Source: a virus
Lineage: Duplodnaviria; Caudoviricetes
IMG/VR virus record: IMGVR_UViG_3300047313_000057
Location: 54,245 to 118,244 of that record
Reading direction: 5' to 3' (one strand)
DNA length: 64,000 bases
Part shown: piece after piece, positions 1-64,000 of the stretch
How the letters are laid out: every line of letters begins with the position of its first letter
How positions within the stretch are numbered: position 1 is the stretch's first letter
Notes under the pieces: model-generated
What the model was told of the DNA's origin: nothing
Databases searched by the model: none
The model's input: only the letters and a program-made list of their open reading frames with translations
Translations under genes and position numbers: made by a program

Positions 1-313
1 TCCACTCCACGCACACCCGCGGCAGCCCCGTGTTGCTCTTCTGCCCGTCCTTCCCTGCGTTCTCGCGCTTCTCGACCACCTTGCCCTTGCGGCCGTTGAA
101 CACATAGGTCTTGCCGATGACGAGGCCGCGATAGACCCCGTAGCGCACGGAAATCCATTCGCACGCGCCCTGATCGATGGCGAGATTGGGCGAGACGTTC
201 TCGCGCCCGCCGCGGCGGCCGATGGACCGCAGCATGACGCTGAGCGGCGATTCCTCGGTGAAGTCGCGGGTGCCCGCGTATTCGCTGACGCGCCCGCCGT
301 GCCGGCCGGTCAT
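1..313 (-). CDS. hypothetical protein, 3' end outside window (MTGRHGGRVSEYAG...)
   Basis: ATG at 313 overlaps the stop of the upstream ORF (ATGA); frame open to the window edge; translated by hand. Confidence 0.55.
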   Translation of the reverse strand, partial: MTGRHGGRVSEYAGTRDFTEESPLSVMLRSIGRRGGRENVSPNLAIDQGACEWISVRYGVYRGLVIGKTYVFNGRKGKVVEKRENAGKDGQKSNTGLPRVCVEW

Positions 314-549
314 CTGTTCCACCATTTGCGGCGCTCCGAATAGTCCTTCGGCGGACGCGAATACTTGAGTTTGGGCTTCTTGAACACCGGCCCATCGCGC
401 TCTGGCGGATAAACGATGATGCAGCCGTCCGGGATGGTCGGCCAACCGGTGAGGGTCGGCCAACCGGTGACGGTTGCCCCGGTGTATTGCTGACAACTGC
501 AGCATGTCGCCGTGCACGAACAATGCACCGGCATGGGCCACGCAATCAT
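310..549 (-). CDS. small Cys-rich hypothetical protein (79 aa)
   Basis: ATGA coupling at both ends; CSCTATCCSC and TGWPT x2. Confidence 0.55.
   Translation of the reverse strand: MIAWPMPVHCSCTATCCSCQQYTGATVTGWPTLTGWPTIPDGCIIVYPPERDGPVFKKPKLKYSRPPKDYSERRKWWNR
436..470. repeat. 18-bp-period tandem repeat (ggtcggccaaccggtga x2)
   Basis: seen directly; encodes TGWPTL/TGWPTI. Confidence 0.9.
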
Positions 550-1496
550 GACGCCCTCGCCAGCGCGATGGTATCCGTGCGCAGGTTCATCTTCACCTCG
601 GCGAGCGCTCGCCCCAGGCAGTGCTGCGGGGTCAGCATCTCCTTGAACTTGGCGAACTGCGCCGCGTGGACGCCCTTGTAGCCCATGGCCCGGGTCATCA
701 CCGCGAGGTTCATGAAATGATCGAGGTCCTTGGCGAACTTGACGATCTGCGGCCATGGCGAATCGTCCGAGGCCGAATGCGGCTCGGCGACCACCGGCCG
801 GCCCAGGCACAGCGCGGTGTTGCACCGTGTCGATGAGATCAGCCCCATCTCGTCGTATTTGCGGATCTGCAGGATCACCCGCGCCTCGCGCATGATGCGG
901 TCGCGCGTCACCTGATCGGGGAATGTCGCCTCGACCCGGACCGCCTTCTCAGTGCCGATGAACCGCGCCAATGCTTTCAGGATCTTCAGCCGGCGCTTGG
1001 ACAGCGAGCCGAAGAACCCGAAGTCGAACTGCGGCTCGACGCCGTCGGGCGCGCGCACTAGGCTCGGCGCATAGCCGAGTTCGATGTAGGCCGCGGGCGC
1101 CCATTGATTGTACCAGTCGTGGACGTGGGCGCCCGGCACCAGATAGAGGATCGCCTCGGCAAACTCGGCGGCACGGGGGAATTCGGACTGCCGCTTGACC
1201 ATCTCGGCATCGCGCCCGTGGTTGAACCCCTTGGGCGTCGGTTCTTCGGTGGCGATGAACAGGAAGCGGGCCCCCTGTGCATGGGCGCGCCGCAGCACCT
1301 CGGTCGATCCCGGCGTGAAGCCCTCGACGATGACGTTGATGCCCGAATCCGGCATCAGGAAGCGGTCGTTCTTCGGCTCCCACACGACGTTGTGGCCCAG
1401 CGCCTTGAGCTGGTGGCCGACGATGCCCATCGGGTCTTCGAGGGAGCGCTGGCCTAACACGTTATGGTTGAAGAGATTGAATAGAAGTTGTGTCAT
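546..1496 (-). CDS. putative glycosyltransferase (GT-B, CgeB/Glyco_trans_1_2-like C-terminus), paralog A'
   Basis: start MTQLLFNLFNH via ATGA overlap; FDFGFFGSLSKRR...ARVILQIRK...STRCNTALCLGRPVVAE; full-length similarity to 9686-10600. Confidence 0.65.
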   Translation of the reverse strand: MTQLLFNLFNHNVLGQRSLEDPMGIVGHQLKALGHNVVWEPKNDRFLMPDSGINVIVEGFTPGSTEVLRRAHAQGARFLFIATEEPTPKGFNHGRDAEMVKRQSEFPRAAEFAEAILYLVPGAHVHDWYNQWAPAAYIELGYAPSLVRAPDGVEPQFDFGFFGSLSKRRLKILKALARFIGTEKAVRVEATFPDQVTRDRIMREARVILQIRKYDEMGLISSTRCNTALCLGRPVVAEPHSASDDSPWPQIVKFAKDLDHFMNLAVMTRAMGYKGVHAAQFAKFKEMLTPQHCLGRALAEVKMNLRTDTIALARAS

Positions 1497-2224
1497 CGCA
1501 CGATCATCCTCAGCGCCTGTTGCAGGCGCTCCTCGCGCGGCCATTCCTGCGCCGCGAGATCGCGCGAAAACGGCCCCTCCATGCCGTCCGTGCAGCTTGC
1601 CGCGCACCACCGCGCCCAGATCAGCAGGCGCGGCCGGCGCTGCGGGCGCGGCGCCATGTGGCATCCGTGCGGATCGATGAAGAACGTCGTGCCCGCAGGG
1701 CCCAAAACCGTCCGAGTCGGGCGCGCCGGGCGGTAGCCGTTGTAATTTTCGCCCCTGTCCTCGTCGCGATGTGACCCGATCTCGTAGAGATGCGCGCCGT
1801 CGTCGAACGATTCCACGTCCGTCCCGTACATGAATGCGACCAGCATGCGCGGGTTGTCGCGGTCGCGGTGCCAGTCGTGCGTATCGCGATAATGGTGCGG
1901 CGACGGCTGGGTGACGAAGGCGCTGATCGAGTAGAGCAGCGCCTCCTCGCCGAAATAATCCGCGGCGATGTCGTAGCTGCCGAGCGCCCAGGTCAGATAA
2001 TGGGGTGCGGCAAGGACCTCATCGCGATCAAGGCCCATCATCGGCCAGCCGGGGTTTCCCCACACCTCGTCCAGCCGGGCGCGTCGGCGGCCGGACCCGA
2101 AGGTATGGTTGTCGCTGCATGGCGCCTGCTTCAAATGGTGCAGAAGGGCTTCGAGCTTTCCGGCAGACAGCGGCTCTCCGACGGCGGCGCCGTCGCGGCG
2201 CAATTCTTCAGCGATATCGGTCAT
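1493..2224 (-). CDS. PhyH-like 2OG/Fe(II) dioxygenase, paralog P'
   Basis: WHRD (HxD), GPAGT..F.DPHGCH distal His, RPRLLIW; paralog of 5986-6765. Confidence 0.7.
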   Translation of the reverse strand: MTDIAEELRRDGAAVGEPLSAGKLEALLHHLKQAPCSDNHTFGSGRRRARLDEVWGNPGWPMMGLDRDEVLAAPHYLTWALGSYDIAADYFGEEALLYSISAFVTQPSPHHYRDTHDWHRDRDNPRMLVAFMYGTDVESFDDGAHLYEIGSHRDEDRGENYNGYRPARPTRTVLGPAGTTFFIDPHGCHMAPRPQRRPRLLIWARWCAASCTDGMEGPFSRDLAAQEWPREERLQQALRMIVR

Positions 2225-2829
2225 GTCGGATAATAAGCCGGCCAGAGCTCCAGATAGCGCGCATGATCGCTGTCGAAATGCCGGTGCTTGTTCGTTTCGA
2301 TGGCCTCCCGACCCTGATGCTGGATCCGGGCGTCCCGGCAGATCGCAACCGATCCGCCGGCTTCCCAGCAGCGCATCGAAAAATCGACATCGCCGTAGAA
2401 GCTGGCATAGGCCGGATCGAAGAAGCCGATCATGGCGATGGTCTTCCTCGACGTCATGCCCCAGCGGGCATAGGGCCGTATGCCGGCCCGGCAGCCATCG
2501 TCGCCGACGAAGAACTCGCCGATGAACGGCGGGGAATGCCGGTCGATGAACTCCATCATCGTCTCAAGGCAGCGGGTCGTCGGCTTGATTTCGTCGGACA
2601 GCCACGCGACGTGCGTGCTTTTCGAGCGGGTGTGGTCGAGCGCGAGCGCGATCGAGGCGGCGCTGCCGATGCGGTCGTCGTGCACGTTGGTCGCGCGCTT
2701 GACCTTGAACGAGGGCGAGGCGACGACGACGTCGAGGGTGATCGAACTGCAGGCCCGCAGGTCGTCCACGAGAATCTGCGTGAGCCGGCGCGAGCGCGCC
2801 GCGGGAATGATGACGGAACAGAGATTCAT
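2221..2829 (-). CDS. GT2-like (GT-A fold) glycosyltransferase
   Basis: SVIIP N-terminus, WLSDE, IGFFDPAYASFYGDVDFSMR. Confidence 0.7.
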   Translation of the reverse strand: MNLCSVIIPAARSRRLTQILVDDLRACSSITLDVVVASPSFKVKRATNVHDDRIGSAASIALALDHTRSKSTHVAWLSDEIKPTTRCLETMMEFIDRHSPPFIGEFFVGDDGCRAGIRPYARWGMTSRKTIAMIGFFDPAYASFYGDVDFSMRCWEAGGSVAICRDARIQHQGREAIETNKHRHFDSDHARYLELWPAYYPT

Positions 2830-3596
2830 CTGATCGCCATGATGGCCGAAGGATCGTGGTTTTGCCGGATCGTGCAGTCATCCGTCACGAGATGCGCATG
2901 AGCGCCGACGCTGACGTTGACGTTGAAGTCCTGCAAGACCGCCGTGTTCCAGCCCCCGCCATAGCGCGGTGCCCAGCGCGCGACGAAGCGGTGATAGTCC
3001 GCCGGCTCATAGAGTTTCGACTTGCGCACGACGTCGACCAGGCGGCCGTCGGTGTCCTTCGACAGGAAGATCGCCGGCCGGCTGGAAAAGGCACAGAAGC
3101 CGCCGAGGTTCCACACGCGCATGCCGAGATCGCAATCACTGAAGCCCTGCCGGTAATCGCCGTCGAACCAGCCGGCAGACACCGCCCCGGCGCGCCGCAT
3201 CATCGGGAAGTTCGGATAGTACAGGCCGAAGCAGGTCCCGGCCCAGTCGCTGCCGTCATGGCGGTCGTAGCGCAGGCCCATCACCAGCGGCGTGGGACGG
3301 GCGTTTTCGAGTGCCTCGAATTCCGGGATGAGCCATTCGTCCCAGCCATCGCAGAACTCGAAATCGTCGGCCAGCGCAATGACGAAATCGCCCTTTGTCC
3401 ATTGCAGTGCGGCATGCTGAGCCGCAGCCGCCCCGCGCGGTTCGTGTTCCAGCACCCATACGGCGGACGGGGGCGGACGCTCTGGGCTGACGACGACGAT
3501 CTCATGGCTGCAGCGCGTGCCTCGTTCAATGCTGGCAACGCAGCGGGCGAGGTCATGCGGGAAGATCGACGGGATGATGATCGAGACTACGGGCAT
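2826..3596 (-). CDS. GT2-like glycosyltransferase
   Basis: VSIIIPS, EIVVV, GDFVIALADD, GWFDGDYRQGFSDCDLGMRVW. Confidence 0.8.
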   Translation of the reverse strand: MPVVSIIIPSIFPHDLARCVASIERGTRCSHEIVVVSPERPPPSAVWVLEHEPRGAAAAQHAALQWTKGDFVIALADDFEFCDGWDEWLIPEFEALENARPTPLVMGLRYDRHDGSDWAGTCFGLYYPNFPMMRRAGAVSAGWFDGDYRQGFSDCDLGMRVWNLGGFCAFSSRPAIFLSKDTDGRLVDVVRKSKLYEPADYHRFVARWAPRYGGGWNTAVLQDFNVNVSVGAHAHLVTDDCTIRQNHDPSAIMAIR

Positions 3597-4491
3597 TCAA
3601 GTCTTGAACCTTTGCCAGGACATCCCGCCAGAACACGCGCGGATGATGGTGCTCTGTCACATGGGCGTGGAAGCGTCCGGCCATATCCCTGAGCGCATCG
3701 TCATTGCCGCGAGCCCAGGCGATCTTCTGCAGGGCGTCTCCGGGATCCTGGTATTGAAGGTAGAGGTCGTCCGGAAACCACTTGGCTGTGCAGGCGTTGG
3801 CCTTTTCGAGGCAGCATGCTCCAGCCCAGCCTGCTTCGATCACGCGCCCTTTGACGTGCATGCCCCGGCCGGTACCCATGATAGGATGATTGGGGACGAT
3901 TTTGCAGCCACCGAGAAAGCGTCCCATGTCGTGGGGCGACATCCCGTGACGGCGATCAAGCTGCGCATGATCGATCAGCACGTGCACGAAGGCGATACGC
4001 TCCGCATGACCGCCGTCCTCTCCGGCCATGCCGAGAAATGTCGGCCTCGAATCCCAGGCCATCGGCACGAATAGTTCCGGGTCCGTCGGCGTCAACTTGA
4101 CGATCCCGTTGGTAAAGCCGGCGAGCGGCGTGTTGAGGTTCCCATCGATGCTGACCTGTGCCGAAAAACATTGCTCCCTGTCGTACCGGATCAGCCAGTC
4201 CCACCAGTAATCATCGCCCGCATCGCAGCAGATGAGAATCGTTGGGGCCAGATCATGGATTCTTTTGAGGATGTCCACGGACGGAACTGGACGATTGTAA
4301 TACTGCTCCACCGCTCCGACATAGATGACGATCTCCGGCTTGAGCAACTCGACCAGCGCGACAATCTCGCTCTGACGGTCGTGCGAATAGATGTCGTATC
4401 GTTCGACATGGCAGACGTTGCCGGTGCAGATCCACGAGCGCCAGAAATTCTCGCAGTTCATCGAATGGCTGACGAGGAACAGGGCTTGCAT
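3553..4491 (-). CDS. putative glycosyltransferase (CgeB-like), paralog B'
   Basis: CKIVPNH..GTGRGMHVKGRVIEAGWAGACCLE...HHPRVFW; paralog of 5102-5989. Confidence 0.65.
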   Translation of the reverse strand: MQALFLVSHSMNCENFWRSWICTGNVCHVERYDIYSHDRQSEIVALVELLKPEIVIYVGAVEQYYNRPVPSVDILKRIHDLAPTILICCDAGDDYWWDWLIRYDREQCFSAQVSIDGNLNTPLAGFTNGIVKLTPTDPELFVPMAWDSRPTFLGMAGEDGGHAERIAFVHVLIDHAQLDRRHGMSPHDMGRFLGGCKIVPNHPIMGTGRGMHVKGRVIEAGWAGACCLEKANACTAKWFPDDLYLQYQDPGDALQKIAWARGNDDALRDMAGRFHAHVTEHHHPRVFWRDVLAKVQDLNARSLDHHPVDLPA

Positions 4492-4505
4492 GCGTCAGAC
4501 CTCGA

Positions 4506-5105
4506 TCATCTCAATAATGTCGCCAGCAGTCCGGTGTCACGCATATTCCTTGCAAGATCGGCGTGGGAATATCCTGGTATCAATGTCGGCTCGACACCAA
4601 GACGGCGCGCCATGTGAATGTCGAGTTCCGTACCTGGGCCGTCGCTGACGAACGCCTTGATGTTGGAGGTGCAGCCACCCTTGAAGAGGGGAAGAAGATC
4701 GTCAATCGTGAATGGATCGTGTGGCGCCGGCGCCACACGATGGTGCCATTTCGGATCAATATCATCTGTCGCCGTGCCGGTGGTCACCGGTGATATTGCG
4801 ATGATCTCTTCGACTCCAGCAAGTTGTCCATACAGCAGTGCCGCATAGGCGCCGGAAGACACACCTGCCGTCTTGACGCGGTAGCGTCGCGCAAGATCGC
4901 GCAGATAATCGGCGACGGCCTGCCGATCACCGATGCCTTTGATGCCGTGCTGATACCAGCGCGTCGCCGAATCTCTGAACAGAACATGAGGCAACTGGAG
5001 AGCGCTCAACAACCGGCCGAATTGAAACACATGCTGCGTGCCTGCAGCAAATGCAGCAATACATGTCGAATTCCCGGCGTGAAGTCTCTCTTCAAAATCG
5101 ATCAT
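4506..5105 (-). CDS. alpha/beta-hydrolase-fold esterase or acyltransferase
   Basis: GVSSG nucleophile elbow (GxSxG) followed by AYAALLYG; C-terminal D and H. Confidence 0.65.
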   Translation of the reverse strand: MIDFEERLHAGNSTCIAAFAAGTQHVFQFGRLLSALQLPHVLFRDSATRWYQHGIKGIGDRQAVADYLRDLARRYRVKTAGVSSGAYAALLYGQLAGVEEIIAISPVTTGTATDDIDPKWHHRVAPAPHDPFTIDDLLPLFKGGCTSNIKAFVSDGPGTELDIHMARRLGVEPTLIPGYSHADLARNMRDTGLLATLLR

Positions 5106-5989
5106 AGAACACAGGCTTTCGTCAGAACCTTGTCCCAGAATACACGCGGATGATGCTCCCGTTCGACCTTGTCATGAAATCGCGCGGCGACATCATCGCC
5201 CGCTTGCGTCCTGATGATGGCCTCCACTTCGTCGATCGTTTGGGCCGCAAAATATTCATCAGGACGGAACCAGTCCCCCATCAGAGATGGACCGTATTCG
5301 ATGAGTGCGGCTCCGGCAAAGCCACACTCGACAACGCGACCCTTGACATGGGATCGCGTGCCGGTTCCCGTCAACGTGTGGTTAAACACGAAACGGGAAT
5401 TGCCGATGATCGCGGCCATGTCCGCATAGGACCGGCTCGGGGACATCTGATAGAACTGCAGGAGGCCGCGTTCGCACAACCGCGTAATCACATGGCTTCT
5501 ATCACCGCCGCCGATGTTGCCGACGAAACTGAACGGAATCTCCCGCTCATGCCATGGCCGCGGAGAAAACACGCGCGTATCCACAGGTGTCAGCAACGTC
5601 ATGCCTTCGGAAAACGCCGAGAGCGGCGCGTCATGGCCGCCGTCGATGCTCACCTGAACGGTGAAGCATGCCTGATCGTGATAAGTCTGCAATTGCGGCC
5701 ACCACGGCGGATCGGCGGCATCGTCGCACATATGGATGAACGGTGTCACATCGCGGATTCTTCGCAGAATATCGACATTCGGCACTGGGCGGTTATGAGA
5801 TTGTTCGCAGGCGCCGATGAAGACCGCAAAATCCGGCGCTACGCGGCGCACTTCTTCAACAAGTTCACCATGACGGTCGTGCGGTCTGTCGTCGTACTGA
5901 ATGAGATGCACATCATGCCCTGCGGCCTGCAGCGACATCCATTTGTTTTCACAGTCGGACGAAAAGGTATGAAACACAACCGCTTTCAT
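5102..5989 (-). CDS. putative glycosyltransferase (CgeB-like), paralog B
   Basis: FSFVG..R..., SRFVFNH..GTGTRSHVKGRVVECGFAGAALIE...HHPRVFW. Confidence 0.65.
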   Translation of the reverse strand: MKAVVFHTFSSDCENKWMSLQAAGHDVHLIQYDDRPHDRHGELVEEVRRVAPDFAVFIGACEQSHNRPVPNVDILRRIRDVTPFIHMCDDAADPPWWPQLQTYHDQACFTVQVSIDGGHDAPLSAFSEGMTLLTPVDTRVFSPRPWHEREIPFSFVGNIGGGDRSHVITRLCERGLLQFYQMSPSRSYADMAAIIGNSRFVFNHTLTGTGTRSHVKGRVVECGFAGAALIEYGPSLMGDWFRPDEYFAAQTIDEVEAIIRTQAGDDVAARFHDKVEREHHPRVFWDKVLTKACVL

Positions 5990-6765
5990 GATACGACAAG
6001 CCTGATTGCTTCCTGGATCTCCGGATCGGCCGGATAGCGGTCACCGATCAGCGCCTTTGGTACAGGACGCAGATCATCCCATCCGTAGGCCGCAGGAGGA
6101 TCACTGACGCCGTAACGTGCCCATATGAACAGCCGCGGTCCACTGCGCGGGCGCTGTCCCATATGAACGCCGAAGGGTTGTTCGACAAACAGTGTTCCGG
6201 CAGGCCCTTTGATCGTGATGATTGCTTCCGGCGGTGGATTGCCATTGGCGGGACTATGAGATGAACCGCGCTGATACAAATGGAAGCCGTCATTCAAGAC
6301 ATCGGTGCCGAACATGAACAAGCCGAGTTGCTTGCGATCGTCTTCGTCGCGGTGCCAGTCATGGGTTTCGATATAATGCCCGCTTCCCGGCTGGGTCCAG
6401 AAGCAGTGCAACGAATAAAGGCGCGGAAACTCGCCATCAAAATACTGTTTGACCAGCGGAAATACGCTGATCGCGCATTCCAGCCAATGCGGAGCCCCGA
6501 CAACCGTCTCCATCGTCGGGGCGAACGCGGGCCATTCCCCATCGGACCGGGCTTGGCGCATCGTCTTGCTGCCCGCCGGAAATTCCGGCACTTTCGATCT
6601 GGAGGCGACATGCGCACGCCAGACCGGGCGCTCGTCCATGTAGGCGATCATTTCGGCGAGTTCCTGCTCACCGAATCGGCTCGGCGCAATAACGACGCCA
6701 TCGCGCCGTAAATCGTCAAGCAAAGCCGTCCATTCAATCAACGGCATTTTCATCTGCATCATCAC
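5986..6765 (-). CDS. PhyH-like 2OG/Fe(II) dioxygenase, paralog P
   Basis: HDWHRDEDD, GPAGTLFVEQPFGVH, PRLFIWARY. Confidence 0.7.
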   Translation of the reverse strand: MMMQMKMPLIEWTALLDDLRRDGVVIAPSRFGEQELAEMIAYMDERPVWRAHVASRSKVPEFPAGSKTMRQARSDGEWPAFAPTMETVVGAPHWLECAISVFPLVKQYFDGEFPRLYSLHCFWTQPGSGHYIETHDWHRDEDDRKQLGLFMFGTDVLNDGFHLYQRGSSHSPANGNPPPEAIITIKGPAGTLFVEQPFGVHMGQRPRSGPRLFIWARYGVSDPPAAYGWDDLRPVPKALIGDRYPADPEIQEAIRLVVS

Positions 6766-6839
6766 TGCGCCGCCGCCCGCTCCCGTGACACTTCCTCCAG
6801 CAGCTTGCCTGACTTCAAGCGCCGCAGACTTATGGTCAT
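6762..6839 (-). pseudogene. 25-codon mini-ORF whose 3' half is a diverged copy of the radical SAM gene 3' end
   Basis: MTISLRRLKSGKLLEEVSRERAAAQ* vs rSAM end RKLLEEAHAPRERVAAQ*; tcactgcgccgcc-g/a-cccgctcccg at 6762 and 8150. Confidence 0.7.
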
Positions 6840-6881
6840 TTCACATGCCTGTCACAGAGGCATGCCGATATGAGACGGCTC

Positions 6882-7214
6882 TCATATCGTCTTAAAACTT
6901 CCAGACGGCTGGAAAGAACCATTCTGAAACAAAACGATAATCTGCGTTCCAGTCAAGTTGCCAGATGGCGTGTTCTGCTTCTGAGTAACCAGCGGATCCC
7001 CAGCGCTATCCACTTCGATTACGGTTGGCGCATATGACGGTGTCACTTCTGTACCGGCTTGCCAGCCTCGTGATACCGCGGCGGCATCTGCGGTTAATAT
7101 AAAGGCACTGCATACAATATCCCCGACGCGAACGGAATTGGGATTTACGGAACACTGAACGTCTGCGGATGTAGAGTCTACACCCGTCACCGTAGCCATG
7201 TAAAACAGTTTCAT
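6882..7214 (-). CDS. hypothetical protein (lower-GC insert)
   Basis: 110 aa ORF with GGAG RBS; composition differs from flanks. Confidence 0.6.
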   Translation of the reverse strand: MKLFYMATVTGVDSTSADVQCSVNPNSVRVGDIVCSAFILTADAAAVSRGWQAGTEVTPSYAPTVIEVDSAGDPLVTQKQNTPSGNLTGTQIIVLFQNGSFQPSGSFKTI

Positions 7215-7235
7215 TGATCTATCTCCGTCTCTAGC

Positions 7236-8153
7236 TTAGTTTGTCCAAAGGTGAGGCTCACCTTGTGTGGTCCCGCCCATTGGGGGAATTACCACACAAG
7301 ACGAAAAGTATTCTCGCAAGTGCGCTGCAGGATAGTTTCCTAACGTTGGTCTCGGACAACCCAGCGGAGTCGTGCTGTTGTCCTGGTTCTGCTCAAAGAA
7401 CACGCCATGGTGTCCAATCAACCTGGATATTCCTTCTCCATAGACTCGGACTTGGTGAACTGACATCTCAGCCATGGATAACGTGTTTATCACCAAATCA
7501 ATTGGTTTCACCAAGGATTCAAACAGGTAATTCGGAACCAGACTAACGCGATCCATTTCACCAGCCAGCGCCAAGTATGATCCAGAGAACAACAAACATT
7601 CTGGCAAGTCACAGATTGTGTATTTCGCTTTTGGGAATATTCTCAACAATGCCAATGCGATACTTCCGTACCCCCCGCCAATCTCCAAAATCACAGGTTC
7701 CGCTATCTGATCCAATTTATCCAGAACACCACCTGATAGCATCAGATTAATACGTTCCTGATAGACAGATGTATCATGATTGACAATCACCCCGCGGATC
7801 ACGGGACCACATTCACCGGGGAGCGGCAACGGGTTGACAAGATACCGATCTGCAATGTTGGCTGTGTCCGCTGTCCACTTGGCAACGCTTGAGTCCAGCT
7901 CATGCGAATCTGGAATGCTCCTTCCCGTGAATTGTGCACTTTCATGCCGAAGAACGTAAGGTATACTATCAATATCACAATCACGGAGCTTACGATAAGA
8001 TTCCGTCATGTGACGGGTCTCAAGATTCCAATTGCAATCGGGCATGCCAAAGGATCTATCGATCCCGCGTTCTGCTATGATCTCCTCCCGCACCTCAACG
8101 AGATAGGAAATGTTTTGGCGCAGTCTAATAATATCCACTGATCCGGCTTTCAC
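7236..8153 (-). CDS. putative sugar O-methyltransferase (SAM-dependent, NanM/TIGR04371-like)
   Basis: ILEIGGGYG motif I, YTICDLPECL, DLVINTLSMAEM; GTG start overlapping the rSAM stop; lower GC. Confidence 0.75.
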   Translation of the reverse strand: MKAGSVDIIRLRQNISYLVEVREEIIAERGIDRSFGMPDCNWNLETRHMTESYRKLRDCDIDSIPYVLRHESAQFTGRSIPDSHELDSSVAKWTADTANIADRYLVNPLPLPGECGPVIRGVIVNHDTSVYQERINLMLSGGVLDKLDQIAEPVILEIGGGYGSIALALLRIFPKAKYTICDLPECLLFSGSYLALAGEMDRVSLVPNYLFESLVKPIDLVINTLSMAEMSVHQVRVYGEGISRLIGHHGVFFEQNQDNSTTPLGCPRPTLGNYPAAHLREYFSSCVVIPPMGGTTQGEPHLWTN

Positions 8154-9664
8154 TGCGCCGCCACCCGCTCCCGCGGCGCATGCGCCTCCTCCAGGAGCTT
8201 CCTCGGCAGCGTCCTCAATGCCATCTGTCCCACATGCCTGACCGCCTCCGCGCCGAACTTCCTCCCCGTATCGTCAAGGAACCGGGCCGAGGAGAAATAC
8301 GTGCGGAACGCCTCGTCGCGGAAGCCGAGCACCGCCGCCGCATCGACGTGGCGGGTATCGAGCGGCCTCGTATCATAGCCATGCTGGCTATAGCCCGACC
8401 AGCAGTCCGGTAAGGCCCAGCCCTTCTTCACCGCCTCGTCATAGAGCGGCGATCCCGGATAGGCCATGGCCGAATAGAAATTCGCCCATTCGGTGCGCAG
8501 GTCCATCGCCATCTGCAAGGTGCGGCGCATCGAGTCGAGGTCGTCGTCGGGCAGGCCGAAGATATAGTTGCCGATGACGTTGATGCCGGCATCCTGGATC
8601 GTCTTGACCGTACCGGCGATATCGTCGCGCCTGAGGCGTTTGCCGGCGCCGTCGCGCACATAACTCGACTCGCTCTCGATGCCGAGCGCCAGCCAGCGGA
8701 TGCCCGCCTTGCGCAATGCGCTGAGGTTCTGCGGCGGCACCGTGTCGACGCGGGTATAGGCCCAGATATTGAGATCGTCCGCGAACGGCAGCGCCGCGAG
8801 GCCCTCGCAGATCGCACCATAATGGGCCGGGTCAAGCACGAACATCTCGTCGGTGATCTTCAATGTCCGCACGCCGTAGCGCCGGTAGAGCCTCTCGACT
8901 TCGGCGATCACCTCGGCCGGCGCGCGCTTGCGGTAGCGCCGTCCGCCGAACGGCGCGTTGATGCAGCAGAACGAACAGGCGAACGGGCAGCCGAGCGAGG
9001 TATAGATCGAAGCATAGGGCTGCCGGCTGGTGAGGTCGTCGAGGCATTGCCAGTTGTGGGCCCGGTATTTCCCCATCGGCAGCTTGTGCCACATGTCGCC
9101 GTGATAGAGCGAGAGGTCCTCGATCGGGGCAAACGGCATGTTCTTGACGAACGATCCGCCGCCACCCCGCCACATCAGCCCGGGGACGTGATCGATACGC
9201 TTGCCCTGCAGGAGGTCGCAGAGGGTGGCCGGCCCCTCGCCGGCGCAGACATAGTCTATGGCCTCGCATTCGCGCAGCGTCTGTTCCGGCAGCGCCGAAA
9301 CATGCCCGCCGACGACGGCGATCTTGGCCGCCGAGCACGTGCGCAACGACCGTGCGATGGCGTAGACCGTGTCCATCTGCTGCGTCGAGGCGGACGGCTG
9401 ATGGCCGTAGGCGACGATGCAGGCGACGCGCGGCGCCAGCGCAAAGGCGTCGAGGCCGACGGCCGAGGGCGCGAGGCCGTTCGCCTCGGCGTCGATGATC
9501 CGCACCGAATAGCCGCGGTCCGCGGCATAGCCCGCGATCAGCCGGCACCACAGCGGCGGCTCGACGGCGATCAGATCCCCCGGCAGGTCGCCATAGGCGC
9601 GCCCCGAGCCGGGATGGATCAGCAGGAGGTCCAGCGGCGCGTTCACGACGTTGAGTTCAACCAT
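8150..9664 (-). CDS. cobalamin-binding radical SAM enzyme (class B methyltransferase-like)
   Basis: N-terminal B12-binding-like domain (VVGGHVS...DYVCAGEG), TSLGCPFACSFC (CxxxCxxC), GIES, YIFGLP, AYPGSPLY. Confidence 0.85.
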   Translation of the reverse strand: MVELNVVNAPLDLLLIHPGSGRAYGDLPGDLIAVEPPLWCRLIAGYAADRGYSVRIIDAEANGLAPSAVGLDAFALAPRVACIVAYGHQPSASTQQMDTVYAIARSLRTCSAAKIAVVGGHVSALPEQTLRECEAIDYVCAGEGPATLCDLLQGKRIDHVPGLMWRGGGGSFVKNMPFAPIEDLSLYHGDMWHKLPMGKYRAHNWQCLDDLTSRQPYASIYTSLGCPFACSFCCINAPFGGRRYRKRAPAEVIAEVERLYRRYGVRTLKITDEMFVLDPAHYGAICEGLAALPFADDLNIWAYTRVDTVPPQNLSALRKAGIRWLALGIESESSYVRDGAGKRLRRDDIAGTVKTIQDAGINVIGNYIFGLPDDDLDSMRRTLQMAMDLRTEWANFYSAMAYPGSPLYDEAVKKGWALPDCWSGYSQHGYDTRPLDTRHVDAAAVLGFRDEAFRTYFSSARFLDDTGRKFGAEAVRHVGQMALRTLPRKLLEEAHAPRERVAAQ

Positions 9665-9685
9665 CCATCACCTTTCATTTGCGGA

Positions 9686-10600
9686 TCACGCCAGTCCTAT
9701 GCGCCGCAGCGGCTCGCCTAAACAGCGTTCCGGCGAGAACCGCTCCCGCAGCCGGGCGAATTGATCCCGATGGACGTCGCGCCATGCCGCCTGCATCGCG
9801 ATCGCCTCGATAAAGAAGGCGTCCAGGGACGGGGCAAACCGTACCACCTCGTCCCACGGCCTGCTGAGGTCGTGTGGCTCGGCGATGACCGGGCGGCCGA
9901 GCATCAGCGCCACATTGCAGCGCGACGACGACACGAGGCCCATCGGCTCGAACTTGCGGATCTGCACGACGACGCGGGCTTGCCGGATGATGCGGTCGCG
10001 GGCCGCCTGGGGCACGAACGATGCCTCGATGCGCAGCGGCTTGGCGATGCCGGCGGCGGCGGCATATCGGGTCAGAACCTCGAGGATGGCCTGCCGGCGC
10101 TCGCTCAGGACGCCGAAGAAGCCGAATGCATAATCCGGCTCGACACCGTCATCGCGGCGGACGAGACCGGGGGCGTACCCCATTTCGATGAAGGCGGACG
10201 GCGCATATTGGCCATACCAGCGCTGCACGTGGTCGCCGGGAACGAGATGGAGGATGCCATCGAAGTACCGCGCCGCCTCGCCGAACGCCTCCATGCGTGC
10301 GGTCATGCCGTCGCCGCAGCCGTGATTGAAGCCCTTGCCCTCGATCGGCTCTTCAGTGGCGAGACAGACGAAGCGCGCCCCCTTGGCGTGCTCCCGCGCC
10401 AGGACGGCGGTCGCTGCGGGGCCGAAGCGCTCGAAGACGAGGTTGACGCCCTCGCTCCGGCGCAGGAACCGGTCATTCTGGGGACGCCACACCGCGCTGT
10501 GGCCCAGCGCCTCCAGCTGGCGGCCGATGATGTAGACGAGGTCGTGGAGCGGGACCTGTTCGGATTCACTGTGATTGAACAGTTGAAATAGAAATTGCAT
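9686..10600 (-). CDS. putative glycosyltransferase (CgeB-like), paralog A
   Basis: GGAGG RBS before MQFLFQLFNH; strongly similar to 546-1496. Confidence 0.65.
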   Translation of the reverse strand: MQFLFQLFNHSESEQVPLHDLVYIIGRQLEALGHSAVWRPQNDRFLRRSEGVNLVFERFGPAATAVLAREHAKGARFVCLATEEPIEGKGFNHGCGDGMTARMEAFGEAARYFDGILHLVPGDHVQRWYGQYAPSAFIEMGYAPGLVRRDDGVEPDYAFGFFGVLSERRQAILEVLTRYAAAAGIAKPLRIEASFVPQAARDRIIRQARVVVQIRKFEPMGLVSSSRCNVALMLGRPVIAEPHDLSRPWDEVVRFAPSLDAFFIEAIAMQAAWRDVHRDQFARLRERFSPERCLGEPLRRIGLA

Positions 10601-10640
10601 TCCCCTTCCTCCTATGGTCCACAGGATATGGATCATAGGA

Positions 10641-10656
10641 GTTAACGTTTCCTTAG
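10641..10656 (-). promoter_or_regulatory. possible CtrA box (CTAA-N7-TTAAC)
   Basis: one mismatch to TTAA-N7-TTAAC, in the AT-rich gap upstream of GT paralog A. Confidence 0.3.
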
Positions 10657-10670
10657 AAAAGTGCCGGCTA

Positions 10671-11129
10671 TTAATCCGCCTCGGCTACCTGAGCACAAGA
10701 AATCCCGTTGCGCCGCCACATGGCCACGACGATCGATCGATCCTCGAATGCCATTATCGGTTTGTAGCCATCGGTTCTGATCTGTGCCAGATATTCCTCC
10801 TTGACAATGTCGTCATCACGTCGGTCATGATGATCTTCATCCTTGCGCATATAGACGCGGGGATCTGTGATGCCAAGATGCCGTGAAAGCCATTCCTGCG
10901 TCTTGACGCGAACACGATCAGGGCGGCCTGTGGCGAACAGGATCACTTGATTCGCAGAAATGAGCGTTTGCGCCAGCGAGATCATATGCGTGATAGGCGC
11001 ATCATCCTTACATGCTTCGAAATATGTATCCCAGTCCTTTGGTTCACTCTCCAAATGATGCTGACGATGCGCAGGATCAGCAAGCGTGCCGTCAACATCA
11101 AAGAGATAACATGGAATTGCTTCAATCAT
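10671..11129 (-). CDS. HAD-family phosphatase (T4 PseT 3'-phosphatase domain-like)
   Basis: FDVDGTLAD, ATGRP, MRK...RRDDDIVK, FEDRSIVVAMWRRNGISCAQV. Confidence 0.85.
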   Translation of the reverse strand: MIEAIPCYLFDVDGTLADPAHRQHHLESEPKDWDTYFEACKDDAPITHMISLAQTLISANQVILFATGRPDRVRVKTQEWLSRHLGITDPRVYMRKDEDHHDRRDDDIVKEEYLAQIRTDGYKPIMAFEDRSIVVAMWRRNGISCAQVAEAD

Positions 11130-11141
11130 GGCGCGGTTTTG

Positions 11142-11327
11142 CTAGACGTTGCGATGGTCATACCGGAGCATATCGTCCCAATTGCGCCCCGTCGCAAAGA
11201 CCGGTACGCCACGGGCGGCAGCCGGCGCGGCCATGCCGGAGACCCCGGTGACGGGCGCGGCGAGCGCCGCAAGGCCGAGCCACTTCAGCCAGGTACGTCT
11301 GTTCATCTGCTGTATCTCCGGAGTCAT
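11142..11327 (-). CDS. small hypothetical protein with twin-Arg-like leader
   Basis: MNRRTWLKWLGLAALAAP. Confidence 0.35.
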   Translation of the reverse strand: MTPEIQQMNRRTWLKWLGLAALAAPVTGVSGMAAPAAARGVPVFATGRNWDDMLRYDHRNV

Positions 11328-11344
11328 CGCTGAAAGACTCTTGC

Positions 11345-11749
11345 TCACGGCCAAACTTGCCGCGCGAAATAGACGATGACCGCCGTTGAGACCAGCACGA
11401 TGAACGGCAGCACCCGGTCGCCGGCTTTGCCGCCGTTCGTCCGCGGCGGATCGGCGGGCGGCGCCAGCAGCCGCGGGTTCTGTGCCGATGCGCCCGCATC
11501 CGGCGCGCCGAACTCGCCGCAGAAGCCGTGGGCCGCATCGACCCACCGCCAGCTCATGCAGCCTGAGGCGCGGCAGCGGTAGCACTGATACTTGAAGTCG
11601 CGGTACCACTGCGGCTGCCAGAGTTTCTTGATCCGGCTCTTGATTTCATCGCGGACGGTGTCGCGCGTCACGTTGTAGCTGCCGTTCGCCGAGCGCACGC
11701 GCACCAGCGGGCACCATTTCTTCTTGGCTTCTTTTTCCGTGAGGATCAT
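11345..11749 (-). CDS. phage hypothetical protein, Cys-containing, C-terminal TM helix
   Basis: KWCP...CRASGCMSWRW...GFCG; ATGA coupling. Confidence 0.6.
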   Translation of the reverse strand: MILTEKEAKKKWCPLVRVRSANGSYNVTRDTVRDEIKSRIKKLWQPQWYRDFKYQCYRCRASGCMSWRWVDAAHGFCGEFGAPDAGASAQNPRLLAPPADPPRTNGGKAGDRVLPFIVLVSTAVIVYFARQVWP

Positions 11750-12672
11750 ACGTTGCCGTGCTCGAAGCTCTTGAACATGCGGTAGCCGCGCAGCAATTCG
11801 GCAATGCCGTCATCGAGCGAATGGCGCGGCGCCCATCCCGTCGCTTCGATCTTGGCGTTCGAGACGACGTAATCCCGCTTGTCGGGATCCTCGCCGATCG
11901 CCGCCTCGGTGAAGGTGAACGGGACGTGCTTGGCGATGCGCTCGCACAGCTGGAGCTTGGTCAGGTTCGCGCTGGACAGTCCGACATTGTAGACGTTGTC
12001 CTTCATCGCCTCCCAATTGTTCAGGGCATGGACGAAGGCGCGGGCGGCATCGCGGACGTGGACGAAGTTGCGGCGGAAGTGGGCCTCGAAGAGAATAAGG
12101 GCACGGTCGCGCAGCGCGCGCAGCACGAAGTCGTTGACGAGAAGGTCGGTGCGCATGCGCGGCGAGATGCCGAACAGTGTGGCGAGCCGCAGGCTCACGG
12201 CGTTGCCGCGGTCCATGACGAGCTTTTCCGCCTCGACCTTGGTGTGGCCGTAGGTACTGACAGGGTGGAGCGGGGATTCCTCGGTGCATTCCGCATCATC
12301 GCCGATGCCGTAGCCCGAGTTCGAGATCGGGATCACGATCCGCTGCTCGGCCGATGCCGCGTGAGCCAGCATCCTCACCGCGTCGACGTTGATGCTCCAG
12401 GCGTCGTCCCACCTGGCCTCACACAGCGGCGCCCCGACCAGCGCCGCCAGCGGAAGGATCACGTCGGCGCTGCGCACCAGCACTCTCAGGATGCTGGCTT
12501 CGCGGACATCGCCGCGGTGGATTTCCAGGTTCGGATTCGCGCACCATGGTGCGAGGCTCGGCACGCCCCAGGAGAAGTTGTCCAGGACAATGACGTGGTG
12601 ACCGTCCTGGAGGAGTTCGCCGGTGAGGATCGAGCCCAGATAGCCGGCGCCGCCGGTGACGAGGATCTTCAT
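11746..12672 (-). CDS. NAD-dependent epimerase/dehydratase/reductase (extended SDR)
   Basis: ILVTGGAGYLGS, YGHTK (YxxxK), RNFVHVRD. Confidence 0.9.
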   Translation of the reverse strand: MKILVTGGAGYLGSILTGELLQDGHHVIVLDNFSWGVPSLAPWCANPNLEIHRGDVREASILRVLVRSADVILPLAALVGAPLCEARWDDAWSINVDAVRMLAHAASAEQRIVIPISNSGYGIGDDAECTEESPLHPVSTYGHTKVEAEKLVMDRGNAVSLRLATLFGISPRMRTDLLVNDFVLRALRDRALILFEAHFRRNFVHVRDAARAFVHALNNWEAMKDNVYNVGLSSANLTKLQLCERIAKHVPFTFTEAAIGEDPDKRDYVVSNAKIEATGWAPRHSLDDGIAELLRGYRMFKSFEHGNV

Positions 12673-12890
12673 GCCCGCAGCGCCTTGTGTATTATTTCGT
12701 CAGCCGTCTGATATTCTTTGACCGTCAGCGCCTCATATTCCTTGATCGCTGCCACCACCGCCTTTGCCATGATCCCAGAAATAAGACGATTGGTGGATGC
12801 GTCTCTTGTGTCCATCTTGAGCCGATGAAATTCGGCCATGCACTCGGTCACAAACCGCTGTTCGAGCATGTCCCAATCGGCCGGGGTCAC
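12669..12890 (-). CDS. hypothetical protein
   Basis: coupled by overlaps on both sides; lower GC. Confidence 0.5.
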   Translation of the reverse strand: MTPADWDMLEQRFVTECMAEFHRLKMDTRDASTNRLISGIMAKAVVAAIKEYEALTVKEYQTADEIIHKALRA

Positions 12891-14074
12891 GTCAGCGCCT
12901 CCCGCATGACCCCAACGGCCTTCTCGATCTGCGGGGTGAGGTCCAAGGGCCCGTTCCCCAGGAACAGCCCGCAGTCATGGATGCGGTCGGCCCGCGGCGC
13001 CGGCTGATCGGCCCATGGCGCGCCGTAGCGATGACGCCGGAACGAACCGCCGGTCGGCAGACGGCAATCGATGCCGGCCTCGCGCAGCTTGTGGACGAGG
13101 TGATTGCGCCCACGCCAGCCCATGCACTCGAAGTGCAGGCCGAACGGACTTTGCGTGCCGTTGGAAACCGGCAGCTTGACCGGCAGGTCGGCCACCAGTG
13201 TCTGGAACAGTTTCCAGTTTGCGGTGCGCTTTTCGATGAAGATCGGCAGCTTCCTGAGCTGCTCGCGCGCGACGGCGGCGTAGATTTCGGTCGGACGCAG
13301 GTTGTAGCCCATGAGGTGAAAGTCGTACTCATCGCAGAACGACGCCGGCTTGCGGACATCCCGGCTCCAGCCATGGGCGCGCAGCATGCGGCAGAGCTCG
13401 GCGCATTCATCGTCGCTGGTCAGGACGACCCCGCCTTCGACCGCGGACAGTTGATGCGACCAGAACAGCGAGAACGTGTTCATCAGCCCGCGGGTGCCGC
13501 ACTTGCGGCGCTTCAGATCGACGGCGCCGATGCTCTCGCAGTTGTCCTCGATAATCGGCCAGGGCGCTTCGCCCCAGAAGTGCGCCGGATTGCCGAGGAT
13601 GGAGCACACGACCTGCAGGCTGATCGCCGGCTCGCCATGGTACTGTCCGACGTTCCATTGGTCGTTGCAGTCGGCGACCACCAATTCGAGCCCATGCTGC
13701 ACCAGCGGCGCGTAGGTCGTGGCCCAGGCGAGCGCCGGCACGACGACCTTGTCGCCGCGCTTGAGCGGGCGGTCCTGACGATGGAACATCGCCGCGACCG
13801 CGACAAGGTTGGCCGATGAGCCCGAGTTCACCATGACGGCATGCTTCATGCCGTGCCATTGTGCGAACTCGTGCTCGAACGCCTCGACCTCGGGTCCCAT
13901 GGTGAGGCGACCGGAGGCCAGCACCCGCGCGATGGCCGCGTGTTCTTCCTCGCCCCAGACGGAATAGGCGGTGGGAAAGAAGCATTCTTTCACAGATTTA
14001 TTGGTTATTGCCGGATGGGCGTTGGCCAGGATTTGGCGCGATTCCGCAAGTTCCGTTGTACTAAAAACCGTCAT
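12887..14074 (-). CDS. DegT/DnrJ-fold PLP/PMP enzyme, ColD/DdhC-like 3-dehydratase
   Basis: VNSGSSANL, EDNCES, FSLFWSHQLSAVEGG with His at the catalytic-Lys position, GYNLRP. Confidence 0.8.
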   Translation of the reverse strand: MTVFSTTELAESRQILANAHPAITNKSVKECFFPTAYSVWGEEEHAAIARVLASGRLTMGPEVEAFEHEFAQWHGMKHAVMVNSGSSANLVAVAAMFHRQDRPLKRGDKVVVPALAWATTYAPLVQHGLELVVADCNDQWNVGQYHGEPAISLQVVCSILGNPAHFWGEAPWPIIEDNCESIGAVDLKRRKCGTRGLMNTFSLFWSHQLSAVEGGVVLTSDDECAELCRMLRAHGWSRDVRKPASFCDEYDFHLMGYNLRPTEIYAAVAREQLRKLPIFIEKRTANWKLFQTLVADLPVKLPVSNGTQSPFGLHFECMGWRGRNHLVHKLREAGIDCRLPTGGSFRRHRYGAPWADQPAPRADRIHDCGLFLGNGPLDLTPQIEKAVGVMREALT

Positions 14075-14086
14075 GATGCTTCGTTC

Positions 14087-14611
14087 TCAATACAGCGCCG
14101 CATCTTCCACAAGAATCGCCGGTCCGTTGTTGTCAAGCGCACAGGCGTAATAGTCGTGGATGTCATCCACAGTTTTCAAACGATGCACGGCGACGGTTTT
14201 CAGCATCAGTCCGAACGCCTCGGAAAAATCCCCGAGATGCTGCGGTCCCGGGTCGAGCGGCTGGTCGGTCGCGACCGCCGTCCTGATGATGACCTTCGGC
14301 CGGTAGCCGCCGCCGGAATAGAGCGGCAGCTTGTCGAGGTGGTTGACGAGCTGGTTCGTCGCGCACAACAGGAAATTCCAGCGCGGATAGATGCAGACCG
14401 GAATGAGGCCCTCCAGCGACAGGCCGATGGCCATGCCCATCTGCATGTCCTCGGCAACCGGCAATTCGATCTTGCGTTCGGGGGGAACGGCCTGGAGAGT
14501 CTTGAACATGGCCGTGCCGGGATAGGCGACGGTCTGGCCGATGAACACGGTGCGGGGGTCCGCGGCGAGCTTTCCCATCGCCGCGCACAGGGCGTCGAAG
14601 TAGGCCGTCAT
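14087..14611 (-). CDS. TPP-enzyme E1 beta / transketolase pyrimidine-binding domain (short form)
   Basis: IELPVAEDMQMGMAIGLSLEG, NQLVNH, GPQH. Confidence 0.85.
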   Translation of the reverse strand: MTAYFDALCAAMGKLAADPRTVFIGQTVAYPGTAMFKTLQAVPPERKIELPVAEDMQMGMAIGLSLEGLIPVCIYPRWNFLLCATNQLVNHLDKLPLYSGGGYRPKVIIRTAVATDQPLDPGPQHLGDFSEAFGLMLKTVAVHRLKTVDDIHDYYACALDNNGPAILVEDAALY

Positions 14612-14784
14612 TTATTCCTGCTTCTACGGCGGTCTTCGTCCGTCCAGCCTTGCCGCCAAGCAGCCCACATTTCATCGAGCTTGAAGGGCGGACATGCTGT
14701 TATCGTCATGTCCATGGCACGCGCTGCCGCGCCTTCCTGTTTGAGGCTATGCTCTATGTCGGTAGCAAGCAGCAACTTTAACAT
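14608..14784 (-). CDS. 58-aa hypothetical protein with RMF-like CP...W..GW tail
   Basis: below the ORF-track cutoff; MLKLLLATD...ACPPFKLDEMWAAWRQGWTDEDRRRSRNK; TGATG and ATGA overlaps. Confidence 0.55.
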   Translation of the reverse strand: MLKLLLATDIEHSLKQEGAAARAMDMTITACPPFKLDEMWAAWRQGWTDEDRRRSRNK

Positions 14785-15386
14785 CAGAAATTCACCCTTA
14801 CGCCTGCCCCACTATGGGGCCATGGCAGCTTGTACTGGAAATACTCCACATAGATGTCGCTGTTCGGATTCCTGTCCTCACCCCAAGTCTCTTTCGTCGG
14901 CGTGCACACCGATAGCCCGTTGTCCGCAATCACGAACCGCATCGGCAGGCCGTGGCCGTGGGCATAGCGCACGCATTCCCAGTACATGCCGGAGGCCCCC
15001 GTCATGTCACCGACGAAGCACCAGACCTTTTCAGTGCCCCCGCGCCGCTTCACCGCCATGGCGAGACCGGTCCCGATCGGCAGGATGCCGCCGACGATGG
15101 CCGAGGAAAGGATCCTGTAGTCGGGATAGCACAAGGTAATCGAATGGCCGGCGAGGATGTCCCGCCGCAGCCGTTCGGGGGAAACGCCCTTGAGCAGGCA
15201 CTCATAATGCGAACGCCATTGCACCAGGACCCAATCCTGCGGCTGCACACCCTCGAAGATGCGGATCAGGTCCTCTTCGCAACCGCCGGCCAGATGCACC
15301 GGGGCACGGATTTTGCCCGCATTGAAGTCGTCGGCGATCTGGCGCTCGAAGGCGCGGAGGCTGTCGGGCGTATGGCCGGTCTTCAC
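14784..15386 (-). CDS. TPP-enzyme E1 alpha (short form)
   Basis: PVHLAGGCE, WRSHY, SAIVGG, GDM...DN TPP-binding motif variant; GTGA overlap. Confidence 0.85.
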   Translation of the reverse strand: MKTGHTPDSLRAFERQIADDFNAGKIRAPVHLAGGCEEDLIRIFEGVQPQDWVLVQWRSHYECLLKGVSPERLRRDILAGHSITLCYPDYRILSSAIVGGILPIGTGLAMAVKRRGGTEKVWCFVGDMTGASGMYWECVRYAHGHGLPMRFVIADNGLSVCTPTKETWGEDRNPNSDIYVEYFQYKLPWPHSGAGVRVNF

Positions 15387-15895
15387 GCCGCACCGTTGCC
15401 GTTGAACACATCCCAGTTCCCGAACTCCGCCACCAGCTCCGCCGCAAAGCAATCCAGCTTGAAGTCATGCCTTCCGCCGTCCACCGCCGCGAGTTCGTTC
15501 TTGGCCGCATTGCGCACGCCGTTGATCGAGTGGGTGAGTTTCAACAGCTTGTCCTGTTCGGCGCCCCCCGCGCGCGCCTTGCTCTCGTTCTCCCAGATGA
15601 AACGATTGCTGAGCATGATCACGCAGATCGCCCGCACTTCCTTGGCGCCGATATGCGCCCCTTTTACCGCAAGGCCATCGAGGATCATGTCGACGTCATG
15701 CATGATGTCGGCCATCTCCGCCATGTAGGCGTCCTTCTTCTCGGAAATGAAGATGGCCTTCTGCTGGACGATGGTGAGCCTGTCGATGAGGTCGGAGAGG
15801 GTCGGGAGGTAGCGGCGCTGCGGCACTGCAGGCCCAGGGAATGACTGCACCAATTGACCTGAGTCGATGAGAGACTGCATCTGCATCGCATCCAT
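15383..15895 (-). CDS. helical hypothetical protein (DUF6165-like)
   Basis: LSDLIDRLTIVQQK...NRFIWENE...NGVRNAAKN. Confidence 0.55.
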   Translation of the reverse strand: MDAMQMQSLIDSGQLVQSFPGPAVPQRRYLPTLSDLIDRLTIVQQKAIFISEKKDAYMAEMADIMHDVDMILDGLAVKGAHIGAKEVRAICVIMLSNRFIWENESKARAGGAEQDKLLKLTHSINGVRNAAKNELAAVDGGRHDFKLDCFAAELVAEFGNWDVFNGNGAA

Positions 15896-16236
15896 CAAAA
15901 TGTCGTCCTGTTTGCCGGATTCCCGGTCAATGTGAACTGCCCATCTTCGACTGAGACCGGCGGACTGCCCGGCGTCTCGACGCTGTAATACACGATGCCC
16001 GCCGCCGCCCCGCGGCTGTCCCACTGTCCCGACCAACTGCCATCGGCATTCTGCGTCATCGCCACGATGACCGACTGCGCCGTATTGTCGGACGCCCGCG
16101 TATAGCTGATGTTGACCTGCGGCGTTCCGGTCGGCTGCTGCGCGTGGCTGAAGGCATCGAAGAAGTTCGAGGTGATCTCGATCGTCGCGCCGCGCGAGAA
16201 CACCGGCCACACCTTCTGCAATTGCGGCGTCGCCAC
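15895..16236 (-). CDS. putative small beta-sandwich virion protein
   Basis: alternating beta pattern; position in the structural operon. Confidence 0.55.
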   Translation of the reverse strand: MATPQLQKVWPVFSRGATIEITSNFFDAFSHAQQPTGTPQVNISYTRASDNTAQSVIVAMTQNADGSWSGQWDSRGAAAGIVYYSVETPGSPPVSVEDGQFTLTGNPANRTTF

Positions 16237-17727
16237 CTAACTGACCTCGGTGTCCGAGCCCGCGCCGCCGACCGCGGAAACCGACGCGGTCGCGCTCGCC
16301 GTCGAGCCTGAGAGCATCTGCCGGACGGCGGAAATCGAGGTGATCGCGGTCACGATCGAATTACTGAGCATCGCGGTGACCCGGACGATGGCATAGACGA
16401 CATTGGCCGCGGGCAGCGGCGGCGGCGGGATGATGGCGTAGGCGACAAGCGGCGGCTGCACGACCTGCTGCCACCAGGGCGCCCGGTCGTCGTAGTTGAA
16501 TCTCCAGAACCGCGGCAGAACCTGCCCCGGCTGGCCGAAAAACTTCGCCTGCGTTGCCGTGAGGACGGCGGCATGGCTGGGTTGTACCGGCCATGTCCAG
16601 ACGCTGGCGTCGTTCTGCGTGAAGTTGGGCCGGAACGGCGGCACCTGCCCCGGCTGGCCGTAGAAGCGCGCCTGGACGAAGATCGTCCGCATCGGCGGCG
16701 GCAACCACGTCCAGGCCGCGTCCTCCGAATAGAACGAAGGACGCGGATGGACGAGCGGGGCGCTGACCTGAAGGAGGGACCGCGAGGACGGCAGCGGGCG
16801 CGTCCACGCTGCGGGATCGTCCTGCGTCGCGTTCCAGCGGAACGGATACCCTTGACCGGGCTGGCCATAGAACCGCGCCTGCGTCGTGGTGACGGCGGCC
16901 GAATAACTCGGCAGCGGCGCGCCCAGCCATGACGGCAGCTCGTCATAGGCCCGCTGGTATTGAATCTGATACGCGAACGGCTGCTGCTGCTGCGTCAACC
17001 CAAAAAGGATTGCAAACGGGATGTTCTGGTCTTCGGGAACAATCGACCATGGCGCCGTATCTTCATACTTGGTGCCAAACTTGACGATATGCTGGCCCGC
17101 GGCGAGCACGGCGCCGAACAAATGCCGTGGTGCCGGACGAAATCCCCAGATCGCCGGATCGTCGACGATGTAGCCCCAGACATAAAGCGAGCTGGCTGGA
17201 ATGACCGGGTTCGTCGTCAGCAGATTGCTGTTGAGTGTCTCCGACGGCGGCTGCCAGTTCGCGGCATCGTCAGAGAGCTGATACGGCCACCACCGTTTGC
17301 TCGGGGCCTGCCCGCCCGCGCCATAGAAGCGCTGCTGGGTCAGGTTCGCGATGATCCACGAATCGAGGTTCTCAGTCGGCGGCTGCCATGACGGTGGATC
17401 GTCGATCGCCGCGAGCAGCGGCCGATTCCAGTTCTTGGCCGGGGCCTGCCCCGGCTGGCCGAAGAACTTGGCCTGCGTCGTGGTGAGCGCGATCGCACCG
17501 TCGCGATGGCTGATCGTGCCGGGGCCTGTCCAATCGCTGGCGTCGTTGTAGAGTTCGTAGGGCCACCACCGCTTGGTGGGCGCCTGCCCGGGCTGGCCGA
17601 AGAACTTGGCTTGCGTCCTGGTAAGCTGGATCGCCCCCGAGTTCATCCATTCCAGCTGCGGCCCCGTCCATTCCGCCAGATCGACGGGGCGCGGTGCCCA
17701 GAATGGCGCGCGGAGGACTTGGGCCAC
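16237..17727 (-). CDS. Pro/Trp/Gln-rich internal-repeat protein (putative fibre scaffold/ruler)
   Basis: six QA(K/R)F(F/Y)GQPGQ-like units and about eleven acidic-x3-W-x2-P-like units. Confidence 0.7.
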   Translation of the reverse strand: MAQVLRAPFWAPRPVDLAEWTGPQLEWMNSGAIQLTRTQAKFFGQPGQAPTKRWWPYELYNDASDWTGPGTISHRDGAIALTTTQAKFFGQPGQAPAKNWNRPLLAAIDDPPSWQPPTENLDSWIIANLTQQRFYGAGGQAPSKRWWPYQLSDDAANWQPPSETLNSNLLTTNPVIPASSLYVWGYIVDDPAIWGFRPAPRHLFGAVLAAGQHIVKFGTKYEDTAPWSIVPEDQNIPFAILFGLTQQQQPFAYQIQYQRAYDELPSWLGAPLPSYSAAVTTTQARFYGQPGQGYPFRWNATQDDPAAWTRPLPSSRSLLQVSAPLVHPRPSFYSEDAAWTWLPPPMRTIFVQARFYGQPGQVPPFRPNFTQNDASVWTWPVQPSHAAVLTATQAKFFGQPGQVLPRFWRFNYDDRAPWWQQVVQPPLVAYAIIPPPPLPAANVVYAIVRVTAMLSNSIVTAITSISAVRQMLSGSTASATASVSAVGGAGSDTEVS

Positions 17728-17730
17728 GGT

Positions 17731-18009
17731 CTACTCACCGTAGGTATGCTTGAGCAGAAAGTTTCCCGGGCCGCAGTTCGATCCGCCGACGTCAAGACTG
17801 GAATTGTTGTTGAGATGCGGCGCCGAGCCGACGGCAGTGGCATAGCAGCCCGGACAGATCGGCCGGTTCTCGGAGGCCGCCACGCCCTGCCCGACGATGA
17901 ACAGCGCCTTATTGAGAAACTCGCGCTCGCCGAGCGTCAGCGGCACCTTTTCCTCAAAAGGATTCTGGCACCAGCCGCAGCGTCTAAGCGGTCCGTGTCC
18001 CGGGATCAT
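17731..18009 (-). CDS. Zn-finger-like hypothetical protein
   Basis: CGWC...CPGC; ATGA coupling. Confidence 0.55.
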   Translation of the reverse strand: MIPGHGPLRRCGWCQNPFEEKVPLTLGEREFLNKALFIVGQGVAASENRPICPGCYATAVGSAPHLNNNSSLDVGGSNCGPGNFLLKHTYGE

Positions 18010-18236
18010 CGCACGGTGTCGATCGACTGCTCGCGCGCGCGGTTTTTTTGCTTGGTGTTGCGCGGATTCCCGTCGATATGATCCGCTACCGCCACGACGC
18101 CCATCTCGACCGCGCGGCGATATTCGGTGCCGCAGCCTTCCCACGGCGGCGCAAGGAACACCTTGCAATATTCGCGGTGGAAGGCGCGGGCGAGATCGTC
18201 GATATACTTTTCGCGCTCGGCGTTGGCGCGCATCAT
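18006..18236 (-). CDS. hypothetical protein
   Basis: ATGA coupling on both sides. Confidence 0.5.
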   Translation of the reverse strand: MMRANAEREKYIDDLARAFHREYCKVFLAPPWEGCGTEYRRAVEMGVVAVADHIDGNPRNTKQKNRAREQSIDTVR

Positions 18237-18751
18237 AATGCCTCGTAGATCAAATGACTGCCGACGGCCCCCATCGTGCCGCCGGTGAACGCGGACAATG
18301 ATACCTCGCCGTTCGTGGCGGCAGTATTCCCGTACAGCATCGGACACTCCTCTAAACGGTTCGCGCGCCAGAAGTACACGCCGCCAAAGGCGTTGAGCGA
18401 ACAGTTGAGCAGGTGGCCACCGAGCGAGCGCACCGGCGCCGACGTAACAAAAACATTCCCTGAACCTGTGGCGGTTCCGAGCGTCGTGAAGTTCGGGTTC
18501 AAGAAGTTGTCGCTGCCGGTGCCGTAGCTCTGGGCGCCGACGCCGACCGTCGAATCGTAGGACAGGATGATGAACATCGGCGATGACGACGACGCCGCCT
18601 GTCCGTTGATGCTGATCTCCCAGACATAGACTTGCTGAGTCGTGTTGCTGCCCTTGAGGGCGTGCAGATAGGTGCCGTTCACGAGCGCAGCGCCGTCGGC
18701 ATAGGCCGCCATGGCGGCGGTCGTCGGAATGTTGGCAATCCTGCGTGCCAT
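18233..18751 (-). CDS. putative beta-rich virion fibre/appendage subunit
   Basis: GAGGAG RBS; Ser/Thr/Gly-rich 172 aa with few charged residues. Confidence 0.6.
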   Translation of the reverse strand: MARRIANIPTTAAMAAYADGAALVNGTYLHALKGSNTTQQVYVWEISINGQAASSSSPMFIILSYDSTVGVGAQSYGTGSDNFLNPNFTTLGTATGSGNVFVTSAPVRSLGGHLLNCSLNAFGGVYFWRANRLEECPMLYGNTAATNGEVSLSAFTGGTMGAVGSHLIYEAL

Positions 18752-18769
18752 GGTTCAACTCCTCAAGAA

Positions 18770-19126
18770 TCAAGGAACGATGATCCTGCCCTTTGCCGCG
18801 GCGTCCATGTGCTCGTCGACGATCCTCTGCCACGGCCGGCATTCGCCGGTAAGCACGCGCGCCGTCTCGCACGCGTCGCACACGAAGCCGTCGCATTTCG
18901 GACAGTAGCCGCGGGACCGCGTGCGATCGGGGTTGATGACGACGATGCGCGGGCAGTGCCGGCATTTCTTGGTGACGAATTGCAGCCTCTTGCTCGCCGG
19001 CTGCGCAATGACCGGCGCCGGGCCGCGATAGCCCGCAGCCGCGGCCTCCGCGCGGGAAATGCCGGGGGATTCCCGGTTGTCGATTTCGAGGTAGCCCTCG
19101 AACGAGGATTGCAGAAGGCGCGTCAT
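18770..19126 (-). CDS. Cys-rich Zn-binding protein (possible assembly chaperone)
   Basis: CRHC...CPKC...CDAC...C. Confidence 0.6.
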   Translation of the reverse strand: MTRLLQSSFEGYLEIDNRESPGISRAEAAAAGYRGPAPVIAQPASKRLQFVTKKCRHCPRIVVINPDRTRSRGYCPKCDGFVCDACETARVLTGECRPWQRIVDEHMDAAAKGRIIVP

Positions 19127-19881
19127 ATCATGAGAAGCGGCGTCGATCCCTGCAGCGTATCGGCACCGCCGGCCGGATTCTCGATGGCATCGCCGGTCAG
19201 CAACCAGCAGTGCGTATTGGTTCCGAACGCGACGGTCGCGTTGCTCTGCGAGGAGGCGAACAGCCGGTATTCGCTGGCGATGGAGCAGGCGTTGGAAGCG
19301 CCGCCGTTGGCGGCGGCGTCGATCAACGTGAAGTTCGTTCCCTGCGTTTCCGTGATGGAGTTGCCGCACAGAAAGAAGCCCAGCACCATGGCCGGATTGT
19401 TCGTCGCGGCGCCGCTCACTGTCACTGCGGAATCGCTGGACGACGTCGTGTTGCTGGTCTGGGCCGGACAAGCCACATTCGACGTCCAGACCGGGACGTT
19501 GGAACTGTCATAATTGACGCCGAAGGCGCTGATGCAGGCATCATCGATCGTCGCATTCGCGGTGACTTTGAAAACCGCGCCTGTCAGCGCCGTCGTCGCA
19601 GAGGCCGACCACACCTCCAACGACAGGCCGCCTTCGTTCGCGATCGAACCGGGATTATCCACGTAAAGCGACGACCGCCGGGTGAAGGTGCCGACGGTGC
19701 CGGTGCCGCCGGTCTTGCTGATGCCCGAAACGATTGCGTGCGTATTCCCCGCGACCACCTCCAGCGTCACGGCGATGACGATCAGGTCGTTGGCATTCGC
19801 CGTTGTCAGTGTCACCGAGGCGTTATTGGCCGAACTCCAGTTACTGACGACGGCATGGCCGTCAAGCGACAGCGTCGCCAT
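19123..19881 (-). CDS. Ser/Thr-rich beta protein, putative fibre tip/surface protein
   Basis: SVTLTTANANDLIVIAV...; two similar halves; very S/T/A-rich. Confidence 0.6.
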   Translation of the reverse strand: MATLSLDGHAVVSNWSSANNASVTLTTANANDLIVIAVTLEVVAGNTHAIVSGISKTGGTGTVGTFTRRSSLYVDNPGSIANEGGLSLEVWSASATTALTGAVFKVTANATIDDACISAFGVNYDSSNVPVWTSNVACPAQTSNTTSSSDSAVTVSGAATNNPAMVLGFFLCGNSITETQGTNFTLIDAAANGGASNACSIASEYRLFASSQSNATVAFGTNTHCWLLTGDAIENPAGGADTLQGSTPLLMI

Positions 19882-19886
19882 TTACG

Positions 19887-20285
19887 TCACACATTGCAGT
19901 TAGCCATCGTGTTCCAGGCGGCGGCCACCGCATTGTTGATGTCCGAATCCGTCGCGCCGGTCGATGCCGGCGTCGCGGTGGTGACGGCCGCGGCGACCGT
20001 GGCGTCCGTCGTCGCCGTGGTGAAATTGGCGGCGTTCTGCGTTACCACGTCGTTGGCAAGGATTGGATTTGATGCCGCCGCCCAGGCAAAATCCGCGATG
20101 TAGACATTCGGGTTGTTCAAGACCTGAAAGGCGTAGGCTTTTCTGGTCACATGGTTGGCGATGTTCTGCCCTTCGGCCCCGATCGAATAGACCGCATAGT
20201 TGAATACCGATGCCTGGACGCGCTGGACGAACACGGCATCGATGGCGATCCGCGACATGTCGTAGAGCGTTGCCGTGACGGTCAT
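19887..20285 (-). CDS. putative virion protein
   Basis: GAGGA RBS; ATDSDINNAVAAAWN C-terminus, Thr/Ala-rich. Confidence 0.55.
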   Translation of the reverse strand: MTVTATLYDMSRIAIDAVFVQRVQASVFNYAVYSIGAEGQNIANHVTRKAYAFQVLNNPNVYIADFAWAAASNPILANDVVTQNAANFTTATTDATVAAAVTTATPASTGATDSDINNAVAAAWNTMANCNV

Positions 20286-20297
20286 GGCTGCGTCCTC

Positions 20298-20732
20298 TCA
20301 ACGGAAGGGAAAGGGGCTGACCGGCCGGGGATGGCCGGGAATGTAGCGCATGGTGCGGAAGATCGCGGTCGCGCGCCAATACGCAAAGCCGTACTTCGTC
20401 TGATCGAACCACGCCGCTGTTCCTGGCGGCACGCCCGTGTCAAACCCGGCGCTCACGCTGCCTTGGCCCGCCGTGGTGACGCGGCCGACCGGATCGTTGG
20501 CGCTTGCCGGGTTGGCGCTCGTCCCGAAATAGAGCTGCGCGAGATGCGCCACCATCATGTTCAGGAACACGGTCTGTGCCGCCGCGTTCCTGACCGGCCC
20601 GCCGCCGTCGTTTCTATGATAGATCGTCGCCTCGGCGAACAGTTCGCCCGCCTGCGTGGAGTTGACGCTGCCCGCAAACTCCGGATATCTGGCAACCCAC
20701 TGATCGTAATTGAAAGCGACGGAAACGCCCAT
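20298..20732 (-). CDS. DUF4054 head-tail adaptor
   Basis: F..W.ARYPEF...MVAHLAQL...VGRVTTAGQGSVS...WFDQTKYGFAYW; position after capsid. Confidence 0.8.
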   Translation of the reverse strand: MGVSVAFNYDQWVARYPEFAGSVNSTQAGELFAEATIYHRNDGGGPVRNAAAQTVFLNMMVAHLAQLYFGTSANPASANDPVGRVTTAGQGSVSAGFDTGVPPGTAAWFDQTKYGFAYWRATAIFRTMRYIPGHPRPVSPFPFR

Positions 20733-21135
20733 GTCATGTCCTGACTTGATTTCCCGCCTTGACGCTTTGACCGGCCCAGATCCCAAAATAGACGCGGAGA
20801 TTTGCCCCTATCCGGTAAAGCGCAATGAACATCCAGATATTCTAAAAGATGGCGACTGGCTCTATGAACTTCCCCAGCACCACGGACGCGCCTGGGATTA
20901 TGTGCCCCGCTACACCGCCTCCATCGACGCGGCGCTGACGCTGGTGCCGAACGGCTGGCATCCCGTCATCGACTATCGCGACAAGCTCGATGGATCATCC
21001 TCTGTAGTGCTGTACGAATTTCCGCAGCCTTGTCGTCGCATTCCAGAGGCACCATTCTCGATCATCAAGACGTCAGCGGCCATCGCCCTTCTCATCGCCA
21101 TCTTGATAGCGCGAGAGGCCATTATCGAGTCGTAG
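20731..21135 (+). CDS. phage ABA-sandwich-like protein (moron)
   Basis: LISRLDALTGPDPKIDAEI...PRYTASIDAALTLVP...AIALLIAIL; opposite strand. Confidence 0.6.
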   Translation: MSCPDLISRLDALTGPDPKIDAEICPYPVKRNEHPDILKDGDWLYELPQHHGRAWDYVPRYTASIDAALTLVPNGWHPVIDYRDKLDGSSSVVLYEFPQPCRRIPEAPFSIIKTSAAIALLIAILIAREAIIES

Positions 21136-21158
21136 CTGAAAGCGACGATGACGCCCAT
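21130..21158 (-). repeat. diverged duplicate of the DUF4054 5' end (other copy 20704-20732)
   Basis: tcgtagctgaaagcgacgatgacgcccat vs tcgtaattgaaagcgacggaaacgcccat; MGVIVAFSYD vs MGVSVAFNYD. Confidence 0.8.
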
Positions 21159-21164
21159 TCTGGA

Positions 21165-21485
21165 TTACCTGTGCTTGGGAAGTTGCTGCTGAACCTCGAT
21201 CTTGTTGGACCTCACCTCATGTTCGAGTTCGGAGAGCCGCGACGCCAAACTCTCGATCTTGAGGTCACGCAATTGAAAGTCCCGCATGGCATCCCCCGCC
21301 GTGTAACGCGTCGGCGCCCAGCTGTTGAGTTCCGCCGACAGGACGCGGACGTCGGATTGAAGGCTGATGATCGAGACCAGAGTCCAGCCGAGAAGTCCAA
21401 GTGCGGCGATTGCTGCACCCCGGCCTAGTACCGTAAACCATGAGTTTTGAGCGAGATCGTAACCGGCATTACTAAGGCCGTCCAT
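21165..21485 (-). CDS. membrane-anchored coiled-coil protein
   Basis: one hydrophobic helix followed by a heptad pattern. Confidence 0.55.
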   Translation of the reverse strand: MDGLSNAGYDLAQNSWFTVLGRGAAIAALGLLGWTLVSIISLQSDVRVLSAELNSWAPTRYTAGDAMRDFQLRDLKIESLASRLSELEHEVRSNKIEVQQQLPKHR

Positions 21486-21509
21486 TATACCACCCATGAC
21501 AGCCAGCAA

Positions 21510-22058
21510 TCACCGCGCCGCGCGGTTGCCCATCTCTTCGGCGGTCTCGATCTGGCCCGCCTTGAAGCCCCGCGGCGGTTTGGTCGGATCGACCGGCTCG
21601 AGCCCCGTCACCAGGCTCTCGTTGTCGATGCAATGGCGCTCGGCGTCCTCCATCGACTTGTGGGCGACGATCAGCTCGTTCCTCACATAGTCGGCGTCCT
21701 TGTTCTGAGCGTACCAGTCGTTCCAGAACTCCTCCGGGATCCCCGAGGTCAGCGCATAGCCGCCGGCAATGAGATATCTCGGGACCTGCCCGACCGGGAA
21801 CGCCGGCCCCTTGACGACGTAGCGCGGCCCGACCTTGCGGCCGATCTGGATGTCGCGATGGCCCCCGCCCATCACCGGCTCGATGGTGCGCTCCATGGTG
21901 GAGAGCTGGAGGATCAGCCCATTCGGGATCTTGCACCCGACGATCACCGTTCCCGAAGTGGCGCGGGTCGTCGTGCGCAAATCGGAATCGGCGCCTGACG
22001 TGCCGATGACGCGCTCCTCGGCGCGGCGCTCCTTTTTCTCGGCGTTGGTACTGGCCAT
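21510..22058 (-). CDS. conserved head-module protein of DUF2184-type phages
   Basis: VIVGCKIPNGLILQL...GGYALTSGIPEEFW..W..QNKD. Confidence 0.7.
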   Translation of the reverse strand: MASTNAEKKERRAEERVIGTSGADSDLRTTTRATSGTVIVGCKIPNGLILQLSTMERTIEPVMGGGHRDIQIGRKVGPRYVVKGPAFPVGQVPRYLIAGGYALTSGIPEEFWNDWYAQNKDADYVRNELIVAHKSMEDAERHCIDNESLVTGLEPVDPTKPPRGFKAGQIETAEEMGNRAAR

Positions 22059-22157
22059 TGATGTTTGCCTCGTTTCAGGTGTTGACGGATTATCAATCGC
22101 GCTTTATATATGGATGGAAGACATCATCGTTGGCTGCGCTTGAAAAGGACCGTCCAA

Positions 22158-22406
22158 ATGAACGACCACCCGACCATGGAACAATTCGAGACGCTGGAAA
22201 AGCGTGTGGCCGAACTCGAACACGCTCGACTCAGCGTTGATGCTGCCATCGACCGCGTCGGCATCGCCATCGGCGAGACAATCAGCGCCAGACTGGCAAC
22301 AGTGTTCGATGAGAACATTCAAACGCTGGTACGCAAAATCGATGACAATAACGCCGCGGTTTTAGCGCAGTTTGAAAAACTGCATGAGGGTCCGCAAGAA
22401 CATTGA
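22158..22406 (+). CDS. coiled-coil hypothetical protein
   Basis: AGGA RBS; moron orientation. Confidence 0.5.
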   Translation: MNDHPTMEQFETLEKRVAELEHARLSVDAAIDRVGIAIGETISARLATVFDENIQTLVRKIDDNNAAVLAQFEKLHEGPQEH

Positions 22407-22417
22407 GAGGTACGGCC

Positions 22418-22618
22418 ATGAAACTCGGCGAACTGATCGCGCTCAGTAGAGAACTCAAGGGATGGTCGCTGCGCGATCTCGCACAGCGCAGCGACATGTC
22501 CAGCGGCGCGATTTCCCAGATCGAGACCGGGTACATCGCCGAGCCGTCATTCCGCAAGATCGTGCGGATTGCCAAGGCGCTCGGCGTGTCGCTCGACCGC
22601 CTGGCCGCTACCGAATAA
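22418..22618 (+). CDS. XRE-family HTH regulator
   Basis: GWSLRDLAQRSDMSSGAISQIETG..EPSF...IAKALGVSLD. Confidence 0.85.
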   Translation: MKLGELIALSRELKGWSLRDLAQRSDMSSGAISQIETGYIAEPSFRKIVRIAKALGVSLDRLAATE

Positions 22619-22629
22619 GGAGAACGACA

Positions 22630-23022
22630 ATGTTGATCGTGTTAGGTTGGATCGTGCTCGCCATCGCTGCCGGTGCCGTCGCCAGCGCCAAGGGACGCAG
22701 CGGCATCGGCTGGTTCCTGCTGTCGCTCCTCATCACGCCGGTCTTGACGCTGCTCATGCTGGCGGCGCTGCCGAATCAGCATTACGTCGACGCCTCCGGC
22801 GTCCGGCGCCGCGTCATGACGCAGCACGAATATGACCGCAGCCTCGCCGGTCCCCAGGAAATCGCCATCCCCCGCAAGCTTGAACTCGGGCTCTTCTATG
22901 CGCTTCTCGCCGTTCTCGTGATCGGCGTCATCGCGACCTTCGTGACCACCAGCATGCAAGCGCCGCAGCCCGCGCGCACCGCGACGGAAATGCAGCAGCC
23001 GGCGCCCTGGCAACGTCAGTGA
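22630..23022 (+). CDS. small membrane protein
   Basis: AAGAVASAKGRSGIGWFLLSLL; three TM segments; AAGGAG RBS. Confidence 0.7.
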   Translation: MLIVLGWIVLAIAAGAVASAKGRSGIGWFLLSLLITPVLTLLMLAALPNQHYVDASGVRRRVMTQHEYDRSLAGPQEIAIPRKLELGLFYALLAVLVIGVIATFVTTSMQAPQPARTATEMQQPAPWQRQ

Positions 23023-23058
23023 AATAGAAGCTTTAACCCCCAGGAAAGGAACCTCATC

Positions 23059-23244
23059 ATGGCAACATGGAAATGCGAGAAGTGCGGCGTTATCAATCAA
23101 GGGGCAAAGAAGAAATGCTCCTTCTGCGGGCAGCATTATCCGCGGCTCCGGCACCGCAGTGCTGCCGAGCAAATTGTCGAGTTCGTCTCCTGTCAGGCGG
23201 AAGGAGACGAGGAACTTCTCCAGATCGTGGGTGCCATTATCTAG
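23059..23244 (+). CDS. RanBP2-like zinc-ribbon protein
   Basis: WKCEKCGVIN...CSFCG. Confidence 0.5.
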   Translation: MATWKCEKCGVINQGAKKKCSFCGQHYPRLRHRSAAEQIVEFVSCQAEGDEELLQIVGAII

Positions 23245-23254
23245 GTGCGCGCCA

Positions 23255-23455
23255 TCACGCCGCCTTTTCCAGCGCCGCCTTGAGCCGCCGAACCATGACG
23301 ACATAGCGCATGTACGTCTCGCACGCCGGGCGATTGAGCCGCAATGTCGATTGCTCGACGGCGTTGAGGCCGAGCGCGATGTCGGCGTCACAGCGCTGCA
23401 GCGCGAACTCGACGAGATCGTCGGCGAGTTCGATGGTGCGGGTGGCTTGGCTCAT
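23255..23455 (-). CDS. hypothetical protein
   Basis: ATGA coupling to the HNH gene. Confidence 0.45.
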   Translation of the reverse strand: MSQATRTIELADDLVEFALQRCDADIALGLNAVEQSTLRLNRPACETYMRYVVMVRRLKAALEKAA

Positions 23456-23775
23456 TGCTTTCGTGATGCAGAGACAAGGGGCAGCGGCAGCGGCAACTGA
23501 TTGTCGTTCGCCGCGACGGGCACCTTGTGCAGTTGGTCATGACAGGCGCGGCACACTGCGAACAGGTCTTCGGGTTGCTCGTGGTAGAGCCGGTCGTAGT
23601 GGAGATGGTGGACGATCATGGCCGCCCGGACGTGGCAGCGTTCGCAGAGCCATCCGATGCGGCGCATGTAGTCGGCGCGCGTGCGTTTCCACGCTGCCGA
23701 ACGCAGGTAGACGCGGTAGTACCAGTCGGTACGGGTGAGATTTTGTATGCTATTGCGTTCCGACGCTGGTTTCAT
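23452..23775 (-). CDS. small HNH endonuclease
   Basis: YLRSAAW..TR...CERC...VHHLHYDRL..E..EDL..VCRACH..H. Confidence 0.8.
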   Translation of the reverse strand: MKPASERNSIQNLTRTDWYYRVYLRSAAWKRTRADYMRRIGWLCERCHVRAAMIVHHLHYDRLYHEQPEDLFAVCRACHDQLHKVPVAANDNQLPLPLPLVSASRKQ

Positions 23776-24286
23776 GTTCTCGAATCCTTTCCTCAAGTAA
23801 GGAAAGGACATTGCCCACATCACCTCTCAAATATCTACGACAGAAATGTAGCAACTCGTCATTCTCAAGGTTACCCAACAATAGCGGACTAAAGCCAGTG
23901 ACACGTTGATATACTTCTGCCTCGCCATGACCCAAGAAAAGACACGCAAATAAAATTTCTACTATCAATGACTGTTCCATGTATTCGACAACGTCGATAT
24001 TTTCTTGAGAAATATCGCATCCGAAATAAAGTGCCACTCCCCTAAGGTCCAATCTTAAAGGGCTTTTTTCTTTTGTGAGATCTCTTAGCCAAGGAATAAC
24101 GTCCTTGACTTTTCTTTTTTCACCTAAAGCTCTCCGAATTGTAAATCTTGACCATCCCTTATGATAAATTTGGAGGTCTTCCATAAGCTTGGAAATCTCT
24201 TTATCCGACATAAGGACATTAAGGAGTGCCTTTTCAACAACAGCTTTGCCAAAGGCATCTCCCCAAAGATCTGACACGACGTCCAT
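23750..24286 (-). CDS. AT-rich hypothetical protein
   Basis: 178 aa ORF in a markedly low-GC segment. Confidence 0.55.
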   Translation of the reverse strand: MDVVSDLWGDAFGKAVVEKALLNVLMSDKEISKLMEDLQIYHKGWSRFTIRRALGEKRKVKDVIPWLRDLTKEKSPLRLDLRGVALYFGCDISQENIDVVEYMEQSLIVEILFACLFLGHGEAEVYQRVTGFSPLLLGNLENDELLHFCRRYLRGDVGNVLSLLEERIREHETSVGTQ

Positions 24287-24370
24287 AGAAAGCTTTCCCA
24301 GATGCGTCTACTGTGCCTACAATAATAGCTTTTTCCCCTTAATAAAAGGAAACCAACAGAAATGTACCTG

Positions 24371-25225
24371 CTACACAAATGTAGCAACTCGCGCTTTCCG
24401 CCTCATCGGATTGCGATCGCCGACCATGTCAGGCCGGGACACGCCGCCCGCAGCCGCCTCTCGCTCCCGGCGCTTGCGCTGGCCTTCCTTCCGAGCCGCT
24501 GACTGCTGAGCCCGGTACTCCGGATCATTCCATAGCTCAGACTGCTTGCGTGCCCGGCTGGCCCGGCCGGCCTCGGTCTTGGTCCAGTGTTCGTCGGCGC
24601 GCGCTTTGTGTGAGGCGCTGATCTTGGCGGCGTTCTCGGGGCGTTTGTTGGCGTGGTTCTCGCCGCTCAGCTCGGAACGGCGCATCGGGTTCCGGTCGCC
24701 GGTCATCCGAATGCCCTGGCGGGCATGCGCTTCTGGTGTCTGTAACGGACTGCCGGGGCCAGATTTGCCAGCACGATATCGCGGATCACTCATCGCAGCG
24801 CTTTGCGTAGCGCTGGCCATGGCGCTCATGGCTGCACGATATTCGGGATCCTGCCACTGAAGGCGCATGACCTCGACGTATGCACGCTTAGAAGTCGCAT
24901 ATTGCAAAGGAGTTGTTTTTCGCTTCCTGCCCTTGGTCATGCAGACAAGCGCGAACAACATCTTTTTATACGGTTCGCCCCGCTTGCAAAATCTCGGCAG
25001 CAACCAATGGGCAATGAAATGTTCGCGAAAATTCAGATGGACGACGGAACTCCGCGTACCGCCAAAAGCACTCGGTATTGCGTGATGAATTTCGCGCTCT
25101 CCGCTCGGCAGTTTGCCACGCTTCAGCGCTTTTCCCATCAGCGCATCATAAAGCCGCTCTGACCAGCAACCGCACTTGGTCCTGTCACGCCAGGACAACT
25201 CGGCATCATAGGCACTTTCACGCAT
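24371..25225 (-). CDS. free-standing HNH homing endonuclease with NUMOD3-like repeats
   Basis: EIHHAIPSAFGG...LNFREHFIAHWLL; GDRNPM x2, GENHANK. Confidence 0.8.
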   Translation of the reverse strand: MRESAYDAELSWRDRTKCGCWSERLYDALMGKALKRGKLPSGEREIHHAIPSAFGGTRSSVVHLNFREHFIAHWLLPRFCKRGEPYKKMLFALVCMTKGRKRKTTPLQYATSKRAYVEVMRLQWQDPEYRAAMSAMASATQSAAMSDPRYRAGKSGPGSPLQTPEAHARQGIRMTGDRNPMRRSELSGENHANKRPENAAKISASHKARADEHWTKTEAGRASRARKQSELWNDPEYRAQQSAARKEGQRKRREREAAAGGVSRPDMVGDRNPMRRKARVATFV

Positions 25226-25361
25226 CGGTCTTCTCCGCGTCCGGCCGATCAAGCCCGCGACGCATCGGGGGTTGCTCTCGCAACACCGAACGCGAAGAAG
25301 ATTCGTGAAAGGGTGCTGCGTCGTTCAGATCGCGGCTGATCGCCCGCGATGATCTGACCCG

Positions 25362-25390
25362 AATATAGGAGAGACTGGACCGAAACTCAA
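25362..25390 (-). promoter_or_regulatory. sigma70-type promoter for the homing endonuclease, followed by a hairpin (25325-25357)
   Basis: TTGAGT-N17-TATATT; tcagatc...gatctga stem. Confidence 0.6.
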
Positions 25391-25480
25391 CAACTTTTAC
25401 GTGATTTTAATTAGTAAGATTTTGCCATTAACTTAGGCGTTATTTTACCATACAACTTTCAATCTATATTGCAAAAAACG

Positions 25481-26572
25481 TCAGACGCCCAAAAGTGACG
25501 AAATTGCAAAGGGTTGGCGGATGATGGCTCCCCATGTTCCGGCCAGCACTTTTTGTCGGAAACTTGAAAGTTGTCGAACTATAGGTTGCGCATGCATCTT
25601 CTCGTTGTAGGCCGCATACCCCGTAACCTGCCCTTCCACCTCCTCCGCGATAAGCTGCACGAGATTGCCCGCCGACTGCCCCTGCGGGTTCGACGTGCTG
25701 GTCTTGCCGTACTGGACCGCCGTCTCGAACCGGATGTTGGGGAAGTTCTTCTTGAGAAGATCGAACACGTTGACGTTGAACGTGTTGGTCGCCGTCAGCG
25801 CCACTTCCGAATTGGGCGACATCGCCAGCACCATCTTGGTGTCGGCTTCGACCAGACCCTGCGTCTGGCTGATGAGCTGGAAGAACAGCGCCTGGATGTC
25901 GTTGAACACCTCGTTCGCGGTGGCATTGATGCTGCCGCCGGTGGTGAACCAGGTGGTGCCGCCCGCGGCCTTGGTCGCCGGGGTGATCGAGGCGGTCAGC
26001 GCCGGATCGTTGAGGAGGCCGTAGTTTTGCAAACCTGCTACTCCGAAGAAGTAAGTCAAGTTTGAAAACTTATTCAAAATAGTTGCGGCTCCCTGGTCGA
26101 TTTCGGAAACCCAGTTAATACGCGCCAAACCTGCACGTTCTAACTCGCGGTCACCATACTCTTTAATAGTTTGAAAAAGGTATGCCTGCCTTTGTGGCCA
26201 AATTGTGTTAACATTCGCGCGCCCGCTTTCCGCGAAGTCGCCGTAGGAACTCACCTCTCCCGTGTGCTCGACGGTCGGGAACATGGCGGTCTCGTCCAAC
26301 CACGTACCCTTCCTCACCTCGCCCAGGATCACCGCCGCCCGGTTGGGGGCGAACAGGATCTTGAACACCGCGGGATCGATCATCGTGGTGAGGAACAGCG
26401 GCACGCCGGCGTTGGGCGTGGTGGCGAGGGCCGGCAGCGCGTCCATCGCCATCTCGAAGTTGCGCTTGAACTCCTCCGGGACGTAGCTCACCACGTCCGG
26501 AAGGGTGACGCCGCGGGCGACGAGCTGAGCGGAATCGGCCGCATAGGCGGCCATGGCTTCTTGAAGATTCAC
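25481..26572 (-). CDS. major capsid protein (DUF2184-type)
   Basis: GTG start after AAGGAG; TTMIDP...KGTW...GEVSSYGD...ERAG...YFFGVAGLQNYGLLNDP...GTWGAIIRQP. Confidence 0.9.
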   Translation of the reverse strand: MNLQEAMAAYAADSAQLVARGVTLPDVVSYVPEEFKRNFEMAMDALPALATTPNAGVPLFLTTMIDPAVFKILFAPNRAAVILGEVRKGTWLDETAMFPTVEHTGEVSSYGDFAESGRANVNTIWPQRQAYLFQTIKEYGDRELERAGLARINWVSEIDQGAATILNKFSNLTYFFGVAGLQNYGLLNDPALTASITPATKAAGGTTWFTTGGSINATANEVFNDIQALFFQLISQTQGLVEADTKMVLAMSPNSEVALTATNTFNVNVFDLLKKNFPNIRFETAVQYGKTSTSNPQGQSAGNLVQLIAEEVEGQVTGYAAYNEKMHAQPIVRQLSSFRQKVLAGTWGAIIRQPFAISSLLGV

Positions 26573-26597
26573 GTTGGTTACTCCTTTCCGCCGTCGC

Positions 26598-27602
26598 TCA
26601 GCCGTAGAGCCAGCTTGAGATCTTGACCAATTCGCCCGCCGCCCCCGACGAGGTGGCGATGAACTTGGTCTGGATGTTGCCCTGTCCGGTGATCGTCTGT
26701 GAGCCGGCGATCGTCTGCGAGGCATTGACGAGGTAGGTGCCGGTGCCGCCCGAGCCGGTGCCGAACGCCGAGACGTAGGTGCCCACGATCGGGTTGGTGC
26801 CGGTCGACGCGGTAAGCAGCATCCCGAGACCGATGGTCCCGGTGACGGCGGTCACCGTCATCAGGCCGGCGGTCTGCGAGAACGTCGCGCCGGTCACCGT
26901 CTGTTCGGGGATGTTGAGAGCGTAGGTCCCGGCGCCGCCCGGCGTGCCCGAGAGCTGCGAGATGATCTGGGTGCCGGTCGCCGCAGCGCCGGTGCCGCCC
27001 GAGGAGGAGATGGTGCCGCCGACGGTGACGGTGCCGGAGGCGAGCGCGGCCACGGTGAGGATGTTGCCGGCGATCGATCCGGTAAAGGATGCGGTCTGCG
27101 GCCCGATCGACCCGGTAATGCTCGCGGTGGTGCCGGAGACCGTGCCGGTGCCGATCGCCGACTGTGACCCGTTGGCGAACAGCACGCGGCCGTCGGCGAA
27201 GTTCGCGAACGCATACTGGCCGATGGTCGCCTGCGTCGAACCGTCGTTCTTGACCCAGAAGTCGCCGGCATTGAACACGGTGACCGGGAACCCGGCCGGG
27301 ATCACCATGCCGGCTTCGGAGAGGAACGTCGTAATCAGCGCCTGCTGCTCGCGGTGGACGATGCCCGCGGGTGCCCCCGGCGCGAGGACCGATGCCGTCG
27401 CGAAGTTGTTGACCTGCGCCGGCGCGTTGTCGGTATCGGCCGACGTATACGAGAGCCACGCAAAACGGCCGACGGTGACGCCGGAAGGCCCGGCGACGAG
27501 GCCGCCGGGGCCCGCATCGACGGTCGCGCGCGGATTGGTGCTCGCGAAGTCGCCCGCCACCGCGGGGGCGGGCTGCACGTTGACCTGATTCGGGAAAGGC
27601 AT
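26598..27602 (-). CDS. capsid cement/decoration protein with Thr/Gly-rich inserted domains
   Basis: MPFPNQVN..PAPAVAGDFASTNP...GDFWVKN...GELVKISSW; two GTGG(A/T)GTY-type inserts. Confidence 0.8.
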   Translation of the reverse strand: MPFPNQVNVQPAPAVAGDFASTNPRATVDAGPGGLVAGPSGVTVGRFAWLSYTSADTDNAPAQVNNFATASVLAPGAPAGIVHREQQALITTFLSEAGMVIPAGFPVTVFNAGDFWVKNDGSTQATIGQYAFANFADGRVLFANGSQSAIGTGTVSGTTASITGSIGPQTASFTGSIAGNILTVAALASGTVTVGGTISSSGGTGAAATGTQIISQLSGTPGGAGTYALNIPEQTVTGATFSQTAGLMTVTAVTGTIGLGMLLTASTGTNPIVGTYVSAFGTGSGGTGTYLVNASQTIAGSQTITGQGNIQTKFIATSSGAAGELVKISSWLYG

Positions 27603-27634
27603 GGCCTGGTGCTCCTCAAAGAGACCGGCCCATG

Positions 27635-27669
27635 AAAAAACCCGCCGCGCCGGGACGCTGCGGGCTTTT
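27635..27669 (-). terminator. intrinsic terminator-like hairpin
   Basis: cccgcagcg-loop-cgcggcggg followed by T6 on the minus strand. Confidence 0.65.
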
Positions 27670-27696
27670 CATGAGCCGGAGGGGTAAGCGAAAATG

Positions 27697-29808
27697 TCAG
27701 GTAAGCCGGATGCGACCGGCGTCGGGATAGCGGTCGAGGAACGAGCCGACCTGCACGGATTCGTCGGCGGCGACCCGTGCCGCAAGCCGTGGCTTGGCAC
27801 CGGGCTTGGGCTGCATCTCGAGGATGGTGCGCAGCGCACTTGCATGAACGCGGTCGACGCCGGGGACGCCGAGCATCTTGAGTGCCTTGCGGTAGACCTG
27901 CTCGTCGGAATCAAACGCCATGGCGAGGTTGCCCACCCACGGCTGGACGATGCGCTCCGCGTCGCGGATATCGCGCTGGATCTTGCGCTCGGCTTCCGCC
28001 GCCGCCCGCAGCGCCTTCTCCATCTCGTCCTGGGTGATGTACTTGCGGTCGCCGGAGACCTTGCCTCCGGGGGTGGGGTTGCCCTTGAATGCCGGGGGCT
28101 GGTCTTTCGCGGTCATGTGGTCTTCCTTCTCCTCATGTTCTTCATCGGTGGCAGCTTCGCCTTTCCGCACGGCGTCTTCGGGATCCTCAGCGGCACCCTC
28201 ATGGGCAGCGCCGAGTTTCTCCAGCTGCTCCTCGCCCTTGGCGTTCGGCTCGCCTTCGTCGGCCTCGACGGAGGCCGAACCGATGCCCATCATTTCGCAG
28301 ACGCGGGCGAAGTCCTCTTCCGAAAGCTTGCCGCGGAGGAAAGCCTTGAGTTCCTCGTTGTCGCCCTCGTCCTCATCGACGGGGCCTGCGGGCTTGGCAA
28401 TCTCCGCGCCGTTCGGCCCCTTCGGCGCGGGCTTGCCTGCGGGCTCGATCCCGGGCTGCCCTGCCTCCTGCCCCGGCTCCAGTCCAGGCGTCTCCTGCGG
28501 CTCCAGCACGGCAGTGTTCTCCATCGACTTCTGGATGCCCGGATCGACCGCCTCGTCGGCATCATCGATCTCGCCGCCGTGCGCCTCCAGCATGTCGAGG
28601 AATTCGGCGACCTCGCCCAGCGAGGTATCCCGGGCGAGCTTGCCGCGGCACGCCTTCTTGAGGGCCGCAGCCACCGCCGGCTTGCGGTCGCGCAGGTCTT
28701 CGGCCGTCAGGCCGCACAGGATGGGCCGCAGGTCGATCCCCTTGTCGGCGGCGAGCTTCGACCTCACGTAGGGAGCGAGAACCCCGATCGCGATCGCCGC
28801 GGTTCTCGTCATGGGCTTCTTCGCCATTTTCAGGTTCTCCTTGGAATCGCCAACCACGACGTCGGCGCCGGCCCTTCCTTCGCGGACCAGGGCGACGTGA
28901 TTTCCGACGATCGCCGTCATGACGCCGTCGTATTTCTCACTCTCGTAAATGCCGGGCTTCATCACCGGCTTGTAGTGGTAGCCGCAGCTCAGTTCTTTCT
29001 GCTCGCCGCTCACGATCGCCCTGATGGCGTCGCCGTCCCAGATCTTGAGACTGCAGCGCAGGAACGGCGCTTCGAATACGCAGTCCGATCCGGTCGTGCC
29101 GACCACATATTTCTTGGCCTGGTCGGCGTAGTCTTCGGCAAAGACCGGGACGTGCTGGGACAGGACGGGCAGATTGCAGAACGAAGGCGCGGCCTTCGCC
29201 AGTTCCTTGGGGTCGCGCAGCAGCTGATAGATGCGGCCGGGATCAAGCCCCAACTCTTCGGCGCCGGGGATTTCTCGACCGATGTAGGGGTTCACCCGTG
29301 CCGCGGAGATGTTGGTGATCTCGACGTCGAGGCGGCCGTCCTGGTCGATCTCGCGGACCGACGCGCGGTCAAGGGCCAGTCTTTCAAAAGGAACAAACGG
29401 AAGTTCCGCCAATTTAATTGCTAACGCTCTAACATCTACTGCAAAAGGAAAACCATGATTATCAAGATCATCAGCTATCTTTAGCAAAGCTGCTGAAGTA
29501 TTTACTTTGATCGCTTTCTTTTCCTGACTAATAATCCCTTGCTTAGCAGCCCTAGTGCGCAATACACCATAACTACGCTTCTCCACCAAAGCTCTTGTCA
29601 AAATCGGAGTCGGCACCGGCACGCCCCAGTAGCCGCCCACCGCGGCCTCCGTGCCAAGCACCGCATCGAACACGATGCCGTGCTCGTCCACGGTCCAGGC
29701 ATGCTCGACGGGCACACCGTCAGCAAGGACGGCGTAGCCCTCGACGTAGGTGCGCCCGGTCGCCAGCGCGTCATGCGCCGCGCGCCGGCAGGCATCGATG
29801 GCGGGCAT
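27697..29808 (-). CDS. DUF2213 prohead protease/scaffold with N-terminal transglutaminase-like extension
   Basis: [12 protein letters not shown]...[15 protein letters not shown]...ELSCGY...[21 protein letters not shown]; acidic scaffold tail; N-terminal YVEGYA..HAW..D. Confidence 0.85.
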
Positions 29809-29809
29809 C

Positions 29810-30697
29810 TCAGTCGCGGTTATGGAAGTTGAAGTGGAATATGAGGCATGACAAATCGGCCCCGGATTTGCGGAACTCCGACAGATCGACGAGCACCGGC
29901 TTGAACCCCATCACCTCGATCGTGCGCTCCAGCCGCTTGCGGCTGTCGGCTTTCTCCTGACCCGCCTCGTCGCGCGGGATATCGACCAGGATCTTGTCGT
30001 TGAGCCGCACGCCGTTGGTCCAGCCGTCATAGACGCAGTCCTTGGGGACCGGAATCAGATCGAGCACCGCCTCCAGCTTCTTCACGTCCGCCGGATCGAA
30101 CACCGAGACCGAGGCCAGCGCCGCCTCGCCCGTGATCGGGAAGAATGAGCAGTCGAAGTGGTAGAGCTTCTCGTCGGTCATCCGGACCGGGATGACGTTG
30201 CAGCCCAGCTCTTCGGCCATCCAATCGTAGGTCTTGGCGTCGGTGCGGATGCCGCAGCCGCCGGCATAAAGGTTCCCGTGCAGGTACTTGAGATCCGCCT
30301 CGCCCTCCCAGAAATGCGGCGACTGCGCGATCCTGTAACCGAGGCCCTCGAAGAACGCCGCCCCGACCTTCTCCTCGCCGCGCCGCGGCCTGGACTTGAA
30401 GTTCGACAGTGCCACCGTGCCGTCATGCGGCAGGTACGCGCCGATGTTGGCGACGAACGGCAGGTCCTGGAGGTCGTCCTGCCCGTAATCCGGCATGACC
30501 ATCACGAGGGCATCGTCCGCGGTGAGCGCCTGGTAAAGATCGCGCCATTGCGAGAACGCCTTCTCGTAATCGTAGGGCTCGCCCTCGGTCTCCTTCATCA
30601 GCGGATTGTTGGCGGCGCGGTTGTCGACCGTATAGGGAAAGTTCATCATGAAGGCCGGCGTATCGAGCTGCGAAGGCAGCATCACCCGGTTGGCCAT
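29810..30697 (-). CDS. amidinotransferase/pentein-fold enzyme (DDAH / arginine dihydrolase-like)
   Basis: [48 protein letters not shown]. Confidence 0.85.
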
Positions 30698-32757
30698 TTC
30701 CCCGCGTCCCGGTAGAGCCATATCTTGCCGATCCGCTCCGGCTGGAAATACTTCTTGACGAGGTCGATGACGGCGCGCGGATCGAACGCCGCACAGGAAA
30801 ACAGGTCGAAGTAGAGGCACCACTGGTCGTCGTCGCCGTGGAAGGTGATCGTCGATGTCGTGATGATCTGCACCGCGGTCAGGCCGCGCCCCTCCTCTGG
30901 ATTATCGACGCGGACCACGATCAGGTCGCCGATCGGCTTCATCTTGGTGATGGCGAGCAAATCTTTGAAGAACGCCCGCACCGTCGTCTCGTCGTCGATC
31001 CCCTCGTTGCACCCGGAAATGTCGAGGATGAGATGATAGCCCCAGTGCTTTCCGGCCTCTGACTTCTTCGGATTGTCGGCGACTTCGATCGGAGCTTCCA
31101 GCGTACCGGTCTCATCGCCTGTCATGAAGGCGCGGCCGTGGCGGAGCACAAAACCCTCGACCGAACGCGGGCGGCGCCGCGCCTCAAGTTCGAGGCAGCC
31201 TCTGACCAGTTCGTCCTTGGCTTTGGCGCGCTTGGATAATTCCTTTTCTGCCCCTTTCGACGCGTTCTCCTTCATCCATGCAAGCGTTTTGCGTATCGTA
31301 TCGTCGAACTCGGCCTTTCGCTTGGCTTCGTCGGGCTCCATGTTCGACTCGCGGCGCGCCGCGCGCACGTTAAGCATGTTCCACTTGGCTATCTCGTCGA
31401 TCATGCCCTTGCGCGTTTTCTCGCGGGTATTGGGGTGGCCCATGCCGGCCGAGATTTGCTTCATCGTTTCGAGGCTGATGCTTTTGTCCGCCTTCAGCTT
31501 CGCAAGCAGTTCATCGAACTTGGCCGGGTCGGCGTAGTTTTTGTAAAGCCCATCGATGTAACTTTGCGAACTCGATACCGCCGGTTTTGGCTTCGCCTCC
31601 TTTTCCGCCATCGGCTTCTTCGGTTTCACGCCTTTGTTGCTCCCGATAGGAGTCTTTTCGCTCTTGACCTCCCTTGTCGTTGCACTCACGTTGAGCGCAG
31701 CGCTCATGAGCGTGTCTTTTGGAATCTGCTCGGAAAGCTCGTTGATCCAAGCTGCCAAGTCTTCCTTCGTCGGCTCGCCTTTGAACTCGGCCTGATAACC
31801 CTTCTTGGTGAGCTCGCTGCCAAGACTAGCGGCAGCCTCTGGAACCTTCAGCTTGCGCCGTGTCAGCAGGAGATAGGAAATCTCCTTCGCAGGGCCGCTT
31901 ATTTCGGCCTTCGGAGGCTGCTTTTTTGATTTCCCTTTTCCATGCAGTATCTGCTGGAGTTCGACGAAATGCTCCGGCGACAGCTTGTCGCGAAGGAAAT
32001 CCTCAAGGGCCTGTATCTTCGCTGCTTGGCCGCCGCTCTTCTTTTCGGCCTTAGCCTTCGCGGTTTTCTCGGTGCCAGCGTTGCCCCCGCCTCCGCCGCC
32101 TGACGTAAACTGCCCGGCATTGCCCGGCTGCCCGCGCGGATGTTTACCTTCCTCCCAGTCGGCATCCGATGCGGCGAGAACTTCGTGCTCTTCATCAAAG
32201 GCCGCGTCTTCGCCGCGTGCGAACGATTCATCAATCGCCCGCTCGCCGTCTTCATTATCGTCCGGCGGATACCTGATCGTGTCGCGCACCGTATTGCCGC
32301 GATCCTCCCGGCCATCCTGCCCCATCCCCTTGATGGTCGAGACAAGCCCCGGATGCGTTGGCTTGGGCGGCGCCTCCAGCGGCACCCAGGCATGGCCGTT
32401 GTGCTCGCCGTTGAGCCGCGGCTCCAGCGCCTTCGGCACTTGAACCATGAACGTCGTATAATCGACGTCGGGGGTCGCGGTATGGCCGACCATCTTCAGG
32501 GATCCCGGATCGTTGATGACGATGCCGGTCTCCTCCTTGAGTTCCCGCATGGCGGCCTGGACCGGGATCTCGTGCGGCTCGACCCCGCCGCCCGGGATGC
32601 TCCATTCGCCCGGGTGATCGCCCTGGCCCGAGCGGCGCAGGAACAGCGCCCGGCCGTCAGGTGTAACCAGCAGGATGCCGGCGGCGCGCATCGCGGCATC
32701 GGCGGCCTTGCGCGCCAATGGAATGCCGGCATTGGCTGCGGTCGCTGCTGCGGTCAT
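30682..32757 (-). CDS. multidomain head-associated protein: Nudix hydrolase + KHPR motif + Lys-rich region + pyruvoyl AdoMetDC (SpeD)-like C-terminal domain
   Basis: Nudix box GGGVEPHEIPVQAAMRELKEETG; WGYHLILDISGC...QIITTSTITFH...YFDLFSCAAFD. Confidence 0.8.
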   Translation of the reverse strand: MTAAATAANAGIPLARKAADAAMRAAGILLVTPDGRALFLRRSGQGDHPGEWSIPGGGVEPHEIPVQAAMRELKEETGIVINDPGSLKMVGHTATPDVDYTTFMVQVPKALEPRLNGEHNGHAWVPLEAPPKPTHPGLVSTIKGMGQDGREDRGNTVRDTIRYPPDDNEDGERAIDESFARGEDAAFDEEHEVLAASDADWEEGKHPRGQPGNAGQFTSGGGGGGNAGTEKTAKAKAEKKSGGQAAKIQALEDFLRDKLSPEHFVELQQILHGKGKSKKQPPKAEISGPAKEISYLLLTRRKLKVPEAAASLGSELTKKGYQAEFKGEPTKEDLAAWINELSEQIPKDTLMSAALNVSATTREVKSEKTPIGSNKGVKPKKPMAEKEAKPKPAVSSSQSYIDGLYKNYADPAKFDELLAKLKADKSISLETMKQISAGMGHPNTREKTRKGMIDEIAKWNMLNVRAARRESNMEPDEAKRKAEFDDTIRKTLAWMKENASKGAEKELSKRAKAKDELVRGCLELEARRRPRSVEGFVLRHGRAFMTGDETGTLEAPIEVADNPKKSEAGKHWGYHLILDISGCNEGIDDETTVRAFFKDLLAITKMKPIGDLIVVRVDNPEEGRGLTAVQIITTSTITFHGDDDQWCLYFDLFSCAAFDPRAVIDLVKKYFQPERIGKIWLYRDAGKWPTG

Positions 32758-32861
32758 GACGGGTCAGCCTCGCGCCACCCTCGCGGCTCACGGAGGATGG
32801 ACAAGCAGGAGAGGGCGGCGGCGAGACCTCATCCGGCACCAAGGGCTTGGCCGGATCCCTT

Positions 32862-33143
32862 TTAGAACTTCTTGAACACCGCGAGATTACTGATGACATA
32901 GCGGCCGAGCGGGCCCATGCCGCAGCCGACCTGGGCCTCGAATCCCGCGAGATGCATCTCATCCAAGAGCGCGCACACCGGGCCATGCACTTCGGCCAGC
33001 CGCTGCTTGAACTCCGCGGCGAGTTCCTTGTCGGTCTTGCCGGGGACGACTTGAACGACATTACCGCCGTTGCCGCCTGTGTACGCGGGTTTGTAATCGT
33101 TGCTAGCGTTGCCGCTCGTCCCTGAACTAAACTGCTGCGTCAT
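32862..33143 (-). CDS. hypothetical protein
   Basis: GAGGA RBS. Confidence 0.55.
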   Translation of the reverse strand: MTQQFSSGTSGNASNDYKPAYTGGNGGNVVQVVPGKTDKELAAEFKQRLAEVHGPVCALLDEMHLAGFEAQVGCGMGPLGRYVISNLAVFKKF

Positions 33144-33265
33144 GACATCCTCGATGGAATTGACGGGACGGCCGGCAAGCCCCTTTGCTTGCGATTGCGA
33201 ACCTCACGACCGTCCCTGCTATGTGTCGCCGTTATCGAGGCGACGCCGAATTTCTCAACTCTTCG

Positions 33266-33466
33266 TCACGACATCCTTGATCCCATCGGCGCGTCCATGA
33301 CCCTGCCCCGGGTGCCGGCATGGCCTATCATCTGATCAGCAACGGTGCGCGCCTCGAAGAGATGGCCGAGCATCCGGTCGCGCAGCACGCTCTCAGGCAA
33401 TTGGCCCGCCGCGGTGATCGTCTCCATCAGGAGGTTGATGACGCGCTGCTGGATTTGCGTGGTCAC
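33266..33466 (-). CDS. hypothetical protein
   Basis: short ORF in operon orientation. Confidence 0.4.
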   Translation of the reverse strand: MTTQIQQRVINLLMETITAAGQLPESVLRDRMLGHLFEARTVADQMIGHAGTRGRVMDAPMGSRMS

Positions 33467-33605
33467 CGCACAAACCTCGCCGGTTCATTTCCCATAAAAC
33501 GTCGTTACGCAGTTCCCAGACATCTTCGCCATCGACTTCACGATCATACAGGCGCTCTTCATATTCTATCAGAGCTGCATCGGTCCAACCGTCCCAATCT
33601 GCCAT
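33393..33605 (-). CDS. acidic hypothetical protein
   Basis: TGATG overlap with the MuF stop. Confidence 0.4.
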   Translation of the reverse strand: MADWDGWTDAALIEYEERLYDREVDGEDVWELRNDVLWEMNRRGLCGDHANPAARHQPPDGDDHRGGPIA

Positions 33606-34438
33606 CACGTCAATCCAGGCACCACAGGCTTGCTCACGCAACGGCAGTTAACCAAAAACCCGGGTTGTATCCACATTTTTTCATCGGGATCCCACATGCC
33701 GCGCGCAATGTCGAACGTGCGTCCGTTCATCGCCACATGCGCCGGCCGCGGCGTCTTGCCGGCCGACGAATGCAGCCACACGGCTTCCGTGATCCCGATT
33801 TCGAGATGCCGCACCCGGCTCAGCGCCGCCGTGGCCTTGTTGGACTGATCGCGGGATATCAGCGCCGCCCGCCGCTTCGTAGCGCCGAATTGCCTCTGCA
33901 GCGTCTTTGCGAGATCGTCGAGCTTGCGCCCGGTCTGTACCGAACGCGCCACATGGCCTTCCACCGCGCGCAGGTACTGTTCCGGGATCGAGCGGATCAG
34001 CGCCACGTTCTGCTCGACCGTCGCCCCCAGGACGTCGTTCTGGGCCCGGCTGAGCCGGAACTCGACGGAAAACCCGGCCTTCTTCAACGCAGCCTTGAGG
34101 GCGGCATCCGACCGATCGGCGACGCTTTGCGCGAACCAGTCGGCGAGATCGTCGGCAAGGATCGAGAACCGGCGCCGCCAGCGGCGCCCGAGCGCGGCGA
34201 CCGTGCGCATCAGTTCGGCGATCGGGGAGTCGTCAGTCGCAAGAGACTGGGACAATTCCACGACTTCCGGGGGGTTCTTCTTATAGGCCGCGGAGAGCCA
34301 GTAGAGGACGCTGCCGTGCATCTCCGCGATGAGAGCGGTGAGCCGGCGGCGGTATTCGGACTCGATGCCAGCGTTGGCGCGGATGGGGCGGAGCGTCTTA
34401 GGTTTGGGGCGCGGCCTAGGGCGGGGCGGATTTGGCAT
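33605..34438 (-). CDS. phage head morphogenesis protein (MuF/SPP1 gp7-like)
   Basis: NVALIRSIP, RAALISRDQ, WLHS..GKTPRPAH...PG.LVNCRC. Confidence 0.9.
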   Translation of the reverse strand: MPNPPRPRPRPKPKTLRPIRANAGIESEYRRRLTALIAEMHGSVLYWLSAAYKKNPPEVVELSQSLATDDSPIAELMRTVAALGRRWRRRFSILADDLADWFAQSVADRSDAALKAALKKAGFSVEFRLSRAQNDVLGATVEQNVALIRSIPEQYLRAVEGHVARSVQTGRKLDDLAKTLQRQFGATKRRAALISRDQSNKATAALSRVRHLEIGITEAVWLHSSAGKTPRPAHVAMNGRTFDIARGMWDPDEKMWIQPGFLVNCRCVSKPVVPGLT

Positions 34439-34718
34439 TGGCCTCCGCCTTGGCGTCCTCTTCATTCGCGGCCACGTCCAGGAGCAGCTGCATCGCGATG
34501 CCCTCGGTGCGCCCGCGGTAGAGCCAGTCGAGCGTCAGGCCGGGAACGGCGTCGGCGAGCTTGTCGGCGACCTCGACCGGCAGCAGCACCCCGGCGCTTT
34601 CGTGCTTTGCCATGTGCGCGGCGGCGATGTCCAGCGTCTGCGCCAGTTCATGGCGCCCCAGCCCGAGAAGCCTCCGGATGGCCTGCAATCTTCGTCCGAC
34701 GGCTGCCCTGTCGATCAT
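34416..34718 (-). CDS. XRE-like HTH protein
   Basis: RLQAIRRLLGL...LTLDWLYRG. Confidence 0.65.
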   Translation of the reverse strand: MIDRAAVGRRLQAIRRLLGLGRHELAQTLDIAAAHMAKHESAGVLLPVEVADKLADAVPGLTLDWLYRGRTEGIAMQLLLDVAANEEDAKAEANAKSAPP

Positions 34719-34789
34719 GCCGACCCGATAGCATGACCGGACCGGGATGTCATCAGTACAACTTATGCGTGTCCTGGCTGTCGAATGCG

Positions 34790-35014
34790 TTAACTAGCCA
34801 ATTCAAGCCATCGCGACCGCGATGGGAGACGTGAACGACTTCCTTGTTGAGAAAGCTTCCGCATTTCGCGACGATAGACGATTGAATTGACGGAACGTCC
34901 GTCGATTTCACACTTTTCGACGCCGGATGGATACCGAACACGCAAGAACTCGTGGCCGTGTATAAGCTGATACGACTTCATAGGACCCATGATGACAAAA
35001 TACTTCTGATCCAT
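34790..35014 (-). CDS. hypothetical protein
   Basis: TGATG overlap. Confidence 0.4.
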   Translation of the reverse strand: MDQKYFVIMGPMKSYQLIHGHEFLRVRYPSGVEKCEIDGRSVNSIVYRREMRKLSQQGSRSRLPSRSRWLELAS

Positions 35015-35427
35015 CAATACAACCTCTCCACTTCGCCATCGAAGGCGTTGCAGCACGCCCGCGGCTTGACCCGAGCATCCAGCGCCCAGATCTTGGGAAA
35101 CGCCTTGTTCAACTGGCGGAACAGATCGCAGGCTTTGTCGCCTCGGTCAAACGCGTTGCAGTTCTCGCAGCGCACGTCGCCGCGGACAAACCCGACTTCC
35201 TGCTTGGTAAGCGCGCCGGTCGGGCGCACCCGCGGCGCATCCTCGCTGCGGATCGGCGGGCCCTGCACATATTCGATGCACGTGTCGCCCTCAAGGACTT
35301 CGTCGTTCGGCTGCAGCCAGTAGCAGCGGTCGATGTCCTTGAGCCACAGGACGCAGGTCTTGCATTGCGCGAACTTCGGTGCGTCGCCGACGGGCTCGAG
35401 GTAGCCGAAGGCTGAGCGGTCACGCAT
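35014..35427 (-). CDS. tandem HiPIP-like four-Cys domain protein
   Basis: CKTC..W...C...V...TC..Y and CENC..F...C...V...CC..F. Confidence 0.5.
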   Translation of the reverse strand: MRDRSAFGYLEPVGDAPKFAQCKTCVLWLKDIDRCYWLQPNDEVLEGDTCIEYVQGPPIRSEDAPRVRPTGALTKQEVGFVRGDVRCENCNAFDRGDKACDLFRQLNKAFPKIWALDARVKPRACCNAFDGEVERLY

Positions 35428-35824
35428 GGCCCAACGCGCCGGGCTGATCTTCCCATGTGCCACGTTTGCCGCTGTAGCGCGTTTCATGCGGTGCCGCGCT
35501 GCGCATGATGTACTGGCCTACCGCCGTCCAGATCATATTGTTGAAGCGCATCTCGTCGCAGACCAGGGTGCCACGATCACGCTTGCCGCCGCAGAATGTC
35601 AATGTTGCGCAGACGTGCCCCATGCCGATCGGTTCACGCTTTGAGGTATGCGTTGCCACCCGCAACAGCCCGTGCCGCCCTGCGAGCCGGTAGTACGTCG
35701 CCTCGCTCTTCATTGAGGCACAGACGTGGACGAACCCGGCCACCTTGAGAACCTCAGCGGCTCTCGCGGCAAGCAGCAGGCAGTTCTGTCGCGCCTCCGG
35801 GGGCTTGGGTCGCTTGCGTGGCAT
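35420..35824 (-). CDS. hypothetical protein
   Basis: SEATYY...LRVATH. Confidence 0.55.
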   Translation of the reverse strand: MPRKRPKPPEARQNCLLLAARAAEVLKVAGFVHVCASMKSEATYYRLAGRHGLLRVATHTSKREPIGMGHVCATLTFCGGKRDRGTLVCDEMRFNNMIWTAVGQYIMRSAAPHETRYSGKRGTWEDQPGALGHA

Positions 35825-35838
35825 TTTTCCGGGAGCGG

Positions 35839-35976
35839 TTAACCTTGATCTACCCCGCCGATGTTACCCTTGTTCTTGCTCGCGTAGAAGACCCGCTCGC
35901 CCTTCTCCGGTCCGTATTGCTCCTTCATCGACTCCATGATCTCCTCGCCCTTCGGCGTCAGCGGATCGGTCGCCAT
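35839..35976 (-). CDS. 45-aa conserved phage head-module peptide
   Basis: MATDPLTPKGEEIMESMKEQYGPEKGERVFYASKNKGNIGGVDQG; TGATG overlap; below the ORF-track cutoff. Confidence 0.7.
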   Translation of the reverse strand: MATDPLTPKGEEIMESMKEQYGPEKGERVFYASKNKGNIGGVDQG

Positions 35977-36308
35977 CACCTCAGTTTTTTTTTAACTCCC
36001 GGCGGCTGGTCCGACGTCATCTTGTGGTCGGTCTTCTTGGCCATGTTCGGAGATCCGGGCTTTTCGCCGGGCGGTTTGGAATTGCCGGAATCGCGCTTCT
36101 CGCCCAGCATCTCCTTGTTGACGCCGCTCTTGTTGGCGGCCGGCTTGAAGCCGGAGATCTTCTCGCCCTCCAGCTCGCGGCCGACCGAACCGGTCTTTGG
36201 CGCCGAGGTGAATGCCGGTTTGCCCAGGGTCTCGCCTTGCGCTGCGGGGCCGACGTCCTTGCCGATGTGGGGGCTTGCCCTGCCGCCCCAGCGTCCTGTA
36301 CCTGCCAT
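35976..36308 (-). CDS. basic low-complexity protein
   Basis: GGAG RBS; K/G/P-rich. Confidence 0.55.
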   Translation of the reverse strand: MAGTGRWGGRASPHIGKDVGPAAQGETLGKPAFTSAPKTGSVGRELEGEKISGFKPAANKSGVNKEMLGEKRDSGNSKPPGEKPGSPNMAKKTDHKMTSDQPPGVKKKLR

Positions 36309-36311
36309 GAT

Positions 36312-36758
36312 CTATTCTCCCGGATGCTTGCGGTAGTGCAGCTCCTTGCGCTTGTCGGTCTCGTCCTCCAGCGCCTTGGCGTTCTCTTCGGCGATGTACT
36401 TTTCCGCCTCCTGCTGGGTGTTGAACTTCTTGACCTTGTCGGCCGGCCCCTTTTCGGGATCGTTGCCGGCGTCGGAATCGACGACATGCCACGGCTGGGA
36501 CTCGACGGCGACGTAGCGCAGCTCGAAGCGGGAGCCGTCGCGGGCCTGGTCGTAGCCGCGCACGTACTCGGGCGACATGCCGCTCGCGTGCTCGCCCATG
36601 GCATGCGGCGGGCGGCCGGTGCCCTGCGTGCCGGAGAACGGCGCCGCCTTGGCATCGAGGCGGTGGCCCTTCTCGGTCGCGTTTTCATCGCGGGCGACGC
36701 GGCGGAAGTCACGGCTGCCGGCCGTGCCGCTCGATCTGCCGCCCCATCTGCCGGTCAT
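36312..36758 (-). CDS. hypothetical head-module protein
   Basis: AGGA RBS; operon position. Confidence 0.55.
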   Translation of the reverse strand: MTGRWGGRSSGTAGSRDFRRVARDENATEKGHRLDAKAAPFSGTQGTGRPPHAMGEHASGMSPEYVRGYDQARDGSRFELRYVAVESQPWHVVDSDAGNDPEKGPADKVKKFNTQQEAEKYIAEENAKALEDETDKRKELHYRKHPGE

Positions 36759-36770
36759 TCGTCTGTCGTC

Positions 36771-36959
36771 CTACAACAACTGGGCCAGCGGCTGCGTCGC
36801 AATCCACGCTGCGGCAAGTTGCAGATCGACCACCGTCTGCGTCGTGACCGTGGTGTTCTGCATCAAGGCGGCGAGGGTGATCGACTGACCGGCTTGGTAG
36901 ACCTGCTGCTTCGCCTGGAACATCGCGCAGACCTGCTGCGGATTGGGAACTGTGGCCAT
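36771..36959 (-). CDS. small Gln/Thr-rich protein
   Basis: AGGAGG RBS. Confidence 0.6.
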   Translation of the reverse strand: MATVPNPQQVCAMFQAKQQVYQAGQSITLAALMQNTTVTTQTVVDLQLAAAWIATQPLAQLL

Positions 36960-36968
36960 GGTTGCCTC

Positions 36969-37181
36969 CTAGAACAGCATCTCATAGAGCTGCTGGTACT
37001 GCGCGTTCGTCAGCCCGGCGCCGCCGGTCTGGATGTTGCCGCTGGTGTCGGTCGTCAGCGCCGGGACGTCAACCGCCTGCAGATACGTCAAGAGCTGGTT
37101 GAGGCCCATCGTGGTGCCGCCGATGCCCTGCGTATTGACGCGGTTCTGCACCGCGGTGATGACGCTTGCCGTGAAGGCCAT
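36969..37181 (-). CDS. small Gln/Thr-rich protein
   Basis: AAGGAG RBS. Confidence 0.6.
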   Translation of the reverse strand: MAFTASVITAVQNRVNTQGIGGTTMGLNQLLTYLQAVDVPALTTDTSGNIQTGGAGLTNAQYQQLYEMLF

Positions 37182-37186
37182 GGTGA

Positions 37187-37489
37187 TTACTCCTTGTGAA
37201 CCGTCTCAGACGAAGGGGAGGTCTCTTCGCCGGGCGTGCCGCCGTAGTTCTGTGCCGCGGCGACCTCGGGGCTGTGATCCTCAGCGTCGTCCTCTTCGTC
37301 TTCATCATCGAAGAGGCCCTCGTCGCCTTCCTCTTCCCCGTCAGGATCACGCGTCGACAGCCACGCCGTTTCACCGTCATCGTAGATGATCTTGATCAGA
37401 TCGGCGTCGTCCTTCTCCGCTGGCTCAAAGTCCTCGGTAAGATACGCCACGGTCGCCTCGCGGCCATCGATGGTCTGGCGTTCGATCAT
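37187..37489 (-). CDS. small acidic protein coupled to the portal-peptidase (possible inhibitor/partner)
   Basis: ATGA overlap with the portal stop; MIERQTIDGREATVAYL...IKIIYDDG + acidic tail. Confidence 0.65.
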   Translation of the reverse strand: MIERQTIDGREATVAYLTEDFEPAEKDDADLIKIIYDDGETAWLSTRDPDGEEEGDEGLFDDEDEEDDAEDHSPEVAAAQNYGGTPGEETSPSSETVHKE

Positions 37490-40400
37490 GGTGCGCCCAA
37501 CGATGAAAAGTTGCCGTGCTTGCCCCAATGCTTATCGTATAACTTTTCCACGGCCTTGAACAGATCTTCCCACGCCTTGTGGCTCTGCTTCTCTTCCTTG
37601 CCTCCGATTTCGGTCGAGATGCCTTTCGTCTTGCGCAATTCCTGATAAGCTTGATACCTGTTGCCGTACGGCGTCGGCAGCTTGCCGTCCCGATCCAGCA
37701 AATAGCTCATCTCGGCCAGCGTCTCGTTGACGGCCGTATCGAAGCTGCACTCGCCCTTGTGATAGGCATGCCAGTATTCGCGGCTGTAGGCGCTCACCCC
37801 ATCGGTCAGTGAGAACAACTGGTGACGCTTGCTGCGGAACACCTCGTGCATCTTCTGATAAATTTCATACTCCTTCTTGAGTTCTTTATTCTCCAGAACT
37901 CTGGTTGAAAGAGACCCGTCCGGCCTTAGCCACGGGTTGGGACGCACAATGCGGGTAGTGAATTGCTTGACGCCGCCGGGTCCCTCGCTCTCCTCAACGA
38001 CGGTCCCTTCCTCCTTCGCCAAGCGATTCAGCGTCTGCGAATTTATTGAATAATTCCTCTCCACGAAATTCCACTTATCGTGCATCACCTCGTGGGCCAG
38101 GACGCCGCGCACCGTCGCGACGGACGCGGTCTTCTCGTAGATCTTTATCTCCCCCGTAGAGTTATTGTAAGTGCCGGCGGCAAAACATGTGCGTCCATTC
38201 AACTCGAACGGCCATATTTCATCAACAACACGGATCCTGTCCAGATTCTTAAACCCGCGATTTCGTCCGACCTCGCGCGCAGCCTTCTTGATCTCCGCAG
38301 CATATTCGGTAGTGCTGGCCGCCTCTGTATGCGCTTCGCCGTACGACGACCCAAGCTTATGCAGCCGCTGCCTGAAATCCCTGGCCTTCAGATAATCGCC
38401 GTTCTTCTCCGCCTTCTTCAGCGCGGCCACGTACGAATCAGCCAGCTTCTCCTTCAGCTCCAGTTTCTTGTCCTTGTCGGACTCAGCGCGGATCGCCTTG
38501 CGGATCTCTGTTCGCTCGCGCTCGGTTCCAGGCCGCGGCCCTGAAGGCACAGACTTCTTTTCCGCGCCACCGCCCCCGCCGGGCGACTTGGCAAACTGCC
38601 CCTTGTTGCCCGGTTGCCCTCGCGGGTGCTTCGCCGGGTCCCAGTCGTCTTCGGCCCCGTCATCCTCCGCGAGCGCTTGATCGAACACCGCGTCCGCGAT
38701 CAGCCCCGCCTTGCGCGCCGCAATCCGCATCTTGAGATAATTGCGGTTGGCCTCCGATCGTTGGGCGGCGCGCTCATGGAACGGACCCTGCCCGTCCTTC
38801 CACGCCTGCTGCCGTGCATCGGCACGTTCATAGACCGGACGATCGCGCAGGAGATGCCCCAGCTTGCGGGCAGCGACGCGTTCACGGAACGGGGACAGGC
38901 CGACGACATTCTTCTGGACCGCGGCAAGGTGCCGTTCTCCAGGTTCCGCTTCTTCCTCCCAGGTGACCTGATCGGGGAATTCGTCTTCTTCTTCGCCGGA
39001 AGCACCGCCGTGCCCGCCGGGCTTGGGCAGCTTGGTTGCGCCAGCCCCTTCCGGATCAAGACCCGCCTCCTCTTCGGCCCGCAGGTCCGGCATATCCTCG
39101 ACGTCGATCGAGGCGTAGCGGCTGTCGGGATCGGCCGCCAGCGTCTTCCTCACCTCGTACTGCGACAGCACTCCGCCGTCGATGTACGCCATGTCGGTCT
39201 GCGCCTTTTTCTGCATGAGGTCGGCGCGCTGCTGTTCATCCATCTCGCGCAGCGGCTCGAACTCGAACACGATGGTGTCGTCGATGTCGCCGAAGAGATG
39301 CAGCTGGACGAAGTCCATGACCGTGGTCAGCGGCGCCCGCATCCGCTTTTCCTGCTGGGCGAGAATCCAGTCATAGAACATGCGGATGCCGCCCTCGTCC
39401 GAGGCGTTCAGTCCGGTCGGCTGGATACCCAGGAGCTTGACGATGGGGATACTGGCGACGCTCGCCATCTGCTCCTGGCTCTGCGCCTGCAGTTCGTGCA
39501 GGCCGGCGGTCGGCGCCGAGACGTTGGCGAAGTCCTCGCTCTCCTTGTCGAGCGCCATCAGTCCGCGGTTGTCGCGGAGATCGTTGAACATGGCGATCCG
39601 GCGGAACAGCTGGTCGCCGGCATCGGTGAGCGAGGTGCCGAGATTGGTCTTGAGGACGAACACGGTGAAGGAATGCAGGAGGTCGGAGACGCTCTGGCGG
39701 GTGCGGATCCAGTTGTCGACATAGGGCCGGGCCATCTGCGTCATCGACAGACCGCCGAACGAATAGGCGGGTTTCAAGAGGTCCGGCACCTCGCGGCCGA
39801 CGAACTTCAGCAGACGAGTATGATGGACCTGCTTTCCCAGGACAAACCACGTCTGCGGCTGATACCAGTCGTCGCGCAAGGGATCGATGGCGGTGTAGTC
39901 GATCGGATAGACCCATACCGGCTCGACGGCGCGCAATGCCTTGAGATGGCCCTTGCCGAACTTGGCGCGGCTGACCTCGTTCCTTCCATCGCCGAGCGAT
40001 GTCTTGAGTTCGTCGCGGTTCTCGGTCGCCCCGGTGTCGATGTAGAGGTGGCTGCGGCCGAACCATTCGTCCAACTCGATGCACTTGCGGAACACGTCGC
40101 GGGCCCGCAGCCGCTCCAGCTCGGCCATGATCTCGCCGATGCGCTGCTCACGGCCGCCGTCCTCGTTGCTGGTGGACGAGATGTGGATCCACTTGCGGGT
40201 CATCTCCGTCGCAAGGATCTCGCCGAACTTGCGGAACTCGGGCCGCTGCGCCTGGCCGGCCAGATTCGCATAGCCGGGGAAGACCAGCCCTTCCTCGAAG
40301 ATGCCGCCGATGAACGGCGCCGCCCACGAGGTCTCCGCGTTGCCCCAGTTGACGTCCCAGTTGGTCTGGCCCCAGCTCATGCCCTGGTCCAAGGCCATGT

Positions 40401-40593
40401 GCAGGGACTTGTCGGCCGGCATCGCATTGGGCGGGAATTGCGGCAGGCGGAACGGATTGGGCGGCTTCTTGCGCCCCGCCCGGGCGCGCGCCGCCGCCAT
40501 GTCGGAGACGACGATGGGCGGGGGCTTGGGAGACGGCTTGCGGGAAACGGGCCGGGGCTTCGCAGCGGCCTTTGCGCGCTTTCTGATGGGCAT
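37486..40593 (-). CDS. DUF1073 portal protein with C-terminal KHPR motif and HExxH metallopeptidase extension
   Basis: FPGYANL..AQRPE...EMTRKW...PDLLKPAYSFGGLS...LLGIQPTGLNASDEG; VLAHEVMH, GVSAYS..YW, NETLAE. Confidence 0.85.
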   Translation of the reverse strand: MPIRKRAKAAAKPRPVSRKPSPKPPPIVVSDMAAARARAGRKKPPNPFRLPQFPPNAMPADKSLHMALDQGMSWGQTNWDVNWGNAETSWAAPFIGGIFEEGLVFPGYANLAGQAQRPEFRKFGEILATEMTRKWIHISSTSNEDGGREQRIGEIMAELERLRARDVFRKCIELDEWFGRSHLYIDTGATENRDELKTSLGDGRNEVSRAKFGKGHLKALRAVEPVWVYPIDYTAIDPLRDDWYQPQTWFVLGKQVHHTRLLKFVGREVPDLLKPAYSFGGLSMTQMARPYVDNWIRTRQSVSDLLHSFTVFVLKTNLGTSLTDAGDQLFRRIAMFNDLRDNRGLMALDKESEDFANVSAPTAGLHELQAQSQEQMASVASIPIVKLLGIQPTGLNASDEGGIRMFYDWILAQQEKRMRAPLTTVMDFVQLHLFGDIDDTIVFEFEPLREMDEQQRADLMQKKAQTDMAYIDGGVLSQYEVRKTLAADPDSRYASIDVEDMPDLRAEEEAGLDPEGAGATKLPKPGGHGGASGEEEDEFPDQVTWEEEAEPGERHLAAVQKNVVGLSPFRERVAARKLGHLLRDRPVYERADARQQAWKDGQGPFHERAAQRSEANRNYLKMRIAARKAGLIADAVFDQALAEDDGAEDDWDPAKHPRGQPGNKGQFAKSPGGGGGAEKKSVPSGPRPGTERERTEIRKAIRAESDKDKKLELKEKLADSYVAALKKAEKNGDYLKARDFRQRLHKLGSSYGEAHTEAASTTEYAAEIKKAAREVGRNRGFKNLDRIRVVDEIWPFELNGRTCFAAGTYNNSTGEIKIYEKTASVATVRGVLAHEVMHDKWNFVERNYSINSQTLNRLAKEEGTVVEESEGPGGVKQFTTRIVRPNPWLRPDGSLSTRVLENKELKKEYEIYQKMHEVFRSKRHQLFSLTDGVSAYSREYWHAYHKGECSFDTAVNETLAEMSYLLDRDGKLPTPYGNRYQAYQELRKTKGISTEIGGKEEKQSHKAWEDLFKAVEKLYDKHWGKHGNFSSLGAP

Positions 40594-40607
40594 CTAGGCG
40601 GATTGGC

Positions 40608-40850
40608 TCACGACACGAACGTGCACGGCTCGACCCGGGAAACATCGACGTCGGCGCCGCCTCCCGCAGAGAGCCACTGGCTCGCCGCCGCCATCGACGG
40701 GAAGGCGCGCTGGAACGCCCCGCCGGTCGAGATCAGGGTGCCGATCAGCAGCACGCCCGCGGTCTCGGCAATCATCTTCTTCTGTGTGTGGCCGGCGACC
40801 GTGGAGATGGTCGTCTGCACGGCGCCGACGGTCTTGATGGTTGCAGACAT
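40608..40850 (-). CDS. hypothetical protein
   Basis: fills the TerL-portal gap. Confidence 0.5.
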   Translation of the reverse strand: MSATIKTVGAVQTTISTVAGHTQKKMIAETAGVLLIGTLISTGGAFQRAFPSMAAASQWLSAGGGADVDVSRVEPCTFVS

Positions 40851-40877
40851 GGCTTAGAATCCCATTGATATCCGCAT

Positions 40878-42707
40878 TCACCCGATGCGTTCCGCGGCTG
40901 CCGGCGGCGGCCGGGTCAGCCGCAACGGCACGTCCCGCTGCCCGGGCGGCGGCGCAGGCGCATCGCGCGGCGGCAGCGGATAGTCCTTGTGCCGGCGCAC
41001 CGCGTCCGCCGTGTGCGGCTCCTTCGCGCGTTCCAGCACGGCATCCGGAATGTCGAACCCGCCGGCCGGGACCGGCCAGAAGCACATCACCACGGCATCG
41101 GCCAAGTTCGGCGACTTGGTGCCGTCCGGCTTCTTGTCGATCAGGAGCTTCATCCGCGAATTGTGATCCTTGGTCGGCTGAGACAGTTCCTTGACGAGCT
41201 TCCACACCAGCGGCAGGTCGGACGGCAGGCTGATGAGGTCGTCCTCGTCGAAGGTGAAGCTGTCATCGCCCTTGGCCTTGGCCTGCACGGCGCAATGGGT
41301 GGCATAGACCCGGCGGCGCAGCTCCCACCATGCCTGGGCCTTGAGGTTGGCGTAGAAGTCCTCGTTCTTCGGCGATTCCCGGTCATCGGGGATGACCCGG
41401 CGCTCCGGGTAAAGCGGCGTCGCGCCGGCGTTCCACGGCACCAGCCTGAGCCCGCGCGGGCGCAACCCTTCGTCGCCGAGCCGGTTCCACTCGCTCTTGA
41501 CGTTGGTCCCCATGCCGACGGCGTCATACTGCATGGCCACCGGGCAGATGTCGCGGCAGGCATCGATCGCCTTGCGGGCCGTCACGCCGGGATCACGGGC
41601 GCCCCATTCTTCGAGATAGCGGAGGATGATGCCCTTGCGCTTCGCCAGCGCGTTGGTGTCGCCGCCCTCGTCGGCGATGTCGAGCGCCGCGCACCAGCGG
41701 CCGTCGCCTTTGAGGCCGAGCACGACATGGGCGTCGATGCAGGAGCGCACCCACTCCGCCGGGATGACGACGCCCTCGACCGCCGCGGAGTAGTCGCGGT
41801 CGATCTCCTGGGCGAAGATATGGGAGAGACCCTGTGCCTCGTAGTTGAGGCGCATCTCCTCGTGCCATGCCTCGGACTTGGCGGGATGATGCCGCCAGTC
41901 CAGCACGAGCACATTGGTGCGGCCGGATGTCACCGGCTCGCCCGGCACCCACTCGATGCCGGCCTCGCGCTTGCGGTGAAATACGTTGCCGAGGCCGTGC
42001 ACGGACGAAATGTCGATCTGGGTGCGGGCGGTGGTGGCGAGCGCCGCCTCGATCAGTTCGGCATGGACGTAATGCGCGGACTCGTCCTTGAAGGTGATCA
42101 GCGTGCGCCCGCCGCGGCCGATGTTGTCGCCGGCGTCGCCGGTGATCGTCGCCCCGGTCTCAGGGTTCACGATGCGCATGTGCATCATGTGGTCCTTGAG
42201 ACCGAAACCCCGGGGCAGCAGTTCGCGCGGCAGGTGCCGCAGCACGATCCTGATCTTTTCCAGAACCGACTTCGGGTTGCCGAGCTCGTCGACAAGGTCG
42301 GCGTCCTGCGATCCCCAGCCGATGCTGGCGCCGGGCCAGAACAGCCACAGGTGCACCGAGATGATGGCGCAGACCCACGTCGCGCCCATGTCCCTGCATT
42401 TCTCGACGAGGCCGTTCTGGCCGCCGTCGAGGCAGGCATAAATGAACGCGAATAGCTCGCGCTGCCGCACGAACGGTGTGAACGGCAGCAGGGTGGGCAA
42501 ATCCGTGCCGGCGTTGCGCGGCTCGTAGATCATCGCCCAATGAGCGGCGAACTCGACCGGCCGGGTGCGGTAGTATTCGCGGGCGCCGAGCCAGATTTCC
42601 GGGTAGGTGCGCGCCTTGTGGCGCAGCTTTGCCAGCCGTTCCTGTCGCTCGATCAGGACTTCGCCGACGTCACGCGGCGGCCATGGCTCCGGGGTTCGTT
42701 CCAGCAC
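40878..42707 (-). CDS. terL: terminase large subunit
   Basis: VEKCRDMGATW Walker A, TFKDE Walker B, LDIADEGGD nuclease motif, SPNLADA. Confidence 0.9.
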   Translation of the reverse strand: MLERTPEPWPPRDVGEVLIERQERLAKLRHKARTYPEIWLGAREYYRTRPVEFAAHWAMIYEPRNAGTDLPTLLPFTPFVRQRELFAFIYACLDGGQNGLVEKCRDMGATWVCAIISVHLWLFWPGASIGWGSQDADLVDELGNPKSVLEKIRIVLRHLPRELLPRGFGLKDHMMHMRIVNPETGATITGDAGDNIGRGGRTLITFKDESAHYVHAELIEAALATTARTQIDISSVHGLGNVFHRKREAGIEWVPGEPVTSGRTNVLVLDWRHHPAKSEAWHEEMRLNYEAQGLSHIFAQEIDRDYSAAVEGVVIPAEWVRSCIDAHVVLGLKGDGRWCAALDIADEGGDTNALAKRKGIILRYLEEWGARDPGVTARKAIDACRDICPVAMQYDAVGMGTNVKSEWNRLGDEGLRPRGLRLVPWNAGATPLYPERRVIPDDRESPKNEDFYANLKAQAWWELRRRVYATHCAVQAKAKGDDSFTFDEDDLISLPSDLPLVWKLVKELSQPTKDHNSRMKLLIDKKPDGTKSPNLADAVVMCFWPVPAGGFDIPDAVLERAKEPHTADAVRRHKDYPLPPRDAPAPPPGQRDVPLRLTRPPPAAAERIG

Positions 42708-43337
42708 TCACGGTTGTTCGGTTGGTTCGGGAGACGCGGAAGGCTCTTCTTCTGGGTCGCTGCCGGGTTCGGCGGCGACCATCTGCGCATAGGCAGCGAC
42801 GGCATCGGCGAGCGGCATCTGGGCGTTGATGACGCCGATCGGCGCGCCGTCCTTGCCGGTTACCTCGTGGCGCTGCCGCCAAGTCTTCGAGCGGCGATTG
42901 CACAGCCAGAAGATCGCCGCGGCGGTCTCCGGCGGCAGATGTTCCATGTACTCCGCATAGATGGGCGCGCCGTCATTGGCGAAGATCTTCACCGCCTTGT
43001 AGTCGTAGCCGACCGCCCGTCGATACAGGCTCTCCTCGACGCGATCGTCGGCCGCCTCCTTGCCGACCTTGCAAGCCGCGTTGAACTCGGGATGCTCGCC
43101 CCGCCAGTTGAAGATCGTCGAGCGGGCGACGCCGAAGGCTTCCGCGATGTCGGCGTCGGTCGCCCCGAGTTCACAGAGCTTCTTGGCGACGGCGCAGTAA
43201 TCGTCCTGGTAGAGCGTAGGCTGGCCTGGGCCGCGCGGATCTCCAGCAAGCTCTTCGGTTTCGGCCGCTTCCGCCTCGGCGCTCTCCTTGGCGCTTTTCT
43301 TCGGCTTCGGCTTGCGCTTGCGCGCCGTCGTTTTCAC
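42708..43337 (-). CDS. terS: terminase small subunit
   Basis: PTLY...LGATDADIAEAFGVARSTIFNW...VEESLYRRAVGY...AAIFWLCNR; EVTGKDGAPI. Confidence 0.85.
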   Translation of the reverse strand: MKTTARKRKPKPKKSAKESAEAEAAETEELAGDPRGPGQPTLYQDDYCAVAKKLCELGATDADIAEAFGVARSTIFNWRGEHPEFNAACKVGKEAADDRVEESLYRRAVGYDYKAVKIFANDGAPIYAEYMEHLPPETAAAIFWLCNRRSKTWRQRHEVTGKDGAPIGVINAQMPLADAVAAYAQMVAAEPGSDPEEEPSASPEPTEQP

Positions 43338-43346
43338 GTGAAACCT

Positions 43347-44102
43347 TCAGGAAGCCGCCGCCCCGACCACGTCGATCTGCCAGAAGTCATCGGCCAGATT
43401 GCCGTCGGTCGCATAGGCATAGGGCATCAGGAAGTACCCGCCATTGCCCCAGGAAGGCCCCCACGAATTGCGCACGATGAGCGCTTGGCTGTCGTCGTCA
43501 TAGCCCACGGCCAGCACGGCATGGCCGCCCAGAACCGTTTCGTCCGGGGCCGGCATCGGCATGACGCCCGATTGCGCGACGGCGCCGGATTCGAAGCTCG
43601 CATAGACGGTGAACCCGAACACCACGGGAACGCCGCTGGCGAGGCAGTCGCGCAACCCATCGAGGGTCTGATCGACACGGGCATAGCGGGTGACGAGATC
43701 GGTCGCGGCGTCCGCGTAGCAGGCATCCGACGGCTTTAGCGTGAACCGGGTGATGTCGTAAGGCCAGTCCGTTTCACTGCACGCCCCGAACTTCGCCACC
43801 GTCTTGATACCATCGCGGATTTCCGCCCCGGCATCGTCGGGCACGGTGCCCTCGATATCGCGCTCGTTGTAGTAGATGAACAGGCGAGACGGCACGAAGT
43901 CGGGGAGGTTCTGGCTCTTGCGGGCATACTCGATCGCCGCAGCGATGGCGTTGCCGGTGCACGATCCGAGTTCGCCCTGGTCGTACACGGCGGGCATCTG
44001 CGGGGTGAGGTCGACGCGGGGCGGCAGTTCGATGCGGGCGAGCGCACGGCGATAGTCGCGGCGGTCGGGAAGGTCCGGCCGCCAGCCGTAGGAACGGATC
44101 AT
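43347..44102 (-). CDS. papain-family (C1A) cysteine peptidase
   Basis: DQGELGSCTGN, GGHAVLAVGY, RNSWG catalytic motifs. Confidence 0.9.
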   Translation of the reverse strand: MIRSYGWRPDLPDRRDYRRALARIELPPRVDLTPQMPAVYDQGELGSCTGNAIAAAIEYARKSQNLPDFVPSRLFIYYNERDIEGTVPDDAGAEIRDGIKTVAKFGACSETDWPYDITRFTLKPSDACYADAATDLVTRYARVDQTLDGLRDCLASGVPVVFGFTVYASFESGAVAQSGVMPMPAPDETVLGGHAVLAVGYDDDSQALIVRNSWGPSWGNGGYFLMPYAYATDGNLADDFWQIDVVGAAAS

Positions 44103-44185
44103 GGGTTACCTGTCGCGAGCCGAATGTTGTAAGATTCTTCGTTTTGCCCTATAAAATCAGGCGGGCCACCCTGAAGGGAGTTGAA

Positions 44186-44614
44186 ATGAAAATTTGGTTT
44201 GCCGCCCTGTTGGTCGCCTCCCCAGCCTTCGCTGGTGAATCTGGTTCTGCGAACCAAATTGACGGTGCGGTGAAGTTTGTTCACCCCACCGGAGACCCGT
44301 GCCATTTCAACTACGGGTGCTCCCTTGTGGAACCCCAGGCCGAAGGCCGCGTCACGACCGAGCAACGGGAGAGCGAGCAAGACCTCCAGCATTGTGCACG
44401 ACAACAAGATAGGTCTTGGCTTTGTCATGGCGCTTTGCCGCGCCATGATCTACAAGACGCCGTGCCACCGAAGGGCTTCTACGATCTGGACAAAGTCCTG
44501 GCAGAAGAAGAACAAAAATGTGCACTGCAGCCCGACAAGACGACGTGGCGCTGTTCTGGCGTTTCGCCCATGGGCGAAGTGCTGGTTACGGCACCGCCGC
44601 AGCCTAAGCGTTAA
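44186..44614 (+). CDS. secreted Cys-containing hypothetical protein
   Basis: signal peptide MKIWFAALLVASPAFA; GGAG RBS. Confidence 0.6.
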   Translation: MKIWFAALLVASPAFAGESGSANQIDGAVKFVHPTGDPCHFNYGCSLVEPQAEGRVTTEQRESEQDLQHCARQQDRSWLCHGALPRHDLQDAVPPKGFYDLDKVLAEEEQKCALQPDKTTWRCSGVSPMGEVLVTAPPQPKR

Positions 44615-44877
44615 AGACGCGCCTCGATACGGCTCAACTCGACCGCAATGCGATCTATCAGCTGAAAGGCTGAGTTTATGTTGGCACGAACACTGCTGAC
44701 GGGCGCGGGCGCTTTCGCGGCGCTCGCGTCGCGAGGTTCCGGACCGTGCAGCAAATCGCTGACCTTCGCCAGCCTCGCGAGGACTTCGGACAGGTTCTCA
44801 CAGAGACGCTCCGTGTCCGCGGCCATTGACGTGTTAGCCGATGGCGTTTGTGAACCACTCTGCGCATAGGGCATCAT
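44611..44877 (-). CDS. coiled-coil hypothetical protein
   Basis: AAGGA RBS. Confidence 0.5.
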   Translation of the reverse strand: MMPYAQSGSQTPSANTSMAADTERLCENLSEVLARLAKVSDLLHGPEPRDASAAKAPAPVSSVRANINSAFQLIDRIAVELSRIEARL

Positions 44878-45004
44878 GCAACGTATTTCCTTCGATTCGA
44901 TGTTTGGTGGAGATGGCCTGCGGCTGCCCGGCCTAGCCGCCATCTCCCGCTGACCGTTTCCGGCCGCCGGGCTCCCTCGCAGCCGGTTTGACCGGCCTCT
45001 CAGA

Positions 45005-45805
45005 TCAGAATGCCGGCAAACTGATATTGAACCCGGCCATCAGCCGTTGCTCGTCCTTCGCGGCGGTAGTGTTCGCAAACAGCGGGACGCTCTGGCGCGG
45101 TGTGAAGGTCTGGTTGAACCAGACGTAATCGTACTCGACCCGCACGGCGACATTGGGGGAGACCGCGAACCGCGCCTGTACGCCGCTCAGGAGGCCGTTC
45201 TTCCATTGGCTGCCGCACAGCGACGCCCCGGTGTTGACGTCAAGCGCACACAGATCGACATTGCGCTGCGCTGCACCGATGACGCCGAGCAGCATCATGT
45301 TCTGGTTGAACGAGGCCGGAACCGTGATCGGCACGGGCCAGTTAGCCGGCTGGGCGCTGCCGGGGACATAGCCGAGAATCTGCGAAAGCGTGATGCCGGC
45401 CAGCGCCTTTTCGGCGAAGAACCACGAATTCTTGGCGCTGCCAAGACAGGGGGTGACGACGACGCAATCGACGCTCGCCCGGGTAAAATCATAGTTGGCT
45501 TCCGCCTCAAGACCGACGGAGAGCGGGCCGATCGAATTGAGCACGCCAAAACCGCCGCCCGCCATGAAGCCGGCCGGCCACAGCTTGGGCGACCCGGCGG
45601 CGACGCCAGGAAATGCGATATCGTTCTGCACGTTGGTAAAGCCCGCCCCGGCATGGACGAAGACATAGAAGGGGATCGGCACTGTGACCGGGGCCGCCTT
45701 GACCGGGATGGCTTGGTGCGGCGGCAGATCGGCGGCGCCGGCAAGGCCCGGCAGCGCCAGCAGCAATGCCGCGGCGAGAACAGTGCGGCCTTTGGCTTTG
45801 AACAC
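45005..45805 (-). CDS. outer-membrane beta-barrel protein (Omp25/RopB-like)
   Basis: signal peptide + AADLP...KAAP, VGLEAE.NY, VRVEYDY, terminal Phe. Confidence 0.75.
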   Translation of the reverse strand: MFKAKGRTVLAAALLLALPGLAGAADLPPHQAIPVKAAPVTVPIPFYVFVHAGAGFTNVQNDIAFPGVAAGSPKLWPAGFMAGGGFGVLNSIGPLSVGLEAEANYDFTRASVDCVVVTPCLGSAKNSWFFAEKALAGITLSQILGYVPGSAQPANWPVPITVPASFNQNMMLLGVIGAAQRNVDLCALDVNTGASLCGSQWKNGLLSGVQARFAVSPNVAVRVEYDYVWFNQTFTPRQSVPLFANTTAAKDEQRLMAGFNISLPAF

Positions 45806-45950
45806 TGGATTGCTTTGGTTACAAGGATGCGGGGAGATTGTACCCAAGAGGATTACCTCCGTGTTGAGCGCCGCAAGGGCGCGGGAACGGTGTGGCCTCA
45901 GCGGAAAAGGGATGGTATGGCTGCCGCATTCAGACAGCAGGAATGGTCCA

Positions 45951-46289
45951 ATGACGGATTTGGCGAAGATCTACCGGGTGAAAATCGAAGATGACCCTGT
46001 CGGCCTGTTCTATGCGACAAGCCCGGATCTGCGGGGGCTGCTCGTGGCCAGGCCGACCGTGGGCGGGCTCTATGAGGCCATCCTGGAAGCCATCGCCGCG
46101 CTCGTTCAGGCCGGAGAGCACCGCAGCGTCTATGTCTTTGCGGCAGCGCGGGGCGAAGACCCGATGGTCCATCCGTTCGTAGCAATTCCGGAGGCGACGG
46201 TGTGGAAGATGCTCGGGATGACCCGGCCTATCAAGAGCCTGCTTGACGAACCTGATGTCGGTCTGCCCACAGATGTGATATGGCGATAG
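45951..46289 (+). CDS. HicB/DUF1902-like protein
   Basis: GLFYATSPDLRGLLVA..T...L.EAI. Confidence 0.6.
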   Translation: MTDLAKIYRVKIEDDPVGLFYATSPDLRGLLVARPTVGGLYEAILEAIAALVQAGEHRSVYVFAAARGEDPMVHPFVAIPEATVWKMLGMTRPIKSLLDEPDVGLPTDVIWR

Positions 46290-46290
46290 A

Positions 46291-46367
46291 TGGAAGCGGG
46301 GAGCGGATTTGAACCGCTGACCTTCAGGTTATGAGCCTGACGAGCTGCCGGGCTGCTCCACCCCGCA
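46291..46367 (-). tRNA. tRNA-fMet(CAT), CCA encoded
   Basis: tgcggggtggagcagcccggcagctcgtcaggctCATaacctgaaggtcagcggttcaaatccgctccccgcttCCA; 1:72 mismatch; AGG/CCT anticodon stem. Confidence 0.93.
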
Positions 46368-46382
46368 CCACTGGGAACCGGC

Positions 46383-46419
46383 ATGAAAAAACCCGCCGAC
46401 GCAAGTCCAGCGGGTTCAT
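46383..46419 (-). terminator. intrinsic terminator-like hairpin upstream of the tRNA and late genes
   Basis: acccgctggac-ttgc-gtcggcgggt followed by a T-run. Confidence 0.6.
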
Positions 46420-46498
46420 CCGGTCACGATTCGACCATGGGGATCTGATGGCAGGTAACCCGCGGGTCAGTCAAGGCCCGTCAAGTGGCAAAACAGAG

Positions 46499-46507
46499 TT
46501 ATCCACA
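46499..46507 (+). promoter_or_regulatory. perfect DnaA box TTATCCACA
   Basis: exact consensus in the intergenic gap ahead of the late region. Confidence 0.35.
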
Positions 46508-46510
46508 GGT

Positions 46511-46909
46511 TCACTCTGCGCTGTGCGGACGCGTGGATGGTTCATCTGAGAGTTCATCGATATGCTTGTCGAAGGCGCCGTCTTTGATCGCGCGATCCAG
46601 TTCGCCGAGCGTCTGCTCCATGGCCTTTCCGGCGATGTCCTGGGACCATTTCCCCCACAGATACGCCTCAAAAATGAGCGCGCAGTGGATCACATGCTCC
46701 ACGGTTAACGGGCCAGCCAACTTATCGTCCATCTTGAGTTGCTGGTAGAGATTGCCCTCCCTCACGGTCGTGTCGCCGCAGTGGCGTTGCGCGACGGTGA
46801 GCGCAATCGACCGGATCGTCATGTCCAGGGGCATGACGACTTTGGACACGTCGATCGGCAGGCGAGCGTTTGCCTCGGTGATTTCTCTTGAAATGTCCAG
46901 GTCATTCAT
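46511..46909 (-). CDS. hypothetical protein
   Basis: GGAG RBS. Confidence 0.6.
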   Translation of the reverse strand: MNDLDISREITEANARLPIDVSKVVMPLDMTIRSIALTVAQRHCGDTTVREGNLYQQLKMDDKLAGPLTVEHVIHCALIFEAYLWGKWSQDIAGKAMEQTLGELDRAIKDGAFDKHIDELSDEPSTRPHSAE

Positions 46910-46921
46910 TGCCTATCTCCA

Positions 46922-48001
46922 TCAACGCGGCATGCCGTTATGTTCGACGCCATCAAACAGGCGACCGGCGTGCTTCTTGCCGATGCGATCGACGCGAACC
47001 ACGCGGTCGCCATGAAAGCCAAAACCGCCCGCCAGATTGAGCCATCGGCCGCGTGGCGTTTTGCGCTCGACAGCGCCGCATTGCCGCCAGTCTGGGTCGT
47101 CTACGTCGCGGTTGTAGACGACGGTCCACTCACCCCATTGCTTGCCGAAATACGGGACGCCAGCCGCCGCACAGGCGAGCCTGATTTGACGTTCCCAGTC
47201 GGGATGCATCGGGCGGGCCTTGGGGCCGGATTCGCCGCCGACGATGACCCAATCGAGCCAAACGCGGCCGATAGCGTTGTCTTTCCAGATTGCACTGATG
47301 CCATGGACCTCGTCCCGCCGGCACATTCCAGTATGATCGAGGTTCGTCAAATCAATCGGTCCCAGCAGCGGCTCCAGGCTCACGAACCGCACCGCTGCCG
47401 GCGTCGCCAGCAGATCGGGGATGCGCGCGTCGGCATTCGCTTGGTCTTCGGCGCTGACGCCGAGCCATAGATTTCTCATGACGATCGGCGGATATTTATC
47501 CTCAGCGAGGTAGAGCGCCACTTTGTCCGCCGGCAAATCGTTCCGGAACCTCAGCCGCTTCATAAATGCGGCCATGCGAGCCGGTCGTTTGGTCAGCACC
47601 TGATAGGTATGCTCGCCGTTCCCGCGTCCGATCGTCCCGCAGCCTGAGCCGCCATCCCATGAGGTGCGCCGGATGATGTCGAGAACTCGCAAGATCATCT
47701 CGTCCGTGACGAAATCCGCGAACAGGTCCGTCATGGAGCAGACGAAGACCGGCCGCCCCTCGCGCCACCGCAAGGGCAGGGTCAACATTTTCTCGTCGAG
47801 GAAGATCTCGATATCGTCGCGATGGCCGGGCTTGAAATGCAGGCCCGTCCCGATCCAGCGGTTCCGGCGCTCGGCATAGCAGAAGCGGCAGGCTTCGCTC
47901 GCATGCTCGCAATGCCAGCCGACTTTGCCGGTATAGCGATTGCGGGCCCTGATCGGATTCCAGGTGCTCTGCGTCCATTCGATCGCGGTGCGCTCAGCCA
48001 T
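46922..48001 (-). CDS. DUF5131 (phage Gp37/Gp68) protein
   Basis: IEWTQSTWNP, CEHASEACRFCYA, FVCSMTDLF, LTKRP, SLEPLLG, IVGGESG, KQWG. Confidence 0.9.
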   Translation of the reverse strand: MAERTAIEWTQSTWNPIRARNRYTGKVGWHCEHASEACRFCYAERRNRWIGTGLHFKPGHRDDIEIFLDEKMLTLPLRWREGRPVFVCSMTDLFADFVTDEMILRVLDIIRRTSWDGGSGCGTIGRGNGEHTYQVLTKRPARMAAFMKRLRFRNDLPADKVALYLAEDKYPPIVMRNLWLGVSAEDQANADARIPDLLATPAAVRFVSLEPLLGPIDLTNLDHTGMCRRDEVHGISAIWKDNAIGRVWLDWVIVGGESGPKARPMHPDWERQIRLACAAAGVPYFGKQWGEWTVVYNRDVDDPDWRQCGAVERKTPRGRWLNLAGGFGFHGDRVVRVDRIGKKHAGRLFDGVEHNGMPR

Positions 48002-48284
48002 CGCGTTCCTCGATTTCCGCCTCATCAGGTCTGACAGCACGCCATTGCCCGACGACGCCGTCGATGGACTCACCCATGAACGTGGTCCATTGCTGCTCGC
48101 GCTCGCAGGCATCGAGGTTCTTCCAGGTCTCGGCGTGATCCGCCCACTGGAGGAGCTGCATGGCGACCTTTCGCGCCCCCGCCGGAGACAGCGCGACAAA
48201 TTCGGTTTCCAGATAAATGGTCGCTGCGGCCATACCCTGTTTCGAACAGGCATGCCCAACGGCAATAACGCTGCTTGATTTCAT
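47994..48284 (-). CDS. hypothetical protein
   Basis: operon position, RBS. Confidence 0.45.
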   Translation of the reverse strand: MKSSSVIAVGHACSKQGMAAATIYLETEFVALSPAGARKVAMQLLQWADHAETWKNLDACEREQQWTTFMGESIDGVVGQWRAVRPDEAEIEERDG

Positions 48285-48300
48285 CGCTTCCTCTCTCTGC

Positions 48301-48507
48301 TCACTCCATCGGATCGCATTCGGGCATGACGGGAAGCCTTTCCCGGGTCGCCGGGTCGAGGTAGTAGACCGTGGGCGGCGCGTGGCCGTGATCTGTGATC
48401 CTGTGCAGGTCACAGACGGTGCAGCGGCGGATCGTCTCGAACTCCAGGCGCTGCGGCTGCCGGTCCCATTTGTGGCGCCGACGTTTGATCGGAGGACTAT
48501 CCGTCAT
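48301..48507 (-). CDS. hypothetical protein
   Basis: RHKW...CTVC; ATGA overlap. Confidence 0.5.
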   Translation of the reverse strand: MTDSPPIKRRRHKWDRQPQRLEFETIRRCTVCDLHRITDHGHAPPTVYYLDPATRERLPVMPECDPME

Positions 48508-49115
48508 GCAGCCTTCCCTCCCGTCAGGACGCTGAGCTTGGCGAATCTCTTTCCCCGCGGCGGCGCCGGTTCCTGCCACGAGCGCGCGAGATGCCGTCGG
48601 CAATAGACCTCGCCGTCGACCGTCTTCGCCCCGCAGAAGAAGAACCCCGGCTGGCCCGGATCCCCGACCGGCCATTTGCAGGTCCAGTCCTTCAGCTCGA
48701 TGAGCGAGAGGCGCTGGGCCATCGGGATCCTCAAGTCCTCTGCATTCACGATCCCCGCCGGAAGCTGCGGAACGCCTTCAGGCTCGGCGGCCTTGAGGTG
48801 CTTTGCCTCTTCGACTTGGACGGCTGCGGCGGCTTTCCTGAGACGCTTCGCCTTGATCTTGATGGCGGTGACCATGCCGCGATGCTGGTGGTCCGGCCCT
48901 TTCAGCGGCTTCGCCTTCGGCGCCGGCTCCGGCTTGCACTTGGGTCCCTTGCCGCCACCCCAGATGCCCTTGCGGTGCAGCCAGCCGATGACGGCATTGC
49001 GGCTGAGCGGGTGGCGGGCCGCAGCAGAGAGTTCGTCCGCGATCGCACTTGCGGAGATCCCCTCCGCTTCGATCTCGCGCGCGAGCGCCTCCCACTTGGC
49101 CCAGGGAAAGCTCAT
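48504..49115 (-). CDS. gcrA: GcrA-like cell-cycle regulator
   Basis: SASAIA...SRNAVIG..HR; L.EL...TCKWPVGDP...FFFCG...YCRRH. Confidence 0.85.
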   Translation of the reverse strand: MSFPWAKWEALAREIEAEGISASAIADELSAAARHPLSRNAVIGWLHRKGIWGGGKGPKCKPEPAPKAKPLKGPDHQHRGMVTAIKIKAKRLRKAAAAVQVEEAKHLKAAEPEGVPQLPAGIVNAEDLRIPMAQRLSLIELKDWTCKWPVGDPGQPGFFFCGAKTVDGEVYCRRHLARSWQEPAPPRGKRFAKLSVLTGGKAA

Positions 49116-49330
49116 GCCGGCTCTTTCGTGCGCTCTGCCGCCAGCGCCAGCCCGATCAGCCGCCGGGTCTCTGCGGCAAACGCCACGCGCCGCCGTTCCG
49201 CCCCGGCGCGCACCGCATCGAACATCGCCTCGGTGAGCACCACAGCGACCTGGCGGTGCGAGAGGCCGGCGATGCGCGAACCCATGACGCGGCGGCGGCG
49301 CATCGGCTTGTCGGGGATGACGGCGGTCAT
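49112..49330 (-). CDS. small putative DNA-binding protein
   Basis: RHH-like pattern; ATGA overlap. Confidence 0.45.
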   Translation of the reverse strand: MTAVIPDKPMRRRRVMGSRIAGLSHRQVAVVLTEAMFDAVRAGAERRRVAFAAETRRLIGLALAAERTKEPA

Positions 49331-49332
49331 GG

Positions 49333-49950
49333 CTACCGGCCTTCGTCGTTCAGCTGTTCGCTTATCGCAGCGAGACATTGGGCGCAGTTGACCGCGGCTT
49401 GGTGCGATAATTTCCAACTGTAGGAGCGATAGGGCGAACGTACGTTGCATAGCGCGCGGCGGTCTACCTTCGTGGAATCCGGCACAGCGTGGATAAACCG
49501 GCGGCTGCCTGGGAAGAGGAAGCATGCAGACCATTTCACAATGCCAAGACGGCCGTTTGCTTTGCGTTTCTCCGGTACATCTCTTCTCGCATCGATCTCC
49601 GCCAGTTTGTCGTGAACTATTTTCAACTCCTGCACCATCTTGATTTGATGCTTCGTTAACGGAGTTCTTTTGCCTTTTACCCAAGGAATGAATTCATAAA
49701 CATCGATCAAACCTTCGATTTCCAAGAACCAGTAATAGCGATGGAGGTCCCCATGCTTGGCGTTGAATCGCCGCCTCAGGGTCTCCATGTTTTCGTGATG
49801 TTCGTTCCTGAACAAGCACGTGTATTTCGTGACCTGCAAATATCTCAATGCCGCGTCTTCAAACCATTCACGTATTGAAGGTCCGCACGTTGGACACAGT
49901 CTCGCGCCATGCACAAGACAGCATTCTCCGGATATGCCGGGCCTTCCCAT
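49333..49950 (-). CDS. hypothetical protein (lower GC)
   Basis: TAATG overlap; Cys pairs at both ends. Confidence 0.5.
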   Translation of the reverse strand: MGRPGISGECCLVHGARLCPTCGPSIREWFEDAALRYLQVTKYTCLFRNEHHENMETLRRRFNAKHGDLHRYYWFLEIEGLIDVYEFIPWVKGKRTPLTKHQIKMVQELKIVHDKLAEIDARRDVPEKRKANGRLGIVKWSACFLFPGSRRFIHAVPDSTKVDRRALCNVRSPYRSYSWKLSHQAAVNCAQCLAAISEQLNDEGR

Positions 49951-50159
49951 TAGAATTTCACCGACTCTATGTCTTTGCCGTCGTTTAGGTTTCTCGCTGC
50001 CGCCATTTTCAATTCGATATTGAACGTGTTGTAGATTTGTTGAGCAAAATTGACGATGCTCCGGCATGTTGGTGCGTCAAGCTTGCCATCCGCAGCTGCA
50101 AGCATCTTGTCCCGCAAAAACGAACGTAATTCGGCGGTATTTGAAGGGTTTTCGCTCAT
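49950..50159 (-). CDS. hypothetical protein
   Basis: GAGGA RBS. Confidence 0.55.
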   Translation of the reverse strand: MSENPSNTAELRSFLRDKMLAAADGKLDAPTCRSIVNFAQQIYNTFNIELKMAAARNLNDGKDIESVKF

Positions 50160-50192
50160 TTCATTTTCCTCTACTAACATTCTTCACCACGG

Positions 50193-50978
50193 TCATGGCT
50201 TCGCCTGCCTCGCCTTGCCGCGCTGCTTGCGCTCGCGGTCCCGGTGTTCCTGATCACGGACGATGCGTTCGCGGCGCCGCTCCTCCCGCCCGCGGTTCGC
50301 ATAGGCCCCCCTGACGGCATAGCCGCACAGTTCGGCGAGTTCCTTGAGCGACTCCCGCAACAGCCCGCCACGCCAGCGCACGGCCGCCGGGTCGCACGCG
50401 CTGAGCATCGCCCGCAACGTCGCTTTCTCGATCGTCAGGCCGCGTCCGACGACGTCGCGCACCAGCCGTACCGCGGCCTCGCCATAGGCTCGCGACAGCC
50501 CGCGCTCGATGCGCTTGAGGCGGTCGCCCGCCGCCATGACGGCGTCAATCGCCCCATGGCCGTTGTTGCCCCCGGAGACCACCGGGGCCGATGGGTCGAC
50601 GCCCTTGACCGGCAGCGCCATGGCGGTCGCGAAGGTCTGCGCATAGTCGCGGGCGGCGAAGAACTCCGGCTTGCCCATCTGGCCACGGGCATACATGCCG
50701 GCGATGACGTCGCGGCGCGAGGCCAGCACCTCGATCGGTTTCTTCACCGGGACGATCCATTCGCAGACGTGTCCGTTGCGGCCCGCGGTCTTCTTCGGCG
50801 GCTCCTTGAGGAACGCCGGGGCGCTGTCGGGCCACGGATCGTCGATGGTGATCGCCACCACTGCGGGGGCCTTGCGGTCCTTCTTGCGGGACTTCGCCTG
50901 CGGGCCGTACTGTGGCAGCAGGGAAACCTTGGCCGGGCCTGAGCGCTTGTCTGAGGCTGCCGCGGATTGCAGGCTCAT
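50193..50978 (-). CDS. putative late regulator (DUF6456 / antiterminator Q-like)
   Basis: YARGQM...AARDY...GVDPSAPVVSGG...LVRDVVGRG...LRESLKELA; position. Confidence 0.55.
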   Translation of the reverse strand: MSLQSAAASDKRSGPAKVSLLPQYGPQAKSRKKDRKAPAVVAITIDDPWPDSAPAFLKEPPKKTAGRNGHVCEWIVPVKKPIEVLASRRDVIAGMYARGQMGKPEFFAARDYAQTFATAMALPVKGVDPSAPVVSGGNNGHGAIDAVMAAGDRLKRIERGLSRAYGEAAVRLVRDVVGRGLTIEKATLRAMLSACDPAAVRWRGGLLRESLKELAELCGYAVRGAYANRGREERRRERIVRDQEHRDRERKQRGKARQAKP

Positions 50979-50994
50979 CTTGTGCCTCCGTCGC

Positions 50995-51783
50995 TTAGGT
51001 TTCGCGCGCGCCAAACGACGCCTCCATTTCGGCCGCGAGAGCCGCTTCCCTCTGTCCCGCCCGCACCAGCAGCCCCGGATTGATCTGCCTGACGAGGTCA
51101 TAGGCCAAGAGCACGCCGTGCCTGCTGCGCACCGGCTCAAGGCCCCTCGCGGCGTATTCGCCAAGCATCGCGCGCTCGTTGGCGGCCTGCGTCCGTTCGT
51201 CCAGCGCCTTGCGCTGCGCTTCCCGCTCGGCGTCCTCGGTCTCCGGCTTGTGGCCCCGGGCGATGTCCACGGCGTCCATGCGCTTGAGGCCCCGCCCGGG
51301 ACCAAGCTTCGCCCAGAATTTATCGACGGCAGCGCGGCGTTCTTCGGGGGTCAGATTCTCCGTTCGCTCCGCCGCTTCCCTTGCTGCCTTCGCCGCCCGT
51401 GCGCGTTCAATCGCCCGCTCGTTTTCCCGCTCGACGAACTCGCGCAGCACGGTTCCATGGCGCGTGCACCAGTCATGGACGCGCCCGGCCGTCAGCGAGC
51501 GCCGGCTCAGGCATTCGCGCACGACGCCCAACCGGATGTCGGCGCAGTCTTCCGCGACCTCGCGGGGATGGCCAAGCAGCGCGGCGCAGAGGGCCGGCTC
51601 GTAGCCTTCCGGGTCGGGGTCATCCATCGCGCTTCGCGCCGGAAACGAGTCGAGCATCGTCGCCACCAAGTTCATCGCCTCCGATGGCGTCAGGCGGTCG
51701 CTGATGCGTGCCATCACGTTCGCGGGCTTCCATCTGTCGGGCGAGCCGGCGGGCGCGATCGCCGGCCGTTGCTGGTTTTGCAT
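50995..51783 (-). CDS. putative replication accessory protein (start uncertain)
   Basis: follows the DUF1376 initiator; overlapping reading frames. Confidence 0.45.
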   Translation of the reverse strand: MQNQQRPAIAPAGSPDRWKPANVMARISDRLTPSEAMNLVATMLDSFPARSAMDDPDPEGYEPALCAALLGHPREVAEDCADIRLGVVRECLSRRSLTAGRVHDWCTRHGTVLREFVERENERAIERARAAKAAREAAERTENLTPEERRAAVDKFWAKLGPGRGLKRMDAVDIARGHKPETEDAEREAQRKALDERTQAANERAMLGEYAARGLEPVRSRHGVLLAYDLVRQINPGLLVRAGQREAALAAEMEASFGARET

Positions 51784-52531
51784 GGGCGCCGTTGCCGGCA
51801 GGCTGCGGGGCTGGCCGGTCATTCCATCGCTCTCCTCTGAGCCACGTCGCGGGATTGGCCCACTGGCGGTCGTCGGTCTTGCCGGCATAGGCGGCGACGG
51901 CCGCGATCAGCACCGCCCAGGCGACCTTGCGCTCGCGGCGGATGCCCCCGAGCAAAGGCAACGCCGCCGCCATGGCGACCTTGTGCGGATAGGCATCGCG
52001 GAACTGCTCGCGGTAGTCGGGGGGCCAGTCGTCGAGGCCGTTCTGCGATCCGGTCCCATCCGCATCGGAGGGCGGACGCGCGCGCGCGTCTTGTGTGTGT
52101 AGGGGCCCTGGATCTTGATTCTGACTCTGTAATTGTGACTGTGGATGTGGATGTGTCTGCAAACCATCGAGCAAGGACGGCTGTGGTGCATCTGCATCGG
52201 CCTTGCGCTTGCTGTGCATTTGCAGGGCCGCGGCCTTGCGTTTGCTGGAAATTTCGGCCGCCTTGCTTCTTTCTTTCTCGCCTCTCTTGTTGACCAGAAG
52301 TCCAGGTCTCAGAGGTACGAAAAAGGATCCGATGACCGACCATATTTTGGGCCAGCGTTTGGGGTGCGAGCAGGCGATCCGGCACAGCTTCTTGGCGTCG
52401 TCCGGGATCGATCCGTGCTGCCACTGATGCATAAGGAGGAGGCAATAGGCACCATGTTCCGCGTCGTCCAAATGCCGCGTGTCCGCCAGATAGTCGGCGA
52501 CGTACCAGGGCATCCAGGGCGGCGCGGCCAT
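51620..52531 (-). CDS. YdaU/DUF1376 replication initiator
   Basis: PWMPWYVADYLADTRHL...EHGAYCLLLMHQW; YPHKV...ANPATWLRGERW. Confidence 0.85.
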   Translation of the reverse strand: MAAPPWMPWYVADYLADTRHLDDAEHGAYCLLLMHQWQHGSIPDDAKKLCRIACSHPKRWPKIWSVIGSFFVPLRPGLLVNKRGEKERSKAAEISSKRKAAALQMHSKRKADADAPQPSLLDGLQTHPHPQSQLQSQNQDPGPLHTQDARARPPSDADGTGSQNGLDDWPPDYREQFRDAYPHKVAMAAALPLLGGIRRERKVAWAVLIAAVAAYAGKTDDRQWANPATWLRGERWNDRPAPQPAGNGAHAKPATAGDRARRLARQMEARERDGTHQRPPDAIGGDELGGDDARLVSGAKRDG

Positions 52532-52566
52532 TGGTCATGTCTTCCATTCCAGTTGATTGTCCGGGC

Positions 52567-53157
52567 TCATGCCTCCCCCCCGAACCGCATGAGCCGGCGG
52601 TAGTTCTGCTGATCGCTGGCGAGCCGCTGTTCTATTTCGACGAAATCAAGCGCGCGCATCGCCTCTTCCACCGGGGCAAGACTTTCCAGGAACAGCTTCG
52701 CGTCCGCCGACATCAGCCCCATGGCAACCACCTGGGTGCGCAGGTCGAGGCTCTGCTTTTCGATGCGTGTCACCGCCGCCTTGCCCATGGCGTCGATGGC
52801 GGTCTTCGCGACGCGGCGCAGCTCGGCCCGGCGGGACGCCAGCGCATTCTCGCCACGGCCTTCCCAGTGCAGGCCGACGCGCGGTGCGAACGTCTTCGGA
52901 ATGCCCAGCTCCTTGCACCGCTCGGCAATCTTCGCCTGGCTCTCGCGCACTACCCGCTCCGCCGCTTCCGCCGCGGCCTTCCACACCTCGTCCTGATCGA
53001 AGGAATATTCCGCCGCAATCTTGGCCTCGAAATCCGCCATGATGCGGGCGCCCTGTTCCTCGACATGCGCCTTGAGGACCTTGGTGCGGTCCTTGATGAT
53101 CATCGACAGGTCGTGGGTTTCCTGCCGGGAGAGCTGGCGGGGGGCGGCTTCAGTCAT
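52567..53157 (-). CDS. helical hypothetical protein
   Basis: GGAGG RBS; coupled to the methylase. Confidence 0.6.
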   Translation of the reverse strand: MTEAAPRQLSRQETHDLSMIIKDRTKVLKAHVEEQGARIMADFEAKIAAEYSFDQDEVWKAAAEAAERVVRESQAKIAERCKELGIPKTFAPRVGLHWEGRGENALASRRAELRRVAKTAIDAMGKAAVTRIEKQSLDLRTQVVAMGLMSADAKLFLESLAPVEEAMRALDFVEIEQRLASDQQNYRRLMRFGGEA

Positions 53158-54458
53158 TCGGCTGCCTCCGTGAGGTTCGCAAACAGAGGTGCATCGTCAG
53201 AGATGCGGCGCTTTTGCATTTCGACGTATTGGGGATTGAGTTCGATGATGACCGAATTGCGCTGGAGCCGGTCAGCGACAAGACCTGTGGTGCCGGCTCC
53301 ACCAAATGGATCGAGGACGGTGCAGGGAACCGGCGGCGGCTGGTCTCCATGAGGCATGTATATCCGTATTTTCCTGCGCTTCTCCGTCGGGTCTAAATTC
53401 CTGTCGGGTAAAGCGTCGAATTCCTCGAAATGGCCGTGGCAGGTGCAGGTGGGGGACCAGCCCGTCGTCTCGTGGCGCGTCGTGCCTCGTGGGAAGCCCT
53501 CCCACGAATTGCTGGTGTCCATCGGCTTCTGGCCGTCAGCGCCGCGGACGCCGCGGTCAAGGCTCACGTCTCCCTGCGGTTTAAACTCTCGCGCGGTAGC
53601 GCGCACCCACGGCGCCCCGCACTTCCCACAGCAGCCTTTCTCCGATGTCCCAGCCTTGATGCAAGGCTCGACTAATGCAGGAGGGAAAGTTGCGAAATGG
53701 GCTTCTGGAAAGGGGCTGGTGGCGATTTCCCAGACGGAGCGCTTGTTGCGGCCGTTGGGATTGTAAGAACGCGCGGATTCGTCGATCTTCCATTTCGTGA
53801 CGAACTGCTCGTTCTCGAAACCGGCAATGCGACTTCCGCCGTAGCCGTCCTTCTTCGCGCCAGCCCCGCGCTCTGGATCCGCGTGCGGCTCTCTGATTGT
53901 CTCAGCATCGAAATAATAGCGCGAGGATTTCGAGAGCAGGAAAACGTACTCATGCGCCTTGGTGCATCTATCCGTGACTGATTCCGGCATGGGATTGGGC
54001 TTCGACCAGATGATGTCCTGTCTCAGCCACCAGCCGTCTTCCTGGAGGGCCAGAGCTACGCGCCAGGGGATGCCGCAGAGGTCTTTGGGCTTGAGGCCGC
54101 CTACCGCAGTTGATCCGCCCCATGAGTCTCCAGCTTGACGAGAGAGCCGCGGCGAGCCGTCTGAGTTCTTGTTGTTGCCATCCCATCCGCCGTTGCCGCG
54201 CGGCCCCGACGAAGCGTAGGAATCCCCCAAGTTGATCCAGCATGTTCCGTCCGGTCGCAGCACTCTCCGCACTTCCCGGAACACCTTCACCATCTCACTG
54301 ATGAATTCGGGGAAGGTGGATTCAAGACCGATCTGGCCGGGGACGCCGTAGTCCCGCAGGCCCCAATAGGGAGGGGATGTCACACAGCAATGCACGCTGT
54401 CCGCCGCCAAGGTCGCCAGCACGTTGCGGCAATCCCCGGTGAGGATTTTTACGGACAT
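53154..54458 (-). CDS. beta-class amino-DNA methyltransferase (N4C/N6A)
   Basis: VTSPPY ... HFATFP ... VLDPFGGAGTT. Confidence 0.9.
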   Translation of the reverse strand: MSVKILTGDCRNVLATLAADSVHCCVTSPPYWGLRDYGVPGQIGLESTFPEFISEMVKVFREVRRVLRPDGTCWINLGDSYASSGPRGNGGWDGNNKNSDGSPRLSRQAGDSWGGSTAVGGLKPKDLCGIPWRVALALQEDGWWLRQDIIWSKPNPMPESVTDRCTKAHEYVFLLSKSSRYYFDAETIREPHADPERGAGAKKDGYGGSRIAGFENEQFVTKWKIDESARSYNPNGRNKRSVWEIATSPFPEAHFATFPPALVEPCIKAGTSEKGCCGKCGAPWVRATAREFKPQGDVSLDRGVRGADGQKPMDTSNSWEGFPRGTTRHETTGWSPTCTCHGHFEEFDALPDRNLDPTEKRRKIRIYMPHGDQPPPVPCTVLDPFGGAGTTGLVADRLQRNSVIIELNPQYVEMQKRRISDDAPLFANLTEAAE

Positions 54459-54476
54459 GGCAATAATCCCTCGGAC

Positions 54477-54725
54477 TCACCCATCACCAGACTCCGCGTC
54501 GAGCAGCGAGCAGGCCGAAGCGAGATGCGCCCGCGTCCTGAGCGAGGCATCCATCGAGACGACGCCCAGCCCCAGGAAGCCGGCCACGGCCAATTCGTCG
54601 TGGGAAAGATCGAGGCCTGTTGCGACGGCACGCAATGTCAGGGCGATGGCCCGCGCGGCCTTGGCGATCTTCGGGTCACCGACGCCAGGGATTGCAGGAT
54701 GACCGGTCTGTTCAGCCATGCTCAC
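54477..54725 (-). CDS. hypothetical protein
   Basis: GTGA overlap. Confidence 0.45.
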   Translation of the reverse strand: MSMAEQTGHPAIPGVGDPKIAKAARAIALTLRAVATGLDLSHDELAVAGFLGLGVVSMDASLRTRAHLASACSLLDAESGDG

Positions 54726-55546
54726 ACCTCACGCATCCAATAGCCCCGCCCGTGTCTCAGCCCTGCTTCGAGCCGCAGCGGGGCGAGGTCCTTGGCCATG
54801 TCACCGACCATCTCCAGCAAGGCCGCACGGTCCTTGCCGCCGTAAGTTCGTAAAAGCATCTCGGCTGCGACGTAGCCCTTGCCGAGCACCTTGTAGAGGG
54901 CCGTCGCCACGGCATGGCGGATCTTTTCAAGTTCCACCGTCTGGCCCTTGTGGGTGAAGGGGAGCATGATGGGTTCGCCGCTCTCCGGCACCTGCAGGGC
55001 ATGGCCGTTGGGTGCGGGCCGGGCCGTCTCCTCGACGGCGTCGAGTGTCGCCGGGACGGTCGCGCTGATGAAATCGCCCACAGTCACGGGCACCACGGTG
55101 GTGCGGTATGCATCATCATCGCAATGAACGACCGCGGGCAGTTCCTCGACCTCCCGGTCCGCCGCCCGCTTGTGCCACGGCAGCGCAAATACGACGCCGC
55201 CCCCTTTGGGAAATTCCAGATCGACCATCGTGTCCGGGTACTCCGGCGGCATGCCGGCCGGCTGCTTGAAGACGATCCGCACCGCCCCGCGCTTGCCTTG
55301 CGGGAAGGCGCCATGGGCGCCAGCCGGATCGTGGACGACGCGCATGCCGCCGGCGTCAGCGCCAGCGCCGAGAAGGACGTCGACCCGGGATTTCACGTCG
55401 GGAGGGATGCCGGCCTTCGCGGCGAGCGTGCGCGCGACCCGGATGATGAGGTGCGGCGAGTCGTAGCCTTTCGCGGTGATGCGCACATTGAGGCCCTCCA
55501 CCGCCGCGGCGTTGCCGGGGGCGCGGGGGATCTTGGTCCAGCTCAT
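54722..55546 (-). CDS. hypothetical protein with C-terminal winged-helix-like region
   Basis: ends GLRHGRGYWM; GGAG RBS. Confidence 0.5.
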   Translation of the reverse strand: MSWTKIPRAPGNAAAVEGLNVRITAKGYDSPHLIIRVARTLAAKAGIPPDVKSRVDVLLGAGADAGGMRVVHDPAGAHGAFPQGKRGAVRIVFKQPAGMPPEYPDTMVDLEFPKGGGVVFALPWHKRAADREVEELPAVVHCDDDAYRTTVVPVTVGDFISATVPATLDAVEETARPAPNGHALQVPESGEPIMLPFTHKGQTVELEKIRHAVATALYKVLGKGYVAAEMLLRTYGGKDRAALLEMVGDMAKDLAPLRLEAGLRHGRGYWMREV

Positions 55547-55749
55547 GACGGCACTCTCCGCGCGAACAATTCGACGATGCCGGCGCATCCCTCGATGCGG
55601 TGTTGAGATTTTGAGCGAATTATCGGGTCCTGTTGTTTTGTGCGTCTTCCCCTCCCTGCGCAGGCCATGGCGCTGCCGTCGGGGAGATGATGCTCTCCGT
55701 GCTGGAGGGGGAAGCGCTCGGTGCAGGCGGGGCAGTTACGCAGGGTCAT
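55543..55749 (-). CDS. hypothetical protein
   Basis: ATGA overlaps. Confidence 0.4.
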   Translation of the reverse strand: MTLRNCPACTERFPLQHGEHHLPDGSAMACAGRGRRTKQQDPIIRSKSQHRIEGCAGIVELFARRVPS

Positions 55750-56318
55750 GCGGCCTCCATTGCGTCAATGTCGGCCCGGACTAAACGGCGTTCGTCGGAG
55801 GTGAGTTTGGGCAAAAGCCGTTTGATTTGCCGGAAAGGGGATGGCGGCTTGCGGAGGCCAGCCTCAATCATGGCTGCATTCGCTGACATTTCTCCGGCAT
55901 TGACGGCCGCGAACAGGCCGGGCCGTTCGCGTTCCAGCCGCTCAAGGGAATATGCCCGGGAAGTGCCTTGCTTGGCCTTATGGTGCCTTATATTATCATG
56001 CACCACATATTGATTATCGCCGGGACGTGCCTTCGTTTCCTTGCGCCATTTACCCTCGACCGGTGTTCCAGCGATGAGTTTGAGCACCTGCTTTTCGCTG
56101 GTGCCGACGCCATCCGGTTCGTTATATTCGAAATACTCCAGCGCGGCGCGAAATGGACGGCCAAGATCGCGGCATGGGCGCTTTTCCCACGTTCGATATT
56201 GCAGGCAGCGCTCGACCATCGAAGGGAAGTTCTCCAGCATTTTGCCGAAGCGAAGGGCTTGGCACATTTGCGTGTGCCAAGCTTCTACATCACGCTCGGT
56301 GATTTCCTGGGCGGTCAC
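55746..56318 (-). CDS. hypothetical DNA-binding protein
   Basis: GTSRAY.L.RL.RERP.L...V.AGEMSANAAMIEAG; coupled to the helicase. Confidence 0.6.
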   Translation of the reverse strand: MTAQEITERDVEAWHTQMCQALRFGKMLENFPSMVERCLQYRTWEKRPCRDLGRPFRAALEYFEYNEPDGVGTSEKQVLKLIAGTPVEGKWRKETKARPGDNQYVVHDNIRHHKAKQGTSRAYSLERLERERPGLFAAVNAGEMSANAAMIEAGLRKPPSPFRQIKRLLPKLTSDERRLVRADIDAMEAA

Positions 56319-58321
56319 GCCGCGGCTCCTCTGATGTATTCAAGGAAGGCGTCGCGTTTCCTTATCAACTGCTCAACAGTCATTGCCTGTTGCTCAACCC
56401 ATTTGCCGCATGCCTGTTTGGTGACCCATACCTGCACCTCCGACCATGGAGACTTCGATCCGGGATTTCTGAATTTCCAGATATGCCCAGCTCTGCTGGC
56501 CAACTCCGCGATCTCAGCATTAAGCATCGCTTTTTTCTCCGCGACGCTTCTTTCTTGCTGCTGTTGCGGTTCGGCCTTGCTGTGCCGAAACTGCGAGAAC
56601 GCAATTGCATCCTCAAGCGTCATTCTCGTATCGGGCCGCGCCGTTCGGAAGGCGTCGAACGGAATTATGATTTCTTCATCAGCATGCAATTGTCCGACAA
56701 TCGCACCAGTTTCGCGTGTGTCTATATTTTCCACAATGCGATCAAGATCGCGGGGCGTCGGAGGTTTTGATGTCGTATCCGCCGGCTTCGCCTTGATGGC
56801 TGCTCGGACCTCTTTTTCAACATCGGCCGCATACTTGCGATATTCTGGCTTATCAAGACAGATAAAGATGCATTCTCCGGGCTTGGGGTCAGGCGTATCT
56901 TTCGGCACCTCTTCACCTTCAGGTGAGTCAGGACGCCGCCAATCAATACGAACCACGCGCCCGCGGATTTGCTCCAGGGTGAGTTCAGCCGTGATCGGAG
57001 TGAGAAAGCAACACACGCGTAAGCGGTTCGCGTCAGCGCCTTCGGCGAACATCTGAATTGAAATTATCCAGTCGCAATGGTTCTCCTTGCCATGCTCGCG
57101 TTGTGCAAACCTTTCGATGATCTTGCGATCATCGTGCCCGGGTTCGCCATAAATGATGCATGCCGTCTGGCCGCGGTATTCAAGGAGTTTTTTGATTGAT
57201 CTGGCCTGCACTTTTCTGGAACAAACGATGAGACCCGCCGCGCGCGGGTGAGACCGCTTAATGTTACCGAGTTCGTAAATACCACGCTCCAAAATGTGGT
57301 CAGCAGCCTTGCCGTCGTCCTCTTCACCCACCATGCCGTCAATGCCGAGCGCACTCCTCTCCAGCGCATTGCGAGCAGGCGACTTGCGCTCGCTTATGGA
57401 GGCTGCGCCCTTGAAAACAATATCCTCGTTTTCCTTGTCGATGACAGTAACGTGCCCATCAACATCAATGAAACGAAATTCGGTGCGCCTCACAATCTTG
57501 TCTGCTACGGCTTGACCGTACGAATACGTATAGCCGTGTGGAGGGGTCAAACAAGGAATCAGAGTGCCGTCTTCTTCCTCTTTATAGGCGACAAATGGCA
57601 TCCGCTCGCCATCACGGGGCGTGCCGGTCAATACAAGGACGTGCTTCGCAGCCCCTTCAAAGGCTTCTACGCATTTTTTCGCCCACTGTGTGGCTCCCTC
57701 CGCATGAAGACCCAGATGGTGGAGTTCGTCGAGTAAAACAAATGTCGAAACTTCCCCGCACCGCTTGCGGTGTGCCATCGGATTGGCGTGGATTGATGCA
57801 TATGTGGTTGCATATCCTTGTTCATCGTCGGGGATGCGCAATTCGATATTAGAGTTGCCATCCATCTCCCTGATAGTAATGCCGAACAACTCAATAAATG
57901 TGCGCACCCATCCCCTCTTGATGGTATCGTCTGGCGCAACGACAATGATGCGTTTGATCCATCGTAAGCGCAGCATTTGCGCGGCCAGCCACGCGCCCAA
58001 TGTTGTCTTTCCAGCACCGACGCTGACGCAGCCTGTGAAAACCAAATGCCGTTGCTCGAATGTCTTGAGAGCTAATTCGCTGCACTCTGATTGCCATGGC
58101 CGCGGGTCGAATGACCTCATTTCACGACTTCCCTTTTCCAAATTGCACCGAGGGCAGAGCGCCCGACCGTTCACAATGTCCGTCGCCCCTCCGCGCGCCC
58201 ATGGCTTATTATGATCGGCGTGCCAGTTCTCAGGCAGATCTGCACCGCATTCCTCGCACTTGCCCTCTGCCATCAAGGAAAGTGCGATCTTTTCTCTTCT
58301 ATTGAAGAAACGGCCGTTCAC
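56315..58321 (-). CDS. HNH nuclease-SF2 (DExH, Res-like) helicase fusion
   Basis: CEEC...HADH..PW.RGG.T...N..LC.RCN..K; GAGKT, LLDELHH, LTGTP, FAEGAD, QIRGRVVR. Confidence 0.85.
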   Translation of the reverse strand: MNGRFFNRREKIALSLMAEGKCEECGADLPENWHADHNKPWARGGATDIVNGRALCPRCNLEKGSREMRSFDPRPWQSECSELALKTFEQRHLVFTGCVSVGAGKTTLGAWLAAQMLRLRWIKRIIVVAPDDTIKRGWVRTFIELFGITIREMDGNSNIELRIPDDEQGYATTYASIHANPMAHRKRCGEVSTFVLLDELHHLGLHAEGATQWAKKCVEAFEGAAKHVLVLTGTPRDGERMPFVAYKEEEDGTLIPCLTPPHGYTYSYGQAVADKIVRRTEFRFIDVDGHVTVIDKENEDIVFKGAASISERKSPARNALERSALGIDGMVGEEDDGKAADHILERGIYELGNIKRSHPRAAGLIVCSRKVQARSIKKLLEYRGQTACIIYGEPGHDDRKIIERFAQREHGKENHCDWIISIQMFAEGADANRLRVCCFLTPITAELTLEQIRGRVVRIDWRRPDSPEGEEVPKDTPDPKPGECIFICLDKPEYRKYAADVEKEVRAAIKAKPADTTSKPPTPRDLDRIVENIDTRETGAIVGQLHADEEIIIPFDAFRTARPDTRMTLEDAIAFSQFRHSKAEPQQQQERSVAEKKAMLNAEIAELASRAGHIWKFRNPGSKSPWSEVQVWVTKQACGKWVEQQAMTVEQLIRKRDAFLEYIRGAAA

Positions 58322-58412
58322 GCCGCCCCCCGCATGAACAAGGGCAGCCGTGGGGCAAGCCTCGGGGTCACCTGCATCACCGCCCACAGCCACAGGCACC
58401 CGGCCTCTGCGA

Positions 58413-58697
58413 TCATCTTTGCCCCCATGTCACAGCCCCGAAAGCTGAGATGATCCGCCGCTGATGCAACGTCGGCATGAGATCGAACAACCGCCGCGCA
58501 TGAATGAGCGCACGTTCGTCCCCGCTCTCCGCCTCTCGTAACGCGGTGACGGTTGCAGCGGGGGCACAAGCCCCGGCCAGCCGCATAACGTGGACGAGCG
58601 TGGCGAGCGAGCGCAACTGGCGGGCGCGTTCATGCTCGTCCGTGCAATTCGGCGACCACGGCCCGAACGGCGGGCGTTCATGTTCCGTCGCGTCCAT
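58413..58697 (-). CDS. hypothetical protein
   Basis: GAGG RBS. Confidence 0.5.
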   Translation of the reverse strand: MDATEHERPPFGPWSPNCTDEHERARQLRSLATLVHVMRLAGACAPAATVTALREAESGDERALIHARRLFDLMPTLHQRRIISAFGAVTWGQR

Positions 58698-58848
58698 GGC
58701 ATACGCCTCAAGATCGGAGGTGAAACGGAAGGCTGCGGGTCAGGCGATGACCGGTCGCGCGGCATAACTCCTGCGGCATCGCGGGAGATGGGGACAGATG
58801 CCGCACGGCACGCAACCAGCATCGCCTGGCCGGCAGCCTCCTTCAGCC

Positions 58849-59343
58849 TTAGAGGCGCTCGGCCTCGGCCGGCTTGCCGCGGCCCATGTTCTGGAGATGG
58901 GCCTCGTCCTCGCGCTCCATCGCGTCGAGTCCGTCCGCCGCCTCGCGTTGATCTGCCGTTGCCAGATGTACGCTCACCGTCGCTCCATCCCTGGTCAGAT
59001 TCGCCATCGAACGGGCAAAATCGCCCATCGGTGAATCGCCGAAAGCTTCGGCCAACGCCTCCAATGCCGCAAACTGCGCTCTAACGTCGATGTCGTCCTG
59101 CTTTTCGAGCTGTTCGGCCTGCCGGCGCCGGAACTTGCGCTCCACCAAGATCATCCGCAATGCCTTCGGCTGAATGCCGGCGGCTTCCGCCTCCTCAAGG
59201 ACGATCTTCTTCGATTCCGCGATCTCGGCACGATATCTGCTCATCTCCGCATCGAGGTATTCGATCCGGTCGATGAACGGCATCGCCTTCGCGGCCAGAT
59301 CGTTGGGGCGCTCCTCCGTTTGTTCCTTCTTGCGCCGGGCCAT
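58849..59343 (-). CDS. GapR/DUF2312-like nucleoid protein
   Basis: FIDRIEYL..E...K.V..EA..AG..PKALR.I...RK. Confidence 0.7.
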   Translation of the reverse strand: MARRKKEQTEERPNDLAAKAMPFIDRIEYLDAEMSRYRAEIAESKKIVLEEAEAAGIQPKALRMILVERKFRRRQAEQLEKQDDIDVRAQFAALEALAEAFGDSPMGDFARSMANLTRDGATVSVHLATADQREAADGLDAMEREDEAHLQNMGRGKPAEAERL

Positions 59344-59578
59344 CCGGTTCTCCCTTTGTTGCGGCCGGCAGTGCGGCCTCCAGTTCGTCGAGTTTCGCCG
59401 TCGCCCGGTCGAGGGTGACGACCCGCGCGGCGCCCCGCCGCAGCCGTTCCAGCAGATTCGGCGCATTGAGCAGGAGCCGCCCGAGCGTCGTCTCGGCGGT
59501 GCCGGTACGGGCGCAATAGGCTTCGCAGCGGGCGATGAGCGACCGCATGAGACTTTGGGCCGGGCCGATGGGCGTCAT
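59195..59578 (-). CDS. Cro-like regulator
   Basis: EAYCARTGTAETTLGRL...LERLRRG; divergent from the CI-like gene. Confidence 0.65.
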   Translation of the reverse strand: MTPIGPAQSLMRSLIARCEAYCARTGTAETTLGRLLLNAPNLLERLRRGAARVVTLDRATAKLDELEAALPAATKGEPDGPAQEGTNGGAPQRSGREGDAVHRPDRIPRCGDEQISCRDRGIEEDRP

Positions 59579-59598
59579 GATCGCGGCGGGGAAAATTG

Positions 59599-59710
59599 TT
59601 TCATTTCTGGAAATTGCCGCGCCAGATTTGGAACGTCAAGAGACAAATCTGAAAATTTTCGGGGACACATTGCGCCGGGCGTTAACCTTCGATATGTTCC
59701 AGTTCTGGAA
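59599..59710. promoter_or_regulatory. operator array TTCCA-N4-TGGAA (59599, 59620, 59697) overlapping a leftward promoter (TTGACG -35 at 59634-59639)
   Basis: tttcatttctggaa, cgccagatttggaa, ttccagttctggaa. Confidence 0.65.
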
Positions 59711-59942
59711 CACGACACGGAGTAAACCAACATGCCGCGAGATTGGCGAGCGATGGGCGAACGACACGGCCGCGCCATCGGCCGGTCCTGGTTCCGTTTC
59801 CTCATGCCTGCCTACTGGCGCGCGTTATTGCACGCCGCCAAGCGGGAATGGCGGCGAACCCGCTGAAAACTTCCTCCCCTTTTTTCTGGTGTCCAAGTAT
59901 TCGCCATGCTGGCGACCATTCGCACCCGTTCGGGAGACCGCA

Positions 59943-60128
59943 ATGAATAAAGTAACTGAAGGCGAACTCCTTTTCCTAAGGGCGATTGACGACAGCCTGG
60001 ACTGGCGTGAGCGCGCTATGGCGCGCCATCGGCTTATTCGTGCGTTCAATGCCTATGGGCCGCTGCTTGAAGCTCTGAAGGCTCTCATCGACGAGCAGCA
60101 AGCCCGTGCTGCCACCCTTGCGGGTTAG
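59943..60128 (+). CDS. hypothetical protein
   Basis: GGAG RBS. Confidence 0.5.
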   Translation: MNKVTEGELLFLRAIDDSLDWRERAMARHRLIRAFNAYGPLLEALKALIDEQQARAATLAG

Positions 60129-60863
60129 ATGATGCTGGCTCCGCCAATGCCCGGCGATACCGACCGTATGCCCGGCACGCTCGCGTCGCGGACCAGGGAC
60201 CGCATGGCGGCGCTCCGGCTCGACGTCGCCGCGGTTGTGGGGCTGAGCGGATTGTCGAAGAACACGGTCTATCGGATACTGCGGGAGGAAAAGTACAATC
60301 CAGGTTCCGACATCGTCACCCGGCTTGCCGCCGCCCTCTCGTGCGACATTGCCATCCTACTGGGAACGGCCTCCAATGCCGCCCCGAGGCAGGCCACGCC
60401 CGTGACGATGTCGGAAGCCGCAGACGTGAGAGCGTACAGGACCCCGCTGCCGGAGAGCAGCGCGCCGCAGGTGCGGCATGATCTTTCCCCGCCGGTTCCC
60501 TCGGACCCGCGGCTCGCCGGCCAGCCGATGCTCGCGGTCCCGATCGCCGACGACCAATTGATGGGGCACACCCCGCCGGTGCCGCCGGGCTATATCGCTT
60601 TCGTCGCGGCGGCCGGCCCCGGTCTGCCCGATCTGCCGCTCGAAACCGGGACGATGTGCCTCGTCCATCGGGCCGACACCGACGGCAAGATCCAGACGAC
60701 ATTCCGGCTGCTGACCGTTTACCCTGATTCCTACGAGTTCGCGTTGATGTCGCCCGACCGGGTGCGCAATGCGCGCGAACGGATCGTGGTCCGCAAAGAT
60801 GAACTCGGCGCCGGGCAAGTAAAAGTCGCGGGGATATTCTTTGCGGCGACTTTGGTCCTCTGA
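60129..60863 (+). CDS. CI-like repressor (HTH + degenerate S24-like domain)
   Basis: SGLSKNTVYRILR...NP...RLAAAL; position between operator sets. Confidence 0.7.
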   Translation: MMLAPPMPGDTDRMPGTLASRTRDRMAALRLDVAAVVGLSGLSKNTVYRILREEKYNPGSDIVTRLAAALSCDIAILLGTASNAAPRQATPVTMSEAADVRAYRTPLPESSAPQVRHDLSPPVPSDPRLAGQPMLAVPIADDQLMGHTPPVPPGYIAFVAAAGPGLPDLPLETGTMCLVHRADTDGKIQTTFRLLTVYPDSYEFALMSPDRVRNARERIVVRKDELGAGQVKVAGIFFAATLVL

Positions 60864-61053
60864 CCTTTCTGCCTCGTTTGATCTTCAATTGATCTTGCTG
60901 CTGATGTTCACGCCACCGTGAACGGTTACGCGCGTGTTCCCTAACATGTAGAGATTCCGACATAATTTGCGCGCGACAACGCCGCCGTTGTGCCGCGGCT
61001 CTACTGGCGTTTACCAACCCGCAACGATGGCTTCTCTGCTGTGGAAATTTTTG

Positions 61054-61099
61054 TTTCAGATTTGGAAATCTGTCTTGACGCATAGTTCCAAATTTGGAA
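61054..61099. promoter_or_regulatory. two operators (61054, 61086) flanking the TTGACG -35 of a rightward early promoter
   Basis: tttcagatttggaa; perfect palindrome ttccaaatttggaa. Confidence 0.7.
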
Positions 61100-61135
61100 A
61101 ACATGGGGAGTACCTTCCATTCTGGAGTCTTCCCC

Positions 61136-61447
61136 ATGCTCAGCAGCCCTCCCCGCCCCACCGATCTTGCCACCGCCCTCACCATCCTCAAGGCCCATGT
61201 CCGCGCCCTGGAGCAGCCCTACGAGCCGCGCACCGCGGCCGACGCCTGCCATCTGGAGGACTGGGCCGACCATCTCGACCAGGTGCTTGAGATGTCCCGC
61301 CAGTACGCCCGCGCCGTCGTCAACCACATCGGGCAGGTCACCCCCGGCGGCATCGCCGATGAGACCAAGGGCCTCGCCGATGCGGCGTCCGACGTGGTCG
61401 GCGCCATCCGTAAGGCGGCGAACAACCTGCATGCGGAGGCCGCGTGA
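61136..61447 (+). CDS. hypothetical protein
   Basis: GGAG RBS; first gene of the early operon. Confidence 0.55.
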   Translation: MLSSPPRPTDLATALTILKAHVRALEQPYEPRTAADACHLEDWADHLDQVLEMSRQYARAVVNHIGQVTPGGIADETKGLADAASDVVGAIRKAANNLHAEAA

Positions 61448-61743
61448 TGGCCGAGAAACCCGACTATGCGCCGATCGCCGCTGAGGCGGTCGAGAACGTG
61501 GAGACGTTCCTTCGTCTCGGAAACCGTTCCGGCGCCATCAAGCATATCGCCGCCATGATGGGCATCGCCTTCCTGGACGGCGACATCGCCGGCAGCCGGG
61601 AGACCTTCGACAAATGCGTTCTGGGCATTCTTGGCCCTCCCGAGGCGGTTGCGTCCGGCCATGCTTCCGATTGTGCGAGCAGCAATGCCCCGGAAGCGCC
61701 GGGGCCCTGCGATTGCGGAACAGAGGCGAAAGCCGATGTCTGA
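61444..61743 (+). CDS. hypothetical protein
   Basis: GGAGG RBS; overlap coupling. Confidence 0.5.
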   Translation: MMAEKPDYAPIAAEAVENVETFLRLGNRSGAIKHIAAMMGIAFLDGDIAGSRETFDKCVLGILGPPEAVASGHASDCASSNAPEAPGPCDCGTEAKADV

Positions 61744-62833
61744 CCTTGCGCCCGGCATCTACAAGGACATGGCGGCGAAGGATTACTTCGCCGACCCTTG
61801 CCCATTGCCTTCGCTGTCGCAGTCAATCGCAAAGATCGTGCTGGCGAAGTCGCCGCTGCACGCGTGGCACGCCCACCCGCGGCTCAATCCGGAATGGATG
61901 CCGGACGAGCATAAGTACGAGAAGGTCCGGGCCATCGGCAACGCGGCGCACAGCATGGTCCTGGGGCGCGGCAAGGAGCTGACGGTCGTCCGCGTTCCGA
62001 GGCGCGTCAAGGAAAAGAACAAATGGATCGTGCCGGATCCCGCCCACCTCATCGATGCCGACGATATGACGACCGACGCCGCACAGCGGGAGCGCGACTG
62101 CATCGCAGCAGCCGGGGCCGTACCGATCCTCGGTAAGCACGCCGATGTGGCGCTAAGGATCATGGCGGCAGCGCGCGCTCAGATCGACCGTGCCGGCTGT
62201 CCCGAGGCATTCCGCGACGGCGACGGCGAAGTGGTGATCCTGGCCTACGACGAGGAGTACGGCATCTGGCTGCGCTCCATGGTCGACTGGATGTGCGCGA
62301 CGACCCTCATCTATGACCTCAAGACCGGCGAGACGTCGGCCGCCCCGCAGGACATCCCGCGCCGCATCGTCAACGACGGCTGGGCGATCCAGGCGGCCAT
62401 GCAGGAGCGGATCCTCGACATCCTTGATCCTGAGAACCGCGGGCAACGCGCATTCCGGTTCGTCGCCATCGAAGACGACGTACCCTACGCGCTCACGGTC
62501 AATGAAATCTCCCCATGGTCCGGCGTCCATGACGAGGTCTCCGGCGAAGCCCTGGAGACCGCCCTCGAAATCGGCCGGCGGCAGGTCCGCAAGGCGTGCG
62601 AGATCTGGGGCCATTGCATGCGGACCAACCAATGGCCGGCCTATCCCCCGCTGGTCCATGAGCCGCGATACCCAGCCTATGCGAGCGCGCAATGGCTCAA
62701 CCGGGAAATCCACGAGGCGGGGCAGGCGCGGCTGCCGGGGAAGGCATGGCCGGACCAGCGGAATAATCGCTTCTATCGCGAGAAGAATTGGAAGCCAGAG
62801 CCGTTCGATCCGAACGTGGTCAATGCGGGGTGA
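61736..62833 (+). CDS. RecE/ExoVIII-like PD-(D/E)xK exonuclease (DUF3799-like)
   Basis: SLSQS..K..SP.HAW, IGNAAH, LRSMVDW..IYDLKT, IQAA, FRFVAIE..PY. Confidence 0.8.
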   Translation: MSDLAPGIYKDMAAKDYFADPCPLPSLSQSIAKIVLAKSPLHAWHAHPRLNPEWMPDEHKYEKVRAIGNAAHSMVLGRGKELTVVRVPRRVKEKNKWIVPDPAHLIDADDMTTDAAQRERDCIAAAGAVPILGKHADVALRIMAAARAQIDRAGCPEAFRDGDGEVVILAYDEEYGIWLRSMVDWMCATTLIYDLKTGETSAAPQDIPRRIVNDGWAIQAAMQERILDILDPENRGQRAFRFVAIEDDVPYALTVNEISPWSGVHDEVSGEALETALEIGRRQVRKACEIWGHCMRTNQWPAYPPLVHEPRYPAYASAQWLNREIHEAGQARLPGKAWPDQRNNRFYREKNWKPEPFDPNVVNAG

Positions 62834-62836
62834 GCG

Positions 62837-63208
62837 ATGAGCGAAACGAAACCATGGGAAGGATTGCCGGACATCGCTGACGTGCGAGAGCGCGTGCGAA
62901 AGTTTCAAGCCTTGGAGTTGCCGGGCCAACCCATGGGAATGCACATGGGCACGGCGTATCTCGTGCAGGATCTGGATCGCTTGGCCGCCGCCATTCCCTC
63001 CATGCTGGAGGAGATGGTGCGATTGCGGGACCTAGAAGCAAAGTTACGGCGAGACAAAGAGCAATTGATTGATATTGCCTCCAGAGAGATGGCCAGCCTC
63101 CGCGCGCGCATCACGGAGATTGAGAGGGAGCGGGACGACGCGCGAGAGGCCGGCAAGATGATTACCAGCGCTCTTCTCGCTCAAATCGACGAAAACGACG
63201 TCCAATGA
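62837..63208 (+). CDS. coiled-coil hypothetical protein
   Basis: operon position. Confidence 0.5.
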   Translation: MSETKPWEGLPDIADVRERVRKFQALELPGQPMGMHMGTAYLVQDLDRLAAAIPSMLEEMVRLRDLEAKLRRDKEQLIDIASREMASLRARITEIERERDDAREAGKMITSALLAQIDENDVQ

Positions 63209-64000
63209 CCGGCTTCCGCCCCGCCTCCCGTTCCGAGGCCAAGCCCCTCATCGGCCTCTATTCCGAGTCGGGCTGCGGCAAGACGTGGTCGGCGCTGCTG
63301 CTGGCGCGCGGCTTCGTCGGCGAGTCCGGCCTCATCGGCATGATCGAGACGGAGGGCGGAAGGGGCGAAGCCTATGTTGGACGGGCGCCGGTCGGGACTT
63401 ACCTGGTGCGGCCGATCCGGCAGGTGTTCTCGCCCCAGGCCTACGGCGAAGCAATCACCGAGGCGGAGAAGGCGAAGCTTGGCGCGCTCATCATCGACTC
63501 GGCGTCGCACGAATGGGAAGGCGCCGGCGGCGTGCTGGCGATGGCCGCGGCCAACCAGGCGGCCGGCAAGAAGGGCGTGCTGGTCTGGCAGCAGCCCAAG
63601 ATCGACCACCAGCGGCACTTCATGCTGCGGCTGATGCAGACGCCGATCCCGCTGGTCATCGTCTGCATGCGGGCGAAATATCCGATGGAGCAGAAGCCCG
63701 GCAGCGGCGGAGATGGCGGCTGGGTGCGATCGACGGTGCTCGAGCCCAAGCAGAGCGCGGACATCCTGTTCGAGATGTTCGCGCACGGCTGGATCGACGC
63801 CGCCCACCGTTTCCATGGCACGAAATACACGGTCCCGGAACTCGCCGGCATCATCCGCGACAGCGAGCCGATCAGCATCGACTCCGGCCGGGCGCTCGCC
63901 GCCTGGGCGGCCGGCGGGACGCTCCCCGTTACCCCTTCACGACCCTCCCCGGATTCCGGGGAGAGTCATCCGAGCTCGCCCCTCACCGCGGGCGAGACGT
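63205..64000 (+). CDS. Sak4-like AAA ATPase (recombination), runs off window
   Basis: MTGFRPASRSEAKPLIGLYSESGCGKTWSAL...IETE...LIIDSASHEWEGAGG; translated by hand. Confidence 0.8.
   Translation, partial: MTGFRPASRSEAKPLIGLYSESGCGKTWSALLLARGFVGESGLIGMIETEGGRGEAYVGRAPVGTYLVRPIRQVFSPQAYGEAITEAEKAKLGALIIDSASHEWEGAGGVLAMAAANQAAGKKGVLVWQQPKIDHQRHFMLRLMQTPIPLVIVCMRAKYPMEQKPGSGGDGGWVRSTVLEPKQSADILFEMFAHGWIDAAHRFHGTKYTVPELAGIIRDSEPISIDSGRALAAWAAGGTLPVTPSRPSPDSGESHPSSPLTAGET

Follow-up and report, generated by a model that had tools for sequence, protein, structure and literature searches.

The conversion modules known to us are all membrane-protein based and independently transcribed, and we know of no DNA glycan that approaches the complexity of a branched deoxy-sugar structure built by six transferases. 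Glycans on mycobacteriophage virions are made by phage-encoded transferases (Freeman et al. 2023, as cited in PMC12619734), a precedent for the virion glycosylation considered below, and structural and terminase genes can neighbour sugar clusters that act on DNA (bioRxiv 10.1101/2023.12.21.572611).

The window analyzed here is a stretch of 64,000 nucleotides from the complete 118 kb genome of an uncultured tailed phage, in which approximately 20 kb separate head from neck genes; this interval holds a tightly coupled sugar cluster and six or seven ORFs that could not be classified. We read the phage as a temperate E217/Pam3-like myovirus, and the stretch as an accessory ‘glyco-island’ in its late virion operon. 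All genes from 20786 down to 546 lie on the minus strand. The island is flanked by a DUF4054 head adaptor, which adjoins capsid genes in relatives too, and by neck/sheath genes beyond window base 1; downstream, at genome positions below the window, lie the neck terminator, a DUF3383 sheath, an E217 gp32-like tube and the baseplate. Overlaps of 4 nt (ATGA/GTGA) were found at 11 island junctions and gaps of -1 to 21 nt at seven more, in agreement with the order and coupling first described; larger gaps separate F252 from F172 (371 nt) and E1 alpha from E1 beta (172 nt), or precede the HAD (215 nt) and PhyH2 (about 116 nt) genes. Promoter-like and terminator-like sites showed no excess over shuffled expectation across the island. 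Given this, the coupling and the position between adaptor and neck/sheath genes, late tail-gene transcription must cross the island, and the proposed placement of the sugar genes within the late virion operon was borne out, the cluster lying more exactly between head and neck/tail modules. A tyrosine integrase, encoded 48 kb away from the island, is consistent with the earlier description of the phage as temperate. The upstream part of the island comprises:

20298..20786, minus strand: DUF4054 head-tail adaptor, the upstream border, probable start ATG 20732 (PF13262, E 2e-10; phrog_302 virion structural protein, E 1.5e-23)
19887..20285, minus strand: F132, 132 aa with a Thr/Ala-rich C-terminal third, no Pfam/PHROG family, absent from related loci
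19123..19881, minus strand: F252, Ser/Thr/Asn-rich all-beta protein of a small viral family (8 homologues, 34-52% identity)
18233..18751, minus strand: F172, Gly/Ser/Thr/Asn-rich, no family, unique to this genome
17731..18009, minus strand: small Cys-x-x-Cys ... Cys-x-x-Cys ORF from translation, uncertain gene of ~92 aa, its ATG 18009 overlapping the previous stop by 4 nt
16237..17727, minus strand: F496, six repeat units of T-Q-A-K-F-F-G-Q-P-G-Q type (motif matches) followed by a Ser/Thr/Ala tail
15895..16236, minus strand: F113, small beta-rich protein, homologues at 34% in L086 and at 42% in L105, where it immediately precedes the terminator gene

The earlier note had described these ORFs as Ser/Thr-rich fibre genes. 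Only F252, F172 and F113 are clearly Ser/Thr-rich (19-25%), and no family was found for any of the ‘fibre’ ORFs; the 496-aa ORF is instead a Trp/Pro/Gln repeat protein apart from its tail, with motif matches at residues 38, 84, 130, 282, 351 and 392 (n=6) and no relatives in INPHARED or IMG/VR. The AF2 model of F252 (pLDDT 79.7) consists of two beta-sandwiches that resemble TNF/C1q-like phage receptor-binding heads only weakly (Z no higher than 5.3), and its relatives on other viral contigs have no adjacent sugar genes. Co-occurrence of the fibre module and the glyco cluster had been set beforehand as a check: F132, F252, F172 and F496 were found in 0 of the 34 related loci bearing sugar or transferase genes; F113 alone among the ‘fibre’ genes has relatives in related phages, in two of these loci. 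The suggestion that fibre subunits are the glycan acceptors was therefore not supported. The other proposed acceptor was a Thr-rich insert in the cement protein:

26598..27602, minus strand: cement protein in which residues ~150-310 form a Gly/Thr/Ser-rich insert of two repeats, a candidate acceptor only (PF23982/PF22758 cover residues 3-159)

The insert itself is real; it is absent from 169 cultured-phage homologues and present in all of the best 80 cement relatives. Its link to the transferases did not hold, however, since the insert occurs clade-wide irrespective of transferases and 29 of the 34 loci spanning cement to terminator genes lack any transferase. Likewise, transferase-positive and transferase-negative phages do not differ in a Ser/Thr tail on their capsid, cement, adaptor, neck or terminator proteins.

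The sugar-pathway genes are encoded next, beginning with a conserved core:

15383..15895, minus strand: h170, helical DUF4254-like protein, first gene of the core (at least 881 homologues, 60-80% identical)
14784..15386, minus strand: minimal TPP-dependent E1 alpha subunit, start GTG 15386 within the start overlap (PF00676, E 9e-11; TIGR03182, E 5e-19, far under the equivalog cut-off)
14087..14611, minus strand: minimal E1 beta, 174 aa, pyrimidine-binding domain only (PF02779, E 2e-7; NF006667, E 6e-12)
12887..14074, minus strand: ColD-type PMP-dependent NDP-4-keto-6-deoxyhexose 3-dehydratase (PDB 2GMS, E 3e-63; PF01041, E 4e-50)
12669..12890, minus strand: p73, small protein without family, 4-nt overlaps at both ends
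11746..12672, minus strand: extended SDR of the epimerase/reductase type (PF01370, E 6e-32)
11345..11749, minus strand: p134, Cys-rich with one C-terminal hydrophobic helix, the cluster's only hydrophobic anchor
10671..11129, minus strand: HAD phosphatase of PNKP type (PF25109, E 8e-27, 94.6 bits)
8150..9664, minus strand: B12-binding radical-SAM enzyme (PF02310 + PF04055; nearest NCBIfam HpnJ, under cut-off)
7236..8153, minus strand: sugar O-methyltransferase within a lower-GC cassette (TIGR04371, 66.8 bits, cut-off 44)
6882..7214, minus strand: p110, small beta-type protein rich in Ser/Thr, also within this cassette

Family or PDB matches uphold the earlier calls for the E1 alpha/beta pair (matched as E1_dh + Transket_pyr), the ColD-like enzyme, the SDR, the B12 radical-SAM enzyme and the O-methyltransferase, and the phage indeed carries several transferases together with genes of its own for a tailoring route that yields a rare deoxy-sugar. 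The ColD-like enzyme aligned over its full length to 2GMS (residues 33-385 against 6-384), with a His at the position of the ColD His that replaces the PLP-lysine, where entry 3B8X reads Asn. The SDR is probably a 4-keto reductase or epimerase, and is 50-58% identical to SDRs beside radical-SAM and DegT-like genes in many bacterial genomes; the radical-SAM enzyme, with relatives (41-62%) in 9 viral and 45 cellular loci, is probably a C-methyltransferase or rearranging enzyme. h170, of whose homologues one carries PF14063, always precedes E1 alpha, a synteny kept in relatives. The O-methyltransferase cassette differs in GC content (0.53 versus 0.62-0.65), and the 18-nt junction before 8153 is repeated before 6765 with one mismatch. 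The HAD phosphatase does belong to its family but is of the polynucleotide-kinase-phosphatase type; its role in sugar synthesis is doubtful because it has no counterpart in any related island and is specific to this genome.

The oxygenases and transferases are distributed through the downstream part of the cluster:

9686..10636, minus strand: GTn2, second GTn-family copy (52% identical to GTn1; no Pfam match)
5986..6765, minus strand: PhyH2, Fe(II)/2-oxoglutarate oxygenase of the PhyH subfamily (AF2 pLDDT 88)
5102..5989, minus strand: GT1_2b, PF13524 (CgeB-like) glycosyltransferase (E 8e-7)
4506..5105, minus strand: esterase-like protein (G-V-S-S-G motif only; homologues in L086, L091 and L115)
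3553..4491, minus strand: GT1_2a, PF13524 glycosyltransferase (E 2e-9)
2826..3596, minus strand: GT2-family glycosyltransferase (PF00535, E 4e-5, 24.1 bits, cut-off 23.3)
2221..2829, minus strand: distant GT2-like paralogue (27% identical to GT2 over 86 residues; homologue in L091)
1493..2224, minus strand: PhyH1, second PhyH-fold oxygenase, directly upstream of GTn1 (PF05721, E 0.001)
546..1496, minus strand: GTn1, the island's anchor gene, true start ATG 1496 in an ATGA overlap with PhyH1 (orthologues of 47-66% identity in 34 viral loci)

The count of six GT-like genes was confirmed, and these form three paralogous pairs: two PF13524 proteins (40% identical; one to four copies per related island), GT2 with its distant relative, and two GTn proteins. 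The GTn family has at least 580 members, none with a Pfam domain, and 52 invariant columns in an alignment of 23 sequences. It is GT-B-like, and a putative transferase, by predicted fold only: the Atlas model of GTn2 gave TM 0.75-0.83 to GT1/PF13524/GT4 clusters, while profile comparison with the PF13524 pair was not significant. Transferase relatives were not detectable in 50,697 cultured phage records, proven virion glycosylators included. For the ‘esterase’, the G-x-S-x-G motif is present and is the sole basis of the call, no family being matched.

Both dioxygenases are, as proposed, of PhyH fold and form a paralogous pair (35% identical). PhyH2 relatives often adjoin GTn genes, an arrangement formally resembling the dioxygenase-GT pair expected if the transferases glycosylated phage DNA before packaging, whether on a hypermodified base as in T4/RB69 or as in the 5hmC-glycan clusters of Pyle et al. 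The proximity of structural genes would also suit such a role; in a distant phage (G003) a DNA methylase and a ThyA-like gene of 367 aa lie ~10 kb upstream of the sugar cluster, and three GTn1-only relatives encode ThyA-like proteins. However, the complete genome contains no ThyA-like, C5-methylase or Tet_JBP gene, i.e. no hydroxylated-base route, ThyA-like and Tet_JBP genes are likewise missing from two further complete genomes with GTn1, and a ThyA-like gene occurs in one of five relatives that lack GTn; ThyA and GTn are therefore not associated. The best PDB matches of the PhyH2 model (SnoN, FtmOx1, AsqJ, GriE and AviO1, E ~1e-9) are small-molecule oxygenases, with no TET, JBP or AlkB among the matches listed, so that by model the oxygenases appear closest to sugar-tailoring and small-molecule enzymes such as SnoN and AviO1. 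Since a six-transferase, branched-deoxy-sugar glycan would also far exceed known DNA glycans, we consider DNA glycosylation unlikely and give it little weight.

Orthologues of GTn1 were identified in 34 IMG/VR loci, usually in the order neck163-GTn1-neck124, and in several lineages they lie -4 to 13 nt from the neck genes (L087/L089, -4/0 nt; L097, -4 nt; L096, -1 nt). The sugar core (h170-E1a-E1b-ColD-SDR-rSAM) directly follows GTn1 in L085, L091, L093, L096, L098 and L109, the adaptor in L084, L095, L099 and G005, and portal-MuF in L006, L008 and L012, and lies within the head module in every one of these docked cases. The head-neck junction of relatives also takes other large co-oriented accessory proteins, one of which (891 aa, L186) carries a virion insert module, fitting a site where virion surface elaborations accumulate; in L159/L163 an opposite-strand island occupies it. 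The junction is thus a general cargo site as well.

A general cargo site would also accommodate an island making a free or lipid-linked glycoconjugate (e.g. an oligosaccharide resembling orthosomycins, or a molecule with signalling or inhibitory activity), or glycosylating a non-structural or host cytoplasmic protein, the virion operon being merely tolerated. The E1 pair, PhyH-type oxygenases, O-methyltransferase and many transferases parallel oligosaccharide-antibiotic tailoring, in enzyme set as well as in the AviO1 fold match, and the junction accepts unrelated cargo. No aglycone, carrier or export genes were recognised, however, and many phages keep GTn1 between neck genes with no sugar pathway nearby, which is hard to reconcile with a metabolite pathway. 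This explanation is conceivable but improbable.

A more substantial, if still doubtful, alternative is that the island alters a glycan of the host envelope, which could be O-antigen, capsule, EPS or the sugar of a surface glycoprotein (flagellin or pilin, for instance). Its soluble transferases would use lipid-linked or protein acceptors of the host, and export of the product would fall to the host's own flippases and ligases. ColD is a classical O-antigen (colitose) enzyme; rSAM, SDR and DegT-like genes occur together in dozens of cellular genomes, and in a Colwellia cluster Pfam also finds PF13524 transferases, an E1 alpha/beta pair and a HAD gene. The phage has an integrase, one relative is classed as a provirus, and the island is dispensable within the clade. 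Hydropathy of 170 gene models revealed no polytopic membrane protein in the cluster or the rest of the genome, confirming the reported absence of Wzx/Wzy/Gtr-type machinery; apart from p134, all cluster proteins are soluble. This absence argues less against O-antigen conversion than had been thought, because most O-antigen transferases are themselves soluble and rely on host carriers and exporters, as is typical of Und-PP-linked and other lipid-linked polysaccharide synthesis. Nevertheless, hydropathy showed nothing in the genome that would serve as an initiating phosphoglycosyltransferase, flippase, polymerase, ligase or Gtr-type protein, which sets the island apart from the known conversion modules. 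It lies inside the head-neck operon, far from the integrase and with no excess of promoter-like sites, and in several phages overlapping stop and start codons leave no room for a promoter or terminator of its own.

Virion glycosylation, with a candidate virion protein as acceptor, remains our best reading, one to which we give an even chance. The substrate would be a host NDP-4-keto-6-deoxyhexose, most likely GDP-4-keto-6-deoxymannose; the phage lacks its own nucleotidyltransferase. The ColD-type dehydratase would remove the 3-hydroxyl and the E1 pair add a two-carbon branch, after which the SDR may reduce or epimerise the product, the B12 radical-SAM enzyme C-methylate or rearrange it, the O-methyltransferase methylate it and the PhyH-fold enzymes oxidise it. 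A surface protein of the virion under assembly could then receive, in the cytoplasm and late in infection, a short hetero-oligosaccharide made by the six soluble transferase-like proteins; GTn1, which sits between two neck genes clade-wide, may start the glycan on protein, with the other transferases as extenders. We infer the substrate, sugar structure and acceptor, whereas gene families, order and coupling, head-neck recurrence and the absence of membrane and DNA-hydroxylation genes were observed directly. Against virion glycosylation counts the likeness of the sugar core to bacterial clusters (45-58% identity to genes of clusters also holding PF13524 transferases), which suggests a cell-surface origin. 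The solubility of the transferases and the cargo-site nature of the junction also weigh against it, as do the restriction of the ‘fibre’ genes to this genome, the failure of the cement insert and of virion-protein C-termini to track the transferases, the lack of transferase relatives among the cultured phage records, and the assignment of GTn by predicted fold only.

The sugar cluster is thus a newly recognised accessory island recurring in a clade of 70-130 kb uncultured myoviruses, anchored by an unannotated GT-B-like family that is often translationally coupled to two neck genes. If the island acted on the host envelope, the receptor landscape would be changed during lysogeny or infection. 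Related phages keep the module at the same spot, and it therefore probably sugar-coats the virus particle.

The phage record comprises 118,244 bp with direct terminal repeats and is rated complete; the window is its final 64 kb (54245-118244), and almost all genes of the region lie on the minus strand. Read 5' to 3' on that strand, a probable terminase (609 aa, without a family match) is followed by the portal (Phage_portal_3), Mu-F, a Nudix/AdoMetDC fusion and a DDAH-like gene, and then by DUF2213, a cement protein, a DUF2184-type capsid protein and the DUF4054 adaptor. Past window base 1 the same strand carries a neck terminator (PF23961), a DUF3383 sheath and an E217 gp32-like tube and, further on, E217 gp41-like and Pam3 gp18-like baseplate parts, Baseplate_J and DUF2612; with this neck and tail gene set the phage is therefore an E217/Pam3-type myovirus. 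The cluster of sugar and transferase genes (the island, window 546-20285, minus strand) is placed exactly between the head module and the neck/tail module, and a tyrosine integrase lies about 48 kb away. No near-identical DNA was found among 50,697 phage records. The capsid protein is 39-52% identical to counterparts in Klebsiella, Aeromonas, Pseudomonas, Acetobacter and Burkholderia phages, and the host is probably Gram-negative, judged from the capsid relatives that infect Klebsiella, Aeromonas and Pseudomonas. Features of the window outside the island are as follows.

Window 29810-32757, minus strand: Nudix/AdoMet-decarboxylase-like fusion and DDAH-like gene, in the head module
Window 43347-44102, minus strand: papain-family cysteine protease, adjoining a small-terminase-like HTH gene
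Window 45005-45847, minus strand: outer-membrane beta-barrel-like protein, weak likeness
Window 56315-58399, minus strand: HNH-helicase fusion

The genes of the island are tightly packed: at eleven junctions they overlap by 4 nt, at seven the gap is -1 to 21 nt, and at four it is larger. The largest break, 371 nt at window 18752-19122 between the open reading frames F252 and F172, holds no convincing minus-strand ORF. Promoter-like sites numbered four against 5.2 expected from shuffling, for a scored pattern from which the host promoter type may differ, and terminator-like sites showed no excess over the shuffled expectation. At window 6762-8153, a cassette of lower GC content (an O-methyltransferase and p110, 110 aa) is flanked by two copies of an 18-nt gene junction, one before 8153 and the other before 6765, that differ by one mismatch; this duplication suggests a recent insertion between the radical-SAM and PhyH genes.

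Family searches bore out the gene families that the earlier note had read in the island. Its pathway enzymes include an E1_dh/Transket_pyr pair, a protein of DegT fold, an extended SDR, a radical-SAM enzyme with a B12-binding domain and an O-methyltransferase, besides one PhyH match; the transferases with a family match are two of PF13524 and one GT2. The note's count of six GT-like genes is accounted for by paralogous pairs, of which an all-against-all comparison returned four: GTn1/GTn2 (52%), PhyH1/PhyH2 (35%), the PF13524 pair GT1_2a/GT1_2b (40%) and GT2/GT2-like (27% over 86 residues). The HAD protein is present, of the PNKP-phosphatase type, and has no counterpart in any related island, while the proposed esterase shows its motif and nothing beyond it. 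The O-methyltransferase matched the NCBIfam model 'putative sugar O-methyltransferase' above that model's cut-off. By hydropathy, the membrane content of the cluster is limited to one single-helix protein. PDB sequence searches with GTn1, PhyH2, GT2-like, the esterase-like protein, the DUF4254-like helical protein h170 and the cement insert returned no match. The PhyH2 model (11-sequence alignment, pLDDT 88) matched SnoN, FtmOx1, AsqJ, GriE and AviO1 at E of about 1e-9, so that on the predicted fold its neighbours among the matches listed are small-molecule and sugar oxygenases, not nucleic-acid dioxygenases.

Within the core (h170, E1 alpha, E1 beta, the ColD-like protein, SDR and the radical-SAM enzyme), the ColD-like protein is the DegT-fold one, whose nearest NCBIfam family is RfbH. 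Among solved structures it aligned over its full length with ColD (2GMS, E 3.1e-63, residues 33-385 against 6-384), and the second-best match was the E1 dehydrase 3BCX (E 1e-25). A His occupies the position of the Schiff-base Lys of aminotransferases ('...fwsHqlsaveGG' aligned to ColD '...fysHhiatmeGG'); in the ColD entry 3B8X the aligned position reads Asn. The TPP enzyme is split into an alpha subunit (PF00676/PF02775, PP-binding) and a beta subunit (PF02779, Pyr-binding). ColD is the 3-dehydratase of the colitose pathway, and branched 3,6-dideoxyhexoses are exemplified by yersiniose and by AviB1/AviB2-type two-carbon branching. The island resembles these pathways in that a ColD-type dehydratase with His adjoins a TPP pair and an SDR, a gene set whose logic would be 3-deoxygenation, then C-branching, then reduction. 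It differs from the colitose and AviB1/AviB2 pathways in its minimal TPP pair (about 200 + 174 aa), which scores far under the pyruvate-dehydrogenase (PDH) equivalog cut-offs, and in having a B12 radical-SAM enzyme and the DUF4254-like protein as fixed partners, for neither of which do we know of a role in sugar chemistry. That the E1 pair acts on an NDP-4-keto-sugar in the manner of AviB1/B2 or YerE we infer only from its place next to the ColD-like gene, an arrangement that viral and cellular clusters conserve. The phage encodes no sugar-activating nucleotidyltransferase, so the starting material must be a host NDP-sugar, for which GDP-4-keto-6-deoxymannose, the substrate of ColD, would be the obvious candidate.

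Relatives of the radical-SAM enzyme, 43-51% identical, were found in 45 cellular genomes, including Nitrospira, deltaproteobacterial MAGs, Verrucomicrobia, Pelagibacter and Colwellia. In 23-24 of these 45 loci the neighbouring genes include one for a DegT-fold protein (24-43% identical) and one for an SDR (in most cases 44-58%), and weaker matches to E1 alpha and E1 beta occur in 12 and 8 loci, respectively. In Colwellia, E1 alpha/beta of full size belong to the cluster, together with three SDRs, a HAD gene and two transferases of PF13524. Given this shared gene set, the origin of the phage core is a bacterial glycan pathway of wide distribution.

Among viruses, the radical-SAM query identified nine loci with 41-62% identical copies, in which h170, E1 alpha, E1 beta, the ColD-like gene and SDR co-occur partly or wholly, in several together with PF13524 or GT2. 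In the closest relative (capsid 81% identical) the core directly follows the adaptor, and the genes designated 'fibre' in the earlier note are absent; on three short contigs it is placed after portal and Mu-F. By sequence identity, h170 (window 15383-15895, minus strand) is the best-conserved gene of the core, with 60-80% identity among the listed relatives, at least 881 having been found, and it always lies 5' of E1 alpha. A DUF5131 protein (447 aa; window 46922-48265, minus strand) is encoded far from the island here, and related genome G001 carries a 36%-identical homologue (42860-43888) inside its sugar cluster, between h170 and E1 alpha. In five relatives the radical-SAM gene is interrupted in frame, within the radical-SAM cysteine motif, by an intein of about 280-320 residues; the window copy is uninterrupted. 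In four of the five, the intein starts C-L-x-G-(D/N) and ends V-K-N before a Cys, with HNH-like motifs. The intein-bearing genes are the following.

L091:17023-19437: radical-SAM gene with intein
L096:18591-20282: radical-SAM gene with intein
L098:8832-11243: radical-SAM gene with intein
L099:6693-9089: radical-SAM gene with intein
L012:952-3348: radical-SAM gene with intein

A query with the GTn family reached 34 viral loci, chiefly in records of 70-130 kb, where the usual order is portal, MuF, DUF2213, cement, MCP, p182, DUF4054, neck163, GTn1, neck124, terminator, sheath. In several phages GTn1 is the sole extra gene between neck163 and neck124, with junctions of -4/0 nt (loci L087/L089), -4 nt (L097) and -1 nt (L096). 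Other relatives carry the sugar core inserted directly after GTn1 or after the adaptor, and further cassettes (PF13524, GT2, PhyH, esterase-like, O-methyltransferase) are placed before neck163. Thus, the island is modular and accessory, anchored on GTn1 at the head-neck junction and organised around a new transferase-like family.

Neither Pfam nor NCBIfam profiles matched GTn1 or GTn2, and comparison by hhalign with the phage PF13524 family was not significant (probability 1.8%), so that a PF13524 kinship finds no support by profile. A protein atlas model of GTn2 (pTM 0.84) resembles clusters labelled GT family 1, PF13524 and GT4 at TM 0.75-0.83, a lead that comes without alignment statistics. 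The transferase identity is therefore read from the fold alone, and GTn1 and GTn2 are putative glycosyltransferases of the GT-B type. The family has at least 580 members in a collection of 5.8 billion proteins; the 120 relatives listed are 53-70% identical, and none carries a Pfam domain. An alignment of 23 sequences has 52 invariant columns, as an enzyme would show. Bacterial homologues are scarce (3/401 genomes of the one bacterial class sampled, at 25-30% identity), and their neighbours, CoA-transferase, TRAP-transporter and radical-SAM genes, were uninformative as a clue to function.

This setting in the virion operon, with six GT-like genes between adaptor and neck genes here and GTn1 coupled to neck genes in relatives, makes glycosylation of virion proteins by the island about an even prospect in our judgement. 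The earlier note was confirmed in what it observed, the gene families and their order, and only partly in its interpretation, as the acceptors it named were not upheld. Its fibre module did not co-occur with the glycosylation genes: F132, F252, F172 and F496 are found in 0/34 GTn loci and F113 in two, so the module is rejected as a general acceptor and is a possible one in this single phage. No Pfam or PHROG family was found for F132, F252, F172, the small Cys-rich ORF, F496 or F113. F252, whose relatives sit in unrelated contexts, is predicted to fold into two beta-sandwiches that only weakly resemble (Z up to 5.3) phage receptor-binding heads of the TNF/C1q type; Foldseek returned nothing at E <= 0.001 (best E 0.027), and the top VIA Z of 5.3 is within the tool's stated noise. 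F496 contains six units of the T-Q-A-K-F-F-G-Q-P-G-Q type and has no relatives in INPHARED or IMG/VR.

The second proposed acceptor, a Thr-rich insert in the cement protein, consists of two Gly/Thr/Ser-rich repeats of about 75 residues between the cement core and the last 25 residues. The insert is absent from 169 cultured-phage homologues, present in related genomes G001 and G005, and present in all of the 80 best IMG/VR cement relatives (all long-form). Of 34 loci covering cement to terminator, 29 lack any transferase and five have GTn; among the 80 best IMG/VR loci the insert characterises the clade and does not go with the island. Ser/Thr tail tags co-varying with transferases were likewise rejected, the C-terminal 25 residues of MCP, cement, p182, adaptor, neck163, neck124 and terminator being alike in phages with and without the transferases. 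A module of about 70 Gly/Thr-rich residues ending in G-T-x-G-G-x-G-T-Y, without a match in Pfam or PDB, recurs twice in cement, twice in sheath, and once each in the neck terminator and the Baseplate_J protein. An apparent copy in neck124 was a clustering artefact, BLAST showing no similarity. The proteins carrying the module are listed here, with L002 denoting DNA of the same genome below window base 1.

Window 26667-27155, minus strand: cement protein
L002:13904-15868, minus strand: sheath
L002:16425-17222, minus strand: neck terminator
L002:2862-4937, minus strand: Baseplate_J protein

With the motif on head, neck, tail and baseplate proteins, one recognition module is thus displayed over the entire particle, a suggestive sequence feature that keeps a virion acceptor attractive. 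In its fullest form, a GT-B-like enzyme encoded between two neck genes would start a glycan on this module, which the phage would have inserted into cement, sheath, neck terminator and baseplate proteins; interchangeable cassettes would lengthen the glycan with a phage-made branched, methylated 3,6-dideoxy-sugar, and the entire particle surface would be coated in a glycan foreign to the host. A clade of large uncultured myoviruses of Gram-negative hosts with such a modular, self-sufficient glyco-coat is a picture that we consider unlikely as a whole.

The capsid-to-neck junction is a cargo hot spot of the phage clade: in place of the sugar island, relatives carry small genes grouped in opposite-strand islands, a protein of 806 aa, or one of 891 aa with the cement-insert module.

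Capsid-to-neck cargo loci: L159, L163, L140:12385-14805, L186:9686-12361, L149

Arguments from position alone are weakened, as the junction also takes unrelated cargo. The bacterial ancestry of the enzymes and the temperate biology of the phage, one relative of which (the record behind L147) is classed as a provirus, both favour remodelling of the host envelope. Seroconverting temperate phages (GtrABC, O-acetylases, Wzy-type polymerases) encode polytopic membrane proteins near the attachment site and express them in the lysogen. The present phage resembles them as a temperate phage with sugar-modifying cargo, but by hydropathy none of the gene models in its whole genome reaches five hydrophobic segments, upholding the earlier note on the absence of Wzx/Wzy/Gtr-type membrane machinery, and the island is remote from the integrase. 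Together with the translational coupling to neck genes, these features make envelope remodelling a doubtful reading, if still a serious one.

DNA is another carrier of phage sugars, as in the glucosyl-5hmC of T4. RB69 and DLP3 carry arabinosyl-5hoC, and arabinosylated 5-hydroxycytosine starts from a ThyA homologue (PMC13326640); phage DNA-sugar clusters (5hmC glycans) exist in large numbers and can adjoin structural genes (bioRxiv 10.1101/2023.12.21.572611), a placement in favour of DNA as the target here. Such clusters share with the island GT-A and GT-B enzymes recruited from cell-envelope pathways and sugar-tailoring enzymes, sometimes near structural genes; what is absent here is a base-hydroxylating enzyme, either a ThyA homologue or a methylase with TET/JBP. 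PF00303 (ThyA-like), PF00145 (C5-methylase) and PF12851 (Tet_JBP) are missing from the complete genome, with controls detected, and neither ThyA-like nor Tet_JBP genes are present in two more complete genomes that carry GTn1. Of the relatives searched, 3/5 GTn1-positive ones (GTn1-only) and 1/5 GTn1-negative ones have a ThyA-like gene, and this genome has none, giving no association, and the PhyH-fold model matches enzymes of the SnoN/AviO1 type. DNA glycosylation by this island is accordingly highly improbable. G003, a distant phage, encodes a ThyA-like protein roughly 10 kb upstream of the sugar genes, and the DNA reading may thus hold for some carriers of the core.

L062:16718-17821: ThyA-like protein of G003
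L062:10872-13169: nearby DNA methylase with intein, G003

The ThyA-like proteins of G003, G006-G008 and G015 (336-372 aa) are longer than ordinary thymidylate synthases and are possibly products of base-modification genes, unlinked to the presence of GTn. Targets other than virion, envelope and DNA we regard as improbable.

Virion O-glycosylation is described for the mycobacteriophages Che8, Corndog and Myrna (Freeman et al. 2023 Cell Host Microbe, as related in PMC12619734). In that account, phage-encoded transferases accompanied by a methyltransferase act late on the particle, and the trait is accessory and dispensable with a proposed role as a glycan coat on the virion surface, all of which resembles the island. 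In contrast, the island transferases are unrelated in sequence (tblastn with GT1_2b and GTn2 against 50,697 phage records gave no match), no Ser/Thr C-terminal acceptor tails track the enzymes, the host is probably Gram-negative, and, judging from the genes, the phage adds a multi-step rare-sugar pathway and six transferases. The island is a variant of phage-encoded glycosylation, not categorically new, with far richer sugar chemistry than the mycobacteriophage systems. Giant viruses glycosylate autonomously, as in the capsid glycans of chloroviruses and the fibril sugars of mimivirus. They too encode nucleotide-sugar tailoring and cytoplasmic transferases for their own particle, independent of host secretory machinery, but they infect eukaryotes, belong to another realm and use different enzymes, and the phage encodes no sugar-activating nucleotidyltransferase.

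Whatever the target, the analysis defines an unannotated transferase-like family, at least 580 members strong and tied to phage neck genes, as well as a hot spot for cargo at the head-neck junction. It also defines a pathway of five to six genes, conserved and common to phages and many bacteria, that leads to a deoxy-sugar which is probably branched. If the virion is the acceptor, particle glycosylation would extend to phages of probably Gram-negative bacteria, through what would be, to our knowledge, the most elaborate sugar pathway of a tailed phage, with a logic comparable to that of giant viruses. With such a glycan coat, the adsorption and stability of the particle could change, as could the way in which host or animal immune systems recognise it.
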